Part shown: in pieces, positions 1 to 64,000 of the stretch
Layout of the letters: each line of letters starts with the position of its first letter
Position numbering within the stretch: position 1 is the stretch's first letter
Assembly: GCA_963718615.1 (NCBI GenBank)
Contig: OY970368.1
Location: 736,001-800,000 of the forward strand
Origin: an uncultured cyanobacterium
GTDB taxonomy: Bacteria; Cyanobacteriota; Cyanobacteriia; PCC-9006; JAAUQQ01
Length of the DNA: 64,000 nucleotides
Reading direction: 5' to 3'
Translations under genes and position numbers: made by a program
Notes under the pieces: generated by a model
Told to the model about the DNA's origin: nothing
What the model saw: the letters and a program-made list of their open reading frames with translations, nothing else
Databases searched by the model: none

Positions 1-1
1 G

Positions 2-145
2 GACATCGAAACCTGCTACAGCTACGGCGTGAACAGCTATCTACTCAAACCCATGGATCTCAAAGCATTTAAGCGGCTCATCCAGGTATTCATCGAGTAT
101 TGGTTCAGCATTGTCGTCTTACCAGATGCAAAGACTATACTCTAG
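2..145 (+). CDS. Response regulator receiver protein, Rcp1-like (partial, 3' end only)
   Basis: Hand translation DIETCYSYGVNSYLLKPMDLKAFKRLIQVFIEYWFSIVVLP matches the C-terminus of Rcp1-type receivers (NSY..KP ... W...LP); lies upstream of a hybrid kinase. Confidence 0.8.
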   Translation, partial: DIETCYSYGVNSYLLKPMDLKAFKRLIQVFIEYWFSIVVLPDAKTIL

Positions 146-327
146 CAAAGGGGTCTTACTCATATAAGAATCCCTATAGATTGGTAAAGCCGTTCTGCTG
201 CCCTATACTGATTAAGTAAGCGAACCAAGACTGCATGGCAGAGCAATTCATCCTCTCCGGCTCTTCGTTTTAATGAGATTGAAATTCCCTGAGTGGCTTT
301 CTTTCTTGAACTGGACGCCTGATCATT

Positions 328-1962
328 ATGACTGTGGTAAAAACACCAACTGTTTTATTGGTAGAGGATTCGAGCGAAGACCGGGAAACCTATCGTCGCT
401 ACTTGGCTCGGGATAGCTACTTTCACTGGAAATTTCTTGAGGCAGAAGGGGGGGAGCAGGGACTAGCGCTTGCGATCTCCGCCAAACCGGATTTGATTGT
501 GCTGGACTACAATCTGCCTGATCTCAACGGTCTCGAATTTATTCAAGAGCTCCGACGGCTGAGTTTTCCCATCGTCCCCACCCTGCTTATGCCTCCTATT
601 ATTATGGTGACCGGTGAAGGCAGCGAGTCAGTGGCCGTTGCGTCTATGAAAGCGGGCGCAAAGGACTATCTCGTCAAAGGAAGTATGACGCCAGAGAGTT
701 TAGCGCGGATTGGTCGTTACGTTTTGGAGGAGCATAATTTACAGCGATCGCTCCAAATCGCTGAGGAGCGCTTCCGAACCTCTATTGCCAACATTCTAGA
801 TTGCTTTGGCATCTACGTCAGCCTTCGGGATGAGGCAGGCAAAATCTATGGCTTCCAGACGGAATACATCAACCAATCCGCCTGTGAACGAGACCAAGTG
901 GTGCTCTCGGTGGGCTCATCCTCACTTACGGACTCCTCTCCAGCAGACCCACCCCAATGGACTCAGGAGCTCTTTCGAGACTATTGTCAACTGGTTGAAA
1001 CCGGCATCCCGCTCAGTCGAGAGGTGCTAGTTAGGGATGCTTCAGGTGTCGCGCCCTTTGGCATCCAGCAAGCCTTTGATATCCGCGCCACTAAGCTAGG
1101 AGATGGATTTGTTGCCACTTGGCGAGAAATTACGGATCGCAAGCGCACGGAGTTAGAAAACCAACAGTTATTAGCTGCTGCCCAAGCTGCTCGGGAAGAG
1201 GCGGAAGCGGCCAATCGGGCTAAGGACGAATTCGTTGCGATGGTTTCCCACGACCTGCGAAATCCACTCAATTCGATTCTGGGTTGGGTACAAATCTTGC
1301 AGCGGAGCAAGGATGAAACTAAGGTGAAACGGGCGATCGAAATCATCCGCCAAAGTGCACTTAAACAGGTTGCCCTAGTGGATGATCTGCTGGATATGTC
1401 GCGTATTTTACGGGGGACCTTGGAAATTTATCTTCAGCCCATTGACTTTTTGACAGTTCTAAAAGATACGCTGATGTTGATGTTGCCCATGATTCAGCAA
1501 GGAACTTTGCAGTTTTATTTGCGACTGCCGCAACTCACTCTAGAAATTAAACAGGCTAGTGATTTAGAGGCATTAGACCAACTGGGTAAGACTTTGATGA
1601 TTGAAGGGGATACCAATCGCTTAAGCCAAGTCCTCGGGAATCTGCTCACCAATGCGCTCAAGTTTACGCCGGAAAATGGCCAGATCCAGGTCGAGCTCAA
1701 GATCTTTGAGTTTTCTCTACAACTCAGCATTCGTGATAGCGGGCGAGGGATTGCGCCCGAGCTGTTACCCGTCATTTTTGATCGATTTCACCAGGGAGAG
1801 GGGTTAACCAAGAGTCAAGGATTGGGATTGGGGCTGGCGATCGCCCAATCCCTCATTCAGCTTCACCACGGACGGATTTGGGCAGAAAGTGATGGCCCCA
1901 ATCAGGGAGCCACGTTTACAATTGAGCTTCCCTTAGTGGCATCCTTCCGCCTTGCGACCTAG
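328..1962 (+). CDS. Hybrid sensor histidine kinase (REC - PAS-like - HisKA - HATPase)
   Basis: N-terminal LLVED...DLIVLDYNLPD receiver; SHDLRNPL H-box; NLLTNALKF N-box; DSGRGI and GLGLGLAI G-boxes. Confidence 0.93.
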   Translation: MTVVKTPTVLLVEDSSEDRETYRRYLARDSYFHWKFLEAEGGEQGLALAISAKPDLIVLDYNLPDLNGLEFIQELRRLSFPIVPTLLMPPIIMVTGEGSESVAVASMKAGAKDYLVKGSMTPESLARIGRYVLEEHNLQRSLQIAEERFRTSIANILDCFGIYVSLRDEAGKIYGFQTEYINQSACERDQVVLSVGSSSLTDSSPADPPQWTQELFRDYCQLVETGIPLSREVLVRDASGVAPFGIQQAFDIRATKLGDGFVATWREITDRKRTELENQQLLAAAQAAREEAEAANRAKDEFVAMVSHDLRNPLNSILGWVQILQRSKDETKVKRAIEIIRQSALKQVALVDDLLDMSRILRGTLEIYLQPIDFLTVLKDTLMLMLPMIQQGTLQFYLRLPQLTLEIKQASDLEALDQLGKTLMIEGDTNRLSQVLGNLLTNALKFTPENGQIQVELKIFEFSLQLSIRDSGRGIAPELLPVIFDRFHQGEGLTKSQGLGLGLAIAQSLIQLHHGRIWAESDGPNQGATFTIELPLVASFRLAT

Positions 1963-2025
1963 GCCCAAACTCAAGGATCTGTCGATCCATTGGGCCAAAA
2001 ATCTGCCTTGACGTAGCTCAAATCT

Positions 2026-2748
2026 ATGGCTCCCGACAGAGAGCAGACCAATAATTTTGGGGGAAACTGGGAAAGATACCCGAGAACCGTGGCTAAGCGA
2101 TCCGTGGCTAAGCAATCCGCTCCCCAATCTGTGACATCGACCTCAATGGGCTCCATTGTAATTAATGGAGAACGGTATCCGTTGCCCAAACAGGTGGTCA
2201 GAAATATCAAGGCCATCATCCAGGTACAGGCTAAACAAGAACGGAATCTTCCGTTTCACGAGCGCTTGCTGGGAAAGATTGCGACGGTGTTGGGTAAACC
2301 ACAATTCTTATATTTTCAAACCTTTTTCTTTCTAATCTGGGCACTCTTGAGCCGACTGGTTGAGCTGCAACTTCTGCATTGGCAAATCCCACTCTTGCGT
2401 TTCCAAGACCAAGGTATTGACGTCGCTTCGCTAATGATTGCAACGGGGGTTTTAATCTACCAAAGTCGTCAGGAAAAACTCTCTGAGCAGCGATCGCACC
2501 TAATGCTGCAAATTAATTTACTAAATGAACAAAAGATTGCAAAACTAATCGGCCTAGTCGAAGAGCTACGTCGAGATCTACCCGATGTGTGCGATCGCCA
2601 CGACTGGGAGGCCAATATCATGCAGCAATCCACTGATCCGCAGGTTGTCCTGAATATTTTGCAAGAGAACCTGTTACAGCAGGAACCCTCATCAACAGCA
2701 GCAAGTTCTGATGAAGAGAGAGCAGAATTTGTCCAGATCAGTATCTAG
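2026..2748 (+). CDS. DUF1003-family membrane protein
   Basis: Two hydrophobic segments followed by VLIYQSRQEK...HLMLQINLLNEQKIAKLI typical of DUF1003; start may be later. Confidence 0.75.
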   Translation: MAPDREQTNNFGGNWERYPRTVAKRSVAKQSAPQSVTSTSMGSIVINGERYPLPKQVVRNIKAIIQVQAKQERNLPFHERLLGKIATVLGKPQFLYFQTFFFLIWALLSRLVELQLLHWQIPLLRFQDQGIDVASLMIATGVLIYQSRQEKLSEQRSHLMLQINLLNEQKIAKLIGLVEELRRDLPDVCDRHDWEANIMQQSTDPQVVLNILQENLLQQEPSSTAASSDEERAEFVQISI

Positions 2749-3043
2749 CTATTAAATTTCATATAATTTCATATAATTGTATCCGTAATCATAAAAGAAT
2801 TACTTTTACTAGCCAAACTTTTATCGATCAAGCCTTCGATAAGATAGATCTTTAGGATATATCTTTAGGCGGACAAGGTTTAGGAGAAAGCAACCTATTG
2901 TAAAAAGCTGAGAAGGTTATTCGGCGATCGCACCTGGCAGTCCAGCCCTGAAACCCTAGCAGCCTTCTAGACCATTACAGAACTTGTAGCCCCCTAAAGG
3001 CCGATCATAATCCTTTCTACTTTTTGACCACTAGGACAAATGT

Positions 3044-4522
3044 ATGTCTGATCTAAATGGCGTCATGATGCAGTATTTCCATTGGTATCTCCCTCCCGAT
3101 GGAACGTTGTGGAATGAATTGGCCGAAAATGCCGAAGAACTTGCAAAAGTTGGTATTACATCGCTTTGGCTACCCCCTGCTTACAAGGGCACGGGAGGCG
3201 GCTACGATGTGGGTTATGGCGTCTATGACATGTATGACTTGGGAGAGTTTGATCAAAAGGGTTCGGTGCGTACCAAATACGGTACAAAAGATGAATATGT
3301 AAATGCCATCAAAACAGCGAAGAAAGCGGGTTTACAAGTTTATGCAGACGTGGTGTTTAATCACAAGCTAGGTGGTGATGCGGAAGAAGAAGCCATGGCA
3401 ACACCCTTTAGCAATGATAATCGTCATGAGGCGATCGGCGAGTTTCAAAAAATCAAAGCCTGGACCAATTTCACATTCCCAGGACGACAAGGTAAGTATT
3501 CGGATCTGGAATGGCATTGGTGGCATTTTACTGCGGTTGACTACAATGCCTACAATCAAGAAATGACTGCGGTTTATCTGTTTGAAGGCAAAGTTTTTGA
3601 TGAGCAGGTTGATTTAGAAAATGGTTGTTTTGATTATTTGATGGGCTGTGACTTAGATGTTAATCATCCTGAAGTTCGAGAGGATTTGAACAACTGGGGG
3701 GCCTGGTATGTTGATACGGTAGATATCGATGGTGTACGCTTCGATGCCGTCAAACATGTTAGAGCTGGTTACTTTCCAGAATGGCTGAATCATGTTCGGA
3801 AACATGCAGGTCGTCGACTCTTTGCAGTAGGCGAGTATTGGTCCTATGACGTGGAAGCGTTGCACTACTTTTTAGAGGTCACCGGTGGCGATGTGGCGCT
3901 GTTTGATGCGCCGCTGCACCGCAATTTTAGCGAGGCGAGTAAGGCGGGCAATGGCTATGATATGCGCCAGATTTTTGATCACACGTTGGTGCAGGATCAA
4001 CCGGCTTTAGCGGTAACACTGGTGGCGAATCACGATACTCAACCCTTGCAATCCTTGGAATCTGTAGTTGAGGGCTGGTTTAAACCCTTAGCCTATGCCT
4101 TAATTCTGTTGCGTCGAGATGGCTATCCCTGCATCTTTTACGCGGATTACTATGGTACTCATTACAAGGATTATGGCAATGATGGCGGTGAGTACGAAAT
4201 TTGGATGGATAGTCACCGTTGGTTAATTGACAAGTTTCTAGAAGCTCGTCAAGCCTATGCCTATGGCGATCAGTATGACTATTTCGACCATGCCAATACC
4301 CTCGGTTGGACACGTTTGGGAGATGAGGAACATCCGGGCGGTATGGCTGTGGTTTTGAGCAATGGTGATGCCGGGAGCAAATGGATGGAGGTGGGGTATC
4401 CCAATCAAGTCTATGTGGACCTGACGGAGCATATTGACAAACCGATTACGACAAATGAGGAGGGCTGGGCTGATTTTTGCTGTGAGGCGGGTTCGGTGTC
4501 GGTTTGGGTTCCGAAACTGTAA
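3044..4522 (+). CDS. amyA: Cytoplasmic alpha-amylase (GH13)
   Basis: MMQYFHWY, DVGYGVYD.YDLGEFDQKG, RFDAVKH, VGEYW and NHDTQP catalytic motifs of liquefying-type GH13 amylases. Confidence 0.95.
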   Translation: MSDLNGVMMQYFHWYLPPDGTLWNELAENAEELAKVGITSLWLPPAYKGTGGGYDVGYGVYDMYDLGEFDQKGSVRTKYGTKDEYVNAIKTAKKAGLQVYADVVFNHKLGGDAEEEAMATPFSNDNRHEAIGEFQKIKAWTNFTFPGRQGKYSDLEWHWWHFTAVDYNAYNQEMTAVYLFEGKVFDEQVDLENGCFDYLMGCDLDVNHPEVREDLNNWGAWYVDTVDIDGVRFDAVKHVRAGYFPEWLNHVRKHAGRRLFAVGEYWSYDVEALHYFLEVTGGDVALFDAPLHRNFSEASKAGNGYDMRQIFDHTLVQDQPALAVTLVANHDTQPLQSLESVVEGWFKPLAYALILLRRDGYPCIFYADYYGTHYKDYGNDGGEYEIWMDSHRWLIDKFLEARQAYAYGDQYDYFDHANTLGWTRLGDEEHPGGMAVVLSNGDAGSKWMEVGYPNQVYVDLTEHIDKPITTNEEGWADFCCEAGSVSVWVPKL

Positions 4523-4735
4523 TTCAATGGCGTGCGGGGCATGGTGTAACTTCCATGTCCTGCTTTATGCGGCAGCAGGTTGCGATCGCATCGCAACCTG
4601 CCCCAAATCACGCAACACCTGCAACACCTGATACAAGTCATGACTTTTGCCGAACATCTGACCTGAGGCTTGACGGGCAGTCCCCTCTAGACGGACGCTA
4701 CTGCTACAGCATTGTGCCTTGGCAGGCTTTCGTTT

Positions 4736-6508
4736 ATGCAGCGCATTCTCCCCGACTGGCAAACCCTTTCCCTCGAACAGCAGGTTGCTCAACTTTTTGT
4801 TGTGCGTACCACAGGCCATCTATTTGACCACCAGATTCGCTATCCCCAATGGGAAGCGCCGAATGCCACACTCAAGCATTGGATTCAAGATCTGGGAGTT
4901 GGGGGTGTCATTTTATTGGGGGGAAGTGCAGCGGAACTGGCCTTGCGGACCCAGCAACTGCAAGACTGGGCAGACTTGCCCCTGTTCCTGGCTGCGGATA
5001 TTGAAGAAGGCGTGGGTCAACGGTTTGCTGGGGCGATTTGGATGCCGCCGCCCATGGCCCTGGGGGCGATCGCCCAAACCCACCTCAACCTCGCCCTCAA
5101 CCTCGCCGAGCAGTTCGGGTCCACCACCGCCGAAGAAGCCCATGCCATTGGTCTCAACTGGGTCTTAGCCCCCGTCGTGGATGTCAATAATAATCCCCTC
5201 AATCCCGTCATCAATGTGCGGGCCTTTGGCGAAGATCCAGCAATGGTCAGTCAGCTCACCACGGCCTTTATTCGTGGAGTTCAATCCCATCCCGTTCTCG
5301 CCACCGCCAAGCATTTTCCCGGCCACGGCGACACCGCGACGGATTCCCATTTGGACCTGCCCCAAATTCGCCATGCTTGGGAGCGGCTGCACGCAGTGGA
5401 GTTGGAACCCTTTCGGGCGGCGATCGCCACCTCCGTCGCCTCGATCATGACCGCCCACCTGCTGCTCCCCAGCCTCGACACAGAATATCCCGCTACCCTT
5501 TCCCCAAAAATTCTCACCGATTTACTGCGGGAAAACCTGGGATTTGATGGCCTAATCGTCACCGATGCCCTCGTAATGCAGGCCATTACCCAGCGCTATG
5601 GTCCCTACGAGGCCCCCGTGCTCGCCTTCGAGGCGGGAGCCGATGTGCTGCTCATGCCCGTAGACCCCGTGGGCGCGATCGAGGCGGTGTGTGAGGCCCT
5701 GCGGGTGGGGCGGATTCCGGTAGAGCGCCTGCACTACTCCCTCGAACGGATTTGGCGGGCGAAAATGCGCATCAACGACGTTCCTGAAAGCCTGGGCTCC
5801 TGTCACGCTTGGGAGGGAGAACCACCGCCCACGATCAGCCTTGCGCCGCTGGCACAGCCCGAAACCCTGGCCCTGCGGGACCAGATTTTACAAACCGCTC
5901 AGCAAACCAGCGGGGCAATCCCATTGGCAGCTCTGGAACAGGCCGGTCGCAATCTTGTGCTGGTGGACAATCTCCTGGAAACCCCCTTTTTGAATAGCGC
6001 CAGTCCGGCGATCGCCCTACCCCCAACCTACGGCTATCGCTCCCAATGGTTCGATCAGCAATCCATCCACGCGCTCCCCACGGACCCCAGCTTGAACCCA
6101 CCCACCCTGGTCCAACTGTTTATTCGCGGCAATCCGTTTCGGGGCTCCGCTGGATCTTCAGCCTCGGCGATCGCTCTGTTACAAACTCTCCTAGACCAAA
6201 ATCATCTACGGGGCCTCGTGGTTTACGGCAGTCCCTACGTTTGGCAGCAGCTTCTGGCCATTTTGCCGCAGGATTTACCGGCAGTGTTTAGCTATGGACA
6301 AATGCCAGCGGCCCAGGCGATCGCGTTGCAGACGCTTTTTCAGGGGGATCAAGAGGGTCAGGGCGATCGCCCTCTCCCTGGTAAAAGCCTCCCTCATGCT
6401 GTTCCTGGATTTTTGTCTGAAAATCGACCTGAAAAAAGGACCGAAATGACATCGGAAACTCATAAAAAAGTGCGATTTGAAACTCCAATTCAGGCTTTTA
6501 CGGATTGA
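4736..6508 (+). CDS. GH3 beta-N-acetylhexosaminidase / beta-glucosidase
   Basis: ADIEEGVG, APVVDVN, KHFPGHGDTATDSH (NagZ-type motif) and LIVTDAL. Confidence 0.9.
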   Translation: MQRILPDWQTLSLEQQVAQLFVVRTTGHLFDHQIRYPQWEAPNATLKHWIQDLGVGGVILLGGSAAELALRTQQLQDWADLPLFLAADIEEGVGQRFAGAIWMPPPMALGAIAQTHLNLALNLAEQFGSTTAEEAHAIGLNWVLAPVVDVNNNPLNPVINVRAFGEDPAMVSQLTTAFIRGVQSHPVLATAKHFPGHGDTATDSHLDLPQIRHAWERLHAVELEPFRAAIATSVASIMTAHLLLPSLDTEYPATLSPKILTDLLRENLGFDGLIVTDALVMQAITQRYGPYEAPVLAFEAGADVLLMPVDPVGAIEAVCEALRVGRIPVERLHYSLERIWRAKMRINDVPESLGSCHAWEGEPPPTISLAPLAQPETLALRDQILQTAQQTSGAIPLAALEQAGRNLVLVDNLLETPFLNSASPAIALPPTYGYRSQWFDQQSIHALPTDPSLNPPTLVQLFIRGNPFRGSAGSSASAIALLQTLLDQNHLRGLVVYGSPYVWQQLLAILPQDLPAVFSYGQMPAAQAIALQTLFQGDQEGQGDRPLPGKSLPHAVPGFLSENRPEKRTEMTSETHKKVRFETPIQAFTD

Positions 6509-6765
6509 GGACCTAATTGTCGAATCATTAGCCCAAATTTCGGACATTCTCAGATTTCTCAATCCCGCGCAAACTGCCGTAACAATTGACGGTTTTGTTT
6601 GACTTTTTAAGTTTCTCTGTTACCGTTTGATAAAGTAAATGTGAGTTAGCGCTTGTAGTCGTCGTGGCTTTAGGACACTACAGTTTCGCAACGCTACTGG
6701 GTGAGCAGGGGCATCTACCATTCATTCATCGACTGTGCTCTCTCAGGGATTCAATTGTATTCATC

Positions 6766-8127
6766 ATGATGGCTTCTGCAAATACGACTCAGGCCGACTC
6801 TGCCGATTTGCCCACGGTGTTGCCGAGCATCGTCAATTCTGGTGCCCGCTATCAGTTTACGATCGGGGAAATCGGCATCCTGGGCGGTAGCTTAGGGGAT
6901 GATCAAATCACGGGTGATCAAAACGAAAATTGGATCTTTGGGTTCGACGGTGATGATCAATTGGATGGCCAAGGGGGGAGCGATCGCCTCTTTGGGGGGG
7001 AGGGCAATGACCAGCTTTTTGGGGGAGCAGGGGACGACCAGCTCTTTGGGGAAGCGGGGGATGATCAGCTGGATGGGGGTGCTGGAAATGATTATCTCCA
7101 GGGGGGCCTAGGGGCCGATCGCCTGAATGGGGGCGAGGGCATCGATACAGCGGACTACAGTGATTTGGGGCGGGCTATCACCCTGCGCTATGCCTTTGAC
7201 TTTGTCCCTTCTCCGCCCTCAGATCCTCAGGCCACCAGCACAACCAGCGCGACCAACAATGCTTTAGTGGCCATTCCCCAGTGGCAGCTCACCAAGCTTG
7301 CACCCACAAATTCCGCAGCCTCTCGCTATGGGCGAGGCGATGCTGATAGTTTGAGAACGAAACCCAATAGCGATACCCTCAGCGCCATCGAAGTCATCAT
7401 CGCGCCCCAGAGCCAAACCAACACCTTGGACTTTTCCTATCGCACCGTGGCCTCCCAGTTTGACCCCACGCCTGCGGTTTCAGCCCCTGCGATCGCCGTA
7501 GACCTGGCGACAGGAGCGCTGTCCTTTGATGTAGCGGGAACGCCCCAGTCGCTTACGGTCAAGAACTTCGTGCAGGTCATCGGTTCCTATGGGAACGATC
7601 AGATCACTGGAGACAGCAACGCTAATTATCTGGATGGGGGGGCCGGGGAGGATGTTTTGATCGGGGGCGAGGGGAACGACATCTTGCGCACAACTGAACA
7701 GGATTCCCTTACGGGAGGTCTAGGAGCCGACCAGTTTCAGATTGGGGCGGTTTGGGCGGCTTATTCTGGCCGATCAGGCTTTAAGCCTCGCTCGATTCAG
7801 CCAAGTACGATTGAGGATTTTAACTCAGCGGAACAGGATCGACTGGTGTTATCGAGTAAATTTGAGACGGGTCTGATTCTCGCAGATAATCGCGCGTTGC
7901 AATACATTCCCTTTTATCGGCTCACGCCAGGAGCGCTATCGGAAGCTGAGTTTCTCATTCAAGGCCAAGGTAGCACGACGGATGCGACGCGCATTATTTA
8001 CGACAATCAAACGGGTGATGTGTTTTATCAAGGACCTGGGCTTTATCGCGGTCTCACTAGTCCTGTTAAGATAGCCGTTTTGGCTGGCGCACCGACGCTG
8101 CAAGCCAGCGACATCGTCGTGATCTGA
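6766..8127 (+). CDS. RTX-type calcium-binding secreted protein
   Basis: Two arrays of GGxGxDxLx nonapeptides and a C-terminal T1SS-like tail (RIIYDNQTG.VFY...ASDIVVI). Confidence 0.88.
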   Translation: MMASANTTQADSADLPTVLPSIVNSGARYQFTIGEIGILGGSLGDDQITGDQNENWIFGFDGDDQLDGQGGSDRLFGGEGNDQLFGGAGDDQLFGEAGDDQLDGGAGNDYLQGGLGADRLNGGEGIDTADYSDLGRAITLRYAFDFVPSPPSDPQATSTTSATNNALVAIPQWQLTKLAPTNSAASRYGRGDADSLRTKPNSDTLSAIEVIIAPQSQTNTLDFSYRTVASQFDPTPAVSAPAIAVDLATGALSFDVAGTPQSLTVKNFVQVIGSYGNDQITGDSNANYLDGGAGEDVLIGGEGNDILRTTEQDSLTGGLGADQFQIGAVWAAYSGRSGFKPRSIQPSTIEDFNSAEQDRLVLSSKFETGLILADNRALQYIPFYRLTPGALSEAEFLIQGQGSTTDATRIIYDNQTGDVFYQGPGLYRGLTSPVKIAVLAGAPTLQASDIVVI

Positions 8128-8136
8128 TTTACGGGG

Positions 8137-8487
8137 TCACGACAGAAGTAATGGCTCGATCTTTGCCTGTACTTCCTCAATGACACTTACTGGAACAGAC
8201 TCAACAAACTGAACACCACGGGCTTTCCAATCCAGACACTTGATTTGATCGGCAAGAATCACGCCTTGAATCTGCAACTCAAGCGGTAGAGGGACTTCAA
8301 AGGGATATCCTTTTTGCTGTTTAGTGATGGGCATAAACAGGGCTAGAGAACTTTTGGCGTTGTAACTCCGAGGTGAAATCACAAAAGCAGGTCGATGCCC
8401 TCTTTGTTCGTGACCTTTGGTTGGATCAAAGTTCAGGTAGACAATGTCTCCCCGATCTGGGATATAGCGATCGGTTGGTGCTACCAA
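8137..8487 (-). CDS. mazF: MazF/PemK endoribonuclease toxin
   Basis: YIPDRGDIVYLNFDPTKGHEQRGHRPA.V.SP..YN and KGYPFEV motifs. Confidence 0.95.
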   Translation of the reverse strand: MVAPTDRYIPDRGDIVYLNFDPTKGHEQRGHRPAFVISPRSYNAKSSLALFMPITKQQKGYPFEVPLPLELQIQGVILADQIKCLDWKARGVQFVESVPVSVIEEVQAKIEPLLLS

Positions 8488-8723
8488 GATTCATTCCCCA
8501 CCGGCGTACCACTCTCAATCTCAGTATGTAGATTTTCTGGTGTAATGGCAGAAATCAAATCCTCTAAGGAGTACCGCTTTCGGGTTTTGGGTTTGATGAC
8601 GAGATTACCATCGATCACTACCAGATCGACCTCGACACCTTCGGTGAGGTGGACCTCTTTAAGTAAGTGCTGGGGAAGTCGAATCGCTAAACTATTTCCC
8701 CACCTTGCCACTGTCGTCACCAT
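8481..8723 (-). CDS. mazE: MazE (AbrB-type) antitoxin
   Basis: WGNSLAIRLP...YSLEDLI..ITPENLH.EI..G.PVGNE.W; overlaps mazF start. Confidence 0.95.
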   Translation of the reverse strand: MVTTVARWGNSLAIRLPQHLLKEVHLTEGVEVDLVVIDGNLVIKPKTRKRYSLEDLISAITPENLHTEIESGTPVGNESW

Positions 8724-8783
8724 AGGTTTAACCTTACTCTTGGTTGAGTTGAAGCACTGCGTAATTTGCTCCTTTGAAGAAAC

Positions 8784-8809
8784 GTATATACAGAGTATCT
8801 ACATTGTAG
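8784..8809. promoter_or_regulatory. Putative mazEF autorepression operator
   Basis: GTATATAC-AGA-GTATCTAC-ATTGTAG nested palindromes ~60 bp upstream of mazE, resembling the alternating palindrome of mazEF promoters. Confidence 0.55.
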
Positions 8810-8909
8810 TGGCTTGGCAGAGGCTTGGCAATTATGGGAAGAAAGAGATCTGAATCTTGAATATCTCACCAAAGACTTACGATGCTGCCCCTAGCGACAA
8901 CTTGAAGCA

Positions 8910-8988
8910 GTCCAACACTCCCAATCAACCGATGCAGATAACCTTGAACTCTATCCGATGACTTCTCAGCGGTCGGTGTGCGTTAGGA
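8910..8988 (+). repeat. attC-like recombination site (degenerate)
   Basis: GTCCAAC (RYYYAAC) at 8910-8916 and GTTAGGA at 8982-8988 with inner ACCGA/TCGGT arms; abuts the stop codon of the 8990-9616 gene. Confidence 0.5.
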
Positions 8989-8989
8989 T

Positions 8990-9616
8990 TTATGCTTCTT
9001 CGAGTTGCAGAATAGCAATCAGTTCTGCAAGCAAAACATCTAGATACTGAGAGAAGTTAACTTGTAAAGAACTAGGAAGAACTTCTTTTTTCCGAATTTG
9101 AACATGAAGATGAGAATCTGCTATTTTTCTGCCTCCATTTTCAAGGTGCTGCATTATATTCTTAAAACTCCTTCCGCCATATTCCGAAGCTACTTCCTTA
9201 AATGAAGCTTTAGAGAAAATAGGAGGAACATGATCTAATATTGCCCTTAAAAGCATTGCTGTAGCTAAGTTAAGATCATTAGCATGAGCGATATTAAGTT
9301 CCTCACACAGTCTTATTAATTTCGTCAAATCAACTCGCTTCGATTTTATTATCTTCAACTCCTGAATCCGTGTTGCACTCACATACCCAAAACTCTCAGC
9401 TAAGCTAGCCATCAAACTCTGATCAGATAATTGGCTTTCTTTCCCAGATCCAGAGTTATTTTTAATGATCTCTTGTTGCCGAAGACTCAACAAAACCTGA
9501 ATTTTTTTGTCGTAAGCTTCTTTCGCGCTCGGATCACCGAAACCACCGCCATGTTCTGTTAATGAGATGAGATGCTCAATCTCTTGGTCTATATCCTCTA
9601 TCTTTCTTCTTTCCAT
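8990..9616 (-). CDS. Hypothetical protein with possible HEPN/DUF4145-like helical C-terminal domain
   Basis: AT-rich 208-aa ORF; ATAMLLRAILDHVPPIF...RKIADSHLH; family assignment is inference. Confidence 0.7.
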   Translation of the reverse strand: MERRKIEDIDQEIEHLISLTEHGGGFGDPSAKEAYDKKIQVLLSLRQQEIIKNNSGSGKESQLSDQSLMASLAESFGYVSATRIQELKIIKSKRVDLTKLIRLCEELNIAHANDLNLATAMLLRAILDHVPPIFSKASFKEVASEYGGRSFKNIMQHLENGGRKIADSHLHVQIRKKEVLPSSLQVNFSQYLDVLLAELIAILQLEEA

Positions 9617-9643
9617 CAGATTTCCAAGACCTGTAATTTAGAG

Positions 9644-9669
9644 AAGCATAAAAAGTAATTTTTATGCTT
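9644..9669. promoter_or_regulatory. Perfect 11-bp inverted repeat upstream of the 9616 gene
   Basis: AAGCATAAAAA-GTAA-TTTTTATGCTT. Confidence 0.45.
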
Positions 9670-9752
9670 AATGCCTGATAACTCCTCCCCCTCAAGTATT
9701 TTCAAGCGCCAACGCCGTATAATCCCCAGCCTCAGCCTCTTATCCACACAAT

Positions 9753-9792
9753 CATGCTGGATAACACCCCAGAACAGGAATTATCCAGCATG
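9753..9792. repeat. Perfect 12-bp inverted repeat (hairpin; possible terminator or dispersed repeat)
   Basis: CATGCTGGATAA-N16-TTATCCAGCATG downstream of the nucleotidase gene. Confidence 0.5.
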
Positions 9793-9875
9793 TCTCATTA
9801 TAATCACCCCATTGAAATCAGCGTAGAAAATTACAAAATCTTCACCACTAATTCAGGGCCTCTAATCTCTCAGTC

Positions 9876-10865
9876 TCACTCCCCCTGCAACCCCAACAAC
9901 ACCTCAATCACCGCCCCATGCAAAACCCCATTACTCGCCACAATCCCCGTATTGTTGGCTAGCGTACTGCCCTGGGTGAAATCCAGCGGATTGCCGTGGC
10001 GATCGCTCACCTTTCCCCCCGCCTCTTCCAACACCACCACCCCAGCCGCATGGTCCCAGATATTTTCCTTACGGTTGATATACTTACCCGACGGTAACCG
10101 CAAATAGAGATCCGCTTCGCCTCGGGCGATCGCCCCATATTTCCCCAAACTATCCATACAGAAAGGCTCTGCCGTAATCCCCACCGCCTTCGCCGCCGCT
10201 TCCTGCTCCGTCGGTGTACCGTGGGATTTTTCCACACTTTGAACTAACCGGAACTGAGCCGCTTGGCTGGCATCATTGACCTTGAGATCGCGGATAAATT
10301 CCCCCTCAATGGTCAACAGCTTGGCACCCGTGCCGCGCACCCCTAGGAACAGCACACCGCGTCCAGCCTCTGGATTTGCTGGGTCTACCGCCATGGCCGG
10401 TGCACCCACCACCCCGACCTTGACCTCGCCATTTTCGATCAGAGCTAGGGCGATCGCATACTGATCCCCCCGCACATACCCCTTCGTCCCATCAATCGGA
10501 TCCAGCGTCCAAAACCGAGGGCCGGATCCTCCCTTACCGCGCCCCACCCAGGAAACCACTTGGTCAGATGTCGCGCCGGATACATACTCCGCCACCCGCG
10601 TTGTCACCAAAGCCAAACAGTCGGCCATGTCGGGCTGTCGCAACAGCGTCGCATCTTCTTCCCCCACAATCGGGTCATCAGGAAAGACTTCGTCTAAAAC
10701 CCGGCAAATCATAGCCTGAGAGCCATAGTCGGCGATCGTCACCGGGCTCTCATCGGGTTTTTCAATGGCATCGGATAGGTTCTCTGCGCGGACCTTTTCG
10801 CAAAGTTGGGCAGCGGCGGCGACTGCCTGGATAGCGATTTTTTGTTCTAATTCGTAGGGCATCAT
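9876..10865 (-). CDS. 3'(2'),5'-bisphosphate nucleotidase (HAL2/CysQ, inositol monophosphatase superfamily)
   Basis: SPVTIADYGSQA, IVGEEDA, WTLDPIDGTKG and ENIWDHAAG motifs. Confidence 0.92.
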   Translation of the reverse strand: MMPYELEQKIAIQAVAAAAQLCEKVRAENLSDAIEKPDESPVTIADYGSQAMICRVLDEVFPDDPIVGEEDATLLRQPDMADCLALVTTRVAEYVSGATSDQVVSWVGRGKGGSGPRFWTLDPIDGTKGYVRGDQYAIALALIENGEVKVGVVGAPAMAVDPANPEAGRGVLFLGVRGTGAKLLTIEGEFIRDLKVNDASQAAQFRLVQSVEKSHGTPTEQEAAAKAVGITAEPFCMDSLGKYGAIARGEADLYLRLPSGKYINRKENIWDHAAGVVVLEEAGGKVSDRHGNPLDFTQGSTLANNTGIVASNGVLHGAVIEVLLGLQGE

Positions 10866-11044
10866 AGGTCTATTTTACTACTGCGATCGCCCCTGGGGAT
10901 AGGGAGACAACCCCATTCTAAGCTTGGTCTTTACCCCCCTCGACCCTTTTGAGCAGATTCTGCATCTTCTGTGCATTGAGCGATCTCCGGATAAAACCGA
11001 CTCGCCCCCACGGTCAACTTAGGAAGTCTTTTCCCTAAATCCCT

Positions 11045-14002
11045 ATGTCAAACACTGTAGAAACTGCCGACAACCAAGCCCTAGAGAGCCTTTCAGCCAA
11101 GCTGAACCAGTGGTTTGGATTAGCAAAGTCGGAACTGGAGAATGAAGCGATCGCAGCAGAGCAGGCCACCGAAATGAACACTGTAGAGATTGCAGAAACA
11201 GAAGTCGCAGAAACAGCAGTCGCAGAAACAGAAATCGCAGCAATCGAAAACCTGGGAGACCTAGCAGAGCTTGCATTGACCCCTGCGGATATTGAGCAAT
11301 TGGAAGATGTCGCGGAACCGGCGATCGCCTTTGCCGATGAGGATTTTACAGAGTTCCATCAGGCTGAGTCCTTGAACAACGCTGAACCCCTAACGGATGC
11401 GGCGATTGAAATGGCGATCGCAGCGGTTCAAGAAGCGGCGATCGCAGCCACCATCGAAGCCAAAACTGAAACTGAAACTGAGCCAGAAACCTTATCTGAG
11501 GCAGCAGTAGAGGAGTGGCTGGGAGATGCGATCGCCCTAGAATCATTGCCAACTGTCCATGAAGCGGTTACTGAAGAAACGGTTACTGAAGAAACGGTTA
11601 CTGCTGAAGAAATCACCGCTGAAGCTACTGAAACTGCCGAAACCACTGTAATTGAAGCAGTTACAACTGAAGTGGTTACGACTGACGCGGCTACAACTGA
11701 AGAGATCTCGCCGGAAGCAGGCATCATCGCCGAACCCGCTACCCCTGAAGATCTAGCTACCGAATTAGCAGAGTCCGTTGAACTAGAGATTGCACCAGAG
11801 GCGATCGTAGAAGTTGTATCAGAGATTGAACTAAAGATCGCGCCAGAGACAGAGAGCGTTGCAAACACAGCGGAAACCATTGCGCTAGAAGAGGTTACTC
11901 AAGAAAAAGTAGCCCAGGTAGAGATTGCTCAAGAGGAGATTTCCCAAGAAGAACTTGCCCAGGAAGAACTTGCTCAAGCAGCGATTCCTCCACAAGTATC
12001 AATCCAAGAAGTGATTGCCGAAGAACCGATTGCGGAAGAACTGGCCACCGAAGAATTGGCTACCGAAGAATTGGCCACTGAAGAAACAGTTGCCGCAGCA
12101 CTAGACACTGAAGAACCAGTATCCGAAGAACCGATTGCCGAAGAATTAGTCTCAGAAGAACTCGCTACCGAAGCAACAATGGCTGAGGAGATTGTGCCGG
12201 AAGCAATGGTTCTCGAAGCAACGCCAGAGATAGCAGCAGCAGCAGTAGTGCCAGAAACAATTGCAGCAGCAGTTGAAGAAGAAAAAGAAGAAGCTCAAGG
12301 AACAGAAATTGCAGTAGTCGAGGCGATCGCAGACGAAACACCCATCACCGTTCAAGAACCCGTCACAGAACCGCCCGTCACAGAAACACCTGTTACAGAA
12401 ACACCCGACGCACCTCTGCTCACCTACAATGGCCCCACGGAACTTCTGATCAAAACACCTATTCTGCTCCAGGGCACCTACAATCCTCAAAAAGTTGTAA
12501 AGGTAACCGTTACAGCGGAAGACAAGTATGATTTCACCGTTGTCCTAGATGCCACCGCCGGTTCTTGGAAAGTCGAGCTCAGCGATGGCTTCTATCAAGC
12601 CGGTGCCCGTTGGGTACGCATTGAGGCATTGGATGGGGGTGATCGCGTCCTCAATAGCCAAGTGGTAAACCTCATCGTCAGTTCCAATCCCCTTAGCGTC
12701 GGCAAAGCCCTCAAACTTACCGTTTTGCGACCCACGTTCTTTAAACCAACGCCCACTGACTCCCGCTCCCAGCGCAAGAATGCTCTTGTAGCCGTGCCCG
12801 CAGGCGAGAGCTTCACGGTGCAGCGTTATAGCTATACCGATGGTCATGTGTTGGTTGAACTCGATCGCAGCTTTGACGGCATTGGCAACACCGGCTACTT
12901 CTACGCCAGCCATGTGGAACTGCGCAAGGGACAGCAAATTTTGGCCTTTGAAATTGGTCAGGTTCCTGTCATCATTCCCGGTGCCTGCCAGGTACTGATT
13001 ACCCAGGAAACGTTGCTCAAGCAAAAACCCGTCGATTCTATTGATTTGAGCGAAGATCAAGCCTTTGTGCTCAAGCAAGGTCAGCATTTTGAAATTACGG
13101 GCTATGCCTGCATTCGAGGCCATTTCCGCGTCACACTCCTCCAAGAAATCCCTGGTTTTGGCCGCACGGGCTATGTGTTCTTTGACCATGCACAAATCAA
13201 ACGCAATGAAAAGTTGGTTGAGTTTGATGCCGATGCCCTGCTTCTGTCGGTGTTGGAACCCACGGTGTTCAAGAAGCGCCCGGTGAATTCTAGCAACCTC
13301 TTAGATGAGCAAAAGTGCTCACTACCCCAAGGCCAGGTCTATGGTGTGTTGGCCTACGAACCCGCTGAAGATGACCACATTGCGGTTACACTCAGCGAGA
13401 ATCTGCCGGGGTTTGGCAATACGGGCTATGTGCATCCTAGCCATGTGCAACTGAATCGGGGTGCGAAGGTGATTGAGGCGATCGCCTCCCAAATCGAGCT
13501 CAATGTCCCCTACTTCTGTCAGCGAGACAACTATTTTCGTCCCCTCAGTACCTGCAATGTCACAGCCCTAGCAATGGTCATGCATTACTACGGCGTCCAG
13601 CCTCGCTGGGGTCAACTCGAAGACGAGCTCTACGAGTGGTGCGTTAACAACTATGGTGCTGACGCTCAAACGGAAAATGTAGTGCTGGTGCGCTTGGCCC
13701 AAGCCTATGGATTCAAGGCCAGTTTTGCCACCAATCGCACTTGGTCCGAGGTTCGGGCTCAGTTGCGCAAAAAACAGCCGGTGGTTTTGGGCGGCTACTT
13801 TACCGCTGGAGGCCACATCCTAACGGTGATTGGCTTTAACAGCGAAGGTTATATCGTCAACGATCCCTGGGGCGACGCGCTGACAGGCTATCACAGCGCC
13901 TATGGCCGCAAGCTGTTCTATCCGAAGGCTTACATGGAGAAAATGTGTAGCCCAGAAGGAGATGGCCATGTTTGGGCACATTTTATTGAGCCGCAGGGCT
14001 AG
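11045..14002 (+). CDS. C39-like cysteine peptidase with long acidic low-complexity N-terminus and three SH3-like repeats
   Basis: C-terminal NVPYFCQRDN..TCNVTALAM..GHILTVIG..VNDPWG (Cys-His-Asp); three GH..V.L...G.GxTGY...H repeats; ~450 aa E/A/T-rich N-terminus. Confidence 0.85.
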   Translation: MSNTVETADNQALESLSAKLNQWFGLAKSELENEAIAAEQATEMNTVEIAETEVAETAVAETEIAAIENLGDLAELALTPADIEQLEDVAEPAIAFADEDFTEFHQAESLNNAEPLTDAAIEMAIAAVQEAAIAATIEAKTETETEPETLSEAAVEEWLGDAIALESLPTVHEAVTEETVTEETVTAEEITAEATETAETTVIEAVTTEVVTTDAATTEEISPEAGIIAEPATPEDLATELAESVELEIAPEAIVEVVSEIELKIAPETESVANTAETIALEEVTQEKVAQVEIAQEEISQEELAQEELAQAAIPPQVSIQEVIAEEPIAEELATEELATEELATEETVAAALDTEEPVSEEPIAEELVSEELATEATMAEEIVPEAMVLEATPEIAAAAVVPETIAAAVEEEKEEAQGTEIAVVEAIADETPITVQEPVTEPPVTETPVTETPDAPLLTYNGPTELLIKTPILLQGTYNPQKVVKVTVTAEDKYDFTVVLDATAGSWKVELSDGFYQAGARWVRIEALDGGDRVLNSQVVNLIVSSNPLSVGKALKLTVLRPTFFKPTPTDSRSQRKNALVAVPAGESFTVQRYSYTDGHVLVELDRSFDGIGNTGYFYASHVELRKGQQILAFEIGQVPVIIPGACQVLITQETLLKQKPVDSIDLSEDQAFVLKQGQHFEITGYACIRGHFRVTLLQEIPGFGRTGYVFFDHAQIKRNEKLVEFDADALLLSVLEPTVFKKRPVNSSNLLDEQKCSLPQGQVYGVLAYEPAEDDHIAVTLSENLPGFGNTGYVHPSHVQLNRGAKVIEAIASQIELNVPYFCQRDNYFRPLSTCNVTALAMVMHYYGVQPRWGQLEDELYEWCVNNYGADAQTENVVLVRLAQAYGFKASFATNRTWSEVRAQLRKKQPVVLGGYFTAGGHILTVIGFNSEGYIVNDPWGDALTGYHSAYGRKLFYPKAYMEKMCSPEGDGHVWAHFIEPQG

Positions 14003-14036
14003 AGGTTGGGCGATCGCCTAGACGCTCCAACTCTCG

Positions 14037-14085
14037 TGAAACCCAACAGCAATGAGGAGCGATCCTTGGCCTGTTGGGTTTTTCA
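14037..14085 (+). terminator. Hairpin downstream of the peptidase gene
   Basis: AAACCCAACAG ... CTGTTGGGTTT inverted repeat followed by T-rich sequence; the loop is long. Confidence 0.4.
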
Positions 14086-14137
14086 TGTTGGGCTTTTTAT
14101 GTTGGTTTTGTCAGTAGAATGGACAGTAACCTTCCCC

Positions 14138-14309
14138 CAAGAAAGTGGCAGAACCAACCGCATTGAGTGGTTCAACTATACCCTCAGACAACGGGTGTCG
14201 AGATTGGTGCGTAAGATGCTTTCATTCTCGAAAAAGCTCGAAAACCACATCGTTGCAATTTGATATTTCGTCCAAGATTACAATGCGTCCTTACGCGTTT
14301 AGGACTAAC
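14138..14309 (+). pseudogene. IS1-family transposase (InsB) 3' remnant with right end
   Basis: ESGRTNRIEWFNYTLRQRVSRLVRKMLSFSKKLENHIVAI*YFVQDYNASL; TGA where IS1 InsB usually has W; ends TTTAGGACTAAC. Confidence 0.85.
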
Positions 14310-14378
14310 GGGAGAAGAGCCTTTATCTGCCAGAGCAACTCCTGCCTCATCCGCATTCACTAATTCAGCAATGTTGAT

Positions 14379-14552
14379 CTAGACAGCGAATCAGGCCGTA
14401 ATGTGGTGAAGTTGACGCAGAAACCGGCACGGGAGCGAGGATGTACAATTTTGTTGGTGACCCACGACAACCGGATTTTGGGTATTGCCGATCGCATTGT
14501 TCACTTCGAAGATGGCCACCTTACCTCCACCCCAGCGATCTTGCCAGTTTAA
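14379..14552 (+). pseudogene. DevA-like ABC ATPase C-terminal fragment
   Basis: Hand translation LDSESGRNVVKLTQKPARERGCTILLVTHDNRILGIADRIVHFEDGHL (D-loop and H-switch); no N-terminal part. Confidence 0.8.
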
Positions 14553-14625
14553 GGTCGCTAGAAAACACGGTGCATGTTCCTATAAATCAGCACATCAGTG
14601 GAGTGATCACTCTTCTGTAGCTCAA

Positions 14626-17016
14626 TTACTGAATTACTCTAAAAACTGTTCGGAATACTTTAAGACTAAATATGCTTGGCAAAATTAAGCCAAGAAGACT
14701 TGGAACTATTGGAAGGAAGCCATTCCAGAAGATGAGTGTCCCCCAGGAAACAGTACAGAGTAAACAAAATAAAGCTACTCGTAAAAGAAGGCGCAACTTT
14801 GTTGCCGGTAGACCTAGGGCTAAAATAACACCATTGCAACTCCAAAAAAGAATCCAGAGATTGTCTGCTAACATTGGCCAGAACCAGAGCAACGGACGAT
14901 GCCCGACAGCAGCATCGATAATTTGACTGGTTACATGGGCTTGTAGCACAACCCCTGGAAGATCGTACCGGAAAGGCGTTCTATGGTAATCTCTATAGCT
15001 AGCTGCTGTGGTACCAATGAGCACAATCCGGTTTTTAATCGATTGTGCTGCAATTTCGCCATCGAGGACCTGTGAGAGTGAGACTGTCTCAAAGCTATTG
15101 ACCGGAGATGAACCTGGAATTTTCCGATACCGAAGCAAAATCTGTAATCCTCTAACATCAGCATTCAAGTAAATGCCTGGGCGAGTTTTGAGAGATGTTA
15201 GGGTAGCTTCTCCCAACTGCCAAGAATTACCTGTTGGAAACTGAAGCTGTATATCTTTTTCGCTTAAGTATCTTAGTGCGAGTTGTAAATTAAGAGAATA
15301 GGGAGGGACGCATTGACCAACTTCTGGCTGCATGGCGATCAGAGCACGCCGAACGACTCTATCTTGGTCGCTCATCGTATCGCTAAATCCGACAGATTTT
15401 AGGGGAAAGTTTTGGGGGGGAATGACTTCCGGCTTTGATGCAGCTATATCTCTAACTCGACAGGTTGTGATGAGAGGTGAGTTTGTGTTAGCCCATTTTG
15501 AAATATCATTAGGATTTGATAGATGAGGTTTCACTTCCTTAAGTAGCAAAGATTCATTCTCTCCTTGCTCAAAGGATCGATCGCGATAAATATCTAGGCC
15601 AATTACGGCTGCTTCTGCCTGATTCAATATCGTGAGTAATTGATTGAGAGCAGTAGGCGAAAGAGAATCAATCCTATCCTTCTGAGTAGGATGATAAAGG
15701 TCGTCTTCAGTAACTTCTACGATCAAGATACTGGGGTCGTATTCATCATTTGCAGGGCTCAATCGCACTATTACGTCATAGCTCCAGAGTTCAAGCTGTT
15801 GTAAAGCTCCGCTAAAGCGTAATCCGAGAACAGCGGCGGTTATCCCAATGCTTAGGGCTGCAATATAAAATACTTGGTGATAAGTTGGTAATCTTCGGAG
15901 AAAATCTCTCGATTGCAACGGAATCTCGGCGTTGTCTGACTGTAGATCGTGCCAAGTTGGGGGAGAGAAAGCGGGATTTTGGCAGATAATCGGAAGCCAA
16001 GTTGCACAAGGGAAATCATTTTCTAAGCTTTCTAGGCGATCGCGTGCCTGTCGCACTGCTGTATAAAGTGTTTTACCCCCAGCATAATCATGTAAAAAAT
16101 ACTGTAGGAACTTCTGAGCAACAATATCTGGTACCAGCTCCCGCATAAGAATGAGCTGAGGAATATTGAGTTCCTCTAGTTCCCAGGCTAATCCTAAGCC
16201 ATCACAGGAATTGAAAATAGCGAGCTGTAGCCCTCGACTAATTGCTTGTTTGAGAGATTTTCTAAGTTGTCCTATGGAAAGACTATCAGTTTCATTTAGC
16301 TGTATATACCCTATTGCATTGGATGTTTGACTGTGACCTGCAAAAAAGAGAATATCCCATGACTGGTGCCACAGCTTATCTGAAAATTCCTGGCGAGAAG
16401 GTTTGCGTAAAATTTCAACGTTGGCATTAGACAGTGCTCGTAGATCTATCTCATCTATCTCTGTATTAATACCCTGATTGTCACCAAAGATAGCTAAAAT
16501 ATTTACCTTTGGTGTTACTGGAGACTTAAGGCTTACGAATTTTGAATAGTCATTTTTGCAAAAACCCAGCTCTAATGTCGGGTATTGCTCCAGCTCCTCC
16601 CAGAGATGCCAAGGTAGTCGCCACAACTGTGGGTCATTGGCCTGAATGAGGATTCGACATTCCTGATCTGAAGCGAGTTCTCGATACAGCTCTCGTCGAA
16701 CTGGGTTAAAGCCGGGGTCAGCAAGCCACGTATCAATATCAGCCTTAAGACTGGCTGAGAGCTGTCTACATTCTTGGCGAAGAGAAGCCGCAGAGCTATC
16801 AATTCTCGCTGCTTTTGTTTTGATAGCCCGAACCTGCTTTCCGAGGGCTCGATAACTTTTACTCCATTCACAATAATGAGTTGCTAATTGTGGATAGAAA
16901 GGTAGGGATCCTGTCGATTGAAGATAGGGGGAACCCTGTTCTTCTCTGGCTTGGATTATGACTTTAAAGCCAGACTCTAAAGAACCATCAAAACTAAGTA
17001 TAATGAGCTTAGGCAT
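14626..17016 (-). CDS. Membrane CHAT (caspase-like) - CHASE2 sensor protein
   Basis: ILFFAGHS and AIFNSCDG His/Cys dyad; WLPIICQNP; TM helix; CHASE2 (AAVIGLDIYRD, VLIGTTA, PGVVLQAH..SQII); three C-terminal TM helices. Confidence 0.9.
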   Translation of the reverse strand: MPKLIILSFDGSLESGFKVIIQAREEQGSPYLQSTGSLPFYPQLATHYCEWSKSYRALGKQVRAIKTKAARIDSSAASLRQECRQLSASLKADIDTWLADPGFNPVRRELYRELASDQECRILIQANDPQLWRLPWHLWEELEQYPTLELGFCKNDYSKFVSLKSPVTPKVNILAIFGDNQGINTEIDEIDLRALSNANVEILRKPSRQEFSDKLWHQSWDILFFAGHSQTSNAIGYIQLNETDSLSIGQLRKSLKQAISRGLQLAIFNSCDGLGLAWELEELNIPQLILMRELVPDIVAQKFLQYFLHDYAGGKTLYTAVRQARDRLESLENDFPCATWLPIICQNPAFSPPTWHDLQSDNAEIPLQSRDFLRRLPTYHQVFYIAALSIGITAAVLGLRFSGALQQLELWSYDVIVRLSPANDEYDPSILIVEVTEDDLYHPTQKDRIDSLSPTALNQLLTILNQAEAAVIGLDIYRDRSFEQGENESLLLKEVKPHLSNPNDISKWANTNSPLITTCRVRDIAASKPEVIPPQNFPLKSVGFSDTMSDQDRVVRRALIAMQPEVGQCVPPYSLNLQLALRYLSEKDIQLQFPTGNSWQLGEATLTSLKTRPGIYLNADVRGLQILLRYRKIPGSSPVNSFETVSLSQVLDGEIAAQSIKNRIVLIGTTAASYRDYHRTPFRYDLPGVVLQAHVTSQIIDAAVGHRPLLWFWPMLADNLWILFWSCNGVILALGLPATKLRLLLRVALFCLLCTVSWGTLIFWNGFLPIVPSLLGLILPSIFSLKVFRTVFRVIQ

Positions 17017-17044
17017 CGGCTAATACTATCAATGAAGTATAGAC

Positions 17045-18148
17045 CTAAAGAACGATCTTTTCTTCAAAAGTAAGACCATTCAAGCTGAGGTGCAGAATCA
17101 CAGCATCACCTTTCGTCCCTGAGAATTCCAATTGAAGATGACGATTATGCTGTTGGGCACAGGCGGCGAGCAGTTCAGAACGATTCGTATCTAGCAAGGC
17201 TAGTTTTAGGTTCTGGGGCAAGTACTCTCGACGAGGGCCTGGAATTGCATCAATAGAGATTTCAAGTGGTTCCTCAATGCCCTCAGCAGCACGAATTACC
17301 AATGCTACTGTCTGGTCAATATCCTCGTCGAGGTTTGGTGCCATTGTACCTCCATGTAAATTAGGATATAACGAAATAAGTTTATATCCAGAAACACAGT
17401 TAGATGGAGTGTGATGAAACTTAGATTGGAGCGAGTGGCCTCCAAAAAAGTCTTCCATTTTTTGTTGAAGCTCGATATTTTCTAGAGTTCGATAGGCGTA
17501 TGTAAGGGTTGACGGGTTGGAAGAAGTGGGATGTATGACTGCGTCGAGAGAAGACCAGCCAGAGGCAAAGAAGTCAGACCACCATTGTCTCAGCTCGACA
17601 AATGGTGATTTGGCAGTCGCAAGAAACTCAGGAAACTCATCTATACCTCGGAAGTTTTCAATAGAAAACAATTCAGAGTTCCGAGCTCCTGTCGTCTCTG
17701 GATTAAGGCAATTCAGAAAGCCGAGTAATATAGCTTGGTGTTGATCTAAATCGATTTCTACAGCAAAATATGCGATCCGGTTTTCCCAAGACTCCGCTGG
17801 CACTCGAATATGATGACTTCCCGGAAGAACTGGACAGCATTCAACGATCCCTAGATCAGGTAGGCGAATATCTGCAATGTCTAAGAGAATTCGCCGAAAC
17901 GGTTCCTGAAACTCGGTTGCTTGAGTATCAGATTCTATTCCTAAACATTGGAAATAGTGGTTGACAGCAAATCTCGCTAGGGCATTGTGATAGATCTGTT
18001 GCTGTCTAGGCATTGGACAGTTTTGAGCAAGTCGCTTCGCTTCTTGTTCAGCTTTGGCTGTGAGGACGATCGGAAAACTTGGTGTTGGTAAGGATTCAGG
18101 GCTGTACAAGAGCGATGAGTTCATAGTATATGGGGTGATAAGCTGCAT
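17045..18148 (-). CDS. DUF1822-family protein (candidate anti-sigma / protease substrate)
   Basis: QIYHNALA.FAV..Y...LGI, VECCPV, VPAE.WENRIAYFAV, VELRQWW..F.SGW, LP.NLKL.LLD and QLEFSG..GD C-terminal beta domain. Confidence 0.85.
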   Translation of the reverse strand: MQLITPYTMNSSLLYSPESLPTPSFPIVLTAKAEQEAKRLAQNCPMPRQQQIYHNALARFAVNHYFQCLGIESDTQATEFQEPFRRILLDIADIRLPDLGIVECCPVLPGSHHIRVPAESWENRIAYFAVEIDLDQHQAILLGFLNCLNPETTGARNSELFSIENFRGIDEFPEFLATAKSPFVELRQWWSDFFASGWSSLDAVIHPTSSNPSTLTYAYRTLENIELQQKMEDFFGGHSLQSKFHHTPSNCVSGYKLISLYPNLHGGTMAPNLDEDIDQTVALVIRAAEGIEEPLEISIDAIPGPRREYLPQNLKLALLDTNRSELLAACAQQHNRHLQLEFSGTKGDAVILHLSLNGLTFEEKIVL

Positions 18149-18205
18149 TGTGGTGATGTGACAAAGGGCGGTGAAGATACCAATCGTTAGCTATTTGGAT
18201 GGTTT

Positions 18206-19396
18206 CTATTCTGGGTTTCGTACTGAATTCAGTTCGGGATTCCTATCTGAGAACGTTTGTGGCCACAGTACCATCATACTCCTTTCATAAAAGCTTCTAA
18301 GCTTCGTGGGGTCTACCTTTAGGGCATCACTAGGAATCTGCCAGAGATGTCCGGCATCTAAAAGGATTTTTGTTAACTCAGAAAATGTGATGCTTGGATA
18401 GTCTGGCATGACAATTTTGTACCGCTCATTACGAGTGACATCACGATAGCTAGGAAATCGCTTAACTCGGCTCCGGTGATCACTTTCCAGTTTCGCTTCA
18501 TCAATCTTAAATTTCTGCGCAATGTTTTCCCAGGACTCACCCTCAAACCGAGAAAACCGAATGGCATGAAGGGTTGATTTAGACTGCCCTTCAACGACTG
18601 GTGTCAAAAGATTATCAAGCCAGTTGCTTAAAAAGTTTCTGGGCGTCGTTAGTCTGTTAAAGCCGTATTGGTCAGCAATGTCTTGCCATGTTTTATTTTT
18701 TATTCGAGCTAGAACAATGTCTAGGAAGGTAATGTGTGGCTTATCTCGATTGGGAATTCGAAAAATATAGTCTTCTTTTAACCAGTCTAAAAGGTTACTT
18801 GTTGTAAAATCCGATGAATGACTAGGAACACGATCGAAATCAAAGTCTTGAACTGGTTTCCCGAATCTTTCTTGTCTTTTCAGATCAGTAGCCTGAGGGA
18901 TATGAGTTCGGTCAAAGCGAAAGTTAATCCACTTAATGAATTCACCTCGCTCAGCATCAAATTTATGGATGTTTTTACAAATCCAAAGCTGAAGAATGTT
19001 CTGAGCTTCGCGATAGGCTTCGTCTGAGGCAAAGTCGGGCCGTTTTTTGAGCCGATTGCTGAGGAATAGAGCTCGAAAGAGAATGTCAATCGCTGTTTGA
19101 AACTCCGGAGTTCCGAGTGCGTAACTTTGGACATGGAGAGCGATCGCCTTCATCTGTCGCTCTCCCAGTACGGCTTGCCAGGTCTTGGCAAGAAGCAAAG
19201 ATGAAATTTCGCTAAACCTTTGCTCGGAAAGCGGCCCTTGCTGTATCGTTTCTAGTAGAAGCACAGAAAGAGACTGACTTGCCAGTCTACTAATCTCTTG
19301 GTAGATATAAGGAGGTTTTCCCCGCTGGAGTAAGCGATAGAAAGCATTATGGCGGAGAAGCGCCTCAGCCATCTCCATGGAATCGAAATCAGTCAT
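18206..19396 (-). CDS. Divergent sigma-70/ECF-like factor of cyanobacterial CHAT/DUF1822 loci
   Basis: Sigma-2-like YREAQ....WICKNIHKFDAERGEFIKWINF and C-terminal W..IA..(F/Y) HTH modules; first gene of the operon with DUF1822; ATG 19396 preferred over GTG 19423. Confidence 0.7.
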   Translation of the reverse strand: MTDFDSMEMAEALLRHNAFYRLLQRGKPPYIYQEISRLASQSLSVLLLETIQQGPLSEQRFSEISSLLLAKTWQAVLGERQMKAIALHVQSYALGTPEFQTAIDILFRALFLSNRLKKRPDFASDEAYREAQNILQLWICKNIHKFDAERGEFIKWINFRFDRTHIPQATDLKRQERFGKPVQDFDFDRVPSHSSDFTTSNLLDWLKEDYIFRIPNRDKPHITFLDIVLARIKNKTWQDIADQYGFNRLTTPRNFLSNWLDNLLTPVVEGQSKSTLHAIRFSRFEGESWENIAQKFKIDEAKLESDHRSRVKRFPSYRDVTRNERYKIVMPDYPSITFSELTKILLDAGHLWQIPSDALKVDPTKLRSFYERSMMVLWPQTFSDRNPELNSVRNPE

Positions 19397-19416
19397 GCTA
19401 TGCCTATTGCATGGAA

Positions 19417-19460
19417 CCTTCACAAACTTAATCCTCGTCTACATGGGTAATTTACACGTT
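19417..19460 (-). promoter_or_regulatory. Bipartite promoter-like motif, copy 1 (sigma-like gene)
   Basis: Minus strand AACGTGTAAA-N17-GATTAA-GTTT-GTGAAGG. Confidence 0.7.
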
Positions 19461-19653
19461 CTGCTTTAGAATTTTCAAATTATTTTGCGGATGAAGAAAA
19501 TATTTCCTGTAATCTAATGTCATAGTATGTATTATTTCTACAGTAAACTCGTTTGCATTATCTCCCAATTTGGCGTCAGATCTACTAGATAGCCCGTATA
19601 AATAAATTCGTGATCGTTGCTAAAATTACTGAGAATATTGCCAAAGGTATCAT

Positions 19654-20475
19654 ATGAGAAAATTATTGCCCTTGATGATTTTGTTCTCTGGGATTGTGGT
19701 TGCTTCCACGTCACTAGCCCTAGGACAGCCCGAATTGATCCAATCGGCTGAGACGAAAGCTACGAAGAAAAAAACGCCCTATGTCCCCCCGGACCCCCCT
19801 CCAGGTTTGAATGCTCCCGGAAATCGTAGCGAGGCTGGGAGTCGGGGTAGTGATGGACAGATTTTGCCGCTGGCTCAGCAATTGGTTGCCATTGTTCCTG
19901 AGTTTGAGCGGGTAGTAGAGTCTTTGCCTATTCCACAGGTATGGGTCCTCACGGCTTCTCGCTATCCGACTTTTTGGTTTTATGTTCCCCTTGCTGAAGA
20001 TCCTACGCTTAGGTTTGTAATTGAACGTAGGAACCCATCGGAACGCGGTCGGAAATACATAACCGTTTACCAGCAGGAAATCCCTATTTCTCGGGAAGGA
20101 TTCCTCTCTATTACGCCTGCTGATTCATTTGAAGGGTTAAAAGAAGGGGAGCTCTATCGTTGGTCTTTGAGTTCGATTAAGCCTAGTTTAACGAAAAGTT
20201 ATCGTTCGTTAAAGCCGATTAAGGGTTGGGTTGAGCTGCGATCGTTACCGAAAAATATGAGTGAACAGCTCAAGCTTGCTTCTCCATCAGAAGCTATAGA
20301 GATTTATGGGCGGAATGGAATTTGGCTGGACAGTTTTGATGCTGTAGCCCAGCACTACCGTACTGCTCCGGACCGTTACATCATCTTGTGGCAGGATTTT
20401 TTAGAAGGGGTTGGACTTGAGGCGTTATCAAAGAAACCAGTATCAAGTGGTGGCTCAGTCGTTCGCCACGATTAA
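19654..20475 (+). CDS. DUF928-family secreted protein
   Basis: Signal peptide; PPDPP...APGNRSEAGSRG; T.S.YPTFWFYVP; YRWSL; GIWLD; W..FLE.VGL. Confidence 0.88.
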   Translation: MRKLLPLMILFSGIVVASTSLALGQPELIQSAETKATKKKTPYVPPDPPPGLNAPGNRSEAGSRGSDGQILPLAQQLVAIVPEFERVVESLPIPQVWVLTASRYPTFWFYVPLAEDPTLRFVIERRNPSERGRKYITVYQQEIPISREGFLSITPADSFEGLKEGELYRWSLSSIKPSLTKSYRSLKPIKGWVELRSLPKNMSEQLKLASPSEAIEIYGRNGIWLDSFDAVAQHYRTAPDRYIILWQDFLEGVGLEALSKKPVSSGGSVVRHD

Positions 20476-20538
20476 GTCATCATTCTGATCTTTTACTCAG
20501 AACCGTCACAAGGTAATCTTTCGATCAATTTTTCAAGC

Positions 20539-20581
20539 AACCTGTAAAAACTCAGTATCCTCACTGATTAACTAAGTGCAG
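20539..20581 (+). promoter_or_regulatory. Bipartite promoter-like motif, copy 2 (FG-GAP gene)
   Basis: AACCTGTAAA-N17-GATTAA-CTAA-GTGCAG, ~40 nt before ATG 20621. Confidence 0.7.
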
Positions 20582-20620
20582 CTTCCCGAAGGGAGTTAAA
20601 TCTTAGCCAGGGTAATACAA

Positions 20621-22864
20621 ATGAGTTTTGGACCAACGTTTGATCTTGCTAGCCTTAACGGCTTCAATGGATTTTTTATTGATGGAATCAGCACAGGCGA
20701 CGGATTGGGTCGTTCAGTTAGCACAGCAGGGGACTTTAACGGAGATGGTATTGATGACCTGCTGATTGGAGCACCTGGAGCGCTGGGTGCTAGACCTAGC
20801 GGTAGTTTGGCGGCAGGTGAGAGTTATATTATTTTTGGTGCGAGAGGAATTGGTAACAGTGGAAGCTTTAACCTGAGTAACTTAAATGGCAGTAACGGTT
20901 TTGCGCTAAAGGGCATTGACTCTCAAGACGATTCTGGTTACTCGGTGAGTGGGATTGGTGATATTAATAATGATGGTTTCGATGACATTATTATTGGTGC
21001 CTATAATGCGGATGCACCTGAGGCTTTTTCGGGGGAAAGTTATGTCGTTTTTGGGCGTCAGAGTGTTGGCTTGGGCGCTAGCTTAAACCTCAGCAGCTTA
21101 AACGGAAGCAATGGTTTTATTGTCAGGGGCCTTAATAACAGCGATTTTTCTGGTGTTTCTGTGAGCGGGGCTGGAGATGTCAATGGCGATGGCTTTGACG
21201 ATTTCATTGTTGGAGCTCCCGGAGCTAATCCGAATGGCTTTGACTCGGGACAAAGCTATGTAATATTTGGTGGTAGAGGCATTGGCATCACAGGCAGTTT
21301 TGATCTCAGGAGTTTGAATGGTAGCAATGGTTTTGCCCTAAACGGCAGTCGCTTCAGTAATTTCTCAGATCGCGCTGGAGCCTCGGTCAGCAGCGCTGGA
21401 GATTTCAATGGAGATGGATTTGATGATTTAATCATCGGGGCTCCTGATGGTGAGGTCAACGGCGTCAAGACAGGCAAAAGCTACATTGTCTTTGGCCGTA
21501 GCAGCTTTACGAGTGGCACGATTGAGTTAGCGAGTTTGAATGGCAACAATGGTTTTGTGCTAAGAGGTGTCGATCGCCTCGATGACACCGGCTCAGAAGT
21601 CAGCAGCGCCGGAGATATCAATAATGATGGCTTTGATGATGTTTTGATCCATTCGGAAAATAATGGAGGAGAAACCTATGTTGTCTTTGGAGGAAGCAAC
21701 GTTGGTCTTAGCGGTAGTTTTAACTTAGCTGACCTCAACGGCAGTAACGGATTTGTCATTCGTGGGAATGGTGGAGGGGGGTATGGTCGAGATGTGAGCG
21801 AGGTTGGCGATGTAAACAATGATGGGATTGATGACATCATTATTGGCTCATCTTTTTTCGGCAGCTATGTGATTTTTGGGGGTAGTGGGATTGGCAGCAG
21901 TGGCAGTTTTAACCTCAGTGATCTCAATAGCCAGAATGGTTTTGCACTCAGCGTTGAGTCTCGTTATCCAGGCCGCGCCGTTAGCGGTCTGGGTGATATC
22001 AATGGTGATGGGATTGATGATCTGATCACTGCAAATCGTTCCACAGGAGCGAATGCAGGGCGAAGTTATGTTGTGTTTGGCCGCGATACGACGGCACGGG
22101 TTCCATTTGCTAAGTTCTTCAGTTTTGACCAGTGGGTCAAGTTTCAGCGGTTTGATGATGGTGTCAACATTCCATTGACGCCTGCGGAAGTGGGAGGGGT
22201 TTCGCTTCAGTCTTTGTTTGATGAGGCGTTTTATCTCGATCGCAACAGAGATGTGAAAGCGGTAGTGGAAAACGGTGCTCTAACCTCTGGTTATGAACAT
22301 TTCATCAGACATGGACGATTTGAAGGGCGTGACCCTAGCGTACTCTACAGCGAAGAAGCCTATTTGCGCCAATATGCAGATGTGGTGGCGGCGGTGAGAG
22401 CTGGAGCCTTTAGCAGCGGTTTTGAGCACTATATCAACTATGGTCATATCGAAAATCGAGTTGCCAGCACTGCGTTTAATCCAATTGATTATCTAACTCA
22501 AAATCCAGACGTCGCTGGAGCTGTTACCCAGGGCTTCCTGAGTAGTGGTTTTGAGCATTTTGTCGAAAGTGGTGCCAATGAGGGGCGCGTTTCGGGGGTG
22601 ATGTTGTTTGAGGAGGCGTTTTATTTGGCCCAAAATCCGGATGTGGCGCAGGTTGTAACTGGGGGGAGCTTCAGCTCTGGGCTTGAGCACTTTGCACGCT
22701 ATGGTCAACGGGAAGGACGAATTTCCAGCAGCACCTATCGTGAAGGTGGCTACCTGGGTGCAAATTCTGATGTGGCGGCAGCGGTGAGTGGCGGCGGTTT
22801 TTCAAGTGGCTTTGAACATTTTGTGGAATTTGGGCGAATTGAGGGGCGATCGCTAGGCCTATAG
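20621..22864 (+). CDS. FG-GAP/integrin-alpha beta-propeller protein with five C-terminal ~44-aa repeats
   Basis: Seven GD(F/I/V)N(G/N)DG(F/I)DD...YV.FG blades; repeats of E..YL..N.DV..AV..G..SSGFEHF...G..EGR. Confidence 0.88.
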   Translation: MSFGPTFDLASLNGFNGFFIDGISTGDGLGRSVSTAGDFNGDGIDDLLIGAPGALGARPSGSLAAGESYIIFGARGIGNSGSFNLSNLNGSNGFALKGIDSQDDSGYSVSGIGDINNDGFDDIIIGAYNADAPEAFSGESYVVFGRQSVGLGASLNLSSLNGSNGFIVRGLNNSDFSGVSVSGAGDVNGDGFDDFIVGAPGANPNGFDSGQSYVIFGGRGIGITGSFDLRSLNGSNGFALNGSRFSNFSDRAGASVSSAGDFNGDGFDDLIIGAPDGEVNGVKTGKSYIVFGRSSFTSGTIELASLNGNNGFVLRGVDRLDDTGSEVSSAGDINNDGFDDVLIHSENNGGETYVVFGGSNVGLSGSFNLADLNGSNGFVIRGNGGGGYGRDVSEVGDVNNDGIDDIIIGSSFFGSYVIFGGSGIGSSGSFNLSDLNSQNGFALSVESRYPGRAVSGLGDINGDGIDDLITANRSTGANAGRSYVVFGRDTTARVPFAKFFSFDQWVKFQRFDDGVNIPLTPAEVGGVSLQSLFDEAFYLDRNRDVKAVVENGALTSGYEHFIRHGRFEGRDPSVLYSEEAYLRQYADVVAAVRAGAFSSGFEHYINYGHIENRVASTAFNPIDYLTQNPDVAGAVTQGFLSSGFEHFVESGANEGRVSGVMLFEEAFYLAQNPDVAQVVTGGSFSSGLEHFARYGQREGRISSSTYREGGYLGANSDVAAAVSGGGFSSGFEHFVEFGRIEGRSLGL

Positions 22865-22995
22865 TGCCCTCAATCATCTAGCACCCCATTGGAATGCGCA
22901 GGGAATGCGCAAGAATACTCAGAGCGTGCGGGCTTGGCCGAAAGCCTGCATGCTTATGTCTCGTGTTCAGGCCATCCCAAAAATATTTTTGCACC

Positions 22996-23039
22996 AACGT
23001 GTAAAAGCTCAGTGCTCCCACGGATTAATAGAGTGAAGG
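22996..23039 (+). promoter_or_regulatory. Bipartite promoter-like motif, copy 3 (CsgG-family gene)
   Basis: AACGTGTAAA-N17-GATTAA-TAGA-GTGAAGG, ~57 nt before ATG 23097. Confidence 0.7.
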
Positions 23040-23096
23040 CCCGCACAGGGAATACAGCAGCCTTTACTGATACATTTCTACGAGGTTTACGATTCT

Positions 23097-23861
23097 ATGA
23101 CCCCGACAGCATTGAAAGTGTTAAGTCATCACGCGACAGCCGCGTTATTCGCTGTGAGTGTAAGCTTGGTCGGAGCAACCCAAACCCTAGCACAGACTAA
23201 ACCCACCATTTCTGTGCCCGAATTTAAGAATGAAAGCACTTGGTGGTGGTGGCGGGGAGGCACATCCAGAGAACTAGCGGATGCCTTGAGCAATGAGTTG
23301 AGTTCAACTGGCAGCTTTACGGTTGTTGAACGTCAAAAGCTAGATACGGTTCGAGATGAGCAAGTCCTGAATAATGAGGGTCTTGTACGGCAAGGAACTG
23401 GGGCTAAAACGGGGCAGCTAACGGGCGCACAATATATTGTTATGGGTAAGGTGACGTCCTATGAGGAAGGTGTCAACGGGGAAGAAAGCAAGAACAGAAC
23501 CTGTGTTCTCGGCATTTGTCGTGGTGGTGCCAAGCAAAAGCAGCAAGCTTATGTGGCGATCGATCTGCGTGTCGTCAACTCAACAACCGGAGAAGTAGCC
23601 TATGCGCGAACAGTTGAAGGACTCGCGACTTCAGAATCTGAGTCCAAATCAGGCGGAATTACTATTGGCCCTATCACTACGGGCGGAAGCTCTAGCAAAA
23701 CCACGAAAGCCCCGGTTGGAAAAGCGCTTCGTTCTGCGCTGGTCGAAGCCACTAATTACCTTGACTGTGTGATGGTGAAAAAAGGAAGCTGTATTGCAGA
23801 ATTTGAGAGAAAAGAAGCAGTTCGCCGTGAGAATACTGGTGGTGTTCTAGATCTGCAATGA
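23097..23861 (+). CDS. CsgG/HfaB-family envelope protein
   Basis: Signal peptide; FTVVERQKL...EQ.L, GQLTGAQYIV.G.VTSYEE and VAIDLRVV.STTGEV. Confidence 0.88.
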   Translation: MTPTALKVLSHHATAALFAVSVSLVGATQTLAQTKPTISVPEFKNESTWWWWRGGTSRELADALSNELSSTGSFTVVERQKLDTVRDEQVLNNEGLVRQGTGAKTGQLTGAQYIVMGKVTSYEEGVNGEESKNRTCVLGICRGGAKQKQQAYVAIDLRVVNSTTGEVAYARTVEGLATSESESKSGGITIGPITTGGSSSKTTKAPVGKALRSALVEATNYLDCVMVKKGSCIAEFERKEAVRRENTGGVLDLQ

Positions 23862-23991
23862 CTCTTAGCCTTTGCTTTCTTAGCTTAGTCCTTTAGCTTT
23901 TCACATGTCATGAGAATTGTCAATTGTATGGCAATGTTTTCCATCAGGAGTTTTTATGCTCTTAAAAGCTTTTAGATGAGCAGTATACATC

Positions 23992-24016
23992 TAGGGCGAA
24001 CGCGATTCGCCCCTAC
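23992..24016. repeat. REP-like cyanobacterial hairpin
   Basis: TAGGGCGAA-CGCGA-TTCGCCCCTAC. Confidence 0.55.
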
Positions 24017-24329
24017 GAAGATTATCAGTTTTGAAGGATGTTTGAGAGTACGCCAAAGCCAAAGATTCGACACTAAAACAGGGCAATCTTTTGCTTAACG
24101 TTGAGCAAGCGTAAGAGATTTTTAGCTCATTCAGCTACAGTCTAAGCCATTCTCGAACATCCTATTAGGAATAAACCGCATTATTAATTTAGTGGTTTCC
24201 TAAGAAATACGAAGTAATGTAGTTGTTGTCATAGCAGCAAAATCCTCTGCCTTTTTTATTACTAGACTCATCTCTCATTTAGCATGAGCTGATGCTATCA
24301 CGTGCGTTTTTTATCCTGGAGTTTTCATC

Positions 24330-24935
24330 GTGAAGCTTTTTTCTTGCAGCATGAAGAGTTCGCTAACAAGCTTGACAATTGCCTTCTTTGGTATTGGATA
24401 CTTTTCAAGTATAGCCATTGCTCAACAGCCTCAAATCGCTCGAACCGAATCTAACTTAATTCCACTGGAACAGGCCGATTATATTCTTGAACTTCCAAAG
24501 GGAACCTATCGTATTGATGTGGTTTCGTCCAGAGTTTCTAGCCCATTCATCGCTATTTTTGAGGAAGACACTGACAGACAAGTTAAGTCGTCTACCGCAG
24601 ACGCTCACACATTTATATCTGTCAATTTATCTGGGGGTAAATACCGGGTCAGAGTAGGTTTTATAGAGTGTCTTTCGGCAAACCATCGATGCTCTGCTGA
24701 CATCTATTTCAGAAATTCTTCTGGATCTTATTTTGTTCCAAAACTAGACATAGAGCCTCGGAGTTTGAAGCTTGCCCGACAAGTATATCAAGAAAGAAAG
24801 TCTGAACTGAGTGAAGCGCGTCAAGGATGTCACAGTCATTCAAGTATTTTCAATAATACATGTGGCCGAGTACAGCAGTTAGAAGATGCTATACGAAATA
24901 GTGGAATGTCTCCATCTTTGTTTAGAGGATTTTAG
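24330..24935 (+). CDS. Hypothetical secreted protein
   Basis: GGAG RBS, signal peptide ending AIA-QQ, beta-rich domain, two Cys pairs. Confidence 0.7.
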   Translation: MKLFSCSMKSSLTSLTIAFFGIGYFSSIAIAQQPQIARTESNLIPLEQADYILELPKGTYRIDVVSSRVSSPFIAIFEEDTDRQVKSSTADAHTFISVNLSGGKYRVRVGFIECLSANHRCSADIYFRNSSGSYFVPKLDIEPRSLKLARQVYQERKSELSEARQGCHSHSSIFNNTCGRVQQLEDAIRNSGMSPSLFRGF

Positions 24936-25055
24936 TAGCTAATGTGGAAAACAAAAAATCAGTAGATTTTCACTCTAATACAAGAATCGAATTTCAGAAA
25001 TCATAAAGTTCTCACTTCTACACCTCACTCACTACAATCGCATCAAGCTAGAAAG

Positions 25056-25583
25056 ATGATGAAAATGCACAAGTTTGGTCTCTATGCTTCTACAGCAATT
25101 TTATTGAGTGGTGTGATTGCTAGCTCGGCGATCGCTCAAACAAAATTAGCACTGACCCTCAAACCCTACGACGAAAAACACAAATATGTTGACTTCTCTT
25201 CAGACTCCGGCACCTGTGAAGGTACAGTCATGCAAGCTGGCATGGCTTGCGTTCTTAATATTAAAAAAAACGACTCGAAATTTAGTCGCGTGGCAGTGCT
25301 AAGTCTAGTGAATGTTGTTCAGACACTAAGATCTCGAACCGATATTAATGTTCGTGAATTTAAACCAAATAAAGCAAACATTGCTTTTTTGATAACGGTT
25401 AACATGTACGTTGACTATACAAAAAGTACAGTGCCGCTGGCACAGGCGGGCTTGACGAATCAAGGAGAATTAATCGTGATCCCAGAATATGGTGAATACG
25501 GGCTTGAAGAATCTAAAAATGTTCTAGAACGAGAGTCGAAGGCGATCGCCATTCTAATCAAAGCCCTAAAAGAAACAAAATAA
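25056..25583 (+). CDS. Hypothetical secreted protein
   Basis: Signal peptide ending AIA-QT; 175-aa ORF. Confidence 0.7.
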   Translation: MMKMHKFGLYASTAILLSGVIASSAIAQTKLALTLKPYDEKHKYVDFSSDSGTCEGTVMQAGMACVLNIKKNDSKFSRVAVLSLVNVVQTLRSRTDINVREFKPNKANIAFLITVNMYVDYTKSTVPLAQAGLTNQGELIVIPEYGEYGLEESKNVLERESKAIAILIKALKETK

Positions 25584-25646
25584 TCAGACATTGCTACTTC
25601 AAGGAACGCTCACCATTGGAACGAACCGTATTCGTCCGGCTTTCGC

Positions 25647-28600
25647 TCAGAGCCAATTACCGACTAAAACAAATGCGGCCCAAAAATAGGGCTCCGATGT
25701 ATCCAGTTCATCCGAGTCCTTCACATAAAGCTGAGCCCGACGCAACGCCTCAGCACGGCTCACAGAGCTATCTGCAAGTTCTTGGTAAAACCGCTGCATC
25801 AGAAATGCTGTAGACCGGTCATCAACAAACCAAAGGCTGCCCAGCGTACTCCTTGCGCCCGATCGCACTGCAATCCCCGCCAAACCCAGTCCTGCCAGTT
25901 CATCCCCCTTGGCGGTTTCGCAGGCACTCAGTACCAAAAGTTCGATAGGCTGGTCAGAGCCCAGCCCCTTGCCCTGGAGAAGAGCACTCAGCTCATTCGC
26001 ATTTAGCCGATCATCCGCCGTGACAACATAGGTGTCTTCTAACGTCGAGCCAAAAACACCATGGGTTGCCAAATGAACCACCGGGAATGAGAGTTCATTG
26101 ACCTTAGTTTCGAGATTTGTCTGCGTAAAGTCTCCGTCTAATAAGACCTGGCTACCTGGGGCTTGAGCCTGAATTGATTCAACTTCAGGTTTGGCGAAGC
26201 CTAGTGCTTTAAAAGGTCCATTATCTACCGTTAGCCCACCTAGAATTACCTTAACATTACGACGGGATAGCGATCGCGAATCCAAAAGCTGTAGACTTGG
26301 GGAGGTAGCGATCGCATACTTCTCAATCAAGTACTTCTCTTCCCGTTGGTCATACAAAACCGCCATGGGAATATTCTGAAGCGAACCACTCGACAGAAAC
26401 AAGAGTGTTTCTACACCGCTTGCTTCTAGATCCGCTTCAAAGGGTCGAATGAGAATATCGTAGAGTTGTCCGCCAATGAGTACTGTCTCGTCTCTCGCTT
26501 CTTGGGGTTGCTTCAGGCCAACTTGCAAAATTTCTTCTCCATCGCTTCTAGAGCAGTTGGTACTAGACAATTCGTTAGTATCATCAAACTCAGCTTGCTG
26601 ACAGGCCGTGCCCCGAGAAGAGACAAGACTTCTCAGTGAGAACAAATCTTGATCAAACTCGACTAAATTAACCGAACTACTTTGATGCTTCCAGATAGTA
26701 TTGTTTGATAAATCATTGACTTTATTAGAGACATTACTTTTTGTTCTAGAAACTTTTGTATTCGGCAAGCCAACGACAACTTCGACTCGATCTTTGATGA
26801 TAATTGGGTAAATAATCGCGGCTTTTGGATCAATGTCTTCAATCTTAATCTCACTAGCCAGTAGACAGTCAGATCGAAAGAAATTGGTCAATTCTGCGAC
26901 CTGAAGCGAATCTGCAATCTGAATAGCCCGATCCAAATAGGAATTAAAGTTTTCTTGAACTAAATTTATCGTCTGGCCTGTCAACTGTTTTTGAGTCTGT
27001 TTCTTTTTCGAATGCTCTAAAATAGAATATTGACTTGGTTCTAATGATACTTTTTGATGGTTTGCTTCAATCAACAGCTCAATTAAACCTTGATAGATAG
27101 GTTTAATCTGATTTTGAAAAGAGAGCTGGTTCTGACGATTGATTGTAATTAGATCACCCTTCAAAAGATTGATTTGAGTCACCGAGGACTCGTAGGCGGC
27201 GATCGCCTCCATCAAAAGCTGATCCCGTTTCTCAAGCTGATCGATTGGTAAAAGCGATCGTTTGAACCTGAGCAACCTCCCCTGCTGCCAAAGCCAGGGG
27301 TAAGTCATAAACCCAAGATTGAGGCCCTCCGCTCGTTCTAATGCCTGCTTGGTGAAAGCCTCTGCCTGGGCTAATTGCTGCTGTTTTTCGATAGGTGCGA
27401 GCGCCTCCAGAAATCGATATTCATACAGTCTTCCCCAGTACCCTAGAGCATAGGCTTCAAACTGACCGTCCTGGAGTGATTTCGATTCTGCAAGTAGCTG
27501 CTGAATTAGCCTTTCTACTGTTTTTTCTGAAATGATATCGTATTGATTTTTTCCATCTCTGGGCTTCATTAGATTTAATGCATCAGCGATCAAGGTGACT
27601 TGTAATCGAAACTTGGCGCGGTTGGCTGGAATAGTTTCTAGTAATGCGATCGCTTGAGTGATTTCTGAGGCGATCGCTTGACCCGAACGGAGTTGGCTCG
27701 CAGTATCAGGTTTAAGCTGTTGCTGAGTTCGCTGTTGAATCATCTGCTGAATCAGATTGATTTGGGCTTGTAGTTCAATCTCAGGGGGAATAGACAGAGC
27801 CATCGCCTGCCGCAGAGAGGCTTGCGCATCTTCTGAGTTTGCTGCCATGCTGCTGATGCTGATCAGGGAGAGTGCAGCTTCGATGGGGAAATTTTCCTGT
27901 TGCGCGATCGTCAAACTTTGTTCTAAGCAATCCTGGGCACTCTGACATAATCCCGTTTCATTCCGGCCAGAGAACTGATACAGTAAGTTACCTAACTGCC
28001 TCAGGACTAAAGCTTTGTTCTGAGGATCAATCAATGTATTAGTCTGAGAAACTAGCATCTGACCAGCTGAATTGAGACTTTCCATCGCCTGTGGATACAA
28101 ACCACTCAGACGCAAAAGTTCAGCTTGATTAAGCCGATTGCGCAGGAAAGCACTAGCATTTTTGGGCAGTTTTAGATTGAGCCGCTGATAGGACTTTTCA
28201 GCGGTACGGAGTTTCTGTAAGGCAGTTTGGTATTGCCCCTGCGCGCGATAGAGCTGCCCTTCGGTACTGAAGCTCTGGGCCAAGACTCGTTGTTGTGCCG
28301 TGCTAGGAGATAATTTTTCAAGCTGGGTTTGGGCTTGAGTGAGAATTTGTTCAGCGGCTCCATAATCCCCAAGCTGGAGATGGGCAAGGGCGATGTTGTT
28401 GAGGGCGATCGCCTGGGCCAGCCTATCACCCTTTTGCTCAGCCCACTGCTCAGCTTTTTCCCAGTGTATCTTGGCTTCAAAAAATCGACCCGATTGGTAG
28501 GCTGCACGTCCAGCCTCCAAAAAATTCTGATTAGAAGTTTCTACAACTGATGGAGAAGACTGATTAAGTTCCAGGAAAAATCCCACAGGTGTCTGTTGGG

Positions 28601-28679
28601 CTAAGCTCGGAGCGCTGATGCATAGCCACAGGGTTAGACTCATCCAAGCGATGAATCTCCAGATGCGAGAATCGGTCAT
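25647..28679 (-). CDS. Secreted TPR - CHAT (caspase/HetF-like) protease
   Basis: Signal peptide, TPR-like helices, VVHLATHGVF and LVLSACETA dyad, SLWFVDD, PYFWAAFVLVGNWL; ATG overlaps the TpsA stop (ATGA). Confidence 0.93.
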   Translation of the reverse strand: MTDSRIWRFIAWMSLTLWLCISAPSLAQQTPVGFFLELNQSSPSVVETSNQNFLEAGRAAYQSGRFFEAKIHWEKAEQWAEQKGDRLAQAIALNNIALAHLQLGDYGAAEQILTQAQTQLEKLSPSTAQQRVLAQSFSTEGQLYRAQGQYQTALQKLRTAEKSYQRLNLKLPKNASAFLRNRLNQAELLRLSGLYPQAMESLNSAGQMLVSQTNTLIDPQNKALVLRQLGNLLYQFSGRNETGLCQSAQDCLEQSLTIAQQENFPIEAALSLISISSMAANSEDAQASLRQAMALSIPPEIELQAQINLIQQMIQQRTQQQLKPDTASQLRSGQAIASEITQAIALLETIPANRAKFRLQVTLIADALNLMKPRDGKNQYDIISEKTVERLIQQLLAESKSLQDGQFEAYALGYWGRLYEYRFLEALAPIEKQQQLAQAEAFTKQALERAEGLNLGFMTYPWLWQQGRLLRFKRSLLPIDQLEKRDQLLMEAIAAYESSVTQINLLKGDLITINRQNQLSFQNQIKPIYQGLIELLIEANHQKVSLEPSQYSILEHSKKKQTQKQLTGQTINLVQENFNSYLDRAIQIADSLQVAELTNFFRSDCLLASEIKIEDIDPKAAIIYPIIIKDRVEVVVGLPNTKVSRTKSNVSNKVNDLSNNTIWKHQSSSVNLVEFDQDLFSLRSLVSSRGTACQQAEFDDTNELSSTNCSRSDGEEILQVGLKQPQEARDETVLIGGQLYDILIRPFEADLEASGVETLLFLSSGSLQNIPMAVLYDQREEKYLIEKYAIATSPSLQLLDSRSLSRRNVKVILGGLTVDNGPFKALGFAKPEVESIQAQAPGSQVLLDGDFTQTNLETKVNELSFPVVHLATHGVFGSTLEDTYVVTADDRLNANELSALLQGKGLGSDQPIELLVLSACETAKGDELAGLGLAGIAVRSGARSTLGSLWFVDDRSTAFLMQRFYQELADSSVSRAEALRRAQLYVKDSDELDTSEPYFWAAFVLVGNWL

Positions 28680-31600
28680 GATTTTGTCTCCTGGATTTGG
28701 GTGCGATCGCCTGAACAAACCTGTGGGGAATGGTTTGGATAAACTGGTCGGGCTGCTAAAAGCTGAATATTTCCACGGGCATCTCGACTCCAGTCTTGGG
28801 CTTCTAAAATGGGGATTGGCAGAAGAGAGACAGACTCTTGAATCGTGGGAGTGGGCTGTGCTAGCGCTACAGATTCGATCTGTAAATCTGGTCCTAAATC
28901 GGCTTGAAACGGAGCGTCTTGGGCGGAACGTTCGGGGCTACTGGGAATTCCCCAGCGTCCGCGTTGCACAAAGCGACTGCTACGGGTAGGATTTGCCACT
29001 AGCTCACAGCGCCGATCGATCAGTGCTGTTGGGTCAACTAGGCTGCTAGGCAATTCGCTTAATCCTTGGGAGGGATCCGCATCAATAATATCGAGCGCGA
29101 TGTTGCCCTGGGCTCCAAATTCTGAGCTGGCTGTGATATCGCTTAGAAGCGTCAGTTGCGGACGAAACTTTAGGCCAATAATTGACTGCCCGGTGATGTT
29201 GATATTACCTCCGTTTCCTCGCACAGCATTGGCAGTGATGTCGCTGTTCTCACGCGGTATGCCCAGCAGGAAGGGAACAGTCAGGTCGATGTTGCCGCCG
29301 TTGCCACTGCCCCCAGCATTCGTGGCAATTTTGCTTCCGTGCCTCAACAGCAAGGTTTCGTCAACGCTGAAACGAAGGTTGCCGCCTTCGCCGGAGGCCG
29401 TGGAGGCGCTGAGGCGGCTTTGGTCGTAGAGGGCGATCGCCCGTGCATCAATTTCTAAATTGCCACCATCACCGACTCCAGAACTGCTGACGCTGGCTTC
29501 GGCTTGCCGCAGATTGAGCTGCCCTGTTTCGATCTCCAAATTTCCGGCCTTACCTGCGCTAGAGGATCGCGCCACAACCTGAGCCTGATTTTGCAAGGTA
29601 ATGCTTTGGGGCGCAATTAGACGCAAGTTGCCACCGTTGCCCTCTCCTGTCGTGGAGGTGGAAAGTTGCGCATTGTTTTGCAGTGTAAATCTTTGGGTCT
29701 CAACCATAAGGTTACCCGCAAGGCCACTACCGCTGGTTTCAGCAGAAAGGCTGCCTTCGCCACTAATACTGACGGAGTTGGGTGCCGTGATTAACAAGCT
29801 GCCGCCCTTGCCGCTGCTAGAAGTTGAGGCCGAAACACGGGATTGCTCTCGGAGGTTGATGGTGAGGTCATCGCTGGTATTAGACCGCAGCGTGAGCCGC
29901 CCCGCCTGAGCTTCTCCTTGGGTTTCGGAGAGCACTTGGACGGTGCCAAATAGGTTCATTTCGTTGGCGTTGAGGGTGATGTTGGCGCTGGGTTCGAGGG
30001 TATTGGCCGGTGGTGTAGCGGTGGCGGTGGCAGTGGTGGTGAGGCGGGTACCTTGGTCGAGGGTGAAGCGATCGGTGGTGACGGTGACGTTGCCTGCGGA
30101 GCCGGTAGCGCTGGTTTGAGCGTTGAGCACACCGTTACCTGTGATATTGATGGCTGTCGGAGCTGCGAGAATGATATTGCCCCCGTTGCCGGTACTTCGG
30201 GTCTCAGCTGTAATTTGGCTAACGAATTGGCTAGTATCCGGAATACTTGAGAGATTATTCTGAAAATTTATATTGAGAATATCGCTATTGAAGGCAGAAA
30301 GGGTGATGTTACCTGCTTTGCCGCTGCCTGTGGCAGAAGTAGCGATTTGACCGCCATCAAGCAGTGAGATTTGTGGGGTTTCAATAAAGATATTTCCTGC
30401 GTTGCCAGAACTTTGAGATTGAGCAGAAAAACCTGTACTAACTGGCAAACTGTCAGTTAGTTGAACATTCAAGATATATTCGCCAGGGTCATAAGAAACA
30501 ATTCGTAGTGCATAACGTCCTGGTTTCTCAAAAATAAATTCTCCTAGACTGAAGTCAAAGCGGGAACCATTCGAATCATCTTGATCGTTCAGAATCTGAC
30601 CATTTTCGTCAATTAGGTCAACAAATAAAAATCGAGAAGTTGAGTCAAGAGGCGTTTTCCATCTAAGTCGCACGCCAGCTGAGGCCACATTAAAAGCATA
30701 AACATCTTTGTCTCCAAATTCTAGATATTCTGTTCCGGAAATATCACTCTCATCAAGATAGCCTTCAATAGACACGTAAGGTACTTGGTTGGAAAGCTCA
30801 ATTTCAGGATTATCAGCATCGTTTATATCTACACCAAAGGCAGAATCTAAGTCTTGAGCATTCTTAAAATCATCGTTAAATCCTGAACGTTCTTGAATTT
30901 TGGCATTTGCAGATAACTGCTTTGAAGGAAATATCAAAGCAGTTCTACCATCCACCACTAAACCTTCTAATGATTGAACAATGATATTTCCTCCACTCCC
31001 CCGAGAACCAGGGAGAGATGCCGTAGAAACCACACTATTTCCAAATAGATCTAATGTTCCTTCAGAGAGCAAAATAACGTCGCCAGCATCTCCCAATCCA
31101 CCAGTAATAGTGACAATACTGCTATCCAGAATCGTGATATCTTTCTTAGAGAGCAACACTACATTACCGGCAATTTCATCTCCAAAGTTAGTTGTGTCAA
31201 CTAAGGTAAATCCTTTTAGAAGAATTGACTCTCCTTCAAGTTCAATGTTCCCCCCTTTACCATTTGCACCTGGTTCAATAGCTGTCGTTAACCGGGAGTT
31301 GTCAAGACTTACGGTCTTCTCAGAACTCAGATAAATCCCTCCCGAAGAGCCTTCTCCAGCTATGCTTGTAGATGCCGTAAAGTTTTTCAATTCGATAGAT
31401 GGAGACAAGATTTGTATCTCTCCTGAATCTCCATTCATATTGATAACACTAGAACTGAAATCAATATTGCGTAAGGCTAATACTCCATTGTATTGAGAGA
31501 CACTGATCTTGCCAGACTGCGCAGTTTCTCTTATGGTTCCTGAGATGCCTGTCTCTCCAGTAAAATCTTCAAGCGTATAAAAACTCCCAAATCTCTTTTC

Positions 31601-34471
31601 AACATTTACAGATGCAGAGGTTTCATGAAGTCCTTCTACAAAAGACCTGACATTGCCAATTCTTATGCTATCTCCCGATTTTACTGAAATATCTCCACCA
31701 TTAGAAGAGACTTCAATATTATCAGTACTTCCTCCTGTTAGTTCATCAGAAGTTGGATATTGTATCTGACCTAAAAATGAAACGGCACTTGAGCTAATTA
31801 GAGTGCTAGTATATGTAGACAAATTCCCGATATCGACCGAACTGTCCGAGTCAATGATGATATCTCCTGCGGCAGCCGATAATTGAATTTCTCCAATTTT
31901 CCCACCTTTTCCGGACCAGTAAGAGAGTAGGTCTGAAGATGCAGATAAGGTTATATCAGAATTTATATACGAAGATATATCTTCCGTTTTAGTTAGGCTT
32001 GAAGAAAAGATTGAAACATCTCCAGCTCGTTCTGTTGACTCAACACTACCTATCTTTCCTCCTCTTAAAGATCCAATTACACTCAAAACATAAAGATTTT
32101 CTACAGAAGAATCTATATTACCAGTAATCGCTGAAGTGTTTGCGTGGACAGAAATATTTCCGCTTGTTGACGCTAACCTAACAGATCCTATTTCTCCACC
32201 ACGATAACTATTGATAGGCACTCTACTAACGTCGTTTTGTACTTGAATCGAATCATCGAATGAGCCAAAATTTATGCGAGAATCGACACTTACGTATGAT
32301 TTTATTTTATTTGCCAAAAGTTCATTTTGAGATGAAATATCTATGTTTCCGCCTTTGAAAGATAGATCAAGACTATTTATCTCTCCTCCTCTTCCTGCAT
32401 ATGCAAATGAATCTGAAGATGCTGTTGCTAGAAAATCTAAATGAGCCACGTCTACAAATGCAAGGATATCACTTGCAACGAACGAGTTGCCTGCCGAGAT
32501 ATTGATGTCTCCACTATTTCCGACAAATTTTCCTGCATCAACTTTACCACCATTTCCAGTGAGAAAAGATGAATCTTTAGATGCGAACGTGGATGCATAT
32601 AAATCTATAAATGTGTTTATCCTGATAGAAGAATCTATTTTTTGGGACTCGAAAGATTGATTAGAATAGACTGTTATGTCTCCTCCAAAAACCGTCTGAT
32701 CAATAGCCAAAATTGTTCCTCCATTGACCACATCAAATACAGGATTATCGTTGGCATATTTCTGAGCAGATGCATCTATATTTACGAGTGAATTAGAAGA
32801 GGATTGAATATTCTTGGCTGTTAGTGAAATCAGAGAATCTAGAGAAATATCTCCACCGGCCGTTATTGTTTTTATCTCTCCGATTTGCGCTGAGTTTCCT
32901 GACTCTACTGAGGCGTTTACTTTTGTGTAGCTATAAGCAGAGGCGTATATTTCTCCTATTCTAGCCGATGCAGAAGAGGATAGACCAATATTACCTGCAA
33001 CAGATGAGTTTGATACCGCCTCAATATTGCCCTGGCTGATAGCAGTACCATTGATTGTGTAGAATTGAGAACTGCCTTCTGAGATTGACGCTGAATAAGT
33101 ATATATGTCCTTGAGTAGGACTTCGCCATCTGCCTGTATTACTATATTCCCTCCATGAGATAGAGTCAGGGGTCGAGTAATATCATTCACGTTAAGAGTT
33201 TCACCATAGGAAACAGACTGAGCAGATGTATTTAGGTTTTGACCTAAGATATTAGAGCCAGACTTCAAGAAAATACTACCTCCCTTTGCTTCTGCAATAT
33301 CCCCAGAAGGTAGAAAGATGATATTCGGATTGAGAGCGTATTCAAGTTCAGACAAGTCTCCAATCCAGTTGCCGACCCTTGCAGCGGTTATCAAATCTCC
33401 GTTCAATTCAATTTCCCATTGAGAATCAATCCAAACATCTCCCCCATTTGCAAACTGGCCCATCTCGAAAATCTGCCTTGTATCAATCATTTCAGCCTGT
33501 ATATCTCCTTCTTGCAATGTAAGATTTGGCTGATACTGATTGGTCAACAAAACTGTTCCGCCTTCATTCCGAATGTCCCCAATTTCAATTCCCGACCCTA
33601 CCGTCCCATCACCACTACTTAGCGCCAATATCCCCGATCGCACATCCACCGTCGGCTCCGCAGCCCCATCAATCTCTACCACCGTCGCCCCATCCGACAA
33701 CAGCACTGACTCCCGCAGCACATTCCCTGCCAGTCCCTGCCCCATCACCGTAACATCTCCCACTGTCACCGAGCCCCCTGACAAAATATGCAACGAGCCT
33801 CCGGTGTAATCTCCTAGTGTGATACTTCCAGGCGATCGCAACAAAACCCCACCCCTCGCCGCTAGTGCTCCCTGCAACTCAATCGCACTCCCATTCAGTA
33901 GCAGCCCCCCCTCTGAGCTCAAAGCTCCTTCAGCGACAATGGGCGATCGCCCCACCTGCAAACCCGGCTGAACCTTCAGCGTCAGCAACGGTGCAGCACC
34001 CAAATTGAGCACCTCAAAGATGCCATCGGCACCAAAATCAAAGGCATCTGCTGTGCTAGCAATAAACGAACCCGCCAAATCCAGCCTGGCTCCTGGCCCG
34101 AACAAAATACCATTGGGATTGAGCAGGAATAGATCTGCTGACCCCGACACCCCCAGCGTCCCATCAATCCGGGACGCTGCATTCCCTGTTACCCGACTAA
34201 AGATCTGCTCAATGCCAGCCGGATTCTCAAAATAAACCGCTCGACCCGCCCCCACCCCAAATGACGTAAAACTGTGAAAGAGATTTGGTCCTCTTGACTG
34301 CCCTCCCTCGATCACATCAAGCACAAGATCATTATTGACCACCTGACGCACACGAGACGATTCCACACCCAAACTATCATCTGGCAATACCTCTTGGGCA
34401 ATCCCCGGCAACACACTTAAGGTAATACCCCCAAGCGTCAGCAGAACTGTCAACCTTGTATCCCGCATCAC
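28676..34471 (-). CDS. Filamentous-haemagglutinin (TpsA) family exoprotein
   Basis: Signal peptide; NLFHSF..F, RVTG..S.IDG.L and LFLLNPNGILFG TPS domain; beta-helix GxGGNI repeats; NSDITANA..G.GGNI and SDITASSEFG C-terminus. Confidence 0.93.
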   Translation of the reverse strand: MMRDTRLTVLLTLGGITLSVLPGIAQEVLPDDSLGVESSRVRQVVNNDLVLDVIEGGQSRGPNLFHSFTSFGVGAGRAVYFENPAGIEQIFSRVTGNAASRIDGTLGVSGSADLFLLNPNGILFGPGARLDLAGSFIASTADAFDFGADGIFEVLNLGAAPLLTLKVQPGLQVGRSPIVAEGALSSEGGLLLNGSAIELQGALAARGGVLLRSPGSITLGDYTGGSLHILSGGSVTVGDVTVMGQGLAGNVLRESVLLSDGATVVEIDGAAEPTVDVRSGILALSSGDGTVGSGIEIGDIRNEGGTVLLTNQYQPNLTLQEGDIQAEMIDTRQIFEMGQFANGGDVWIDSQWEIELNGDLITAARVGNWIGDLSELEYALNPNIIFLPSGDIAEAKGGSIFLKSGSNILGQNLNTSAQSVSYGETLNVNDITRPLTLSHGGNIVIQADGEVLLKDIYTYSASISEGSSQFYTINGTAISQGNIEAVSNSSVAGNIGLSSSASARIGEIYASAYSYTKVNASVESGNSAQIGEIKTITAGGDISLDSLISLTAKNIQSSSNSLVNIDASAQKYANDNPVFDVVNGGTILAIDQTVFGGDITVYSNQSFESQKIDSSIRINTFIDLYASTFASKDSSFLTGNGGKVDAGKFVGNSGDINISAGNSFVASDILAFVDVAHLDFLATASSDSFAYAGRGGEINSLDLSFKGGNIDISSQNELLANKIKSYVSVDSRINFGSFDDSIQVQNDVSRVPINSYRGGEIGSVRLASTSGNISVHANTSAITGNIDSSVENLYVLSVIGSLRGGKIGSVESTERAGDVSIFSSSLTKTEDISSYINSDITLSASSDLLSYWSGKGGKIGEIQLSAAAGDIIIDSDSSVDIGNLSTYTSTLISSSAVSFLGQIQYPTSDELTGGSTDNIEVSSNGGDISVKSGDSIRIGNVRSFVEGLHETSASVNVEKRFGSFYTLEDFTGETGISGTIRETAQSGKISVSQYNGVLALRNIDFSSSVINMNGDSGEIQILSPSIELKNFTASTSIAGEGSSGGIYLSSEKTVSLDNSRLTTAIEPGANGKGGNIELEGESILLKGFTLVDTTNFGDEIAGNVVLLSKKDITILDSSIVTITGGLGDAGDVILLSEGTLDLFGNSVVSTASLPGSRGSGGNIIVQSLEGLVVDGRTALIFPSKQLSANAKIQERSGFNDDFKNAQDLDSAFGVDINDADNPEIELSNQVPYVSIEGYLDESDISGTEYLEFGDKDVYAFNVASAGVRLRWKTPLDSTSRFLFVDLIDENGQILNDQDDSNGSRFDFSLGEFIFEKPGRYALRIVSYDPGEYILNVQLTDSLPVSTGFSAQSQSSGNAGNIFIETPQISLLDGGQIATSATGSGKAGNITLSAFNSDILNINFQNNLSSIPDTSQFVSQITAETRSTGNGGNIILAAPTAINITGNGVLNAQTSATGSAGNVTVTTDRFTLDQGTRLTTTATATATPPANTLEPSANITLNANEMNLFGTVQVLSETQGEAQAGRLTLRSNTSDDLTINLREQSRVSASTSSSGKGGSLLITAPNSVSISGEGSLSAETSGSGLAGNLMVETQRFTLQNNAQLSTSTTGEGNGGNLRLIAPQSITLQNQAQVVARSSSAGKAGNLEIETGQLNLRQAEASVSSSGVGDGGNLEIDARAIALYDQSRLSASTASGEGGNLRFSVDETLLLRHGSKIATNAGGSGNGGNIDLTVPFLLGIPRENSDITANAVRGNGGNINITGQSIIGLKFRPQLTLLSDITASSEFGAQGNIALDIIDADPSQGLSELPSSLVDPTALIDRRCELVANPTRSSRFVQRGRWGIPSSPERSAQDAPFQADLGPDLQIESVALAQPTPTIQESVSLLPIPILEAQDWSRDARGNIQLLAARPVYPNHSPQVCSGDRTQIQETKS

Positions 34472-34654
34472 TGTGCCTCTGCTCTACTCAATTATTTTAT
34501 ACTCAGTGGATCGCGAATACTTCGAAAATCTCTATCAACACAGTATCTAAAATAACCAAATGATTTGCTCCGACCTTCTAGAAGCAAGGCAGAATGCCTT
34601 ACATTACTCAATTTCACAATAGGCCTTACGTTTTCTAGTCTACTTGGTGAGCTA

Positions 34655-34839
34655 CGAGCAAGCTGGATCACCGCTCCGACCTTTCCTGGGGTGTAGCTCA
34701 TCTCTTGACGAATCTCATCCAGGAAAAACACGGACAAATTGCCTCCATGGGTCCTGATCCAGTGGTCTTTGTCAGAACCAGGCAGGGCCGACAGCCAGAT
34801 CACTTTGGGCTGGGTTTCGTCGCGCTGGCGATCGCCCAT
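34655..34839 (-). pseudogene. AAA_33 / kinase-like P-loop gene fragment
   Basis: DETQPKVIWLSALPGSDKDHWI...LDEIRQEM..GAVIQLAR, a decayed GLPGSGKD Walker A. Confidence 0.6.
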
Positions 34840-34911
34840 ATCGTGATTCCGGGATGTCCAAGTTAAAATAATGGGAGAGCAATGTTCTGATCGGTTGAGG
34901 TTATGGTCTAC

Positions 34912-36318
34912 CAAAACTCTCCACAGTATTCCGTCTACACCCGAAGGGTTAGGGGGTGGTGAAGCGAAGCGCGAGTGATAAGGAGGAAGAATGCAAAGCG
35001 TAAAGACTGAATGTAGCCCACTTTGAAGGATTTTGAACTGATAAAATAAACTCATGCTAACCCTGACCTATGAGTACAAACTGAAGCCAACTGCTCAGCA
35101 AATTGAAGAGCTAGAAAATAGCTTGGATGTTTGCCGAAAGGTTTGGAATTATGCCCTCAAAGAGCGCAAGGACTGGATTGCTTCAAGGAAGTGTCCTATC
35201 AATGCCTGTTCTCTTCAGAGTGAATACATCATGGTGGCAGATGCTCCTTATCCTGGTTTTGCTCAGCAATGCAAATCCTTGACTCAGGCCAAGAAAACAA
35301 ATCCTGACCTCAAATCCGTCAATGCTCAATCCCTTCAGCAGGTGCTGAAGACTTTAGAGAAGGCATTCAAGGATAGAACAGATCGTGGGTTTGGCTTTCC
35401 TCGGTTTAAGAAACCTGGCCAGATGAAGTCCTTTCTATTTCCCCAACTGGGAAAGGCTCCGCTAGGGGAGGGATGGGTGAAGCTTCCCAGTATCGGGAAA
35501 ATTGCTATCCGGCAGTCGAGACCCTATCCCGAAGGCTTCCAGGTGAAGCAGGCCAGGATAGTGAAGCGGGCGTCAGGGTTTTATGTGATGCTCTGTTTTC
35601 AAGCAGAGTTGTCCATTCCCGATGTGCCATTGGTAGGTCAGTGTGTGGGTGTCGATGTGGGGTTGGAATATTTCCTGTCAGCTTCGGATGGGCTGCAAGT
35701 TCATCGTCCTCGGTTTTTCGTTGACCTGCAAAGCGAGCTGAAATTGCTGCAACGCAGACTCAAGAAAAAGGTGCTGGGGTCGAAGAACTGGAAAAAGCTT
35801 CAACTCAAGAGCGCAAAGCTGCATGAACGAATCAGCAACACTCGCAAGGATTTCCACTTCAAGATTGCTCATCTGCTCTGTGAGCGGGGCGATGTGATTG
35901 TGGTGGAAAATCTGAATCTCGTGGGCTTGTCTCGTGGCATGTTGGGCAAACACATGCTCGATGCTGGATTGGGACAGTTCCTGAATCAGATTTTGCCTTG
36001 GGTGTGCTTCAAGCGAGGGAAAGGGTATCTCAAAGTGGATGCCCGTGGAACTTCTCAGCAATGCCCTGATTGTGGTCATGCCGTGAAAAAGGTACTGGCA
36101 GACCGTTGGCACAATTGTCCCCATTGCGGGTCATTAATGCCTCGGGACATTGCCAGTGCGATTGTGATTAAGCAAAGGGCCGTGGGGCGCACGGTTCAAG
36201 AAAAGGCTTGTGGAGACGGTCTAGCGGGGGTGGCGGCATGAAGGTGCTGTCATCTAGCCAAGAGTCTGTGAAACAAGAATCTCCTTCTGTACCTGAAAGG
36301 TCAGAGGGAGAGCGTCAA
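34912..36318 (+). mobile_element. IS200/IS605-family tnpB-only (IS1341-like) element
   Basis: Left end follows GTCTAC and has an ACCC-GAA-GGGT hairpin; right end has an ACCT-GAA-AGGT hairpin and ends GCGTCAA; removing it restores an Rpn reading frame; no tnpA. Confidence 0.85.
35054..36241 (+). CDS. tnpB: RNA-guided endonuclease TnpB
   Basis: HTH N-terminus, GFPRFKK, RuvC VGVDVG / VVENL / RDIASA, CPDC..CPHC zinc finger. Confidence 0.95.
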   Translation: MLTLTYEYKLKPTAQQIEELENSLDVCRKVWNYALKERKDWIASRKCPINACSLQSEYIMVADAPYPGFAQQCKSLTQAKKTNPDLKSVNAQSLQQVLKTLEKAFKDRTDRGFGFPRFKKPGQMKSFLFPQLGKAPLGEGWVKLPSIGKIAIRQSRPYPEGFQVKQARIVKRASGFYVMLCFQAELSIPDVPLVGQCVGVDVGLEYFLSASDGLQVHRPRFFVDLQSELKLLQRRLKKKVLGSKNWKKLQLKSAKLHERISNTRKDFHFKIAHLLCERGDVIVVENLNLVGLSRGMLGKHMLDAGLGQFLNQILPWVCFKRGKGYLKVDARGTSQQCPDCGHAVKKVLADRWHNCPHCGSLMPRDIASAIVIKQRAVGRTVQEKACGDGLAGVAA

Positions 36319-36993
36319 TCACTCCAAGATAAGTACATCAACCTGCTGACGGACTTTGGCTTTAAGCGTGTTTTTGGCATGGAACCCAACAAGCAGCTTT
36401 TAATGGATTTTTTAAACACACTGCTTCCTCCAGAACGCCAAATCGAAGACCTCACGTTCAAAAACAATGAGAACATTGGCAATACACCCATCGATCGCAA
36501 AGCAATCTTCGACATCTATTGCCAGGGGTGGATGTACGTGTTGAGACACTTGGCAGAATTGAGCGATCGCCCCCCTGCCCTTCAGGAAGAGATTTTTAAC
36601 GAACTATTTCGAGTTGCAGAAATAGCTAACTTCTCTCCGGTAGAACAGGATAGCTATCAAGATAGTTTGAAATACTATCGCGATCTCAATAATGTTGTGG
36701 ATACCTCTCGACAGGAGGGATTTGAGCAGGGGATCGAGCAAGGGATCGAGCAAGGGATTGAGCAAGGGATTGAGCAAGGGATTGAGCAAGAGCGATCGCG
36801 ATTGTTAGAACGTCAGCGAGCGCTTGTTCTGCGACTATTGCAGCGATCGCTAGGGACTTCACTCCATGCGGCCCAGGAAAGCATTCAGCAGCTTTCTTTA
36901 GAACAGTTAGAGGTTTTGTATGAAGCGCTGCTTGATTTCTCGACGTTGGATGATTTGATGCTTTGGCTAGAACAACACGAATCAGTAAACTAA
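36238..36993 (+). pseudogene. Rpn-family (PD-(D/E)XK) gene with DUF4351-like tail; IS-interrupted and internally deleted
   Basis: YINLLTDFGFKRVFG...KAIFDIYC joined directly to WMYVLRHL; EQGI repeats; LS.EQLE.L.EALLDF....DL..WL tail. Confidence 0.8.
36724..36789 (+). repeat. 12-bp coding tandem repeat (EQGI x5.5)
   Basis: GAGCARGGGATY units. Confidence 0.9.
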
Positions 36994-37035
36994 ACCAAAA
37001 TTCCAGGATACAGCCTTCCTCACCCCAAACGCTTG

Positions 37036-37743
37036 ATGCAATTCCTCACCCTCGAACAGACCCAAGCCCCCCTCACCCCAGCTCCTAGCCTCCTTGCCAT
37101 GACCCCTGAGGAGTATCAGCAACAGGGCCAGGGATTAGAAATTATCTATGGTGTGCATGAGAGCCGTTTTGGTCCGTTGTTAATGGGCCAGGGCGATCGC
37201 GGCCTTTGCACCCTCCAGTTTTTAGATTCAACCGATTCAGATGTCCAGGCAACTGCAAAAGCCTTGCTCAAGAAACAATGGCCCCAGGCTTCCTTTCGAG
37301 CCGATGACCAAGGCGCAGCCATGGTCCAAAATCTCTTTAAGCCCCAAGCGCCTCGCGATCCCCTCACGCTTTGGGTCAAGGGCACCGACTTTCAAATCCA
37401 AGTCTGGCGTGCGCTGCTCAAAATTCCCCTCGGTCAACGGGCGACCTACCGCGAACTCGCCTGCGCCATCGGCAAACCCACCGCCGCCCGCGCCGTCGGC
37501 AATGCCATTGGCAAAAACCCCATCGCTTATTTGATTCCTTGTCATCGGGTGATTCGAGAATCCGGGGCGTTGGGGGGCTATCGTTGGGGGGGCGATCGCA
37601 AAGCAGCCCTCCTAGACTGGGAATCTGCCTATGGGGAGTCCAGCAAAAACGCCACACCCCAGTTATCAGAGGAGGCAGAGGTGCGAGAAGCCCCAACGAC
37701 CCTTTCAGGCGAAGACGTTCTACCGGATTTGCGCTGGAGCTGA
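37036..37743 (+). CDS. ogt: Methylated-DNA--protein-cysteine methyltransferase
   Basis: GTDFQIQVW..L..IP.G...TY, ARAVGNAIG.NP and IPCHRV active site. Confidence 0.9.
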   Translation: MQFLTLEQTQAPLTPAPSLLAMTPEEYQQQGQGLEIIYGVHESRFGPLLMGQGDRGLCTLQFLDSTDSDVQATAKALLKKQWPQASFRADDQGAAMVQNLFKPQAPRDPLTLWVKGTDFQIQVWRALLKIPLGQRATYRELACAIGKPTAARAVGNAIGKNPIAYLIPCHRVIRESGALGGYRWGGDRKAALLDWESAYGESSKNATPQLSEEAEVREAPTTLSGEDVLPDLRWS

Positions 37744-37763
37744 CAGCGCTTGGGTAGGCAGGC

Positions 37764-38285
37764 TCAATCCATTGCCACCCCGAGAAACCGATGGGCGAGG
37801 CAAAAGACCTTGCCAAGATCTGCCTCGCGCCCTTCTAAAAAATGCTCCAATAAGGGATTGTGGGTCTGCTGACTCAAGGTACTTTGTCCCATCCGCAACA
37901 GTTGTATGACCCAGGGTAAGACCTTAGGGACAAAGGCCTGTATCGTTTTAGCAGAATACCCTGTTTGTCGAATCACGGATTTAATCAGCTCGCACTGCGG
38001 TTCATAGCCTTGATCAATGGCTTGATCAACGGTTTGATCAAACGGTTGATCAAACTGTGCCAGCATATCCTCCATCGCCGATGGTCGTCGCTGCGCACCC
38101 AGTCGTCGCAAACTCATCCGCAACGGAGAGCTCAGTGCCGTTAACACCACCTCCGTTTGCACGAGGTTCAAGCGATGACGATTGCCCAACTGCCGAATCT
38201 GCATCACACAATCATTGAGCTGCTGCACCGTTCCCTGGCAATGGGTATTGTTAATACAACTTAGGACTTCAAAAAATAACGTCAT
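37764..38285 (-). CDS. Cyanobacterial hypothetical protein (DUF937-like)
   Basis: LFFEVLS.INN...LL.MG...NPLL..FL...DLG.V...A.RFL pattern. Confidence 0.6.
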   Translation of the reverse strand: MTLFFEVLSCINNTHCQGTVQQLNDCVMQIRQLGNRHRLNLVQTEVVLTALSSPLRMSLRRLGAQRRPSAMEDMLAQFDQPFDQTVDQAIDQGYEPQCELIKSVIRQTGYSAKTIQAFVPKVLPWVIQLLRMGQSTLSQQTHNPLLEHFLEGREADLGKVFCLAHRFLGVAMD

Positions 38286-38290
38286 CCAGG

Positions 38291-39877
38291 CTACTCCTCC
38301 GACGATAGGACCCTAGCAACATGGGTTTGACACGATCGCCCCAAACTCAAAAACCGACGTTCCAGTGTCAAATACCCGATTTCCATTTCATAATGACAAT
38401 CCCCTGCGGGTACCCTGACGAGGCGATCGCGCATCGCTTCATTCACCGGATATTCGCGGATCAACCGACGCTGGGTTATGTGAGGGCCGAGGGCATAAAG
38501 CCGCAGAACCAAGACCTTGCCTCCCCGTTGTCGCAGCATCTGCCGCCGGTCTTCAGCAATATCCCAATAGAGATATACCTGGAGTGGTTTGGCGCAGGCC
38601 AACAGCAAAATTCGACAGGCCTCATAGGTCGCCGGGGCGTGATAGGTATAGACCGAGCGGGCCACATGCAGCCATTGCTGAGCCGATGTTAAATAGCCAA
38701 TTTCAGCCACATAATCGCGATCGCCCAGGGGCAGTTCAACCCAACGACTGGCTTCTCCCGGCTGACAATCATAAACCTGAAGTTGATCAGGGGCTTGCCC
38801 CTCATGCTCGAAATCTAGATGCTCCGCATCGTGGATCTTCAGCACCAGTTGCTCTCCTTGGTGTTGACTGACCAACCGCAGATGGGCCTGGGAAATATGC
38901 CATTCCACCTTAGCTCGGCGCGGGCCAACGGGCAGGAGTCGAATCCAGGTGCGATCGCCCAGGGGATCTGCCAGCAAACTCGCCTTTGCGGTCCCTGGCT
39001 CCAGCTCCAGCTCCAGCAAGGTACGGGTCATGGTTTTTCGCTTGGCACAGGCTGGTACCCTCGCGGCCTCGGAAATTGCCAAGGACTGCCAGCGACCCTC
39101 CGCCCCCACATATCCCAACTCTACCTGATAAAAATGGTTGTCTAGTTCAATCGACAACTGCATATCACAGACTTGAGCCTCGCAGTCATATTGCAAAAAG
39201 GGGCGAGTTTGATGACTAGGCTGGGTAACATCATAAAGCCGCAGTTTTAGGGCCTGCTGGTCAAGGCCTTGGCGACGATCGGCCTGGGACCATTCCCAGT
39301 AGGCATAGGCATGGTGACAATCGCGGGCAACTAAAACCAAGCGGGTCTGGTCTGAAGCCTCAGCGATCGGTTCAAGTCGGGATTCAGCCCAGGATTGAGC
39401 CAGGGATCGAGTCAGGAATGGCCCCCTATCCGGATAGAGTCTCCCCTTCGCTGCCGATTTTCCCCGCCGCATCCACCCGACCCCAAGCAACCCGATCGCT
39501 ACCGGCCCAAGTAGCAGCCAACGGGACCAATCCGGCGTAGGGCGCTGAGGCCCTTGGGCGGGCGATCGCTTTTCCGATCCTCCATTGTGCTCCCCAGCCA
39601 CCGACCCTCGCCTATCCACCAGTCCGTCAAGTAGCCCTTCATTCTTCCAAGTCGAACCGAGCCGTCTTTCAATTCTTTCAGTTGAATCAGGGGGGGTGAT
39701 CGGCAACTCATGCAGTTGCCCATCTAAGAATTGCTCATCCAGTTGCTCACCCGATCGATGAACAAAACTGGCATGTACCCTATGGGGTTGCCACAATCCC
39801 GATGCAGCAGGCAGGACGAGCCCCAGCAATAGTGTCAACATCAGCCGAGGAGCGTTTTGTGAATTCACCATATGCAC
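38291..39877 (-). CDS. Membrane-anchored protein with three DUF4912-like domains
   Basis: Signal-like N-terminus, TM segment, three (Y)W(E/D/H)...L(R/K)(L/I)(Y/H)...Y..E(L/I)GY...(L/V)(A/G).S repeats. Confidence 0.75.
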   Translation of the reverse strand: MHMVNSQNAPRLMLTLLLGLVLPAASGLWQPHRVHASFVHRSGEQLDEQFLDGQLHELPITPPDSTERIERRLGSTWKNEGLLDGLVDRRGSVAGEHNGGSEKRSPAQGPQRPTPDWSRWLLLGPVAIGLLGVGWMRRGKSAAKGRLYPDRGPFLTRSLAQSWAESRLEPIAEASDQTRLVLVARDCHHAYAYWEWSQADRRQGLDQQALKLRLYDVTQPSHQTRPFLQYDCEAQVCDMQLSIELDNHFYQVELGYVGAEGRWQSLAISEAARVPACAKRKTMTRTLLELELEPGTAKASLLADPLGDRTWIRLLPVGPRRAKVEWHISQAHLRLVSQHQGEQLVLKIHDAEHLDFEHEGQAPDQLQVYDCQPGEASRWVELPLGDRDYVAEIGYLTSAQQWLHVARSVYTYHAPATYEACRILLLACAKPLQVYLYWDIAEDRRQMLRQRGGKVLVLRLYALGPHITQRRLIREYPVNEAMRDRLVRVPAGDCHYEMEIGYLTLERRFLSLGRSCQTHVARVLSSEE

Positions 39878-40189
39878 CTAATTAGAAGAAGTCAAAAACG
39901 TCCTAGGAAGGTCCTCACCCTTATCCATTGTAGTCACAGCTCCGTAGTCACGGTTCCCCCTGGGGATTGAGCAACTTTAGGGCCGAGGAAGAAACTGTAC
40001 CCAATGTACGCTACTGTACGCTAGGGTTTGCTGGGTTTCAGCGAGACTTAAAACTTCTTGCGGATTCTTGTGAATTTCACGGAACACCATCAAGTTTCTT
40101 AACGGAATCAGACGTTGACCGATGCTGTTCTGAAGTTTCATGGAAATGCTAGCCTAGGGGCAGCATTGCTTCAGCGAAAGGGGCGGAAC

Positions 40190-41272
40190 GTGGTAAAGCG
40201 CAGGGCACAGAAGATAGTGGTTGGCCTCTCGGGAGGGGTAGATAGTTCAGCGGCGATCGCCCTGCTCCATGACCAGGGCTACGCGGTAGAAGGCCTGACG
40301 CTCTGGCTGATGAAGGGCAAGGGTCAGTGCTGCTCAGACGGCATGGTCGATGCGGCCAAAATTTGTGAAGACCTCGGCGTCGCCCACCATATTGTTGATA
40401 TTCGCGATCGCTTTCAGACCCACATTGTGGAGTATCTGGTCGAGGGCTACGAAGCCGGGATCACGCCGCTGCCCTGTTCCAACTGCAACCGCATGGTCAA
40501 ATTTAGCCCCATGTGGACCCATGCCCGTGACCATCTAGATGCGGATGGGATTGCAACCGGTCACTATGCCCGCACAAGCTATGACGAAGCAACGGGACGG
40601 ACTCAGCTCCTGCGAGCGGTGTATCGGCCTAAGGATCAGTCCTATTTTCTGTACGATTTGTCCCAGGACGTCTTGGCCCATGTGCTCTTTCCCCTGGGAG
40701 CCTATGCCAAAACCGAAACTCGCCAAACCGTTGCGGCCCATGGCTTACACACCGCAGAAAAACCGGAAAGCATGGACCTCTGTTTGGTGGAGGCCAATGG
40801 CTCCATGCGGGCCTTTCTCGATCAGTATTTAGCGCCCAAACCGGGCGAAATCATCCATACCTCGGGGGAGATCCTGGGACAACACGACGGTATTCATCAC
40901 TACACCATCGGCCAACGCAAAGGGCTAGGCGTAGCCTTCCGTGAACCGCTGTATGTGGTGGCTTTGGATCCAGTGATGAATCGGGTGATTGTCGGCAATC
41001 GCGAGGAGACCCTGGCCTCTGATCTCACCGCCCAACGGGTCAACTGGGTTTCGATCCCAGCACCCACAACGCCCATTCGCGCCGAGGTCCAAATTCGCTA
41101 TCGTTCGGTTCCGACGCCCGCTATCGTGATTCCGTTGACCGAGGAACGGGTGCGGGTGGTGTTTGATGAACCCCAGTCCAGCATCACACCGGGTCAGGCC
41201 GCAGTCTGGTATGACGGAGAGGTATTGTTGGGAGGCGGTGTCATCGAACGTCAGGAGACAGAAAGCCCATGA
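40190..41272 (+). CDS. mnmA: tRNA 2-thiouridine(34) synthase
   Basis: [46 protein letters not shown] and ITPGQAAV; start approximate. Confidence 0.95.
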
Positions 41273-41409
41273 ACGGAGAGATGAATTTGGATTGGGTCTT
41301 AGGGGCATTAGCGCTGGCGATCGCCCTAGGTGGCCTTTGGATGCTGTTCAACGGCATGGGTGGGATGAATGACGACGGAGCCCCGCAAAAGGCCAAAAAA
41401 CGGGATTAG
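41269..41409 (+). CDS. 46-aa single-TM microprotein (not in ORF track)
   Basis: ATGA overlap with the mnmA stop; [46 protein letters not shown]. Confidence 0.6.
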
Positions 41410-41589
41410 GTTGAGCGCAGCGGAGCCTATTGCCGAATGCAATTTCCGGTTCGAGTTTAAAGATATACAACTGAGACGAAGTTAAGACGGGGCAAGACTC
41501 CGAGTAACTTTTTGGCCCCAATCCAGTGTCATGACCTAGGATGAAACTTGATACCCGCTTGGCACCCTAGCAATCAGGGAGGCAACATA

Positions 41590-42330
41590 ATGACCTGCGG
41601 AAAGATGTTAAAGATTCCGGTCCCGAGTTTGGCTATCCTGTTGGGGGCGATCGCCCTCAACTTTTTCTGCATCCCGATGCCAGCGCTACGGGCACAGTCC
41701 TCAATGGATACCGCCATCCCCCACCCACCCAGCCGAGGACGAGCAGGCGGCACGCGCGGTTGCAATAGCTATGCCCAAACCCTGCCGGAGAATCGCTCCG
41801 CCGCACTGATTTTGCTGGCCTCCCCTCGGGGCGACATTCAAACCCTCGCCAGCCGCCCAACCTTTGCCTGGTATGTCCGAGACGCGGTGGATTTACCCTT
41901 GATTTTTCGGATCTACAAACAGCCCCCGGCCTCCGAGCCTTGGCCGATCTCGGGGTTATTACCGATCCTGGAGCTAACTCATCCAGAATTGCGCAGCCAA
42001 GCCGGACTCGTCAGTCTGACCCTACCTGACACCGTTCCGGCGCTGCAACCGGGAGAGCGCTATCTCTGGCAAGTCGAGTTGCGCTGCGATCCGAACGACC
42101 CCTCCAGCGGTATTTTTGCCGAAGCCGATATCGAGGTGGTGACGCAACCAGGTTCACGCCCCTTTTGGTATGACAAACTCCAGATGGCCTTGAGGGCTCC
42201 GCAGCAATTGGGTAGCGCTGCACTCCGGGCGGCATTGCTGACGGATGCAGGCGTTCCGTCCCAGGGGGCAAAGGATTTGGGCGATCGCCCGATTGCCGAG
42301 GTATCGACCAACTTCTGGTTGATTCCCTGA
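41590..42330 (+). CDS. DUF928-family secreted protein
   Basis: GGAGG RBS, signal peptide, PPSRGRAGGTRGC, RPTFAWYV, L.PG.RYLWQV.L.C and FWYD. Confidence 0.85.
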   Translation: MTCGKMLKIPVPSLAILLGAIALNFFCIPMPALRAQSSMDTAIPHPPSRGRAGGTRGCNSYAQTLPENRSAALILLASPRGDIQTLASRPTFAWYVRDAVDLPLIFRIYKQPPASEPWPISGLLPILELTHPELRSQAGLVSLTLPDTVPALQPGERYLWQVELRCDPNDPSSGIFAEADIEVVTQPGSRPFWYDKLQMALRAPQQLGSAALRAALLTDAGVPSQGAKDLGDRPIAEVSTNFWLIP

Positions 42331-42347
42331 TCTATTCCCATCGGTTA

Positions 42348-45134
42348 CTAAAGCCAATTCCCCACTGCAATAAACGCGGCCCAATAGCCCGGATGGCTGA
42401 ATTGACTGCGACGCGATCGCGCAATCCAATCCCGTTGCATGGTTTGCAGCGCTGCTGCTCGACCCATGCCCTGCTGCCACACTTGATAAAACTGAATCAT
42501 CATCTGGGCGGTGGCTTCATCATCAACCCGCCAGAGCGACGCCAAACTAGACTGCACACCCGACTGAAACATCATGCCTGAGATGCCTAGGATATCGCGA
42601 TCGCTCCCCACTGCGGTCTCACAGGCACTCAGCGTCAGCAGGCGAATCGGCTCTGGAGCCTGTTGAACCACGTCCGCCAATTGTTGAATGGTTAGGGTTT
42701 CATTAAATTGCTCGGGCGTGCTCCGTAGGGCCTTTTGCTGGGGCGAATTCTGGGGCAAATTTTGCGGTAGATCCTGGGTTAAAGCATCCGATCCTAAGGC
42801 GTCTTCAGGCTTGCCCAAAATCAAAAACGTTTGCCGTGCGTCATAGCCAAACTGCGCATGGGTCGCGAGGTGTAGCAACTGAGCCGGTTGAGAATGGGTC
42901 ATCTGGCCGAGAAACAGCCGCGTAAATTTTTCATTAAATAGACCCTGATGGGGTACAAATTGGTCCGCAATGGTATTCACTTCTTCGTCCACATAATCGA
43001 GGGCCGGAAAGCGCAATCCATTGGCCAATTCTGCCGGTTGAGTCAGCCCAAAGGGCAACGCTTGAATCTGATTCACCACTAAGGGTAAGGGTTTAATTTC
43101 TGACAGGATGGGTGCGATCCCCAGGGCGTATTGTTCAACCAAAAATTGCTCCCCATCAAACAAGGGAGCCATGGGAATGCTCCGCAAAATACCGTCTTGC
43201 ATAAACACTAACGTGTCGATGCCTGCCGCTTGGAGCTGGGCCGCAACCGGACGAATCAGCCAGTCGTAGAATTGCGTTGCCCCCTTGAGATAGCCGTTGG
43301 CGCGGTCGGAGCGTTGGCCCAGCAAGCTACGAAATTCATTGACCTGTTCGATCAACTCGGTGCGCTTGAGCGGAATCCAGTACAGCTCCGACCGAACCGG
43401 AACCAGATCCGCCTGACCTTCACGGGGCTGAATCGGATTCTCGGGAGTGACATTGGGAATGGCCACCACCACCGCCGTGGCCTCTTCAAACACCAAGGTG
43501 GTAATAATGGCCGTATGGGTGTCACCGGGCGTAATCGGTGGCAGTTCCGGTGGCGGTTCGCAGACTTTACCCAAATAGTTTTGCAACTCCAGCAAGTGGA
43601 GTTCATCAATAATTTGGACTGCATTGATGAGTCGCTTCTGAGCCTCCGCGTCGGGCCAAGCCGTCACCCCAAAGGCCCCAGGATAGGCCACGGAACGCAC
43701 CAGGAGGCGACTGAGCTGACGGTAGATGGGTGCAATGACGCTGTAGAAATCCGGTTGGCGATCGCGCGTCGAAACACTCAACACTCCCCGCACCCCCTTG
43801 AGCGAGTCCAGCGTATATTGGTATGCCTTTAAGGCCGCCGCTTCATTGCCCTGGGCCAGCAAAATCCGGGCTGCTTGCCAATTCCACAGATAACGATCCC
43901 CCTTGTCCTGCCCCAAAACCTGGGCTTGGCGGGTCCAGTCTTGAGCGGTTTTATAGTCACCTTGGCATTCGTACAGATGACCCATATGGCCCCGCACCAC
44001 GGACTCTAGGCCCGCATCCTGGAGCCGCTGCGCCCCCAGAACTGCTCGCCGCACCCAGCCTGTCAGCCTCCGGGTAGGCGCAAGGTTCTCACAGAGGGCC
44101 GGGGCTCCTTCTCGCAGAAAATCCTGGGGGGGCGGTACCTCCAGAAAACCAACCCGCAAGAGGTCATAAACCTGGTCCTGGGAAAGGGGCATCTGATTGA
44201 CGAGGCTGCGGGCTTCCGCTAGGGCGGCCTGGGTGATCGCCTGCATGGACGGTTGATACCGGCTCACGGACACCAAATTTAACAGCCGCTCCAGACGCTC
44301 CGTCTGCGGTTGGGGAAGCTGCAACGCCTCTTGGAGGGCGGTAATGGATTCCTGGGTATGGGTTTGCACCGCTGCGCGAAAGTTCTTAGCGGCAATCCAG
44401 TCTTTTTTTCCTTCGGCAAACCGGGTATAGCGTTCGTTTTGCACCATCAGCCGGTAATGCAACGCTCCCAACTGACTAAGGGCGGCAATTTGATAGGGAA
44501 AATGCTTCAGCTCCACAGCCAGGTTGTAGGCGCGCTGGTAGGTGGCGATCGCCGCTTCATACTGGGCCTGCTCAAAGAACGCACTGCCTAGGGCACCGAG
44601 GGCCGCAGTCAATCCCACGCCATCGTTTTGGTCCATGGCGATCGCCACCGCGCTATCGGGCAGACAGGTTTGCGGCGGGGGCTGGTTCGGTTCGGATTGG
44701 CCGCAGAGCAGCGCCACTGCCCAGTCATATTGACCCAGGTCCGCAGCGATTTGGGCTTGCTCCGTCAGCATGTGACCTAGGTCCGTGGGCCGTTGAAGCT
44801 GTTGGTAGGCTGTAATCAGGCGATCAAACTCATCAATTGCGGGTATCGTTTGACCCGTTTTTTGATAGGCCCTTGCCTGATAGCGGTACAAATCCAGTCG
44901 GGTTTCCAGATTGGGGGCTTGGCGGAGCGCATTCTTCCAAAAGGCCAGGGCGTTGTGATAATCCCCGGCATAGTAGGCATCTAAGCCTTGCTGAATGAGG
45001 CGTTCGGGTTCCCCAAGCTGACTGAGGGCTGGGGCGATCGCCCCGAGTCGCAAACAAAAAATTAGGGTACAAATCACAGTACCCACAAAAAGACTCAATC
45101 GTCGCCAAATTCGTAACCGGCTACGGATGGCCAT
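42348..45134 (-). CDS. Secreted TPR - CHAT protease (second copy)
   Basis: Signal peptide, TPRs, LLHLATHAQF and LTLSACETA dyad, HPGYWAAFIAVGNWL. Confidence 0.92.
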   Translation of the reverse strand: MAIRSRLRIWRRLSLFVGTVICTLIFCLRLGAIAPALSQLGEPERLIQQGLDAYYAGDYHNALAFWKNALRQAPNLETRLDLYRYQARAYQKTGQTIPAIDEFDRLITAYQQLQRPTDLGHMLTEQAQIAADLGQYDWAVALLCGQSEPNQPPPQTCLPDSAVAIAMDQNDGVGLTAALGALGSAFFEQAQYEAAIATYQRAYNLAVELKHFPYQIAALSQLGALHYRLMVQNERYTRFAEGKKDWIAAKNFRAAVQTHTQESITALQEALQLPQPQTERLERLLNLVSVSRYQPSMQAITQAALAEARSLVNQMPLSQDQVYDLLRVGFLEVPPPQDFLREGAPALCENLAPTRRLTGWVRRAVLGAQRLQDAGLESVVRGHMGHLYECQGDYKTAQDWTRQAQVLGQDKGDRYLWNWQAARILLAQGNEAAALKAYQYTLDSLKGVRGVLSVSTRDRQPDFYSVIAPIYRQLSRLLVRSVAYPGAFGVTAWPDAEAQKRLINAVQIIDELHLLELQNYLGKVCEPPPELPPITPGDTHTAIITTLVFEEATAVVVAIPNVTPENPIQPREGQADLVPVRSELYWIPLKRTELIEQVNEFRSLLGQRSDRANGYLKGATQFYDWLIRPVAAQLQAAGIDTLVFMQDGILRSIPMAPLFDGEQFLVEQYALGIAPILSEIKPLPLVVNQIQALPFGLTQPAELANGLRFPALDYVDEEVNTIADQFVPHQGLFNEKFTRLFLGQMTHSQPAQLLHLATHAQFGYDARQTFLILGKPEDALGSDALTQDLPQNLPQNSPQQKALRSTPEQFNETLTIQQLADVVQQAPEPIRLLTLSACETAVGSDRDILGISGMMFQSGVQSSLASLWRVDDEATAQMMIQFYQVWQQGMGRAAALQTMQRDWIARSRRSQFSHPGYWAAFIAVGNWL

Positions 45135-45315
45135 ACCCCATGACTACATCTCACTAGTGGGTCAATAGGACAGAACTTAGTTATTATCTCGCAGAAGGTT
45201 TTAGCGGATTTACAGGAGTCATGAATTCACAAATCGTGAAATGATGCTTTTGTAGGTTTTTGTTCAAGCTTTGTTGCCATAGTTATCGTTCATTTGTCGT
45301 TATTCCTGCGCTGCC

Positions 45316-47613
45316 ATGCTTCATCAGCCCCGCTTTGCGCCGCAGTTTCGCGTGATTTCGCTCCCACCGGATCAAGTTTTGCTGCGGACAGAGCAGGATT
45401 TTTTTATGCTCCAGGGTGCTCTCTATTGCCAGATTGCGGCCTTAATCGATGGCCAGCACACAACCGATGAGATTGTCGCAGCCTTACAACCCCAGGGGTC
45501 GCTGCCGCAGCTTTACTATGCGCTCATGCAGCTCGAAGAAAAGGGATACACCATTGAATCAAATTCGACCCGTCTTGATTTTGTAAGTTTTGCTGGTTTT
45601 AGTGTTCAAAGAGTTTCTGTAAAAACCTACATTTCAGCAGAAAGTCAACCCACATTAGAGGCCCTAGGGCAGGCGAGCGCCACCCAACTCACCGCCGCCC
45701 TCAGGGATTGGGGACTCACTCCAGTCCCCCCCGACGACCCGGACGTGGACCTCGGCATTGTCCTCACCGATAACTATCTGCACCCAAACCTAGAGCGCTA
45801 TAACCAACTCACCCTCGCAGCCCAGCGTCCCTGGCTGATCGTCAAACCCTGGGGGGAGCAGATTTGGCTGGGTCCTTGGTTTCAGCCCGATGACACCGGC
45901 TGCTGGGGCTGTTTGGCGCAGCGACTGCGGGGCAATCGTCCGGTGGATGCCTGGTTGAGTCAGTTGGAGACGGTAGAGCTGCTACAAACGGAGGTCTGGG
46001 GGGAGGACCCTGGGATGGGGGCGATCGCCCTCGGTTTAATTCGCCAAGCCCTCTATCATTCCGAAACCGTCTGGGGACAGTTGCTGACATTCAACCCCCG
46101 CACCCTCACCAGTCGCAGCCATCCGCTGCCCCATCGTCCCCAATGTTTGGCCTGTGGCTCCATCGATTTTCAGACAATTTGCACCGACCAATTGCCCACC
46201 GAGCCCTGGGTGCTATCGGCCTCGCCTAAGGCTTTTACCCAGGATGGGGGCCACCGCAGCCAGCCCCCCGAAATCACCCTGGAACAGCTCCAGCCCCACA
46301 TCAGCCCCCTCCTGGGAATCATCCGCGAGTTGCGAGAAGTGCCACCGGCGCATCCCAACCACACCACCCAAACCCTGCTCCACACCTATGTCGCCGGTCA
46401 TGACACTGGAGCGACCCCCGAAACCCTCAACGCCCTCAAGATCAATTTGCAAGGTCGCAGTGCCGGTAAGGGCAAAACAGCGATTCAAGCCCAGGTGAGT
46501 GCATTGTGTGAGGCGATCGAGCGCCATTCTGGGATTTTTCAGGGGTATGAATTGCATCGACGCGATCGCTACAACCACCTTGGCCCAAACCTCGCCATCG
46601 ATCCCCAGCCCTTGCTCCTGTTTAGCCCCTCCCAATATGCCAATCGGCAAGCCTGGAATGCCACCTTGCCCAATTTGCGTCACCAGGTACCCGAGCCCTT
46701 TGACCCCGAAGCAGAGGTTGATTGGACGCCCATTTGGTCGCTGACGGAAAATCGCTGGAAATATATTCCCACGGCCTATTGCTACTACAACTATCCCGGT
46801 AATAAGCTCAACCAACCGCCTCCTTTTTGCTATGCCAACTCCAATGGTTGTGCCGCAGGCAACAGCCGCGAAGAGGCGATTTTGCAGGGTTTATTTGAGT
46901 TGGTGGAACGGGATGCGGTGGCGATTTGGTGGTGTAATCAGCTAGGGCGGCCTGAGGTGGATTTGACCAGTTTCCCGGACCCCTATTTTACTCAACTTCA
47001 GCATCACTATGCCGAGGAGCAGGGCCGGACGCTGTATGTGTTAGACCTAACGCACGACTTAGGCATTCCCACCTTTGCGGCGGTGTCCTATTTGCTGGAG
47101 CCGATTCCAACGGGGGAAGGCAACAATCCTGGAATTTTGTGTGGGTTCGGCTGTCATTTTGATGGGGCGATCGCCCTCTCCCGCGCCCTCACTGAAATCA
47201 ATCAGCTTTTGGTAGGAACGCCGGTGGCTAAGGCGAGGACGGAGGATGGAGGAGAAAAAAACGAGACGCCAGGGGAAACACCGTTGCAACTGGAGGGGCA
47301 GGATCAGCTCTTGCCGGATCCGTCTCAGCCGCGACGACGATATGAAGATTTCTCTGAGGAATGGCGGCAGGACCTGCGGGATGATGTATTAGCTGGGATG
47401 GAGATTTTGCGATCGCACGGTCTAGAAATGCTGGTCCTGGATCAAACCCGTCCGGACGTGAATTTGCCAGTGGTGCGAGTCGTCGTGCCGAAGATGCGCC
47501 ATTTTTGGCATCGGCTGGCACCAGGGCGGCTCTACGAGGTGCCGGTGGAGATGGGATGGTTGTCTCAGCCCAAAACCGAGGCTGATGTCAATCCGATCCT
47601 GTTTCCTTTTTGA
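45316..47613 (+). CDS. Fused E1-like/YcaO cyclodehydratase (PatD/TruD-like, leader-binding)
   Basis: RRE-like N-terminus, GCWGCL..RL and PQCLAC; SAGKG, CEAIERHS, NSNGCAAGN..EEAILQG.FELVERD; Pro-containing C-terminus NPILFPF. Confidence 0.92.
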   Translation: MLHQPRFAPQFRVISLPPDQVLLRTEQDFFMLQGALYCQIAALIDGQHTTDEIVAALQPQGSLPQLYYALMQLEEKGYTIESNSTRLDFVSFAGFSVQRVSVKTYISAESQPTLEALGQASATQLTAALRDWGLTPVPPDDPDVDLGIVLTDNYLHPNLERYNQLTLAAQRPWLIVKPWGEQIWLGPWFQPDDTGCWGCLAQRLRGNRPVDAWLSQLETVELLQTEVWGEDPGMGAIALGLIRQALYHSETVWGQLLTFNPRTLTSRSHPLPHRPQCLACGSIDFQTICTDQLPTEPWVLSASPKAFTQDGGHRSQPPEITLEQLQPHISPLLGIIRELREVPPAHPNHTTQTLLHTYVAGHDTGATPETLNALKINLQGRSAGKGKTAIQAQVSALCEAIERHSGIFQGYELHRRDRYNHLGPNLAIDPQPLLLFSPSQYANRQAWNATLPNLRHQVPEPFDPEAEVDWTPIWSLTENRWKYIPTAYCYYNYPGNKLNQPPPFCYANSNGCAAGNSREEAILQGLFELVERDAVAIWWCNQLGRPEVDLTSFPDPYFTQLQHHYAEEQGRTLYVLDLTHDLGIPTFAAVSYLLEPIPTGEGNNPGILCGFGCHFDGAIALSRALTEINQLLVGTPVAKARTEDGGEKNETPGETPLQLEGQDQLLPDPSQPRRRYEDFSEEWRQDLRDDVLAGMEILRSHGLEMLVLDQTRPDVNLPVVRVVVPKMRHFWHRLAPGRLYEVPVEMGWLSQPKTEADVNPILFPF

Positions 47614-47651
47614 ACCTGTCCACTTGAACCTGTCCATTTGAACCTGTCCAC
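47610..47651 (+). repeat. 14-bp tandem repeat x3
   Basis: TTGAACCTGTCCA(C/T) at 47610, 47624 and 47638. Confidence 0.9.
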
Positions 47652-47677
47652 CTGTACTTTACAATCCGTACTTAGCC

Positions 47678-49201
47678 ATGGCTGATTCAATTGCTGACTC
47701 AACTGCTGCCGCAACGCTGGATTCCTTAACGCTCTCACTGAAGCCTGGAATTTCAATTGTGACCGATGCAGCAGAAGCCGGGGCCATCTTGCAAACGCCC
47801 TATGCCCAGCTTAATCTCAGTCATTTTTCACCCGGTTTGCTCGCAGCGTTGCAGCAATTGTCAAAAGTAGGGGCAACGGAGTCCGCGTTGAGTTTACAGG
47901 TGATGGCAACGGATGGTTTTAGTGGTTTGCCTAAGCTACACTTTTTGCTCGCCAAGCTGATCCAGCTAGGGACGATTTGCTATGGTGTGCGGCAGCAGGA
48001 TAAACCCTTTGCAACCTTAATGCCGACGGTTTTCGGTGTAGCCTTTGAGTCGCCTCGGTTTCCTGCGATTTCGCTCGAAACAGGCTACAAACTCTCTCGA
48101 TTTGCCTATAGCCACAGCCAGCTCGATTCCCATTCCGATCAAAACCAATGGGTGCTGAAATCACCCTTAGCCCAAGCCCAAATTGTTCTGCACGATTGGC
48201 GCGGGGGGGCCATGGTCGCAGCTTTGGCGACTGGCATGACAGGACAAGTATTACTGACAGAAATTCCTGGTTTAGAACCTGAGACGGTCCAAGGGCTTTT
48301 GAGTTTGTTAGTGAGCTGCCAAATGGTCGCAGTCTGCGCAGAAACAGGTGATGTAGACCCCGAACCCGATACGCTGAAACAGTGGGAGTTTCACGATTTG
48401 ATTTTCCACACCCGCTGCCGTCAGGGTCGGCACAATCAAGTGGTGGGATCAACCTATCGTTTTCGAGGCCATATCGATCCGCTTCCTGTGATTAAAACCC
48501 AACCCGATGAATGGAAAAAAATTGATCTCTATAAACCCGATTTAGAAGCCCTCAAGGCTCAAGATCTGCCTTTCACTCAAGTCCTAGAAGCGCGTCGTTC
48601 CATTCGCAAATTTGCCCCAGCGCCAATCACGCTTGAGCAGTTGGGTGAGTTTCTTTATCGTTCGGCCAGGGTACGGCAAATCTTCCCGATGGAAAATCTG
48701 GACTGTAGCGATCGCCCCTACCCCAGCAGCGGGGCCTGCTACGAATTTGAACTGTATATTGCGGTGAATCAGTGCGAGGGGTTGGCCCAAGGGCTTTATC
48801 ATTATTGTCCCCAAGAACATCGTTTGGGGAAAGTGAGGGATTGGCATGAGGCGATCGCCGCCCTCCTGACTGACGCCAGCCACGCCAGCCGCCGGGAGGA
48901 ATTGCCCCAACTGTTGATTGTGATTGCGGCCCGATTCCCACGATTAACCTGGAAATACCAATCCCTGGCCTATTCGCTGATTTTGAAAAACTTGGGTTGT
49001 CTTTACCAAACGATGTATCTGGTGGCAACGGCAATGGGCTTGGCTCCCTGCTGTTTGGGTAGCGGTAATGCGGATCGGTTTGCGCAGATTGCAGGGACGG
49101 ATTACTGGGTGGAGACTTCTGTGGGTGAGTTTATGTTGGGGAGTCAACCGGCTGATCTATCGGGGGAGGCGAAGGTGTTGCTGATTGAGCGATCGCGGTG
49201 A
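47678..49201 (+). CDS. SagB/ThcOx-family azoline oxidase
   Basis: WEFHDL.FH.R.R.GRH, RRSIR, RPYPSSGA.YE.E.Y, WKYQSLAY (Lys-Tyr) and TMYLVATAMGL. Confidence 0.92.
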   Translation: MADSIADSTAAATLDSLTLSLKPGISIVTDAAEAGAILQTPYAQLNLSHFSPGLLAALQQLSKVGATESALSLQVMATDGFSGLPKLHFLLAKLIQLGTICYGVRQQDKPFATLMPTVFGVAFESPRFPAISLETGYKLSRFAYSHSQLDSHSDQNQWVLKSPLAQAQIVLHDWRGGAMVAALATGMTGQVLLTEIPGLEPETVQGLLSLLVSCQMVAVCAETGDVDPEPDTLKQWEFHDLIFHTRCRQGRHNQVVGSTYRFRGHIDPLPVIKTQPDEWKKIDLYKPDLEALKAQDLPFTQVLEARRSIRKFAPAPITLEQLGEFLYRSARVRQIFPMENLDCSDRPYPSSGACYEFELYIAVNQCEGLAQGLYHYCPQEHRLGKVRDWHEAIAALLTDASHASRREELPQLLIVIAARFPRLTWKYQSLAYSLILKNLGCLYQTMYLVATAMGLAPCCLGSGNADRFAQIAGTDYWVETSVGEFMLGSQPADLSGEAKVLLIERSR

Positions 49202-49349
49202 GAGGAGGGTTGGGAGATTCTAACTTGTCTAAAATTTTGTGAAGGCTCTCGGGAGGGGTGGCTGGGTGGCTATACTGGGATGAGTCTACCTAATCTGCCT
49301 ATGAGGGTGTTATGCAGACATATGGCTACCCAATCTCCTCTAGAGGGTT

Positions 49350-49431
49350 GTTAGATGGACAGATTTCCATCTAACGCGCCCAAACCGTGACTAGATGGAC
49401 TAGATTCAGTCCAATAAATTGTTAGGCATCA
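49350..49431 (+). repeat. attC-like sites upstream of the ATPase gene
   Basis: GTTAGATGG-N8-CCATCTAAC, then ATCTAAC...TGGACT/AGTCCA...GTTAGGC (49421-49427). Confidence 0.6.
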
Positions 49432-49476
49432 TCAATATTTTCAATAATTAACAAAAGTAAGGACTGCATTTAAGTT

Positions 49477-50913
49477 ATGCTTCTTAACCAAATTGACTGG
49501 GGTGATGATAGCGCAGAGAGAGATGAACATCTTCTTGAATACTTTGTCAGTTCAGAAGCATTCCGTCGGCTTTCTGAGAATCGTCGGTCGCTAGTAATTG
49601 GGCGTAAGGGATCAGGAAAAAGTGCGCTTCTAAAAAAGCTATATAACCATTTTCAGAAAACTGAGGATACTTATGTAGTCAAAATAGCTCCAAACTTTAG
49701 CAGTATTCGCACAATCCTAAATGACCATGATTTGAAAGAATCCTTTGGAGAGGAAATCTTTTTTCAACACACATGGTTGCGTCAAATCTTGATTGATTTA
49801 CTTTGTGCCATTGGTCATAGTGCTAAAGGAGCGTATTGCCACGGAAGCCACGCTTATGCACGTCAAATTGCACAACAACTAAACCGAACCTCCAAAGACC
49901 TTGTCGAAAATATATCAGAGATATTAGAGAGAACTAAGCTTAAAGCTGGAAAATTAGGAGAGTTTGGTCTAGGGCTTGAGAATCAGCTAAAAGAGATTTC
50001 GGAAGTGGATGCCTTGCAACATCATTTAGTTGAGTTGGCAAAAGGTGGAGCTCATTTTGTTGCTCTAATCGATGATTTGGATTTAGGTTGGGATAACTCG
50101 ACAACCGCAAATAATTTGCTTTTAGGTCTACTGTCTGCGTCTAACTATATTTCTGGTCTACACGAGTTCATACATCCCATTGTGTTCCTTCGTGAAGATG
50201 TATACACCATTTTATTGAGTAAGACTCAACATTCTGATAAATATCGTGATGTGGAGAGAATTAGATGGGCTCAAGAGCAGCTTCTTTCGGTTCTGGAAAA
50301 GAGGATAAACTTTAACCGTCAAAGAGCAGGTTGTCCGGCAATTGATGAATCATTTTTTTCCGTTTTTCCACGCACTATTGGTACTGCAAATACTGACAAC
50401 TGGTTGATTGAAAAAACTCTGTCTCGTCCCAGAGAGTTAATACAACTTGCTCGTTATTACACTGAAGATGTGAATGACAGTGATCCTTCAGATGAGAAAC
50501 TAAAATCAGCAGAACCAACGTACTCAAGCTGGAAATTAGATGATCTTTGTGCTGAGTATTCAAATCAGTACCCTGGTTTAAGCGCTATAATGTCGTATTG
50601 GAAGACGAGGTTTCGTCGCAGAAAATATCATCTAAAGCGAGCAGAAGTTGACGAAATTCTACTTGAAATCATGTCTAACGTTACGCTCGATTGTCATTGG
50701 TTCAATCAACTTATTGATAATACGGACACTTCGGAATTCCTAAGGATATTATACGAGATAGGCTTTCTCGGAGATTTTGTGCTGGGAGGTCAGGGAGGAA
50801 GTAGAACTTACTACGCATATCAGGAATATCATGAACCTTCGTTTGAGGAGATTCAAATTCACCCTTGTTTCAGGCGCGCTGTCAATACAGTTGAGAGAAT
50901 TAGAAACCGTTAG
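49477..50913 (+). CDS. P-loop ATPase, Sll1717/FunZ-like (candidate defence protein)
   Basis: WGDDSAERDE.L..YF, VIGRKGSGKSA Walker A, ALIDDLD Walker B, FLREDV, RPRELI, LYEIGFLG, IHP.FR. Confidence 0.8.
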   Translation: MLLNQIDWGDDSAERDEHLLEYFVSSEAFRRLSENRRSLVIGRKGSGKSALLKKLYNHFQKTEDTYVVKIAPNFSSIRTILNDHDLKESFGEEIFFQHTWLRQILIDLLCAIGHSAKGAYCHGSHAYARQIAQQLNRTSKDLVENISEILERTKLKAGKLGEFGLGLENQLKEISEVDALQHHLVELAKGGAHFVALIDDLDLGWDNSTTANNLLLGLLSASNYISGLHEFIHPIVFLREDVYTILLSKTQHSDKYRDVERIRWAQEQLLSVLEKRINFNRQRAGCPAIDESFFSVFPRTIGTANTDNWLIEKTLSRPRELIQLARYYTEDVNDSDPSDEKLKSAEPTYSSWKLDDLCAEYSNQYPGLSAIMSYWKTRFRRRKYHLKRAEVDEILLEIMSNVTLDCHWFNQLIDNTDTSEFLRILYEIGFLGDFVLGGQGGSRTYYAYQEYHEPSFEEIQIHPCFRRAVNTVERIRNR

Positions 50914-50925
50914 CTGTGACTTGAT

Positions 50926-51011
50926 GCCTAACGTGTCGTGGCAGCGGACGGACAGAAGGTATCTGTTGACGACTGAAAGTTACTGACCGCCGCTGCACTT
51001 TGCCGTTAGCC
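50926..51011 (+). repeat. attC-like recombination site (86 bp)
   Basis: GCCTAAC 12 nt after the ATPase stop; GCAGCGG/CCGCTGC inner arms; GTTAGCC at 51005-51011. Confidence 0.75.
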
Positions 51012-51078
51012 AGCCTTCACTCTTAAATTTTGCCAGTTCTGGAAAACTGCCTGTAATAAGGTTGCCACTAATTGACAC

Positions 51079-52782
51079 TCACAGAGGAAAGTCTGATCTC
51101 CAAATGTGAACAGCTCGCTGTGCTAGATACCTTTGCCGTGTAGCGAGTGTATTTGGATTCCATTCTTCAGCCAAAACATCTTTTGTTAGAGTGTAAACAC
51201 TCTGCTGATAAACTGTTCGCTTGATTAGATAAAGCCCATTTCCTACCTGACGATTAAGATGAGGTTCTAAGGGGGTTAGATTTCCAATGCGGTATACCAT
51301 TTCTTCTATTTGGGCATCATTGAAACTTTGCCACCACTCACTACTCGGTGATTCAGGCAAAATGTGTTCAATAGAAAAACTATCTTCATTGACCTCTATA
51401 TTTGACGTATCTGCCTCAAGCTTGAACAAAATATATCGGACTAGTTTCTTCTTTTGCCCTTTTGTGGAAATTGAGAGTAGGGAAAAGTCTTGCAAGAACT
51501 TCTCATCCGAAACATAAATTGAGCGAAGATTATCAAACACCTGTTTAGGATTGGTTATTTCACCATTTACAATCCCGATGGCTACTTTGTTGTAAAGAGT
51601 TTCTAATTCATTGGGATTTAGACGACTAACAACGGTATAACGAAAAGATAATACACACACAAGTTTTAATAGGCGAGTAAAGTTTTCAGGAGAAAACCTC
51701 TCATATGCTGCAAATAGAGTTGGATAGGCTTGCTTTACTCGAAATAACTCAAGTTCGCGAATATAGGGTCGGTTTTCTGAAGCATCACGCCAGAACTCGT
51801 CGTTAGAGTTACTGAGAGCAATAAAAAGACTACCGTAGTTCTCAAGCTGATCGAGCAATTCAAATGCTTGTTGACCATCCTTTACCGATTCACGAACAAC
51901 TTTAAATAGTCGTTCACGTCTCACCCTAGTCTGCTTAAGACTAAGGTAGTAACGAAGAAACTCAGGGAATTTCTCCATTTGAACTGTATTGATAATTCTC
52001 CTCCATTGTCTTTGTGCCTCTTGTAGATCGTCTGGTCCTTGAAACAGAGAAAATAGGTAATTCTTTAGTAAATCGGTTGAACTCAGTTCGATGCCTCTAG
52101 CATTTAACGTCTCAAAGACGGTATAAGCATTTAATTCATCCTCAACATTAATCTGAATAAAAAGGAGTCTTTGAGCAACAGTATCCGTTAAAAACTCAGC
52201 CAACTTTTCCCCATTCTGAACAACGTCTTGAAGCCCCTCTAAATGATGTGAGAAATACTGAAAAGCTTGCCAGAGCAATTGATTGGATTTTGAAAGCGAT
52301 CTAATGTTAAGTGGCTTTCTAAGATTTATCAAATTACTTTGATAAAAATCGTTGTTGTTTTCATTCAAGAGAAGCTTGCTTGAGTAACGAAGAGAGCGTG
52401 GATCTCTATCGCTCAGATAAGTACGCTTGAGAATTTCTTGTCGTTCTTGATTAGCTTCTTTTTGCTCTTCTCGCTCTACTAATTTTTGAATCTTATCAAT
52501 AACAGCGATAGCAATAATACTGAGAGTGGCTAACCGTTGTTGTCCATCTATGATCGTAAACGCTTTGTCTGAAGTACTAGAGCTTTGTAGGACAAGTGCG
52601 CCCATGTAGTGACTAGAATCAGAGTTTACGTGGAGTACTAAAATATCCTGCCAAAGATCCTCCCAGTTTTCCTCATTCCAAGAGTAATCACGCTGGAAAG
52701 GCGGCACTCGATAAATCTTGCCATTGCCGATCAAATCGCCGAAACTGTTAGTGCGCGTGTCCAACAGATTAATTCGAGCCAT
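51079..52782 (-). CDS. DUF262 - DUF1524 (GmrSD-like) protein
   Basis: VPPFQRDYSW, IIDGQQRLAT, FETLNARG, DLLKN; SIEHILPE and IGNLT.L...N HNH-like motif. Confidence 0.9.
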   Translation of the reverse strand: MARINLLDTRTNSFGDLIGNGKIYRVPPFQRDYSWNEENWEDLWQDILVLHVNSDSSHYMGALVLQSSSTSDKAFTIIDGQQRLATLSIIAIAVIDKIQKLVEREEQKEANQERQEILKRTYLSDRDPRSLRYSSKLLLNENNNDFYQSNLINLRKPLNIRSLSKSNQLLWQAFQYFSHHLEGLQDVVQNGEKLAEFLTDTVAQRLLFIQINVEDELNAYTVFETLNARGIELSSTDLLKNYLFSLFQGPDDLQEAQRQWRRIINTVQMEKFPEFLRYYLSLKQTRVRRERLFKVVRESVKDGQQAFELLDQLENYGSLFIALSNSNDEFWRDASENRPYIRELELFRVKQAYPTLFAAYERFSPENFTRLLKLVCVLSFRYTVVSRLNPNELETLYNKVAIGIVNGEITNPKQVFDNLRSIYVSDEKFLQDFSLLSISTKGQKKKLVRYILFKLEADTSNIEVNEDSFSIEHILPESPSSEWWQSFNDAQIEEMVYRIGNLTPLEPHLNRQVGNGLYLIKRTVYQQSVYTLTKDVLAEEWNPNTLATRQRYLAQRAVHIWRSDFPL

Positions 52783-53020
52783 AAGTCAGGATGAGTGAAC
52801 TAGTTCCAATCTCTAAGGTATCAGGAGCTAGTCTATTTGGTGTAGCTGAACTCCCGACAGGCCAATCGGGATAGGGGTCGCCTTCACAGACTCCTCCTCC
52901 TAACTGCTAGACAAACTGATAGCCCTTCTTCTTGTAGCCCTGGACCTTCATCCACAGGTTATGAATCGATAGCAATCCCTATAGTCAGTCCATCATGTCC
53001 CGCTAGTATCGTGCAATTTG

Positions 53021-53254
53021 CTAACGAATGGGGGCTAGGCTTTGGGTCGGCTGCGGATCCCCCCCAAAGCCCAGCCACTGGCCAAATAGCTCAAATACCT
53101 GATTCGGACCAATTCCGAAAAACGTCAACAGCAAAAAGATAGCCGCCACCAACAGCGCCGTTTTAATCGTTGTTTTGACAATTTTGAGCAAAAACGTAAA
53201 CACGAGCCAAGCAATCAGAATGGCACCGATGACAAGAATTGCAGTTTCCATCAC
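53021..53254 (-). CDS. Small two-TM membrane protein
   Basis: GGAGGA RBS; hydrophobic helices flanking KIVKTTIKTA; directly downstream of dxr. Confidence 0.75.
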   Translation of the reverse strand: MMETAILVIGAILIAWLVFTFLLKIVKTTIKTALLVAAIFLLLTFFGIGPNQVFELFGQWLGFGGDPQPTQSLAPIR

Positions 53255-53286
53255 TCCTCCGGTTTTTGGGTTTGGTTCTCTATCGC

Positions 53287-54507
53287 TTAAACGCTCAAAA
53301 TGGGTTGTTTCTCTAAGGCATTACTCGCTTCCAAAACCGCTTGGCGAGCCCAGGTGTCCGCTTCCAAAATATCATCGAGACTCGGGTTGGCGTTATTGTT
53401 GTTGCGGTGGCGATCGCACACCTGCTCAATCACCCGAGGAATCTCCAAAAACTGAATTTGTTCCTCAATAAACAACGCTACCGCCTGCTCATTGGCCGCA
53501 TTCAACACCGCCGTCATCGAGCCTCCCGCCCGACCCGCCGCATAGGCCAAATCCATACAGGGATATTTGGCATGGTCCGGCTCTCGGAAGGTTAAACTCC
53601 CGGCTTTCACCAAATCCAACGGCTCCCAATTTGTATAAATTCGCTCCGGCCAAGACAGGGCATAAAGCAAGGGCAGACGCATATCCGGCCAGCCGAGCTG
53701 AGCCAGCATCGACGTATCCTGCATTTCGATCAGCGAATGGATAATGCTTTGGGGATGGATGACAATATCGATTTGGTCGTAGTCCAGGCCAAACAAATAG
53801 TGCGCTTCGATCACCTCCAAACCCTTATTCATCAGTGTGGCAGAATCCACGGTGATTTTTTTACCCATGGACCAGTTCGGATGCTTCAGCGCATCGGCCA
53901 CCGTCACCTCCGGCAGCCGTTCCACCGGCCAATCCCGAAAGGCTCCACCGGAAGCCGTCAGCAAAATCCGCCGCAGCCCCACATCCGGACGACCGACGAC
54001 AAAGTCTTTTCCGTGGGACAGACCCTGGATGCATTGAAAAATCGCCGAATGCTCCGAATCCGCCGGAGTAATGCGGATGCCATGTTCCTGGGCCAGAGGC
54101 AACACCACGGGGCCACCGGCAATCAGCGTTTCTTTGTTGGCGAGCGCAATATCCTTTCCAGCCTTGATCGCAGCCAGGGTGGGCAACAGTCCGGCACAAC
54201 CCACAATCCCCGTGACAACGGCTTCCGCATCGCCGTAGGCCGCCACTTCGCACATGCCCTCGGGTCCAGCGCAGAGCAGGGGCTGGGGGGTGACATCGGC
54301 GATCGCCTCCTTCAGCAGCGGTAGATCCTCGGGGCGGGCGATCGCCACAATCTCCGGCTTAAACTGACGAATCTGCTGGGCAATCAACTCAAGATTTCGC
54401 CCCGCCGCCATCCCAACAATCCGAAACTGGTCCGGATGATCCTGCACGATATCAAGGGTCTGGGTCCCGATGGAGCCGGTGGAGCCGAGGAGGGTGATTG
54501 CTTTCAC
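53287..54507 (-). CDS. dxr: 1-deoxy-D-xylulose 5-phosphate reductoisomerase
   Basis: [53 protein letters not shown]. Confidence 0.98.
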
Positions 54508-54527
54508 AGCCGTCTAGGATAGGGATT

Positions 54528-57500
54528 TCAAAATTTCCTCAACATCATACGCCACCGTGCTCCGGTGCGGCGTTTGGGATTCAGGCCAAAGAGATCATGG
54601 AGCAACAGGTAAAAGCAAGGAATAATAAACAGCGTCAACAGCGTTGCCAGGGACAGCCCTGAAAACACCACAATGCCTAAGGGTTGCAAAAACTCCGAGC
54701 CTTCACCAATTCCGAGGGCTAGGGGAAACATGCCTAACACCGTTGTGATCGTGGTCATCAATACCGGGCGCAACCGTTGGGGGGCCGCTTGGAGGATGGC
54801 CGTGCGGCGATCGCACCCCTCCCGCTCCCGCAGTTGATTCGCCAGCTCGACCATAATAATCGCGTTATTCACCACAATTCCGACCAACAGCACCACCCCC
54901 ACAATCACCGTTGCGCCGATCGCCGTTTGGGTCACATAGAGCCCTAATAATCCCCCCGCCAACGCCAAGGGAATCGTAAAAATAATCACCAGCGGATCCA
55001 CCAAGGAATTGTATTGAACCGCCATCACCACAAACACCAAAAACACCGCTAAACCGCCCAAGACCTTGAGAGAATCCTGCAATTGGCGATTGGCCTCAGC
55101 GGAGGCGCTGGGCAAGCGCGAAACCCCCTCGGGCAAGTCGATATTGGCAAAGGCGGCTTCGACTTCTGCCAATGCCGTCCCCAGGCTGGCTCCTTCGCTC
55201 AACGACCCCGCAATCAAAAAGACCTGGCGTTGATTAATCCGCTGAAGTTCGCTGGGGGCCTGTCCATCTTCGATCTGGGCAATGTCCTTCAAGCGGATTT
55301 GACGACCCCCGTTGACAAAGAGCGGCAGTTGATTGAGCTGAGAGGGCTGGGCGATCGCCGTTTCGTCCAATTCCACCCGCACATTCACCAAGCGATTGCC
55401 CCGCTGAAGTTGTGTCGGCACCGAACCGGTAATCGCCGTTGCAATCGTATCGCCAATCTCCTGGGCGTTGAGTCCCACCGCCGCGACTCGCTCCCAGTCT
55501 GGACGAATTTGGATCTCAGGCTGACGGGGGTCTGCATCGGGACGAAACCGAGCCGATCGCACCTGCTCACTCAAAACGCTTAAACTCTCACGTCCCGCCT
55601 GGGCAAGGGTTTGGGCATCATCTCCCTGCAAAATGATATCCACCTCTGCACCGCGTACAGGGGAGTTGTTGGTAATCAGGCCGCGCACTTCGCCGGGACG
55701 CAGTCGCAATGAAATATCAACCAAATTGAGTTGGTCAAAGGCTTTTGTCACCCGTTCGATATAGGCTTCCACATCGGTACCTGGTTTGAGCGTAATCGTG
55801 CTACTAGACCGCAGGGGATTTTCGCTAGTGTTCGAGCCAAACAGAAATCCTCCGGTGGTGGTAAAGGCATATTCGGTTTCCGGTTGCTGCTGCAAGATAT
55901 CATCGACGAGGGCCATGACCTGATAGTTGCTTTCCAGGGGCGTTCCCGGTGGAAACTGAGCAATGAGCTGGGCTTGGCCCGTATTGATCCGGGGCAGGAT
56001 TTCCTGGGGAAGTTGGCCCATCATCCAAGCACTGCCACTGCCAAAGATGAGGAGAGCTGCTGCAATCATCCAAAGCCGTTGGTGGAGGACCTGGGCGAGT
56101 AATCGTCGGTAGGCTATCGTGGCAGCCGCAAAGCGTTGATTAAACACTCGCAACAGCCAAAAGTTCGTAAGGCCGCTCGACCTCTGAATCGCCAGCAACC
56201 GCGACGTAGCCATGGGAACCACGGTCACCGCGATCAAAATCGAAGCCGCCACCGCAAAACTAATCGTTAAAATGAGTTCCTTAAACAACAGCGAAATAAA
56301 CCCACCAATCAACAGAAACGGCAACACCGCCACCAAGTTCGTACTCGTGGACGCAATCAGCGCCGATTCCACCTCCTTAGCACTCCGTTCCGATTGGCCG
56401 AGCAACTGCTGGGCGCTCAGCCCGGTCCGCGCATCTTTGCCAGGGGTCATGCCTGCGCCTTCGGCGATATTCTCTAACATGACGATCGAGTTATCGACAA
56501 CAATCCCAACCCCGAGGGCTAAGCCCCCCAGGCTAAAGACGTTGATCGATAGACCAAATAGCCCCATCAAGATAATCGCCGCCAGAGTCGCTAAGGGAAT
56601 GGCAATCACAATAATCAGGGTTTGGCGGATAGAGCCGAGGAATAGGAGAACGGCGATCGCCGCCAAAGCCGTCCCAGTCAACCCCGAGGTGATCACCGTA
56701 GAAATAGAATTGCGAATAAACTTGGACTCATCGGAGGTCGGGGTCAAAATCGCATCCGCCGGAATCACCCCAGCGGTCCGCAGTTCTTCAATGCGTTTCT
56801 TCACCCCATCCACCACCTCCACCGTATTGGCGTCTGGCTGTTTTTGAATACTCAGCTTGACCGCCGGTTGCCGATTCAACGAAACGAACACCCGCTGATT
56901 TTCGCTGCCATCTAAGACCTGGGCCACATCTCGTAAATAGACCTGCCCATTGGCAGAAGTTGCTGTCGTGGTTGATGTTGTAATAGGTGTTGCAGTTGAT
57001 GCCGATCCACTGGCTCGACCCACCGCCAACGGCAAATTCCGAATTTCGTCCGTATCCTGAAACTGGCCTCGGGTCCGCACCAACGGTTCCGTCAGGCTCC
57101 CCTGAATGCGCCCCCCCGAAACATCCTGATTGCGTTCTCGTAGGCCATTGAGAATATCCGTCAAGCCAATGCCTAGGGCCTGTAGCCGATTGAAATCGAC
57201 CACTACTCGAACTTCCTCATTGGCCGCCCCACTGACATCAATTGCCGACACCCCCGGTACCACCCGCAGCTCCCGCGCCAAGGTTTCGTCCGCAAAGACC
57301 CGCAGGGCTTCGCCCTCAAGCTGCGGTGACGTTAGCGCCAGTTCGTAAATCGGCGACTGGGACGGATCTACCTTAAATAAACGAGGCTGTTCTAAGGTAT
57401 CCGGCAACGATCCCCGCGCCCGGTTCAACGACGCCGTGGCTTCATTTAACGCTTGGTCAATGTCGCCCCCCGGTCGGAAAAACAGATCAAGGCTGATGCG

Positions 57501-57788
57501 ACCCTCACGGGTTTGGGAATAAATTTGAACAACTCCCTCCGTCGACGCCAACGCTTCTTCCAGCGGACGGGTAATTTCATCCACAGCCACCTCCGGCGAA
57601 ACGCCAGGCGCACTCACCCGCACCCCAATGCGAGGATAGGTAATTGAAGGCAGCAAGTCCACCTGCAGCGTTGACACCACAAATAGACCAATGACGATCA
57701 CCGCCAGGGTCAACATCAAAGTGCCAATGTGTTGCCGGATAGAGAGTCCGCTGAGGCTAAATCCAGTTTTAGCAGTCGTCTGAGTCAT
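54528..57788 (-). CDS. RND efflux permease (AcrB/AcrD/AcrF family)
   Basis: GIVVDNSIVMLEN, GIVVNNAI, RLRPVLMTT; 12-TM layout. Confidence 0.95.
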   Translation of the reverse strand: MTQTTAKTGFSLSGLSIRQHIGTLMLTLAVIVIGLFVVSTLQVDLLPSITYPRIGVRVSAPGVSPEVAVDEITRPLEEALASTEGVVQIYSQTREGRISLDLFFRPGGDIDQALNEATASLNRARGSLPDTLEQPRLFKVDPSQSPIYELALTSPQLEGEALRVFADETLARELRVVPGVSAIDVSGAANEEVRVVVDFNRLQALGIGLTDILNGLRERNQDVSGGRIQGSLTEPLVRTRGQFQDTDEIRNLPLAVGRASGSASTATPITTSTTTATSANGQVYLRDVAQVLDGSENQRVFVSLNRQPAVKLSIQKQPDANTVEVVDGVKKRIEELRTAGVIPADAILTPTSDESKFIRNSISTVITSGLTGTALAAIAVLLFLGSIRQTLIIVIAIPLATLAAIILMGLFGLSINVFSLGGLALGVGIVVDNSIVMLENIAEGAGMTPGKDARTGLSAQQLLGQSERSAKEVESALIASTSTNLVAVLPFLLIGGFISLLFKELILTISFAVAASILIAVTVVPMATSRLLAIQRSSGLTNFWLLRVFNQRFAAATIAYRRLLAQVLHQRLWMIAAALLIFGSGSAWMMGQLPQEILPRINTGQAQLIAQFPPGTPLESNYQVMALVDDILQQQPETEYAFTTTGGFLFGSNTSENPLRSSSTITLKPGTDVEAYIERVTKAFDQLNLVDISLRLRPGEVRGLITNNSPVRGAEVDIILQGDDAQTLAQAGRESLSVLSEQVRSARFRPDADPRQPEIQIRPDWERVAAVGLNAQEIGDTIATAITGSVPTQLQRGNRLVNVRVELDETAIAQPSQLNQLPLFVNGGRQIRLKDIAQIEDGQAPSELQRINQRQVFLIAGSLSEGASLGTALAEVEAAFANIDLPEGVSRLPSASAEANRQLQDSLKVLGGLAVFLVFVVMAVQYNSLVDPLVIIFTIPLALAGGLLGLYVTQTAIGATVIVGVVLLVGIVVNNAIIMVELANQLREREGCDRRTAILQAAPQRLRPVLMTTITTVLGMFPLALGIGEGSEFLQPLGIVVFSGLSLATLLTLFIIPCFYLLLHDLFGLNPKRRTGARWRMMLRKF

Positions 57789-59311
57789 TTTGCAGCTCCC
57801 TTGGGGGGTGTTTCAGACAAAACGCTCAAGTTGACGGGATCACCCGCCTTGAGCGGCCCACTACTGCGGGCAATAAAAAACTCGCCGGGATTGAGCCCAG
57901 CCAAAATTTCAACCTGACCATTGGCCTGCTGACCCAGGGTGACGGCACGGGCCTCAACGCGGGGCGATGGGCCTTGCTCCAGCAGCACAAACAGGGTGGC
58001 TTTTCCTTCGGACTGAGCTTGCAGCGCCGTTTCGGGTACAACCACTTGGGCCGTTTCCGGGGAAAACGTTACCCGTGCCAAAAGACCGCTGCCAATCTGG
58101 CCATTGGGGTTGGGAATCGTAATTTCGATGGGTAATAACCGCGCTTGGGGATCGGCGGCGGGCGAAATTCGGCTAATCTGCCCCGCAAAGGTTTGATTGG
58201 GCAACGCATCCAGCGTCACCTGGGTGGACTGCCCCACCTGTAAATTCCCAAGCTCTAGTTCAGACACTTCAACCAAAATTTTGACCTGACTAAAATCCCC
58301 TAATTTAAGAATTTCGCTGCCGGGTTGAACCAAATTTCCCGGTTCCGTAACGCGCTCCAGAACGAGTCCATTAATTGGGGAAAACACCGTGCTGTAGGAG
58401 CGCCGCTCCTGGGCTTGGCCGAGGGCGGCCTGACGAGCGGCCAACTGGCCTTGAGCTGCGGTAATGCTTTGCTGTTCAATTTCAACTTGTGACTGGGCAG
58501 ATTGCACAACCTGCTGGGCAAGTTTGGCCTCGGTTTGGGCCTGGGCAATTTCCTGACTGGCCTGGGCCTGCTGGTCGAGGAGAGTTTGACGGGCTTGGCT
58601 GGCGGTGGTGCGGGCCTGTTCGGCCTGCTGCTGGGGCACCGCGCCTTGGCGGGCTAGGGTTTCTAGACGGGTGGCGTCGCTTGTGGTTTGCTGAACCCGC
58701 AGCCGCGCCTCTTCGATGCGGGCGTTCCAGACATTTTGTAAGCGGGTGATGTTGCCCTGGGCCTGCTGGAGCGACAGGCGCGCCTGCTCAACATCGGTGC
58801 GGGCATTGCCGACGCGGCTGCGGGCTGTCACCACGGCGGACTGCTGCGCGGCCCATTCGGCCTCCGCTTGATTGACAGCCCCTGCGAGCAAATTGTCATC
58901 TAAGCGGGCTAGGGTTTGTCCTTTTTTGACGGGATCGCCAATGTCCACCGGCAGGTCGAGGAGTTGGCCTTCGGCCCTGGCCCGCAGTGAAACTTCCTGC
59001 ACAGGACGGGTGGTGCCGGTGTATTCGATGGGGGGGCGGAGGGTGTCTTGACGGGCGATCGCCACATCCACCGCCATTGGCCCTTCTCTTGACTTTCCCT
59101 TGGTTTTTGGGGTCTGACTGCCTGCCCCTCCAGGCGGGGCCTGCGCTTCTACTTCTCTACCGGGAAGCAGATCACAACTGGTCAGGGTGATGAGCAAAAT
59201 AGCACCAAGCACCCCGCCCCCAATCCGCTGAATTCGCCTAAAAGCGATCCATCCAGATCGCATTTTTCTGGTCCTAACCCACTGTGGGACAGCCTGTGTG
59301 ACAGCGTTCAT
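57785..59311 (-). CDS. RND periplasmic adaptor (membrane fusion protein)
   Basis: LITLTSC lipobox-like site, lipoyl motif GDPVKKGQ.LA.LD, long coiled coil, SPINGLV; ATGA overlap with the permease; start uncertain. Confidence 0.9.
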   Translation of the reverse strand: MNAVTQAVPQWVRTRKMRSGWIAFRRIQRIGGGVLGAILLITLTSCDLLPGREVEAQAPPGGAGSQTPKTKGKSREGPMAVDVAIARQDTLRPPIEYTGTTRPVQEVSLRARAEGQLLDLPVDIGDPVKKGQTLARLDDNLLAGAVNQAEAEWAAQQSAVVTARSRVGNARTDVEQARLSLQQAQGNITRLQNVWNARIEEARLRVQQTTSDATRLETLARQGAVPQQQAEQARTTASQARQTLLDQQAQASQEIAQAQTEAKLAQQVVQSAQSQVEIEQQSITAAQGQLAARQAALGQAQERRSYSTVFSPINGLVLERVTEPGNLVQPGSEILKLGDFSQVKILVEVSELELGNLQVGQSTQVTLDALPNQTFAGQISRISPAADPQARLLPIEITIPNPNGQIGSGLLARVTFSPETAQVVVPETALQAQSEGKATLFVLLEQGPSPRVEARAVTLGQQANGQVEILAGLNPGEFFIARSSGPLKAGDPVNLSVLSETPPKGAAK

Positions 59312-59360
59312 AAGCCGCTCGCGCTTCAAAAAAATATCGAAAAAGGGGCCTAGGCCGTCT

Positions 59361-59397
59361 ATAGTTAGATACACTAACAGTTAGACAAAAAAACTAT
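59361..59397. promoter_or_regulatory. Putative tandem MarR operator
   Basis: GTTAG-N5-CTAAC palindrome followed by a degenerate copy AGTTAG-ACAAA-AAAACT between the divergent marR and RND genes. Confidence 0.55.
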
Positions 59398-59442
59398 TTT
59401 CAGTCAAGTCGATTTGTGGTGAATGGGTGAAATAGGGCGATT

Positions 59443-59880
59443 ATGTCAAAGACCACCGCAGAAGATTGTGCTACTGAGGTGATAGAAGCCATTCCGGTGG
59501 TGATGCAATTTATCCGTGCAGAAATGCGTCGTCAGGGGGCTCAGGTTTTGTCGGTTCCCCAGTTTCGGGCACTGCGTTTTTTTAGTCAGTATTCAGGGGC
59601 TTCCTTGTCAGAGTTGGCGGAGCATCTTGGGGTGACTCGTGCTACGGCTTCTGCGATTGTGGAACGGCTGGTTCGTCGGGCGCTAGTGAATCGCTCAGAG
59701 CATCCCCAGGAACGACGGCGCAACTGGCATACCCTAACGCCCGAAGGGGCTCAATTGCTGCAGGATGCCCGTCGTGCTGCCCGTCAAAGTATGGTAGTGG
59801 CGTTGGGTGAATTGTCTGAATCTCAACTTCAGCAAATTACAGCGGGGGCGCTGCTGCTGAAGGGCGTGTTTAAGGATTGA
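59443..59880 (+). CDS. MarR-family regulator
   Basis: LSVPQFR.L, SLSELAEHLGVTRATAS.IVERLV, ERR...LT.EG. Confidence 0.92.
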   Translation: MSKTTAEDCATEVIEAIPVVMQFIRAEMRRQGAQVLSVPQFRALRFFSQYSGASLSELAEHLGVTRATASAIVERLVRRALVNRSEHPQERRRNWHTLTPEGAQLLQDARRAARQSMVVALGELSESQLQQITAGALLLKGVFKD

Positions 59881-59913
59881 ATAATTGGCTGAAACCGCTA
59901 GATCAAACCGTTT

Positions 59914-60399
59914 TTATTGATATTCAATGGCATGCCGCTGTAAACAAAGCGCCAGGGTTTGGTGCATGGCCTGCCGCTGGAACTCCCGCCATTGTTCCTC
60001 TAGATCATTGTCATCGAGAAAATCCAAAACCCGTTGGGAAACCCGATGATGGTGCTGCAAAATCGCGGTGAATTGCGATCGCACCTCTCCCCCCTCCAGG
60101 GTTTCACAAAATCCCTGCAACAACACCGCCTCATCCCGCACCCCCGGCGAGGGCAATGGCACCCAGTCATCTGATGTTAAAACTTCGCGAATTTCATCAA
60201 TGATTTCAACCTCAATCTCCGGCAGCATATCATCATGGACTTCGCTCAGGATCGTAATCTCTTCCTCTGGGATTGTCTGTAGCCGTCCCGTTGGCTTGTG
60301 CAAATAGACTGTTTCATCGGAGGTGGCAAGGCTTAATTCATCGAGAATGGTTTTGAGTAGAATCGGTTGAGCATTGGACACAGGAAGGGGTTCTTTCAT
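59914..60399 (-). CDS. UPF0158-like protein
   Basis: YL...TG, W..LP, M/L..F.E.L and L..QW..F...A pattern; acidic. Confidence 0.65.
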   Translation of the reverse strand: MKEPLPVSNAQPILLKTILDELSLATSDETVYLHKPTGRLQTIPEEEITILSEVHDDMLPEIEVEIIDEIREVLTSDDWVPLPSPGVRDEAVLLQGFCETLEGGEVRSQFTAILQHHHRVSQRVLDFLDDNDLEEQWREFQRQAMHQTLALCLQRHAIEYQ

Positions 60400-60411
60400 G
60401 GGGATTCGTAA

Positions 60412-62058
60412 TTAAACTAAAGCAGGAGCGGTGAAATGTTCTAACGCAATGGTCAAGTGTTTTTTTAAGGTTTCGTCGGGCAGTGGCCCCTGCAAATGGT
60501 GCCAGGGCAGGACCTGATCCGTAGACCAATCTTGATGGACATAGTAATCCAAATTAGGCAGTTGGCCCCGCAAGTCCTTAAAGGCGCGTTTGTAGCTGCC
60601 GAGGGAATCGCCGTAGTCTCGGACCCGTTCGAGTAGGGGGGCTAGACGGCGATCGCCCCGCGAAATCAACGCCTGAATCACCGACCAGCTATAGCTCTCG
60701 GGCCGAAAGTCAATGCCCTGGGGACGCAATCGTTTTTGCAACTGTTTGAGCCGTTTTTCCGCCTGAGCATCTACCCCCCGCCACTGAAACGGCGTATGGG
60801 CCTTGGGCACGAACGTGCTGCACCCAAACGTCAGTCGCAGCCCTGGTGCAGATTTTTTCAGGCTGATCAGCAAATCCGCCGTTGCGTCTAAATCTTCCGC
60901 CCCTTCTCCCGGTACTCCCGCCATGCCATAGAGCTTGAGTCCACTTAATCCTCCAGCTTTTGCGTTAACCGCCGCCTGACGGATTTCGTCGTTGCTCAGC
61001 TTTTTGTTGACAATCTGGCGCACCCGTTCCGAGCCGCTCTCAATGGCGATCGTCAGGGATTTTGTTCCCCGCTGCGCCAGGGTCCGCGCCAAGGTTTCCG
61101 TCACCGTATTCGTCCGGACCGAGGCAATGCTGAGTCGCACATCCTCGTATTGGGACTGGTTCAAATAGTCGAGTAACGCTTCAAACTCCGGGTGCTGGGT
61201 GACCGAGGCTCCGAGTAAGCCAATGCGGTTGGTGACCTTGAGGCCCTGGGCGATCGCCGGAATCAGCGACTCCTCCAAACTAGCCGTCCGGAAGGGCAAT
61301 GTCAGATAGCTGGCCAAGCAAAACCGACACATCTCTGGACAACTGCGCACCACCTCCACCATAAAAATATTTTCCCAAGCCGCCCGCTCGGTGACGACCG
61401 TTGAAGCAGACAGCCGGTTACCGCGATAGGTTTGTTTGGCAATCTGGGCGGGGATGTCGGGGTCGATGGGGGTGATGGCCGCGATCGCCCCTTCCCCATC
61501 CTCGTAGGTCACGGCATACAAACTGGGTACGTAAATCCCCGGCACCTGGGCCAGACGTTTGAGCTGGGTTTGCCGCTCTTGGTGGCGCACTTCCTGGTAG
61601 GCATCGATAAAAGGATGGAGGACGACTTCCCCATCTCCGACCAGGATGACATCAAAAAACTCGGCAAAGGGTTCTGGGTTGGCGGTAAGGACGGGGCCAC
61701 CGCCGAAGATGAGGGGATAGGGCGTGGAAGACTGGAGGCGATCGCCACTGCGCAGCGGGATTCCCAGAGAGTCCAAAAGCTGAAAAATATTGACATAGTC
61801 CAACTCCCAAGACACCGAAAACCCCAGCAGTTCGGGCTGTGTTGGCAGGGGCTCGTGGAGGTCGGTAAACAATCGAGAGACGTCCAGATCGCTCCGACGG
61901 GCCAGCGTGGCCCAGACGACTTGGTAGCCAAGGCTCGTGATCCCCACGGTGTATTCATTGGGAAAGGCAAAAACCAGCGGCACCGCTCCCGCCTGGGGGG
62001 GGGCGGGCTCAAAGAGCAATCGCTCCTCTGCAAATACCGTTCCAGCAACCGTTGTCAC
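60412..62058 (-). CDS. B12-binding-domain radical SAM protein
   Basis: FPNEY.VGITSLG, GGPV..ANPEP, CPEMCRFC (CxxxCxxC), FVPKAHTPFQ. Confidence 0.92.
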   Translation of the reverse strand: MTTVAGTVFAEERLLFEPAPPQAGAVPLVFAFPNEYTVGITSLGYQVVWATLARRSDLDVSRLFTDLHEPLPTQPELLGFSVSWELDYVNIFQLLDSLGIPLRSGDRLQSSTPYPLIFGGGPVLTANPEPFAEFFDVILVGDGEVVLHPFIDAYQEVRHQERQTQLKRLAQVPGIYVPSLYAVTYEDGEGAIAAITPIDPDIPAQIAKQTYRGNRLSASTVVTERAAWENIFMVEVVRSCPEMCRFCLASYLTLPFRTASLEESLIPAIAQGLKVTNRIGLLGASVTQHPEFEALLDYLNQSQYEDVRLSIASVRTNTVTETLARTLAQRGTKSLTIAIESGSERVRQIVNKKLSNDEIRQAAVNAKAGGLSGLKLYGMAGVPGEGAEDLDATADLLISLKKSAPGLRLTFGCSTFVPKAHTPFQWRGVDAQAEKRLKQLQKRLRPQGIDFRPESYSWSVIQALISRGDRRLAPLLERVRDYGDSLGSYKRAFKDLRGQLPNLDYYVHQDWSTDQVLPWHHLQGPLPDETLKKHLTIALEHFTAPALV

Positions 62059-62232
62059 AGATTCTTTTTTCCTGATCCGACTTCCTCACTGTAAGGGTAA
62101 AGCTGGGCGATCGGGGGGGTGTGCTTTGAGATTTCTGCGATCGTTTGGGGGGGCGGAAACCGGCAATGCATCACTCCACGGGATTTACAATAGCCTAATC
62201 TAAGTACAGCTTGATGGGAGAGCGGGGAAGCC

Positions 62233-62898
62233 ATGGTGACAACAACGGTGAGATCTCAGCCCCCACAGGCTCCAGCGCGGGAGTATGTACTGTTGCGGGG
62301 CATTGCTTGGGAAACCTTTGAGGCGTTAATTCGAGACTTGGAGTCGCAGCCGAGTAAGCGTTTGACCTATGACGATGGAGTATTGGAGATTTGGATGCCA
62401 CAGCCCCCTCACGAGCGCTACAAGAAGTTCATTGCTCGGTTGATTGAAGTGATGACGGAGGAGCTGGAGGTTGAGATCTGTAGCTTGGGGTCTTGTACGT
62501 GGCGGCGTCCGGATTTAGCAAAGGGGGTGGAGGCGGATGAGTGTTATTACGTGCAGAATGAGGGGCTGATTCGAGGACGGATGGAGATTAATTTGGCGTT
62601 TGATCCACCGCCGGATTTGGCGATCGAAATTGACATTACCAGTTTGTCACTGCCTCGCTTGCCGATTTATGGGGCGTTGGGAGTGCCGGAGGTGTGGCGG
62701 TTTGATGGAGAACAGTTGGTGTTTTTGCAATTGGCAGAAGGGGAGTATGGGGAGATGGAGCGATCGCTGGCGCTCCCCCTGATAACTTCGGCGGAGTTGA
62801 TGGATTGGCTGAATCGGGCGCAGGAGATGGGGGAGACGAGTTGGGCGCGATCGCTACGGCGCTGGGTGCAGGAAAAGCTTGAGGAGACTCGGGGTTAA
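62233..62898 (+). CDS. Uma2-family endonuclease
   Basis: W..FE.L, R.TY..G.LEI, EADECYY, PPDLAIEID, GVPEVWR. Confidence 0.92.
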   Translation: MVTTTVRSQPPQAPAREYVLLRGIAWETFEALIRDLESQPSKRLTYDDGVLEIWMPQPPHERYKKFIARLIEVMTEELEVEICSLGSCTWRRPDLAKGVEADECYYVQNEGLIRGRMEINLAFDPPPDLAIEIDITSLSLPRLPIYGALGVPEVWRFDGEQLVFLQLAEGEYGEMERSLALPLITSAELMDWLNRAQEMGETSWARSLRRWVQEKLEETRG

Positions 62899-63004
62899 GG
62901 GTGGGGTTATAGCAACGTCAATGGCTGACCCGACTGCTTTTCGGGAAATACGGCAAAATGAATGAAATTGCCGCCAGCTTGGCCCTCCTTCAAGATTAGT
63001 CTTT

Positions 63005-63715
63005 TTAGCCTTGAGTCCTCAGGGCTTCCACAAACGCCTGATGCTCCGCAGAAGCAACCCCTTGCTGCGCAATCTGCCCAACCTGAGCCATATCCTCTGA
63101 CAGGAGTGCATTCACGAGCAACCACAAACCAGGAAAGACCCGACTCCGAATCACCCCATCTCCATCGGGCAACAACGATACATATTCATCCTCCTCAATG
63201 ACAAACCAATCCAAGCGATTCTCGTACATCTGCCAAACAATGTACTCCTGCACTCCATTGCGTAAATAAGCTGCCTTCTTATCCCCCAAATCATAAGCAG
63301 CACTGCTCGCAGCGATCTCAACGATTAGCTCTGGTGCGCCTTCCAGATAGTCATCCCACGAGACGACAACCTGACCTCCCAAGGCTGGCTCAATAAACAT
63401 GGCACCATCCGGCTGAGGATTGTTGTTGCGGTCCAAGCGGACGGTTGGGTTATCGGCGACCTTCACCCCAGATGTAAACATTCGGTACAACCCTAACCAA
63501 GCCATCAAATCAGCATGGGGCCTGGCATGACTCTCCAATCGTAGGGCAGCGGCCACGTACACAACTCCTTCGATTAGCTCTGCATATTTGATATGGGCTG
63601 AGGCTTCATAACGACGCTCAAACTCTGCGCGGGTGAGGCGATCGCCATTCTCCAGCGGTGGCACCGGCTTCGCAGACTCCCGCTTTTCTTGACTCTGGGT
63701 TGGATTTGCAACCAT
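63005..63715 (-). CDS. Uma2-family endonuclease
   Basis: PPLENGDRLTR.EFERRY, AELIEGVV, QPD, GAPELIVEI, GVQEY.VW, SRVFPGLWL. Confidence 0.93.
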   Translation of the reverse strand: MVANPTQSQEKRESAKPVPPLENGDRLTRAEFERRYEASAHIKYAELIEGVVYVAAALRLESHARPHADLMAWLGLYRMFTSGVKVADNPTVRLDRNNNPQPDGAMFIEPALGGQVVVSWDDYLEGAPELIVEIAASSAAYDLGDKKAAYLRNGVQEYIVWQMYENRLDWFVIEEDEYVSLLPDGDGVIRSRVFPGLWLLVNALLSEDMAQVGQIAQQGVASAEHQAFVEALRTQG

Positions 63716-63776
63716 GACATCCTCACAGCATCGCCACAGCCATTATCGCAAACCCACCAGGCGATCGGGATAGTCC

Positions 63777-64000
63777 TTGACACTCCCCAGCCCTAAAGGG
63801 ACGGGGATTCTTCTTTCATAGACGTGACTTTCCCCAATTGCCCAGAAGCAACTGACAAAGAGGTCTCATCTCCAGAAGCGTTCGGATCTTCGATCCAAGT
63901 TCCCGTATGCCCTACGGTACTTAATCCCACAGAGAGGATATTCAACGCTGCATTGTGGTCTCTGTCTAGTTCGCACCCGCATCGACAAATATGGGTGCGA
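63777..64000 (-). mobile_element. Right end of a second IS200/IS605 element (runs off the window)
   Basis: Minus strand GAAGAATCCCCGTCCCTTTAGGGCTGGGGAGTGTCAA subterminal hairpin ending in TCAA. Confidence 0.85.
63793..64000 (-). CDS. tnpB: TnpB C-terminus (partial)
   Basis: Hand translation RTHICRCGCELDRDHNAALNIL..GLSTVGHTG...MKEESPSL*. Confidence 0.9.
   Translation of the reverse strand, partial: RTHICRCGCELDRDHNAALNILSVGLSTVGHTGTWIEDPNASGDETSLSVASGQLGKVTSMKEESPSL

Follow-up and report, generated by a model that had tools for sequence, protein, structure and literature searches.

In a 64,000-nucleotide stretch of DNA from an uncultured cyanobacterium (hereafter the window), we describe a four-gene cassette that may form a signalling system, in which a CHASE2-gated CHAT protease would cut a DUF1822 protein and free a sigma-like factor for a regulon marked by three copies of a promoter-like motif, with a TpsA/TPR-CHAT pair as a possible input. 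Taken as a whole, we regard this system as moderately probable. For its inner triad of sigma-like factor, DUF1822 protein and receptor protease, which on gene order is a conserved unit, protease-gated release of the sigma-like factor is the most economical reading. New here are the identification of the 396-aa unannotated protein, which on profile comparison is sigma-like, and of DUF928, which, judged by its gene neighborhoods, is a near-constant fourth gene of the cassette and pairs with CHASE2 receptors of any output. The features are listed in Table 1.

Table 1. Positions and supporting matches of the features discussed, counted from the first nucleotide of the window.
Feature	Coordinates	Strand	Length	Matches and remarks
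Receptor protease	14626..17016	-	796 aa	Pfam CHAT 50.3 bits at 98-340, CHASE2 197.8 bits at 393-730; order: putative EACC2 module (after Kaur et al.) at the N-terminus, then CHAT, TM1, periplasmic CHASE2 and finally three TM segments
DUF1822 protein, cytoplasmic	17045..18148	-	367 aa	Pfam DUF1822 127 bits; without hydrophobic segment
Divergent ECF-like sigma factor	18206..19396	-	396 aa	Public gene call; profile comparison
Promoter-like motif AACGTGTAAA-N17-GATTAA	19428..19460	-		-10 box ends 31 nt before sigma ATG at 19396
Secreted DUF928 protein	19654..20475	+	273 aa	Pfam DUF928 108.6 bits; signal peptide; divergent from sigma operon
Promoter-like motif AACCTGTAAA-N17-GATTAA	20539..20571	+		49 nt before FG-GAP start codon
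FG-GAP repeat protein	20621..22864	+	747 aa	Pfam FG-GAP 162.6 bits, 7 stretches
Promoter-like motif AACGTGTAAA-N17-GATTAA	22996..23028	+		68 nt before CsgG start codon
CsgG/LpoB-like exported protein	23097..23861	+	254 aa	Pfam CsgG PF03783 164 bits, 4-204 of 210 profile positions
TPR-CHAT caspase-like protease, exported	25647..28679	-		Pfam CHAT 200.4 bits and TPR_12; Sec-type signal peptide
TpsA-type two-partner-secretion passenger	28676..34471	-	1931 aa	Pfam TPS 130.6 bits at 27-207; NCBIfam adhes_NPXG 83 bits; signal peptide
IS605 OrfB/TnpB	35054-36241			Cas12f1-like TNB domain

The inner triad and its conservation

A conserved module of ~135 aa precedes the CHAT domain in all five receptor paralogues, and a model of receptor residues 1-360 matches 84 homologous ORFs. 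The CHAT dyad (His228 in FFAGHS and Cys271 in FNSC) is invariant in 5/5 paralogues, and its motifs are intact in 84/84 homologous ORFs of other loci. Topology analysis placed a single hydrophobic segment at 381-403 and a further three within 720-785, and the protein ends at residue 796, so that CHAT lies N-terminal to TM1 and no C-terminal output domain follows. Pfam matches, dyad and topology therefore agree with the preliminary description, made from the same DNA, of a CHAT domain ahead of the first TM helix with an intact GHS/NSC dyad and a CHASE2 sensor lacking kinase or cyclase output; the tight operon that it reported, with gaps of 57 and 28 nt between the sigma-like, DUF1822 and receptor genes, follows from the ORF coordinates. 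The receptor falls far short of the HetF equivalog model NF045509, at 16.6 bits (cut-off 1200).

The 396-aa protein at the head of this operon had also been called sigma-like. It has zero matches to Pfam or NCBIfam, whose curated models do not recognise sigma2 or sigma4 in it (best subthreshold match Sigma70_r4_2, E=0.11), and the call is instead backed by profile comparison. A profile of this protein and 6 close homologues collected 293 proteins at E<=1e-3, many of them ECF-sized; weak Sigma70_r2/r4 matches occurred in the expected places in 25 of 40 sampled relatives, only two of which (2/40) passed the curated Sigma70 cut-off. Searched against the PDB, a 73-sequence profile placed ECF sigmas on top with weak E-values (SigK E=0.018, RpoE 0.023). 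Alignment with hhalign to six canonical members of the sigma-70 family from this genome matched residues 129-264 to residues 72-209 of canonical sigma at 96.2%, against at most 0.3% in five unrelated control alignments, which amounts to colinear sigma2-sigma4 homology. The protein thus has an extra N-terminal ~128 aa, a sigma2-sigma4 core at about 129-264, and a C-terminal extension of ~130 aa. This is an unusually long and rare form, with the 6 close homologues mentioned, and was found in none of 400 sampled cyanobacterial genomes. At another locus (L060), a NACHT-HEAT STAND NTPase carries a sigma-like module as a C-terminal fusion.

Conservation was assessed in 78 cyanobacterial cassette loci (L007-L084), with denominators of 73, 69 or 38 depending on the feature; the loci are related and many are from Nostoc, so the counts overstate the number of independent events. 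DUF928 lies directly downstream of the receptor gene in 69/73 loci, and DUF1822 directly upstream in 60/73 and anywhere in the locus in 70/73. A sigma-like gene was found in 48/69 cassettes and not beside the other 21/69, some of which the custom models may have missed. In a further locus (L094), the four genes each best-match the four genes of the window among paralogues, with 38-52% identity. The preliminary description had proposed a check of gene neighborhoods across cyanobacteria, and co-occurrence proved to be far beyond chance for DUF1822, DUF928 and sigma and moderately so for TPR-CHAT and TpsA, while CsgG was absent.

A candidate cut site and a promoter-like motif

DUF1822 is proposed to be the sigma-holding substrate of the receptor CHAT, with a candidate cut after Arg220. 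Arg220 is the sole invariant column among 51 DUF1822 sequences, and is followed by a hypervariable, gap-rich linker of 0 to about 80 residues; around it, P2 is Phe in 30/51 sequences and P1' is Ser in 27/51, and the candidate site in the window reads YAYR|TLEN. This site resembles the Arg|Ser site cut in PatU3 by the CHAT protease HetF, from which the putative P1=Arg specificity of the receptor CHAT is borrowed by analogy. With meaningful E-values, all 51 members match only PF08852, and no known anti-sigma domain (ASD, zf-HC2 or similar) was detected; Pfam TPR families match 0/51, and the DUF1822 profile found only Csa5 in the PDB (E=0.018). No similarity to PatU was detected by NCBIfam (0/51 members). 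Such a similarity appears solely as an Atlas lead (0.83).

The DUF1822 gene always adjoins the sigma gene, and the size class of its product varies with the type of sigma (27 short/short and 28 long/long pairs), which is indirect evidence that DUF1822 may bind its cognate sigma. A CHAT gene lies directly downstream in all 27 short-type pairs; pairs without an adjacent CHAT gene are L001 and L002, both in this genome, and 14 of the 28 long-type pairs. It is conceivable that DUF1822 is instead a positive partner of sigma, such as an adaptor or co-activator, and that CHAT acts on itself or on another substrate. The pairs without an adjacent CHAT gene and the lack of a recognisable anti-sigma domain in any of the 51 members fit such a partner, as does the autopeptidase activation proposed by Kaur et al. 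(PMC8195603). We nevertheless consider it rather unlikely, given the strict presence of CHAT downstream in the short-type pairs, and given that Arg220, alone invariant, borders the hypervariable linker and is flanked by an aromatic P2 and a Ser P1', as in the mapped HetF site of PatU3.

The motif AAC[CG]TGTAAA-N17-GATTAA has three exact matches in the 6.1-Mb genome, none with one mismatch and seven with two; the reversed motif, used as a control, has 0, 0 and 5, respectively, and window shuffles gave a mean of 0.05 matches. All three exact copies are in the window, in the sense orientation, a short way ahead of the genes for sigma, FG-GAP and CsgG. The motif was first noticed by eye and counted afterwards, and was confirmed in one other genome. 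There, the orthologous sigma gene of L094 (49% identity) has the same boxes with a different spacer, also 31 nt from the ATG, and a near-copy lies ahead of a neighbouring gene whose 203-aa product has a signal peptide. The putative targets are not the same genes in both genomes. The motif was not found upstream of 30 other short-type sigma genes.

The sigma-gene copy has only the two boxes and the 17-nt spacing in common with the other copies, while those of FG-GAP and CsgG are alike over about 45 nt, spacer included. The latter similarity is what local duplication would give, and together with the post hoc discovery of the motif it could mean that the copies are a locally duplicated leader, or binding sites of another regulator, rather than promoters for this sigma. 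Several observations make this improbable: the sigma-gene copy is not part of the longer similarity, the L094 gene keeps the boxes and the 31-nt distance with another spacer, and copies with one mismatch are absent from the genome. In addition, the -35 box contains AAC, which is typical of ECF-type promoters.

Because the motif precedes the CsgG and FG-GAP genes, these are probable outputs of the sigma factor rather than generators of its signal. The preliminary description correctly gave CsgG as secreted (it has a signal peptide, without a lipobox Cys), but its placement of CsgG within the signalling system or outer module is not supported, as none of the 78 cassette loci contains a CsgG homologue and the promoter-like motif makes it look like a sigma target. 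It is the only CsgG-family gene of the genome; it scores 20.9 bits against the curli CsgG equivalog NF011731 (cut-off 505), and no curli subunit families were found among the ORFs of the window. The FG-GAP product is without an N-terminal signal peptide, and a homologue occurs in one of the 78 loci (L022). The FG-GAP gene was unmentioned in the preliminary description.

DUF928, the exported proteases and the proposed signal path

DUF928 carries a signal peptide, in agreement with its earlier description as secreted, and is orthologous to the DUF928 of L094 (161 bits versus 82 for the next paralogue). In this genome, 10/16 DUF928 genes lie <=5 kb from a CHASE2 gene (0.49 expected), as do 54/68 in six other genomes (1.2 expected). 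The adjacent CHASE2 proteins include CHASE2-GGDEF, CHASE2-GGDEF-EAL, CHASE2-kinase and CHASE2-cyclase forms. On the strength of this pairing, we propose that DUF928 is the periplasmic partner of the CHASE2 domain.

The link to the TpsA/TPR-CHAT pair is of a different kind. The exported TPR-CHAT has an intact dyad (HLATHG, LSACET) and a signal peptide, and its start overlaps the TpsA stop as ATGA at 28679-28676, so the two are translationally coupled, all as previously described. No TpsB (ShlB/POTRA) gene was found in the window or, as ShlB/TpsB, in any of the 78 cassette loci; the genome has three. Among the 38 loci with full flanks, a large CHAT gene lies <=10 kb away in 21 (about 8.6% expected) and a TPS gene in 14 (about 8.4% expected), and exported TPR-CHAT and TpsA genes are ~6x commoner near cassettes than their own density predicts. 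The TPR-CHAT beside the L094 cassette is not the orthologue of that in the window (rank 18/22), and therefore the outer protease appears to be linked as a class and not as a fixed partner. On this evidence TpsA and TPR-CHAT adjoin cassettes above chance but are not co-inherited with them. The outer TpsA/TPR-CHAT/DUF928 module put forward in the preliminary description thus stands for DUF928, which follows the receptor directly in nearly all loci, and for the enrichment of TPR-CHAT and TpsA as neighbours, but not for TPR-CHAT as an inherited component.

There is a substantial possibility that the pair has no function in common with the cassette and is an exported-protease system of its own, whose proximity arises from gene abundance or clustering, and that the CHASE2 signal comes from elsewhere. 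The genome holds about 49 CHAT genes (27 strong) and about 24 TPS genes; the pair is ~5 kb from DUF928, with four to five intervening genes that are not conserved in other cassettes, and has no copy of the promoter motif; and in 13 of the 38 full-flank loci neither a large CHAT nor a TPS gene lies <=10 kb away. The lack of orthology in L094 is also consistent with this. The neighbour enrichments just given argue in the other direction, as do loci in which the association is tighter than in the window: TPR-CHAT is inside the operon, directly upstream of DUF1822, in 5/16 Pfam-checked loci, and four loci have the order sigma, large CHAT gene, DUF1822, CHAT-CHASE2, DUF928. Furthermore, 8/16 DUF928 genes of this genome are <=5 kb from a large CHAT gene (0.66 expected), and DUF928-CHASE2 pairs with other outputs have TPR-CHAT or TpsA-CHAT fusions next to them.

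Taking the cassette as a protease-gated sigma system, we infer protein-protein contacts, cleavage, promoter function and a direction of signal flow that would run as follows. A periplasmic event involving DUF928, as a partner or ligand of CHASE2, would switch on CHAT through CHASE2, and CHAT would cut DUF1822 after the invariant Arg220 (aromatic-Arg|Ser/Thr), freeing the sigma factor that it holds. The freed sigma would then start transcription at AAC[CG]TGTAAA-N17-GATTAA promoters, driving the operon that encodes it along with the neighbouring FG-GAP and CsgG-like genes, which code for cell-envelope or surface proteins. The exported TPR-CHAT may process DUF928 and so make the signal, which is the weakest link. 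A broader proposal, which we offer tentatively and consider doubtful, is that DUF928 serves CHASE2 domains generally as their cognate partner in the periplasm, either as pro-ligand or as co-receptor, and that exported CHAT proteases, some of them C-terminal cargo of TpsA, process DUF928 at its conserved G-[AG]-[ST]-R|G-x-C motif, switching c-di-GMP, cyclase, kinase or protease receptors; here, the outer cut would be relayed to the cytoplasmic cut at Arg220 of DUF1822, freeing sigma. If true, the locus would pass a signal across the cell envelope in two successive tiers of caspase-like proteolysis, with a defined regulon of three promoters.

The same genes could alternatively serve as a counter-invader system (abortive infection or programmed death), in which an invader stimulus would lead to caspase autoproteolysis and a sigma-driven defence or suicide programme instead of an envelope response. 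Kaur et al. frame the EACC2-caspase family in this way (PMC8195603), and this genome, with its 7 DUF1822 loci and some 49 CHAT genes, shows a multiplicity typical of diversifying systems. The L060 fusion to a STAND NTPase and the swapping of the neighbouring TPR-CHAT between orthologous cassettes could be read likewise. We consider such a role unlikely: the sensor lies outside the cytoplasm and comes paired with a secreted protein, the DUF928 input module also serves c-di-GMP, cyclase and kinase outputs of ordinary signalling, the predicted regulon consists of two genes for envelope or surface proteins, and all four genes have been maintained together as orthologues, with 38-52% identity. In addition, PADLOC models matched 0/12 island proteins.

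Comparison with known systems

Like the receptor, Dgc2, a diguanylate cyclase of Leptolyngbya boryana (PMC10581220), has an extracytoplasmic CHASE2 domain flanked by TM helices, with a C-terminal cyclase as output where the window receptor has an N-terminal protease. That study describes CHASE2 as having no known ligands and calls for a search for binding partners; DUF928 goes unmentioned in the parts of it considered here. HetF of Anabaena PCC 7120 (Xing et al. PNAS 2022, PMC9457339) consists of a cytoplasmic CHAT, a TM segment and a periplasmic domain, which is TPR rather than CHASE2, and cuts PatU3 between Arg117 and Ser118, after Tyr116. As proposed for the window, a membrane CHAT protein thereby acts on a regulator in the cytoplasm through a single cut that follows an Arg (Tyr-Arg|Ser). 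The substrate PatU3 is an inhibitor of division and differentiation, with no link to a sigma factor.

Release of a sigma factor by proteolysis has precedents elsewhere. In regulated anti-sigma proteolysis, as with DegS/RseP acting on RseA to release sigma-E, and with RsiW (PMC10028731), an envelope signal leads to proteolysis of a sigma-holding protein and to ECF-sigma activity, and the autoregulated sigma operon and envelope-protein regulon of such pathways are what we propose for the window. In contrast to these pathways, the window receptor itself carries the cytoplasmic-side protease, which is of clan CD (caspase-like) and not a serine or site-2 protease, and the presumed inhibitor DUF1822 is soluble, without a known anti-sigma domain. 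The type III-E Craspase (Cas7-11/Csx29) is a further precedent: Csx29, a TPR-CHAT protease, cuts the sigma-binding protein Csx30 in a flexible loop, and the CASP-sigma that Csx30 holds has binding motifs within the locus that encodes it (Strecker et al. Science 2022, PMC10028731), a positive autoregulation of a freed ECF-type sigma like that suggested by the window motif. Craspase is activated by target RNA, whereas activation here would come from the extracytoplasmic CHASE2. By the searches made, DUF1822 is unrelated to Csx30, and Pfam detected neither Cas7-11 nor any further type III Cas protein among the larger ORFs of the window, where IS605 OrfB/TnpB is the sole Cas-named match.

The core of the cassette, and the same logic, were already predicted by Kaur, Iyer, Burroughs and Aravind (eLife 2021, PMC8195603), so that the preliminary description was mistaken in knowing of no mechanistic account. 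They describe EACC2+caspase proteins with CHASE2 and neighbouring genes for ECF sigma and DUF1822, and propose that a stimulus leads to caspase activation and sigma-driven transcription. We found no experimental study of this sigma/DUF1822/EACC2-caspase-CHASE2 core in the literature. As in their systems, the window receptor joins a caspase to a variable C-terminal sensor, here a CHASE2 flanked by hydrophobic segments, and it has neighbouring ECF-type sigma and DUF1822 genes; its conserved N-terminal module may correspond to their EACC2. The neighbouring genes are supported by hhalign at 96.2% for sigma and 127 bits for DUF1822, with gaps of 57 and 28 nt, the sigma being of the long, rare form. 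Kaur et al. call DUF1822 a TPR protein, which Pfam does not bear out here (0/51), and propose autoproteolysis and a counter-invader role rather than DUF1822 cleavage; in their main text there is no mention of DUF928, of TpsA or exported TPR-CHAT, or of any promoter or cut site. To the core predicted in 2021, the window copy therefore adds a candidate promoter, target genes and a cut site for testing.

Gene anatomy and identity of the 396-aa protein

The gene anatomy given in the preliminary description, including genes, domains, catalytic dyads, spacing and the ATGA overlap, was borne out by the ORF listing and Pfam (see table). Three minus-strand genes, encoding a sigma-like protein, DUF1822 and a CHAT-CHASE2 receptor, are separated by gaps of 57 and 28 nt. 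The receptor carries the catalytic motifs FFAGHS (His228) and FNSC (Cys271), which are invariant in five of five paralogs in the same genome and intact in 84/84 homologous ORFs elsewhere. One hydrophobic segment (381-403) lies ahead of CHASE2 and three (720-785) follow it, with the C-terminus at residue 796, a layout that places the protease on the cytoplasmic side and leaves no other output domain. Multicellular cyanobacteria have many CHAT/caspase-like proteases and CHASE2 sensors, and this genome has approximately 49 genes of the first kind and 19 of the second. No TpsB gene was found in the window; the genome has approximately 24 TPS genes and 3 ShlB genes.

Genes and motif copies, in window positions unless a locus in another region or genome is named
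Feature	Position	Strand	Remarks
RTX protein, 487 aa	6664-8127		Calcium-binding nonapeptide repeats
C39-like peptidase, 985 aa	11045-14002	+	C-terminal Peptidase_C39_2/AvrRpt2-like papain-fold domain; convergent to receptor gene
CHAT-CHASE2 receptor, 796 aa	14626-17016	-	CHAT 98-340, CHASE2 393-730 (Pfam)
DUF1822	17045-18148	-	Pfam
Sigma-like ORF, unannotated	18206-19396	-	396 aa in public gene call
Motif copy 1	19460-19428	-	Sense; 31 nt before sigma ATG at 19396
DUF928	19654-20475	+	Signal peptide; divergent from sigma operon
Motif copy 2	20539-20571	+	Sense; 49 nt before FG-GAP start
FG-GAP repeat protein, 747 aa	20621-22864	+	No signal peptide
Motif copy 3	22996-23028	+	Sense; 68 nt before CsgG start
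CsgG-like protein	23097-23861	+	Signal peptide without lipobox Cys
ORF without family match	24330-24935		Divergent from sigma operon
ORF without family match	25056-25583		Divergent from sigma operon
Exported TPR-CHAT	25647-28679	-	Motifs HLATHG and LSACET; ATGA overlap with TpsA
TpsA	28676-34471	-	Signal peptide; convergent to DUF928 side
ORF without family match, 187 aa	34492-35055
IS605 OrfB/TnpB	35054-36241
PD-(D/E)XK transposase-like gene	36208-36993
Second DUF928	41548-42330	+
Second TPR-CHAT	42348-45134	-	Convergent with second DUF928
YcaO cyclodehydratase, then ThcOx-type oxidase	45316-49201
AAA_16/ORC-CDC6-like ATPase	49477-50913
GmrSD-type restriction endonuclease	51079-52782
L060 NACHT-HEAT-sigma protein, 861 aa	121-2703	+	Sigma-like model match 675-852
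L086 TPS-CHAT fusion, 1943 aa	9334-15165	-	Single ORF
L090 TPS-CHAT fusion, 1326 aa	795-4775	+	Single ORF
L090 CHAT-CHASE2/DUF928 pair	8772-10870	-	No DUF1822 or sigma gene
L094 DUF928	8382-9137

The surroundings of the island are varied. The interval just past the TpsA start (34492-36993) holds the two transposase-type genes. Farther along come a YcaO cyclodehydratase, whose N-terminus is a winged helix, and then a ThcOx-type cyanobactin oxidase/nitroreductase; these two resemble part of a RiPP (cyanobactin-like) cluster. The adjoining ATPase and GmrSD genes (49477-52782) may be defense genes. The RTX protein and the FG-GAP protein, which the preliminary description had not listed, both lack a Sec signal, so that type I secretion is conceivable for the two. 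PADLOC matched none of 12 island proteins.

The 396-aa protein had no match in Pfam, NCBIfam or a PDB sequence search, and a word-based search returned only six close homologs (49–64% identity), all unnamed or 'hypothetical'. A profile of these six, compared with 1.84 billion representatives, retrieved 293 proteins at E<=1e-3, many of them 200-220 aa long and covering profile positions 80-264. When 40 of 150 listed relatives were sampled with Pfam, 25 showed weak Sigma70_r2, r4 or r4_2 matches (E<=0.01) in the expected places, only 2 passed the curated cut-off, and 15 had no sigma match. ECF sigma factors came first, weakly, when a 73-sequence alignment was compared with the PDB (SigK 4nqw, E=0.018; RpoE 2q1z, 0.023), and hhalign of the same alignment against six canonical sigma-70-family proteins of the genome gave 96.2% (E=2e-9), aligning residues 129-264 with residues 72-209 of a 218-aa sigma factor, while five unrelated control alignments gave 0.3% or less. 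In the Atlas, a 49%-identical homolog adjoins cyanobacterial clusters auto-named sigma-70 family (0.96), with structural TM scores below 0.5 in every case but one, a by-row value of 0.51 to a cluster without a name. The earlier label 'sigma-like' is therefore supported at the level of profiles, and not by Pfam or NCBIfam. From these sequence comparisons we conclude that the protein is probably an ECF-like sigma factor, very divergent and extended by about 128 residues at the N-terminus and 130 at the C-terminus. Additional sigma4 copies were considered for the C-terminal 130 residues and rejected, as hhalign gave just 2.5-5.8%. One orthologous locus was found, L094 in genome G413; no ortholog was detected among 400 genomes sampled from the phylum, in another 7 genomes from the order or in two metagenome scans.

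A promoter-like motif and its predicted output

Comparison of intergenic regions revealed, post hoc, the motif AAC[CG]TGTAAA-N17-GATTAA, which occurs on both strands of the 6.1-Mb genome three times exactly, never with one mismatch and seven times with two, as against 0, 0 and 5 for the reversed pattern. Shuffling the window 100 times gave 0.05 matches on average and never as many as three. The position of copy 1, 31 nt before the ATG at 19396, favors that codon over the GTG at 19423 as the sigma start. L094 has the layout of the window, with TPR-CHAT and DUF928 divergent from sigma, DUF1822 and CHAT-CHASE2, and carries AACGTGTAAA-N17-GATTAA 31 nt before the sigma ATG, with a spacer that differs from that in the window. 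A near-copy there, GACGTGTAAA-N17-GATTAA, precedes the neighboring gene, which encodes a 203-aa signal-peptide protein without a family. The loose 12-base pattern occurs four times in the whole G413 genome, two of them at L094; the other two, and one extra loose match in the genome of the window, lack the AAC[CG] prefix, one being intragenic, and were taken as chance. Because the boxes are kept and the spacer has diverged at 49% protein identity, as expected of a promoter, we read the motif, confirmed in one other genome, as a candidate autoregulated promoter of the cassette's sigma factor.

If so, the FG-GAP and CsgG genes would form its predicted local regulon, with target genes that differ between the two genomes. 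CsgG had been listed as a member of the system; with a motif copy before each gene, CsgG and FG-GAP are more likely outputs than inputs.

The motif is absent upstream of 30 other short-type sigma genes, suggesting that it is specific to the orthologous group of this sigma factor. A similar motif, TGTAAA-N16-G[AG]ATT, lies upstream of 4/27 long-type sigma genes, all from close Nostoc relatives, and has the form AATCTGTAAAATCCTTA...GAATTAGC about 94 nt before the genes of L010, L020, L025 and L027 (GGATTT in L020). Among 58 sigma upstream regions scanned for dyad repeats, the window and L094 alone had clean extra copies; matches in L010, L019, L025 and L027 were rejected as partial duplications of the sigma gene region, the upstream region being duplicated 1-3 kb farther upstream at these loci. 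Generic sigma-70 promoter (26 vs 30.8) and terminator (17 vs 17.7) scans were at chance level.

Conservation of the cassette and the pairing of DUF928 with CHASE2

The genome has seven DUF1822 loci, and the six besides that of the window were examined by Pfam. Two (L001, L002) contain sigma and DUF1822 alone, two (L003, L005) hold all four of sigma, DUF1822, CHAT-CHASE2 and DUF928 and also have a large CHAT or TpsA gene close by, L004 is a variant with a periplasmic-binding-protein sensor, and L006 is a copy with a TPR-CHAT gene on each flank. A scan of species genomes with the paralog alignment yielded 597 relatives, from which 78 loci were kept; their ORFs were classed by HMMs built from the paralogs of this genome, and loci with short flanks were omitted count by count. 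All 78 are cyanobacterial wherever a taxon is named, three being labeled just 'uncultured bacterium'.

DUF928 was directly downstream on the same strand in 69/73 loci, and DUF1822 was directly upstream in 60/73 and anywhere in the locus in 70/73 (5 omitted in each case), while a sigma-like gene was present in 48/69 (9 omitted). Among the 38 loci with full 9-kb flanks (40 omitted), a large CHAT gene lay within 10 kb in 21, a TPS gene in 14, and either of them in 25. Five of the loci's genomes contain 185 large CHAT genes per 45.9 Mb, so that chance alone would put one in about 8.6% of such intervals; binomial tail values are 3e-13 (CHAT) and 1e-6 (TPS), values that overstate independence since the loci are related. 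The co-occurrence proposed in the preliminary description holds for DUF1822, DUF928 and sigma and, more moderately, for the TPR-CHAT/TpsA families, and fails for CsgG, which, like ShlB, was found in 0/78 loci (none omitted). CsgG was accordingly rejected as a conserved member, as were the C39-like peptidase and the three ORFs without family match, none of which has a homolog in the 78 loci; an FG-GAP homolog occurred in one.

In 5/16 loci checked by Pfam, TPR-CHAT immediately preceded DUF1822 in the same orientation, and four loci had the order sigma, large CHAT gene, DUF1822, CHAT-CHASE2, DUF928. Sigma type and DUF1822 size co-vary: the median DUF1822 frame was 332 aa in 27 short-sigma pairs, all followed by a CHAT gene, and 407 aa in 28 long-sigma pairs, 14 of which were. 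In tblastn searches of the window's genome, the sigma, DUF1822, CHAT-CHASE2 and DUF928 proteins of L094 each matched the window genes best (49, 43, 52 and 38% identity), DUF928 scoring 161 bits against 82 for the next paralog, while the L094 TPR-CHAT matched another locus best and the window TPR-CHAT ranked 18th of 22. This pattern suggests that the four-gene cassette was inherited as a unit and that the adjoining exported protease is exchangeable. Weighing it together with the family-level enrichment, we consider a functional link of TpsA/TPR-CHAT to the window cassette possible, though less likely than not.

Other arrangements were also seen. The L060 protein combines NACHT, HEAT repeats and a C-terminal sigma-like module, and its gene is directly upstream of DUF1822 and CHAT-CHASE2. 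At L090, the position upstream of a CHAT-CHASE2/DUF928 pair is filled by two ORFs with calpain-family (Peptidase_C2) matches. L087 has a C39_2-SH3 protein, dissimilar by phmmer to the C39-like peptidase of the window, after a CHASE2 kinase/DUF928 pair.

In the genome of the window, a CHASE2 gene lies within 5 kb of 10/16 DUF928 genes, compared with 0.49 expected from 2000 random placements; a large CHAT gene lies equally close to 8/16 DUF928 genes (0.66 expected) and to 12/24 TPS genes (0.96 expected). At seven further loci, the neighbor of DUF928 was shown by Pfam to be CHASE2-GGDEF (twice), CHASE2-GGDEF-EAL, a CHASE2 kinase, a CHASE2 cyclase and two more CHAT-CHASE2 proteins, with TPR-CHAT or TpsA-CHAT fusions (1943 and 1326 aa) adjacent in four of the seven. 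Six other genomes gave 54/68 DUF928 genes with CHASE2 within 5 kb (1.2 expected) and 55/85 CHASE2 genes with DUF928 at that distance. DUF928 genes go with CHASE2 genes, and not with the protease, a candidate partnership across receptor outputs that is new here. In the literature searched, we found nothing linking DUF928 with CHAT, or CHASE2 with a CHAT domain in cyanobacteria; neighbors of the DUF928 or TpsA type could appear in the supplements to Kaur et al. A study of a CHASE2 cyclase notes that no ligand of CHASE2 is known and calls for a search for binding partners (PMC10581220).

After a variable N-terminal stretch, DUF928 has the motif G-[AG]-[ST]-R-G-x-C, with the Arg in 53/55 members and a Cys pair kept in 53/55. 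The window protein has Asp67 and Lys176 at the Cys-pair columns, possibly a salt bridge replacing the disulfide, and the L094 ortholog also lacks both Cys. The second DUF928 of the window, convergent with a TPR-CHAT gene and with no CHASE2 gene nearby, indicates that pairs of DUF928 with just an exported CHAT protease occur. In the L086 and L090 fusions, which have an N-terminal TPS and a C-terminal CHAT domain, the caspase-like protease is cargo of a two-partner-secretion passenger; both adjoin DUF928-CHASE2 pairs.

A candidate cut site and comparison with known systems

We aligned 51 DUF1822 sequences (the window's, 6 paralogs and 44 of the 78 found in loci), in which Arg220, window numbering, is the sole invariant column. 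The residue borders a gap-rich linker, 0 to about 80 residues long, beyond which comes a conserved R-[AG]-K-L-I-[DE]-L-G. P2 is most often Phe (30; Met 6, Leu 4, Val 4, Tyr 2) and P1' Ser (27; Gly 7, Asn 6, Gln 5, Thr 2), and the window protein reads YAYR|TLEN. In Anabaena, PatU3 is cleaved at the Arg117-Ser118 bond, which Tyr116 precedes, by HetF, a protein whose CHAT domain is cytoplasmic and whose TPR domain lies in the periplasm, with a TM segment between them; PatU3 changed at Arg117 is no longer cut (PMC9457339). By analogy, we propose Arg220 as a candidate site of cleavage by the CHAT domain of the cassette itself. HetF and the window receptor are not orthologs (HetF model 16.6 vs 1200 bits), and kinship of DUF1822 with PatU3 was not demonstrable, a PatU relationship reaching only 0.83 in the Atlas and 0/51 in NCBIfam. 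The reading of DUF1822 as a TPR protein was rejected, since 0/51 members matched a TPR family, and the sole PDB match of the DUF1822 profile, Csa5 (E=0.018), was rejected as too weak.

By sequence, the cassette belongs to the EACC2-caspase/ECF sigma/DUF1822 family, which has been described computationally. In the main text of Kaur et al. (eLife 2021; PMC8195603), these proteins have a constant N-terminal EACC2 and caspase and a variable C-terminus, including CHASE2 with TM helices, and ECF sigma and DUF1822 genes are noted as neighbors; a sensed stimulus is proposed to activate the caspase, with the final step via the ECF sigma factor, and no hemagglutinin or periplasmic components are named. 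The preliminary description knew of no mechanistic account of its cascade, the core of which had already been printed in that paper as a prediction. Its interpretation is partly supported: the conserved inner triad stands, and the place of CsgG as a conserved member and the novelty of the core do not. What the sequences add is the candidate DUF928-CHASE2 partnership, the three-site promoter-like motif with its predicted regulon, and the invariant Arg site.

The locus turns the 2021 prediction into named, testable parts: a candidate three-site promoter, a two-gene predicted output (FG-GAP and CsgG-like) and a candidate DUF1822 scissile bond. DUF928 is likewise a candidate periplasmic partner of CHASE2, holding across receptors of different output, and if this is true it would give a first clue to the signals that CHASE2 domains perceive. 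To our knowledge, HetF is the only CHAT/caspase-like protease of these cyanobacteria with a known substrate. The cassette is predicted to work most like the HetF-PatU3 and Csx29-Csx30-sigma switches, and could represent a CRISPR-independent counterpart of the latter.

Follow-up and report, generated by a model that had tools for sequence, protein, structure and literature searches.

Autoregulated ECF sigma factor modules, such as E. coli RpoE-RseA, B. subtilis SigW-RsiW, and SigX, have promoters with a spacer of ~17 nt, an inhibitor co-transcribed with the sigma factor, and release of the factor by regulated proteolysis. A gene trio encoding a sigma factor, a DUF1822 protein, and a caspase-CHAT sensor was catalogued in 2021 as part of the EACC2-caspase neighbourhood, with the proposal that the sensor, once triggered, activates the peptidase, after which the coupled sigma factor brings about a transcriptional response (Kaur et al. 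2021, PMC8195603). That work is a computational catalogue, whose passages on this neighbourhood describe DUF1822 merely as a TPR protein and give neither a promoter motif nor target genes. In type III-E CRISPR systems, as set out in the parts of the report that concern the sigma factor (Strecker et al., Science 2022, PMC10028731), the CHAT protease Csx29 (TPR-CHAT) cleaves Csx30, a binder and inhibitor of the ECF-like CASP-sigma; in D. ishimotonii, CASP-sigma has three binding motifs inside its own locus, with local positive autoregulation. Here, we describe a locus in a 64,000-nt stretch of cyanobacterial DNA (the window), in which a repeated motif most likely marks a small private gene set that a caspase-like membrane sensor activates, since the motif recurs at this gene cluster in related genomes.

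Motif copies in the window and in the genome

The pattern TGTAAA-N17-GATTAA matches the window three times, and all copies are found within 3.6 kb (Table 1); over 100 shuffles, the mean was 0.01 and the count always stayed below three. The original prediction had described three copies of AACsTGTAAA-N17-GATTAA-N4-GTGmAG, each intergenic, in sense orientation, 20-60 nt from a start codon, and preceded by an A/T tract. Direct reading and the pattern search bear this out: the full form spans 43 nt at P1, P2, and P3, each of which is intergenic, has the sense orientation, and lies at the measured distance listed in Table 1, and T-rich tracts lie upstream of 3/3. Its coordinates were right for P2 and for the inner ends of the other two copies, whereas the outer ends, placed at 19417 and 23039, were each one base too far. 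The motif is tripartite and longer than first described, with a T-tract followed by CAACGTGTAAAA, N16, GATTAA, N4, and GTGAAGG; from the bipartite description, the fixed 17-nt spacer and the conservation of the boxes alone are retained. P2 and P3 are identical at 29/39 positions, the same count as reported before, with 11/17 in the spacer, and also have their upstream flank in common. The copy before the sigma-like gene keeps the boxes but not the spacer, as had been claimed, the spacer of P1 being identical to those of P2 and P3 at 4/17 and 5/17 positions, respectively, which is the chance level. The spacer likeness of P2 and P3 probably arose because the promoter cassette was duplicated recently, rather than from selection. 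The sigma-like gene starts at ATG 19396, where 7/7 homologues begin with MT/MS..FD. A GTG at 19423, which an ORF caller would choose as the start, falls within the third box of the motif.

Table 1. Positions of the genes and motif copies in the window
Feature	Position	Strand	Evidence or remark
CHAT (caspase-like) protease and CHASE2 sensor fusion, 796 aa	14626..17016	-	Pfam CHAT and CHASE2
DUF1822 gene, 367 aa	17045..18148	-	Pfam PF08852, E 1.1e-36
Sigma-like gene, 396 aa	18206..19396	-	Sigma-2 fold match; hhalign to short ECF-like forms
P1, promoter-like motif AACGTGTAAA-N17-GATTAA-N4-GTGAAG	19418..19460	-	Ends 21 nt before ATG of sigma-like gene
TGTAAA-N17-GATTAA in P1	19428-19456	-	Direct reading and pattern search
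DUF928 gene, 273 aa	19654..20475	+	Pfam PF06051; signal-peptide-like N terminus
P2, motif AACCTGTAAA-N17-GATTAA-N4-GTGCAG	20539..20581	+	Ends 39 nt before FG-GAP gene
TGTAAA-N17-GATTAA in P2	20543-20571	+	Direct reading and pattern search
FG-GAP repeat protein, 747 aa, predicted output gene 1	20621..22864	+	Pfam FG-GAP, 7 stretches, E 1.3e-48
P3, motif AACGTGTAAA-N17-GATTAA-N4-GTGAAG	22996..23038	+	Ends 58 nt before CsgG-like gene
TGTAAA-N17-GATTAA in P3	23000-23028	+	Direct reading and pattern search
CsgG-family protein, 254 aa, predicted output gene 2	23097..23861	+	Pfam CsgG, E 3.8e-48

In the whole genome (6,095,823 bp, both strands), exact TGTAAA-N17-GATTAA occurs four times, where the hexamer counts (2036 x 3254 / 12.19 million) would give ~0.54. 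Three of the four are at the locus, to which the motif is confined in this genome, and the fourth, at 2680352, has no AAC or GTG box on its flanks. With spacers of 14, 15, 16, 18, 19, and 20 nt, there are 2, 1, 1, 0, 0, and 4 matches, respectively. A boxes-only matrix, trained solely on four sites from the genomes of two close relatives (L001 and L002) and on none from the window, with columns picked after the window sites had been seen, places P3, P2, and P1 at ranks 1, 2, and 3 of 12,191,546 positions (scores 38.7, 31.5, and 29.9, versus 21.4 at rank 4). The full-width matrix from the same two relatives puts P1 at rank 67 only, and a matrix built from 13 distant sites (Nostocales, Moorena) alone ranks the window sites just 2224-2711 of 12.19 million. 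Apart from P1-P3, the matrix scans of the genome returned no high-scoring site.

Conservation of the motif in related genomes

Across six other cyanobacterial genomes, 13/14 exact matches to the motif variant of the clade are located at the orthologous cluster, an agreement that overstates independence because the compared genomes are kin. The form TGTATAAA-N17-GATTAA falls at the sigma-like locus in 4/4, 2/2, 2/2, and 1/2 of its matches in genomes G266, G401, G403, and G402, respectively (reversed-pattern control, 0, 0, 0, and 2), and GTGTAAA-N17-GATTA does so in 2/2 each in G000, G404, and G405 (control, 0, 0, and 1). In L001 and L002, the motif precedes the sigma-like orthologue (at 3683-3711 and 9941-9969, respectively), and in four Nostocales genomes, a variant of the motif does so; one copy is positioned 30-34 nt upstream of the sigma-like start codon in the window, L001, L002, L004, L005, and L037. 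All copies listed across genomes are in sense orientation, with GATTAA at the fixed distance of 17 nt in 20/20 sites collected. The six other genomes keep the boxes and their spacing but not the spacer sequence, a combination that is the signature of selected protein-DNA contacts rather than of recent copying. The remaining copies lie upstream of ORFs without homology to one another, and 10/11 of these ORFs have a signal-peptide-like N terminus, as judged from hydropathy.

Related words are also enriched ahead of 26 sigma genes of short or intermediate form; within 150 nt upstream, there is TTGTAA in 16 (1.4 expected), GTAAAA in 15 (1.65 expected), TGTAAA in 13 (1.4 expected), and ATAGAG in 9 (0.67 expected). 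In many short-form sigma genes, TTGTAA(C) precedes a GCGTAAAA box by ~23 nt; an initial pattern composed by hand for such forms matched just 6/26 upstream regions.

Domain structure of the sigma-like protein

The sigma-like protein is composed of an N-terminal extension (residues 1-75), an ECF-type sigma-2 domain (~75-175), a disordered linker (178-200), a sigma-4 unit (~212-266), and two extra sigma-4-like HTH units (267-320 and 328-384). It matches no Pfam family at E up to 0.01, and its NCBIfam match to TIGR02985 is weak (residues 249-300; E 0.11; 12.7 bits versus a cut-off of 126.4). Foldseek gives no match at E 0.001 or better, and the protein's own profile retrieves no sigma factor from solved-structure sequences at E up to 1. 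In the structural model, the segment 74-175 resembles ECF sigma-2 domains at Z 8.0-9.6, ranks 1-14 all being sigma factors, on a scale where helical bundles can reach Z ~9.6 without relatedness (VIA-align note). The superpositions include SigC (Z 9.6; rmsd, 2.4; 86 of 89 residues), SigK (Z 9.6), SigW (8.7), CnrH (8.4), BldN, sigma-E, and AlgU.

Comparison by hhalign with 22 short (~215-aa) ECF-like relatives gives 99.8% (E 1.1e-28) and covers sigma-2 residues 79-175. Among these relatives, Pfam detects Sigma70_r4_2 in 12 (best E 2.2e-5), Sigma70_ECF in 3, and Sigma70_r2 in 3, and the short-form profile retrieves solved SigK (E 2.2e-5). The three sigma-4-like units align with the short-form sigma-4 region at 97.5 (residues 212-266; E 7e-12), 96.9, and 95.0%, respectively, versus ≤4.4% for controls. 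By our own reading of the sequence, sigma-2 keeps an FD.ERG.F..W stretch, of a kind typical of ECF region 2. The canonical two-domain ECF layout (~200 aa, lacking regions 1.1 and 3) is exceeded by the length of 396 aa, the 75-aa N-terminal extension, and the two added sigma-4-like units. ECF sigma factors bearing regulatory extensions exist, and these features represent a variant ECF architecture that does not exclude the protein from the class. The sigma-2 fold match, the alignment with the short forms, and the profile match to SigK together support the view that the gene, originally called sigma-like, encodes a very divergent ECF-type sigma-70-family protein.

Neighbouring genes and predicted complex

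The DUF1822 gene is located 58 nt downstream of the sigma-like gene and is followed after a further 28 nt by the CHAT-CHASE2 gene, in a gene order identical in L001 and L002; the sigma-like and DUF1822 genes are adjacent also in L004, L005, and L037. P1 is the predicted autoregulatory promoter of this operon. In the fusion protein, CHAT occupies residues 98-340 and CHASE2 residues 393-730 (Pfam), and the hydropathy profile has a helix at 381-399 and a C-terminal hydrophobic block at 720-792, flanking CHASE2. The dyad of His228 (FFAGHS) and Cys271 (FNSCDG) is invariant in 3/3 aligned proteins. No hydrophobic segment was found in the DUF1822 protein. On the other side of the sigma-like gene, the DUF928 gene is a divergent neighbour, with its position kept in L001 and L002 and no motif copy before it. 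By hydropathy, the N terminus is signal-peptide-like in the CsgG-family protein and not so in the FG-GAP protein. According to Pfam and the neighbourhood comparison, the conserved cluster is without any DNA-binding protein besides the sigma-like one.

Models of the sigma-like protein with DUF1822 have ipSAE values of 0.84, 0.76, and 0.76 (median, 0.76; best of three controls, 0.00); the ipSAE mark is reached by 116/157 solved complexes and 2/215 mismatched pairs. The runs share at least 75% of contacts, with a partner pLDDT of 76-78. The predicted contacts are made by sigma-2 residues 94-140 and sigma-4 residues 228-264 with DUF1822 residues 20-89 and 118-177. The model suggests DUF1822 as a predicted binding partner, and a candidate anti-sigma factor, of the sigma-like protein.

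Proposed mechanism and alternative explanations

We consider it fairly probable that P1-P3 are the cognate promoters of the divergent ECF-type sigma factor and together delimit a private regulon with three transcription units. The support comes through comparison rather than experiment, and we infer that the sigma-like protein recognizes the motif directly. The first unit, the sigma-like, DUF1822, and CHAT-CHASE2 operon, would provide positive feedback; the FG-GAP and CsgG-like genes would form the second and third units. Sigma-4 would read GTGTAAA as the -35 element, and sigma-2 would read GATTAA, 17 nt further downstream, as the -10 element, with transcription beginning in or shortly past the third box GTGAAG. 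The assignment of the -10 box and the start-site register are tentative, because GATTAA is unlike the CGT-type -10 of well-studied ECF promoters and a conserved third box 4 nt downstream of it is atypical. Cytoplasmic DUF1822 may clamp between sigma-2 and sigma-4 in the manner of an anti-sigma factor, thereby holding the sigma factor. A signal at the extracytoplasmic CHASE2 would activate the cytoplasmic caspase-like CHAT, which in turn would cleave DUF1822, or an extension of the sigma-like protein, to free the factor. Overall, the original interpretation is supported by these sequence comparisons, and each of its checkable parts held.

An activator or repressor site of the classical type, bound by the sigma-like protein as a free multi-HTH DNA-binder outside RNA polymerase or by an unlinked regulator, with a housekeeping or group 2/3 sigma factor carrying out transcription, is an unlikely identity for the motif. 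Such a site would suit the three sigma-4-like HTH units facing three boxes and an upstream T-tract, a sigma-like protein below all curated sigma thresholds, and a third box and GATTAA unlike the known ECF -10. However, the boxes do not correspond one-to-one with the HTH units, since the Nostocales long forms, with a single sigma-4 unit, have the same tripartite motif and the ~215-aa short forms have related boxes. Furthermore, 17 nt between two hexamers is the geometry of the sigma-70 family, sigma-2 is retained including FD.ERG.F..W, and P2 and P3 have no sigma-70-type consensus promoter.

It is very improbable that TGTAAA(A) serves ordinary promoters of the sigma-70 type as their -10 element, with GATTAA and GTGAAG located in the 5' leader, e.g., as an operator or leader element. 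At P1, TTGAAA-18-TAAATT does overlap box 1 and fits the sigma-70 consensus at 9/12 positions, but this overlap is unremarkable, since a scan gives 13 promoter-like sites in 12 kb versus 16.7 expected; the short-form TTGTAA(C) and GCGTAAAA can likewise be read as a -35/-10 pair. No acceptable -35 hexamer is present 16-18 nt upstream of TAAAA at P2 or P3, and the invariant 17-nt position of GATTAA would be left unexplained. We give hardly any credence to a transcribed RNA element (leader structure or small RNA) or to a functionless remnant of a recent local duplication. While the identity between P2 and P3, in the spacer and upstream flank as well, suggests a recently duplicated cassette, P1 has only the boxes in common with them, and the six other genomes likewise keep boxes and spacing. 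A comparison of the region 18000-25000 with Rfam gives nothing at E up to 1, and the three copies fold no more stably than shuffled sequence (z -1.67, +0.06, and +0.85) and have no structure in common.

Beyond the reading of P1-P3 as cognate sigma promoters, we propose, more tentatively and as a possibility that we do not yet favour, that DUF1822 would constitute a new class of soluble anti-sigma factor, that CHASE2-gated caspase-like cleavage would free a sigma factor, with triple sigma-4 in this clade, and that this factor, through the private tripartite promoter, which is absent from the rest of the genome, would drive its own sensing module and species-variable exported proteins. If true, this would be a complete bacterial pathway that links a caspase-like protease with transcription and whose DNA output is defined, and a family-wide promoter code of the YRTAAA-N17-GAnnAA-N4-TAGAGG-like type would apply to a few hundred cyanobacterial sigma-like clusters.

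Comparison with known systems

The locus resembles the canonical ECF modules in its bipartite promoter with a ~17-nt spacer and in the copy before the sigma factor's own operon, as well as in the predicted co-transcription with a candidate inhibitor and the proposed proteolytic release, and TGTAAA resembles the -35 element of SigX (TGTAAC). It differs from them in the -10-like box, which is GATTAA rather than CGT-type and is followed by a third conserved box, in a soluble DUF1822 instead of a membrane anti-sigma factor with a known anti-sigma domain, in a caspase-like protease instead of a site-1/site-2 protease, and in a sigma factor that falls below curated thresholds and has the N-terminal extension and extra sigma-4-like units described above.

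With the type III-E CASP system, as far as the published account of its sigma factor goes (PMC10028731), the locus has in common a CHAT-family protease, a putative sigma-binding inhibitor (DUF1822, as predicted here), and motifs clustered in the locus of the sigma factor. The trigger there is the RNA-guided Cas7-11, whereas an extracytoplasmic CHASE2 would serve here, and the sigma factor here is far more divergent, with extra domains. None of the long ORFs chosen for Pfam scans within 11045-34471 matched a Cas family, and on these scans the locus, which would function like type III-E CASP, is not a member of it.

In gene content, the locus resembles the neighbourhood of Kaur et al. (2021): the same trio is present, with a CHAT protein whose N-terminal region is constant and whose C-terminal sensor is variable, as assigned from the CHAT and CHASE2 domains. 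Relative to what that catalogue states of the trio, the DNA motif, the three-unit regulon, the model of DUF1822 as a sigma-2/sigma-4 clamp, and the architecture with triple sigma-4 in this clade are new.

A tripartite motif in three copies at one locus

The window (G000:C1:736001–800000) belongs to a genome (G000) that forms a single 6.10-Mb contig with 52% G+C. A pattern search for TGTAAA-N17-GATTAA found three matches in the window, against an average of 0.01 across 100 shuffled versions, and all three have the extended 43-nt form AACsTGTAAA-N17-GATTAA-N4-GTGmAG, which confirms the original prediction of a motif in three identically spaced copies. These copies (P1, P2, and P3) precede a sigma-like gene, an FG-GAP gene, and a CsgG-like gene, respectively; the start codon of the sigma-like gene was placed at its ATG because all seven homologues begin there. 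The source is taken as cyanobacterial, given that GCGATCGC sites are present in the window sequence and that the relatives found are all cyanobacterial. P2 and P3 are identical at 29 of 39 positions, the same count as had been predicted, and at 11 of 17 spacer positions. P1 has the boxes alone in common with them, its spacer agreeing at just 4–5 of 17 positions, in line with the earlier view that the sigma copy keeps the boxes and not the spacer. A sigma-70-like sequence, TTGAAA-18-TAAATT, overlaps P1; the two may be stacked promoters, with this one giving basal housekeeping transcription alongside the predicted autoregulated one.

On both strands of the whole genome, TGTAAA-N17-GATTAA has four exact matches (~0.54 expected from hexamer counts), three of which are at the window locus, and the same hexamers with spacers of 14–16 and 18–20 nt gave 0 to 4 matches. 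The fourth match (2680352) has neither the AAC nor the GTG flank, ranks 7th by the boxes-only matrix described below, and is consistent with the ~0.5 chance matches expected. Because the exact matches are so few and mostly here, a dispersed repeat, the reading that would have spoken against a promoter, was rejected.

Positions of the features at the window locus and at related loci (L001 and L002, close relatives; L004 and L037, Nostocales; L038, second locus in G000)
Feature	Locus	Position	Strand	Remark
Gene of 985-aa flanking protein	Window	11045–14002	+	C-terminal Peptidase_C39-like domain
CHAT-CHASE2 gene	Window	14626–17016	−	28 nt after DUF1822 gene
DUF1822 gene	Window	17045–18148	−	58 nt after sigma-like gene
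Sigma-like gene	Window	18206–19396	−	First of three consecutive minus-strand genes; 396 aa; ATG at 19396
P1	Window	19418–19460	−	TGTAAA-N17-GATTAA at 19428–19456; ends 21 nt before start codon of sigma-like gene
TTGAAA-18-TAAATT	Window	19449–19478	−	9/12 consensus matches; overlaps box 1 of P1
Stretch separating DUF928 from TPR-CHAT	Window	20476–25646		FG-GAP, CsgG, and two exported-looking ORFs
P2	Window	20539–20581	+	TGTAAA-N17-GATTAA at 20543–20571; ends 39 nt before start codon of FG-GAP gene
FG-GAP gene	Window	20621–22864		
P3	Window	22996–23038	+	TGTAAA-N17-GATTAA at 23000–23028; ends 58 nt before start codon of CsgG-family gene
CsgG-family gene	Window	23097–23861		
Exported-looking ORF	Window	24330–24935		
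Exported-looking ORF	Window	25056–25583		
TPR-CHAT gene	Window	25647–28718		Convergent
Gene of 1931-aa flanking protein	Window	28676–34471	−	TPS (two-partner secretion) domain
DUF928, then TPR-CHAT	L001	216–3448		Directly adjacent
DUF928, then TPR-CHAT	L002	6735–9811		Directly adjacent
CHAT-CHASE2, apparent ORF 1	L001	6062–6724		220 aa
CHAT-CHASE2, apparent ORF 2	L001	6800–8371		523 aa
Tn5-type transposase gene	L002	3388–4707		Cluster edge; two ORFs past the 203-aa ORF behind the motif
Long-form sigma-like gene	L004	9743–10876		
Long-form sigma-like gene	L037	10588–11718		
Second module	L038	10533–14719		G000:C1:2586532–2590718
Tandem units	L038	10375–10470		About nine units of 11–12 nt

Conservation of the motif beside related sigma-like genes

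Among 185,579 species genomes, two close relatives were found: an Acaryochloridaceae MAG (L001) and Leptolyngbya sp. Prado105 (L002). They share the gene order of the window, namely the sigma-like, DUF1822, and CHAT-CHASE2 genes with DUF928 and TPR-CHAT genes divergent from them. In both, the motif is located 31–34 nt before the sigma-like gene and is found once more beyond the TPR-CHAT gene; this further copy points to a 203-aa exported-looking ORF in L002 and off the contig end in L001. Relatives of 373–377 aa (22–25% identity) occur in four Nostocales genomes, with DUF1822 following them and a pentapeptide-CHAT protein nearby. The motif takes the form TGTATAAA-N17-GATTAA-N4-TAGAAA there, in two to four copies, one of which lies 30–31 nt before the sigma-like gene and the rest before small, mutually non-homologous ORFs. 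Genome-wide, exact matches to this variant were at the locus in 4 of 4 cases in G266 (within 2.3 kb), 2 of 2 in both G401 and G403, and 1 of 2 in G402, with the reversed-pattern control giving two matches in G402 and none in the other three genomes; GTGTAAA-N17-GATTA has two matches apiece in G000, G404, and G405, all of them at the locus (controls 0, 0, and 1). The expectation that the motif would precede orthologous sigma-like genes was thus borne out in L001 and L002, and in variant form in the four Nostocales genomes.

A matrix confined to the three boxes (box 1, GTGTAAA; box 2, GATTAA; box 3, GTGAAG) was built with the four sites of L001 and L002 as its sole input. It placed the window sites at ranks 1, 2, and 3 of 12,191,546 positions, with scores of 38.7, 31.5, and 29.9 versus 21.4 at rank 4, a result with mild circularity in that the columns were picked after the window sites were known. 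The window sites ranked 1, 2, and 67 with the full-width L001/L002 matrix, 11, 13, and 125 with a matrix of all 17 non-window sites, and 2224–2711 with one of the 13 distant sites alone, less favourable results that indicate clade-specific motif variants, the Nostocales variant not being interchangeable with that of the window's clade. Matrices including the window's own sites were circular and were dropped as evidence.

Unbiased 6-mer counting was applied to the 150 nt upstream of the gene in 26 short (ECF-like, ~215 aa) or intermediate forms. TTGTAA was found at 16 of the 26 loci (1.4 expected), GTAAAA at 15 (1.65), TGTAAA at 13 (1.4), and ATAGAG at 9 (0.67), although these counts, like the cross-genome agreement, overstate independence because the genomes are kin. 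By eye, the short forms have a related upstream architecture, YRTAAA, N17–18, GAnnnn, N4, TAGAGG; a hand-written degenerate pattern matched just 6 of the 26 upstream regions. TTGTAA(C) also occurs ~23 nt upstream of the GTAAAA box in many short-form genes.

A very divergent protein of the ECF-type sigma family

The 396-aa protein has no Pfam match among curated models, and NCBIfam TIGR02985 matched at just E 0.11. Only seven similar clusters (49–100% identity) were found among 5.8 billion proteins, and an AlphaFold model based on their alignment has a mean pLDDT of 80. When the full model was compared with the PDB by Foldseek, no match reached E 0.001, and the top rows were mostly sigma factors, chiefly sigma-A chains, at E 0.2–1. 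VIA-align against 48,161 chains gave ECF sigma-2 domains at all of ranks 1–14, all on residues 74–175, the best being SigC (Z 9.6; rmsd, 2.4 over 86 residues), followed by SigK, SigW, CnrH, BldN, sigma-E, and AlgU. The family profile of the protein (A1) matched no sigma factor among solved-chain sequences at E up to 1 and no relative in metagenome contigs. Of 401 cyanobacterial genomes sampled, 42 gave matches to it, for the most part ORFs of 210–250 aa. Among 1.84 billion representatives it matched 293 clusters (50% identity), only one of which, the protein's own clade, is at E 1e-30 or better. An alignment of 22 short forms matched residues 79–264 of the protein by hhalign (99.8%; E 1.1e-28); among these forms, Pfam recognises Sigma70_r4_2 in 12, Sigma70_ECF in 3, and Sigma70_r2 in 3, and their profile matches solved SigK at E 2.2e-5. 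Together, the fold and short-form matches show that the protein is a very divergent member of the ECF-type sigma family with additions.

One addition is a 75-residue N-terminal extension, common to many relatives of 290–417 aa. The other consists of two extra copies of the sigma-4 unit: by hhalign, the one method on which the extra units rest, residues 212–266, 267–320, and 328–384 match the short-form sigma-4 region at 97.5, 96.9, and 95.0%, and reversed or column-shuffled controls reach 4.4% at most. The C-terminal half (A5) modelled alone has a mean pLDDT of just 59. Beyond approximately position 291, the profile has no match outside its own clade in the 1.84-billion-protein library, and the two extra units are thus specific to that clade. 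The Nostocales long forms at L004 and L037 have a strongly hydrophobic, TM-like segment (residues ~219–254; Kyte-Doolittle 19-residue mean, 2.3–2.5) between sigma-2 and sigma-4, which hints at a membrane-tethered sigma-like factor.

Gene cluster and predicted output genes

The CHAT-CHASE2 protein has an N-terminal protease domain with an invariant His228/Cys271 pair, a hydrophobic helix at 381–399, then CHASE2 and a hydrophobic C-terminal block, a layout suggesting that the protease faces the cytoplasm and the sensor the outside. In L001 its gene is apparently in two ORFs, for which a real split, a frameshift, and an assembly error are all conceivable causes.

On the divergent side, DUF928 is followed by P2 with FG-GAP and by P3 with CsgG, and beyond CsgG come a pair of exported-looking ORFs and the genes of the TPR-CHAT and TPS-domain proteins. 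The window's TPR-CHAT gene and its separation from DUF928 differ from the arrangement in L001 and L002, and the output cassette of the window resembles an insertion whose promoter copies either came along with it or were acquired. CHAT, DUF928, and haemagglutinin-like proteins commonly keep company in cyanobacteria, and the flanking Peptidase_C39-like and TPS proteins fit this familiar association.

The ORFs behind the motif, other than the operon, differ between genomes; by simple hydropathy and by eye, 10 of 11 have a signal-peptide-like N terminus, the exception being the FG-GAP protein. No other site in the genome comes near the scores of P1–P3, and the predicted G000 regulon is exactly three units.

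A second module in G000 encodes a 272-aa sigma-like ORF (A1 profile, E 3.6e-9), a 410-aa DUF1822 protein, and a 685-aa CHAT protein fused to a periplasmic-binding-protein domain. Upstream of it are tandem units like cAGTAAAat, then ATAAAA...CCGATAGTC. The window motif has no copy at this second locus, and each module therefore seems to have its own promoter variant.

Proposed promoter recognition and alternative readings

It is rather probable that the three motifs are the cognate promoters of the sigma-like protein and make up a private three-unit regulon. Two boxes at a fixed 17 nt, an unconstrained spacer, and a copy before the factor's own operon form the pattern classically associated with an alternative sigma factor that controls its own expression, and the upstream T-rich tract fits it. 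Box 1 would act as the −35 element and box 2 as the −10 element, with transcription starting in or just after box 3. A constant 4 nt separates box 2 from a conserved box 3 (GTGAAG here, TAGAAA or TAGAGG in relatives); this is atypical, and the predicted start register is tentative. The −10 elements of well-studied ECF promoters are of the CGT type, and GATTAA is unlike them.

The motif might instead be an activator site used with another sigma factor, which we regard as unlikely: the tripartite motif persists with the Nostocales forms, which have only one sigma-4 unit, so that the boxes do not map onto three HTH units. That box 1 is an ordinary −10 element is a good deal less plausible still, since a suitable −35 element is present upstream at P1 only. 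Duplication accounts for the spacer likeness of P2 and P3 but not for the conservation across genomes, and for an RNA element Rfam gave no hit and folding showed nothing significant or common to the sites; we give either of these very little credence. The copies track the sigma-like gene across genomes, and this strong comparative evidence supports the proposed promoter motif and local regulon of the original prediction, with the sigma-like protein as the candidate that would recognise them, a putative autoregulated ECF-type sigma factor.

Proposed control and comparison with known systems

In complex models of the sigma-like and DUF1822 proteins, ipSAE was 0.84, 0.76, and 0.76 (median, 0.76), compared with 0.00 for the best of three controls; 116 of 157 solved complexes and 2 of 215 mismatched pairs attain the ipSAE mark, counts that apply approximately here because own alignments were used. 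Contacts were at least 75% alike between runs, with a partner pLDDT of 76–78, and involve sigma-2 (residues 94–140) and sigma-4 (228–264), a predicted anti-sigma-factor clamp geometry that supports DUF1822 binding. In a protease-gated switch, DUF1822 would be the probable substrate or inhibitor. The same operon encodes a caspase-like domain that is apparently active, and the simplest pathway would begin with a signal sensed by CHASE2, followed by cleavage by CHAT, release of the sigma factor, and firing of the three promoters.

The trio is widespread in cyanobacteria (42/401 genomes; 293 clusters), and a defined promoter motif makes the system directly testable by providing a DNA target, a predicted start site, and output genes, the latter being predicted as the FG-GAP protein and a CsgG-type secretion component here and small exported proteins in relatives. 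With just three sites in 6.1 Mb, the motif would offer a clean orthogonal sigma/promoter pair. Its complete restriction to one locus is notable, and so are a factor that is extremely divergent and has three sigma-4 units, DUF1822 as a candidate anti-sigma factor, and the connection with a caspase-like sensor.

In the literature searched, no promoter has been published for this family, and the sigma/DUF1822/caspase-like gene trio, described in the part of Kaur et al. (PMC8195603) considered, appears in a computational catalogue only. DUF1822 is named in 2 of ~8.4 million full texts; it is not mentioned in the portions covered of the ECF re-classification paper and of a paper on cyanobacterial sigma architecture, and the part covered of the PMC7826278 supplement has no DUF1822, CHASE2, or DUF928 entry, although that supplement may hold an ECF group covering the family. 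The experimentally studied parallel is the CRISPR-associated Csx29-Csx30-CASP-sigma system, in which, according to the sections consulted, an ECF-like sigma factor is bound by an inhibitor that a CHAT protease cuts, and the locus of CASP-sigma itself contains three motifs for its binding (PMC10028731); for the window locus, a comparable protease-gated switch is proposed, with DUF1822 as the candidate substrate or inhibitor.
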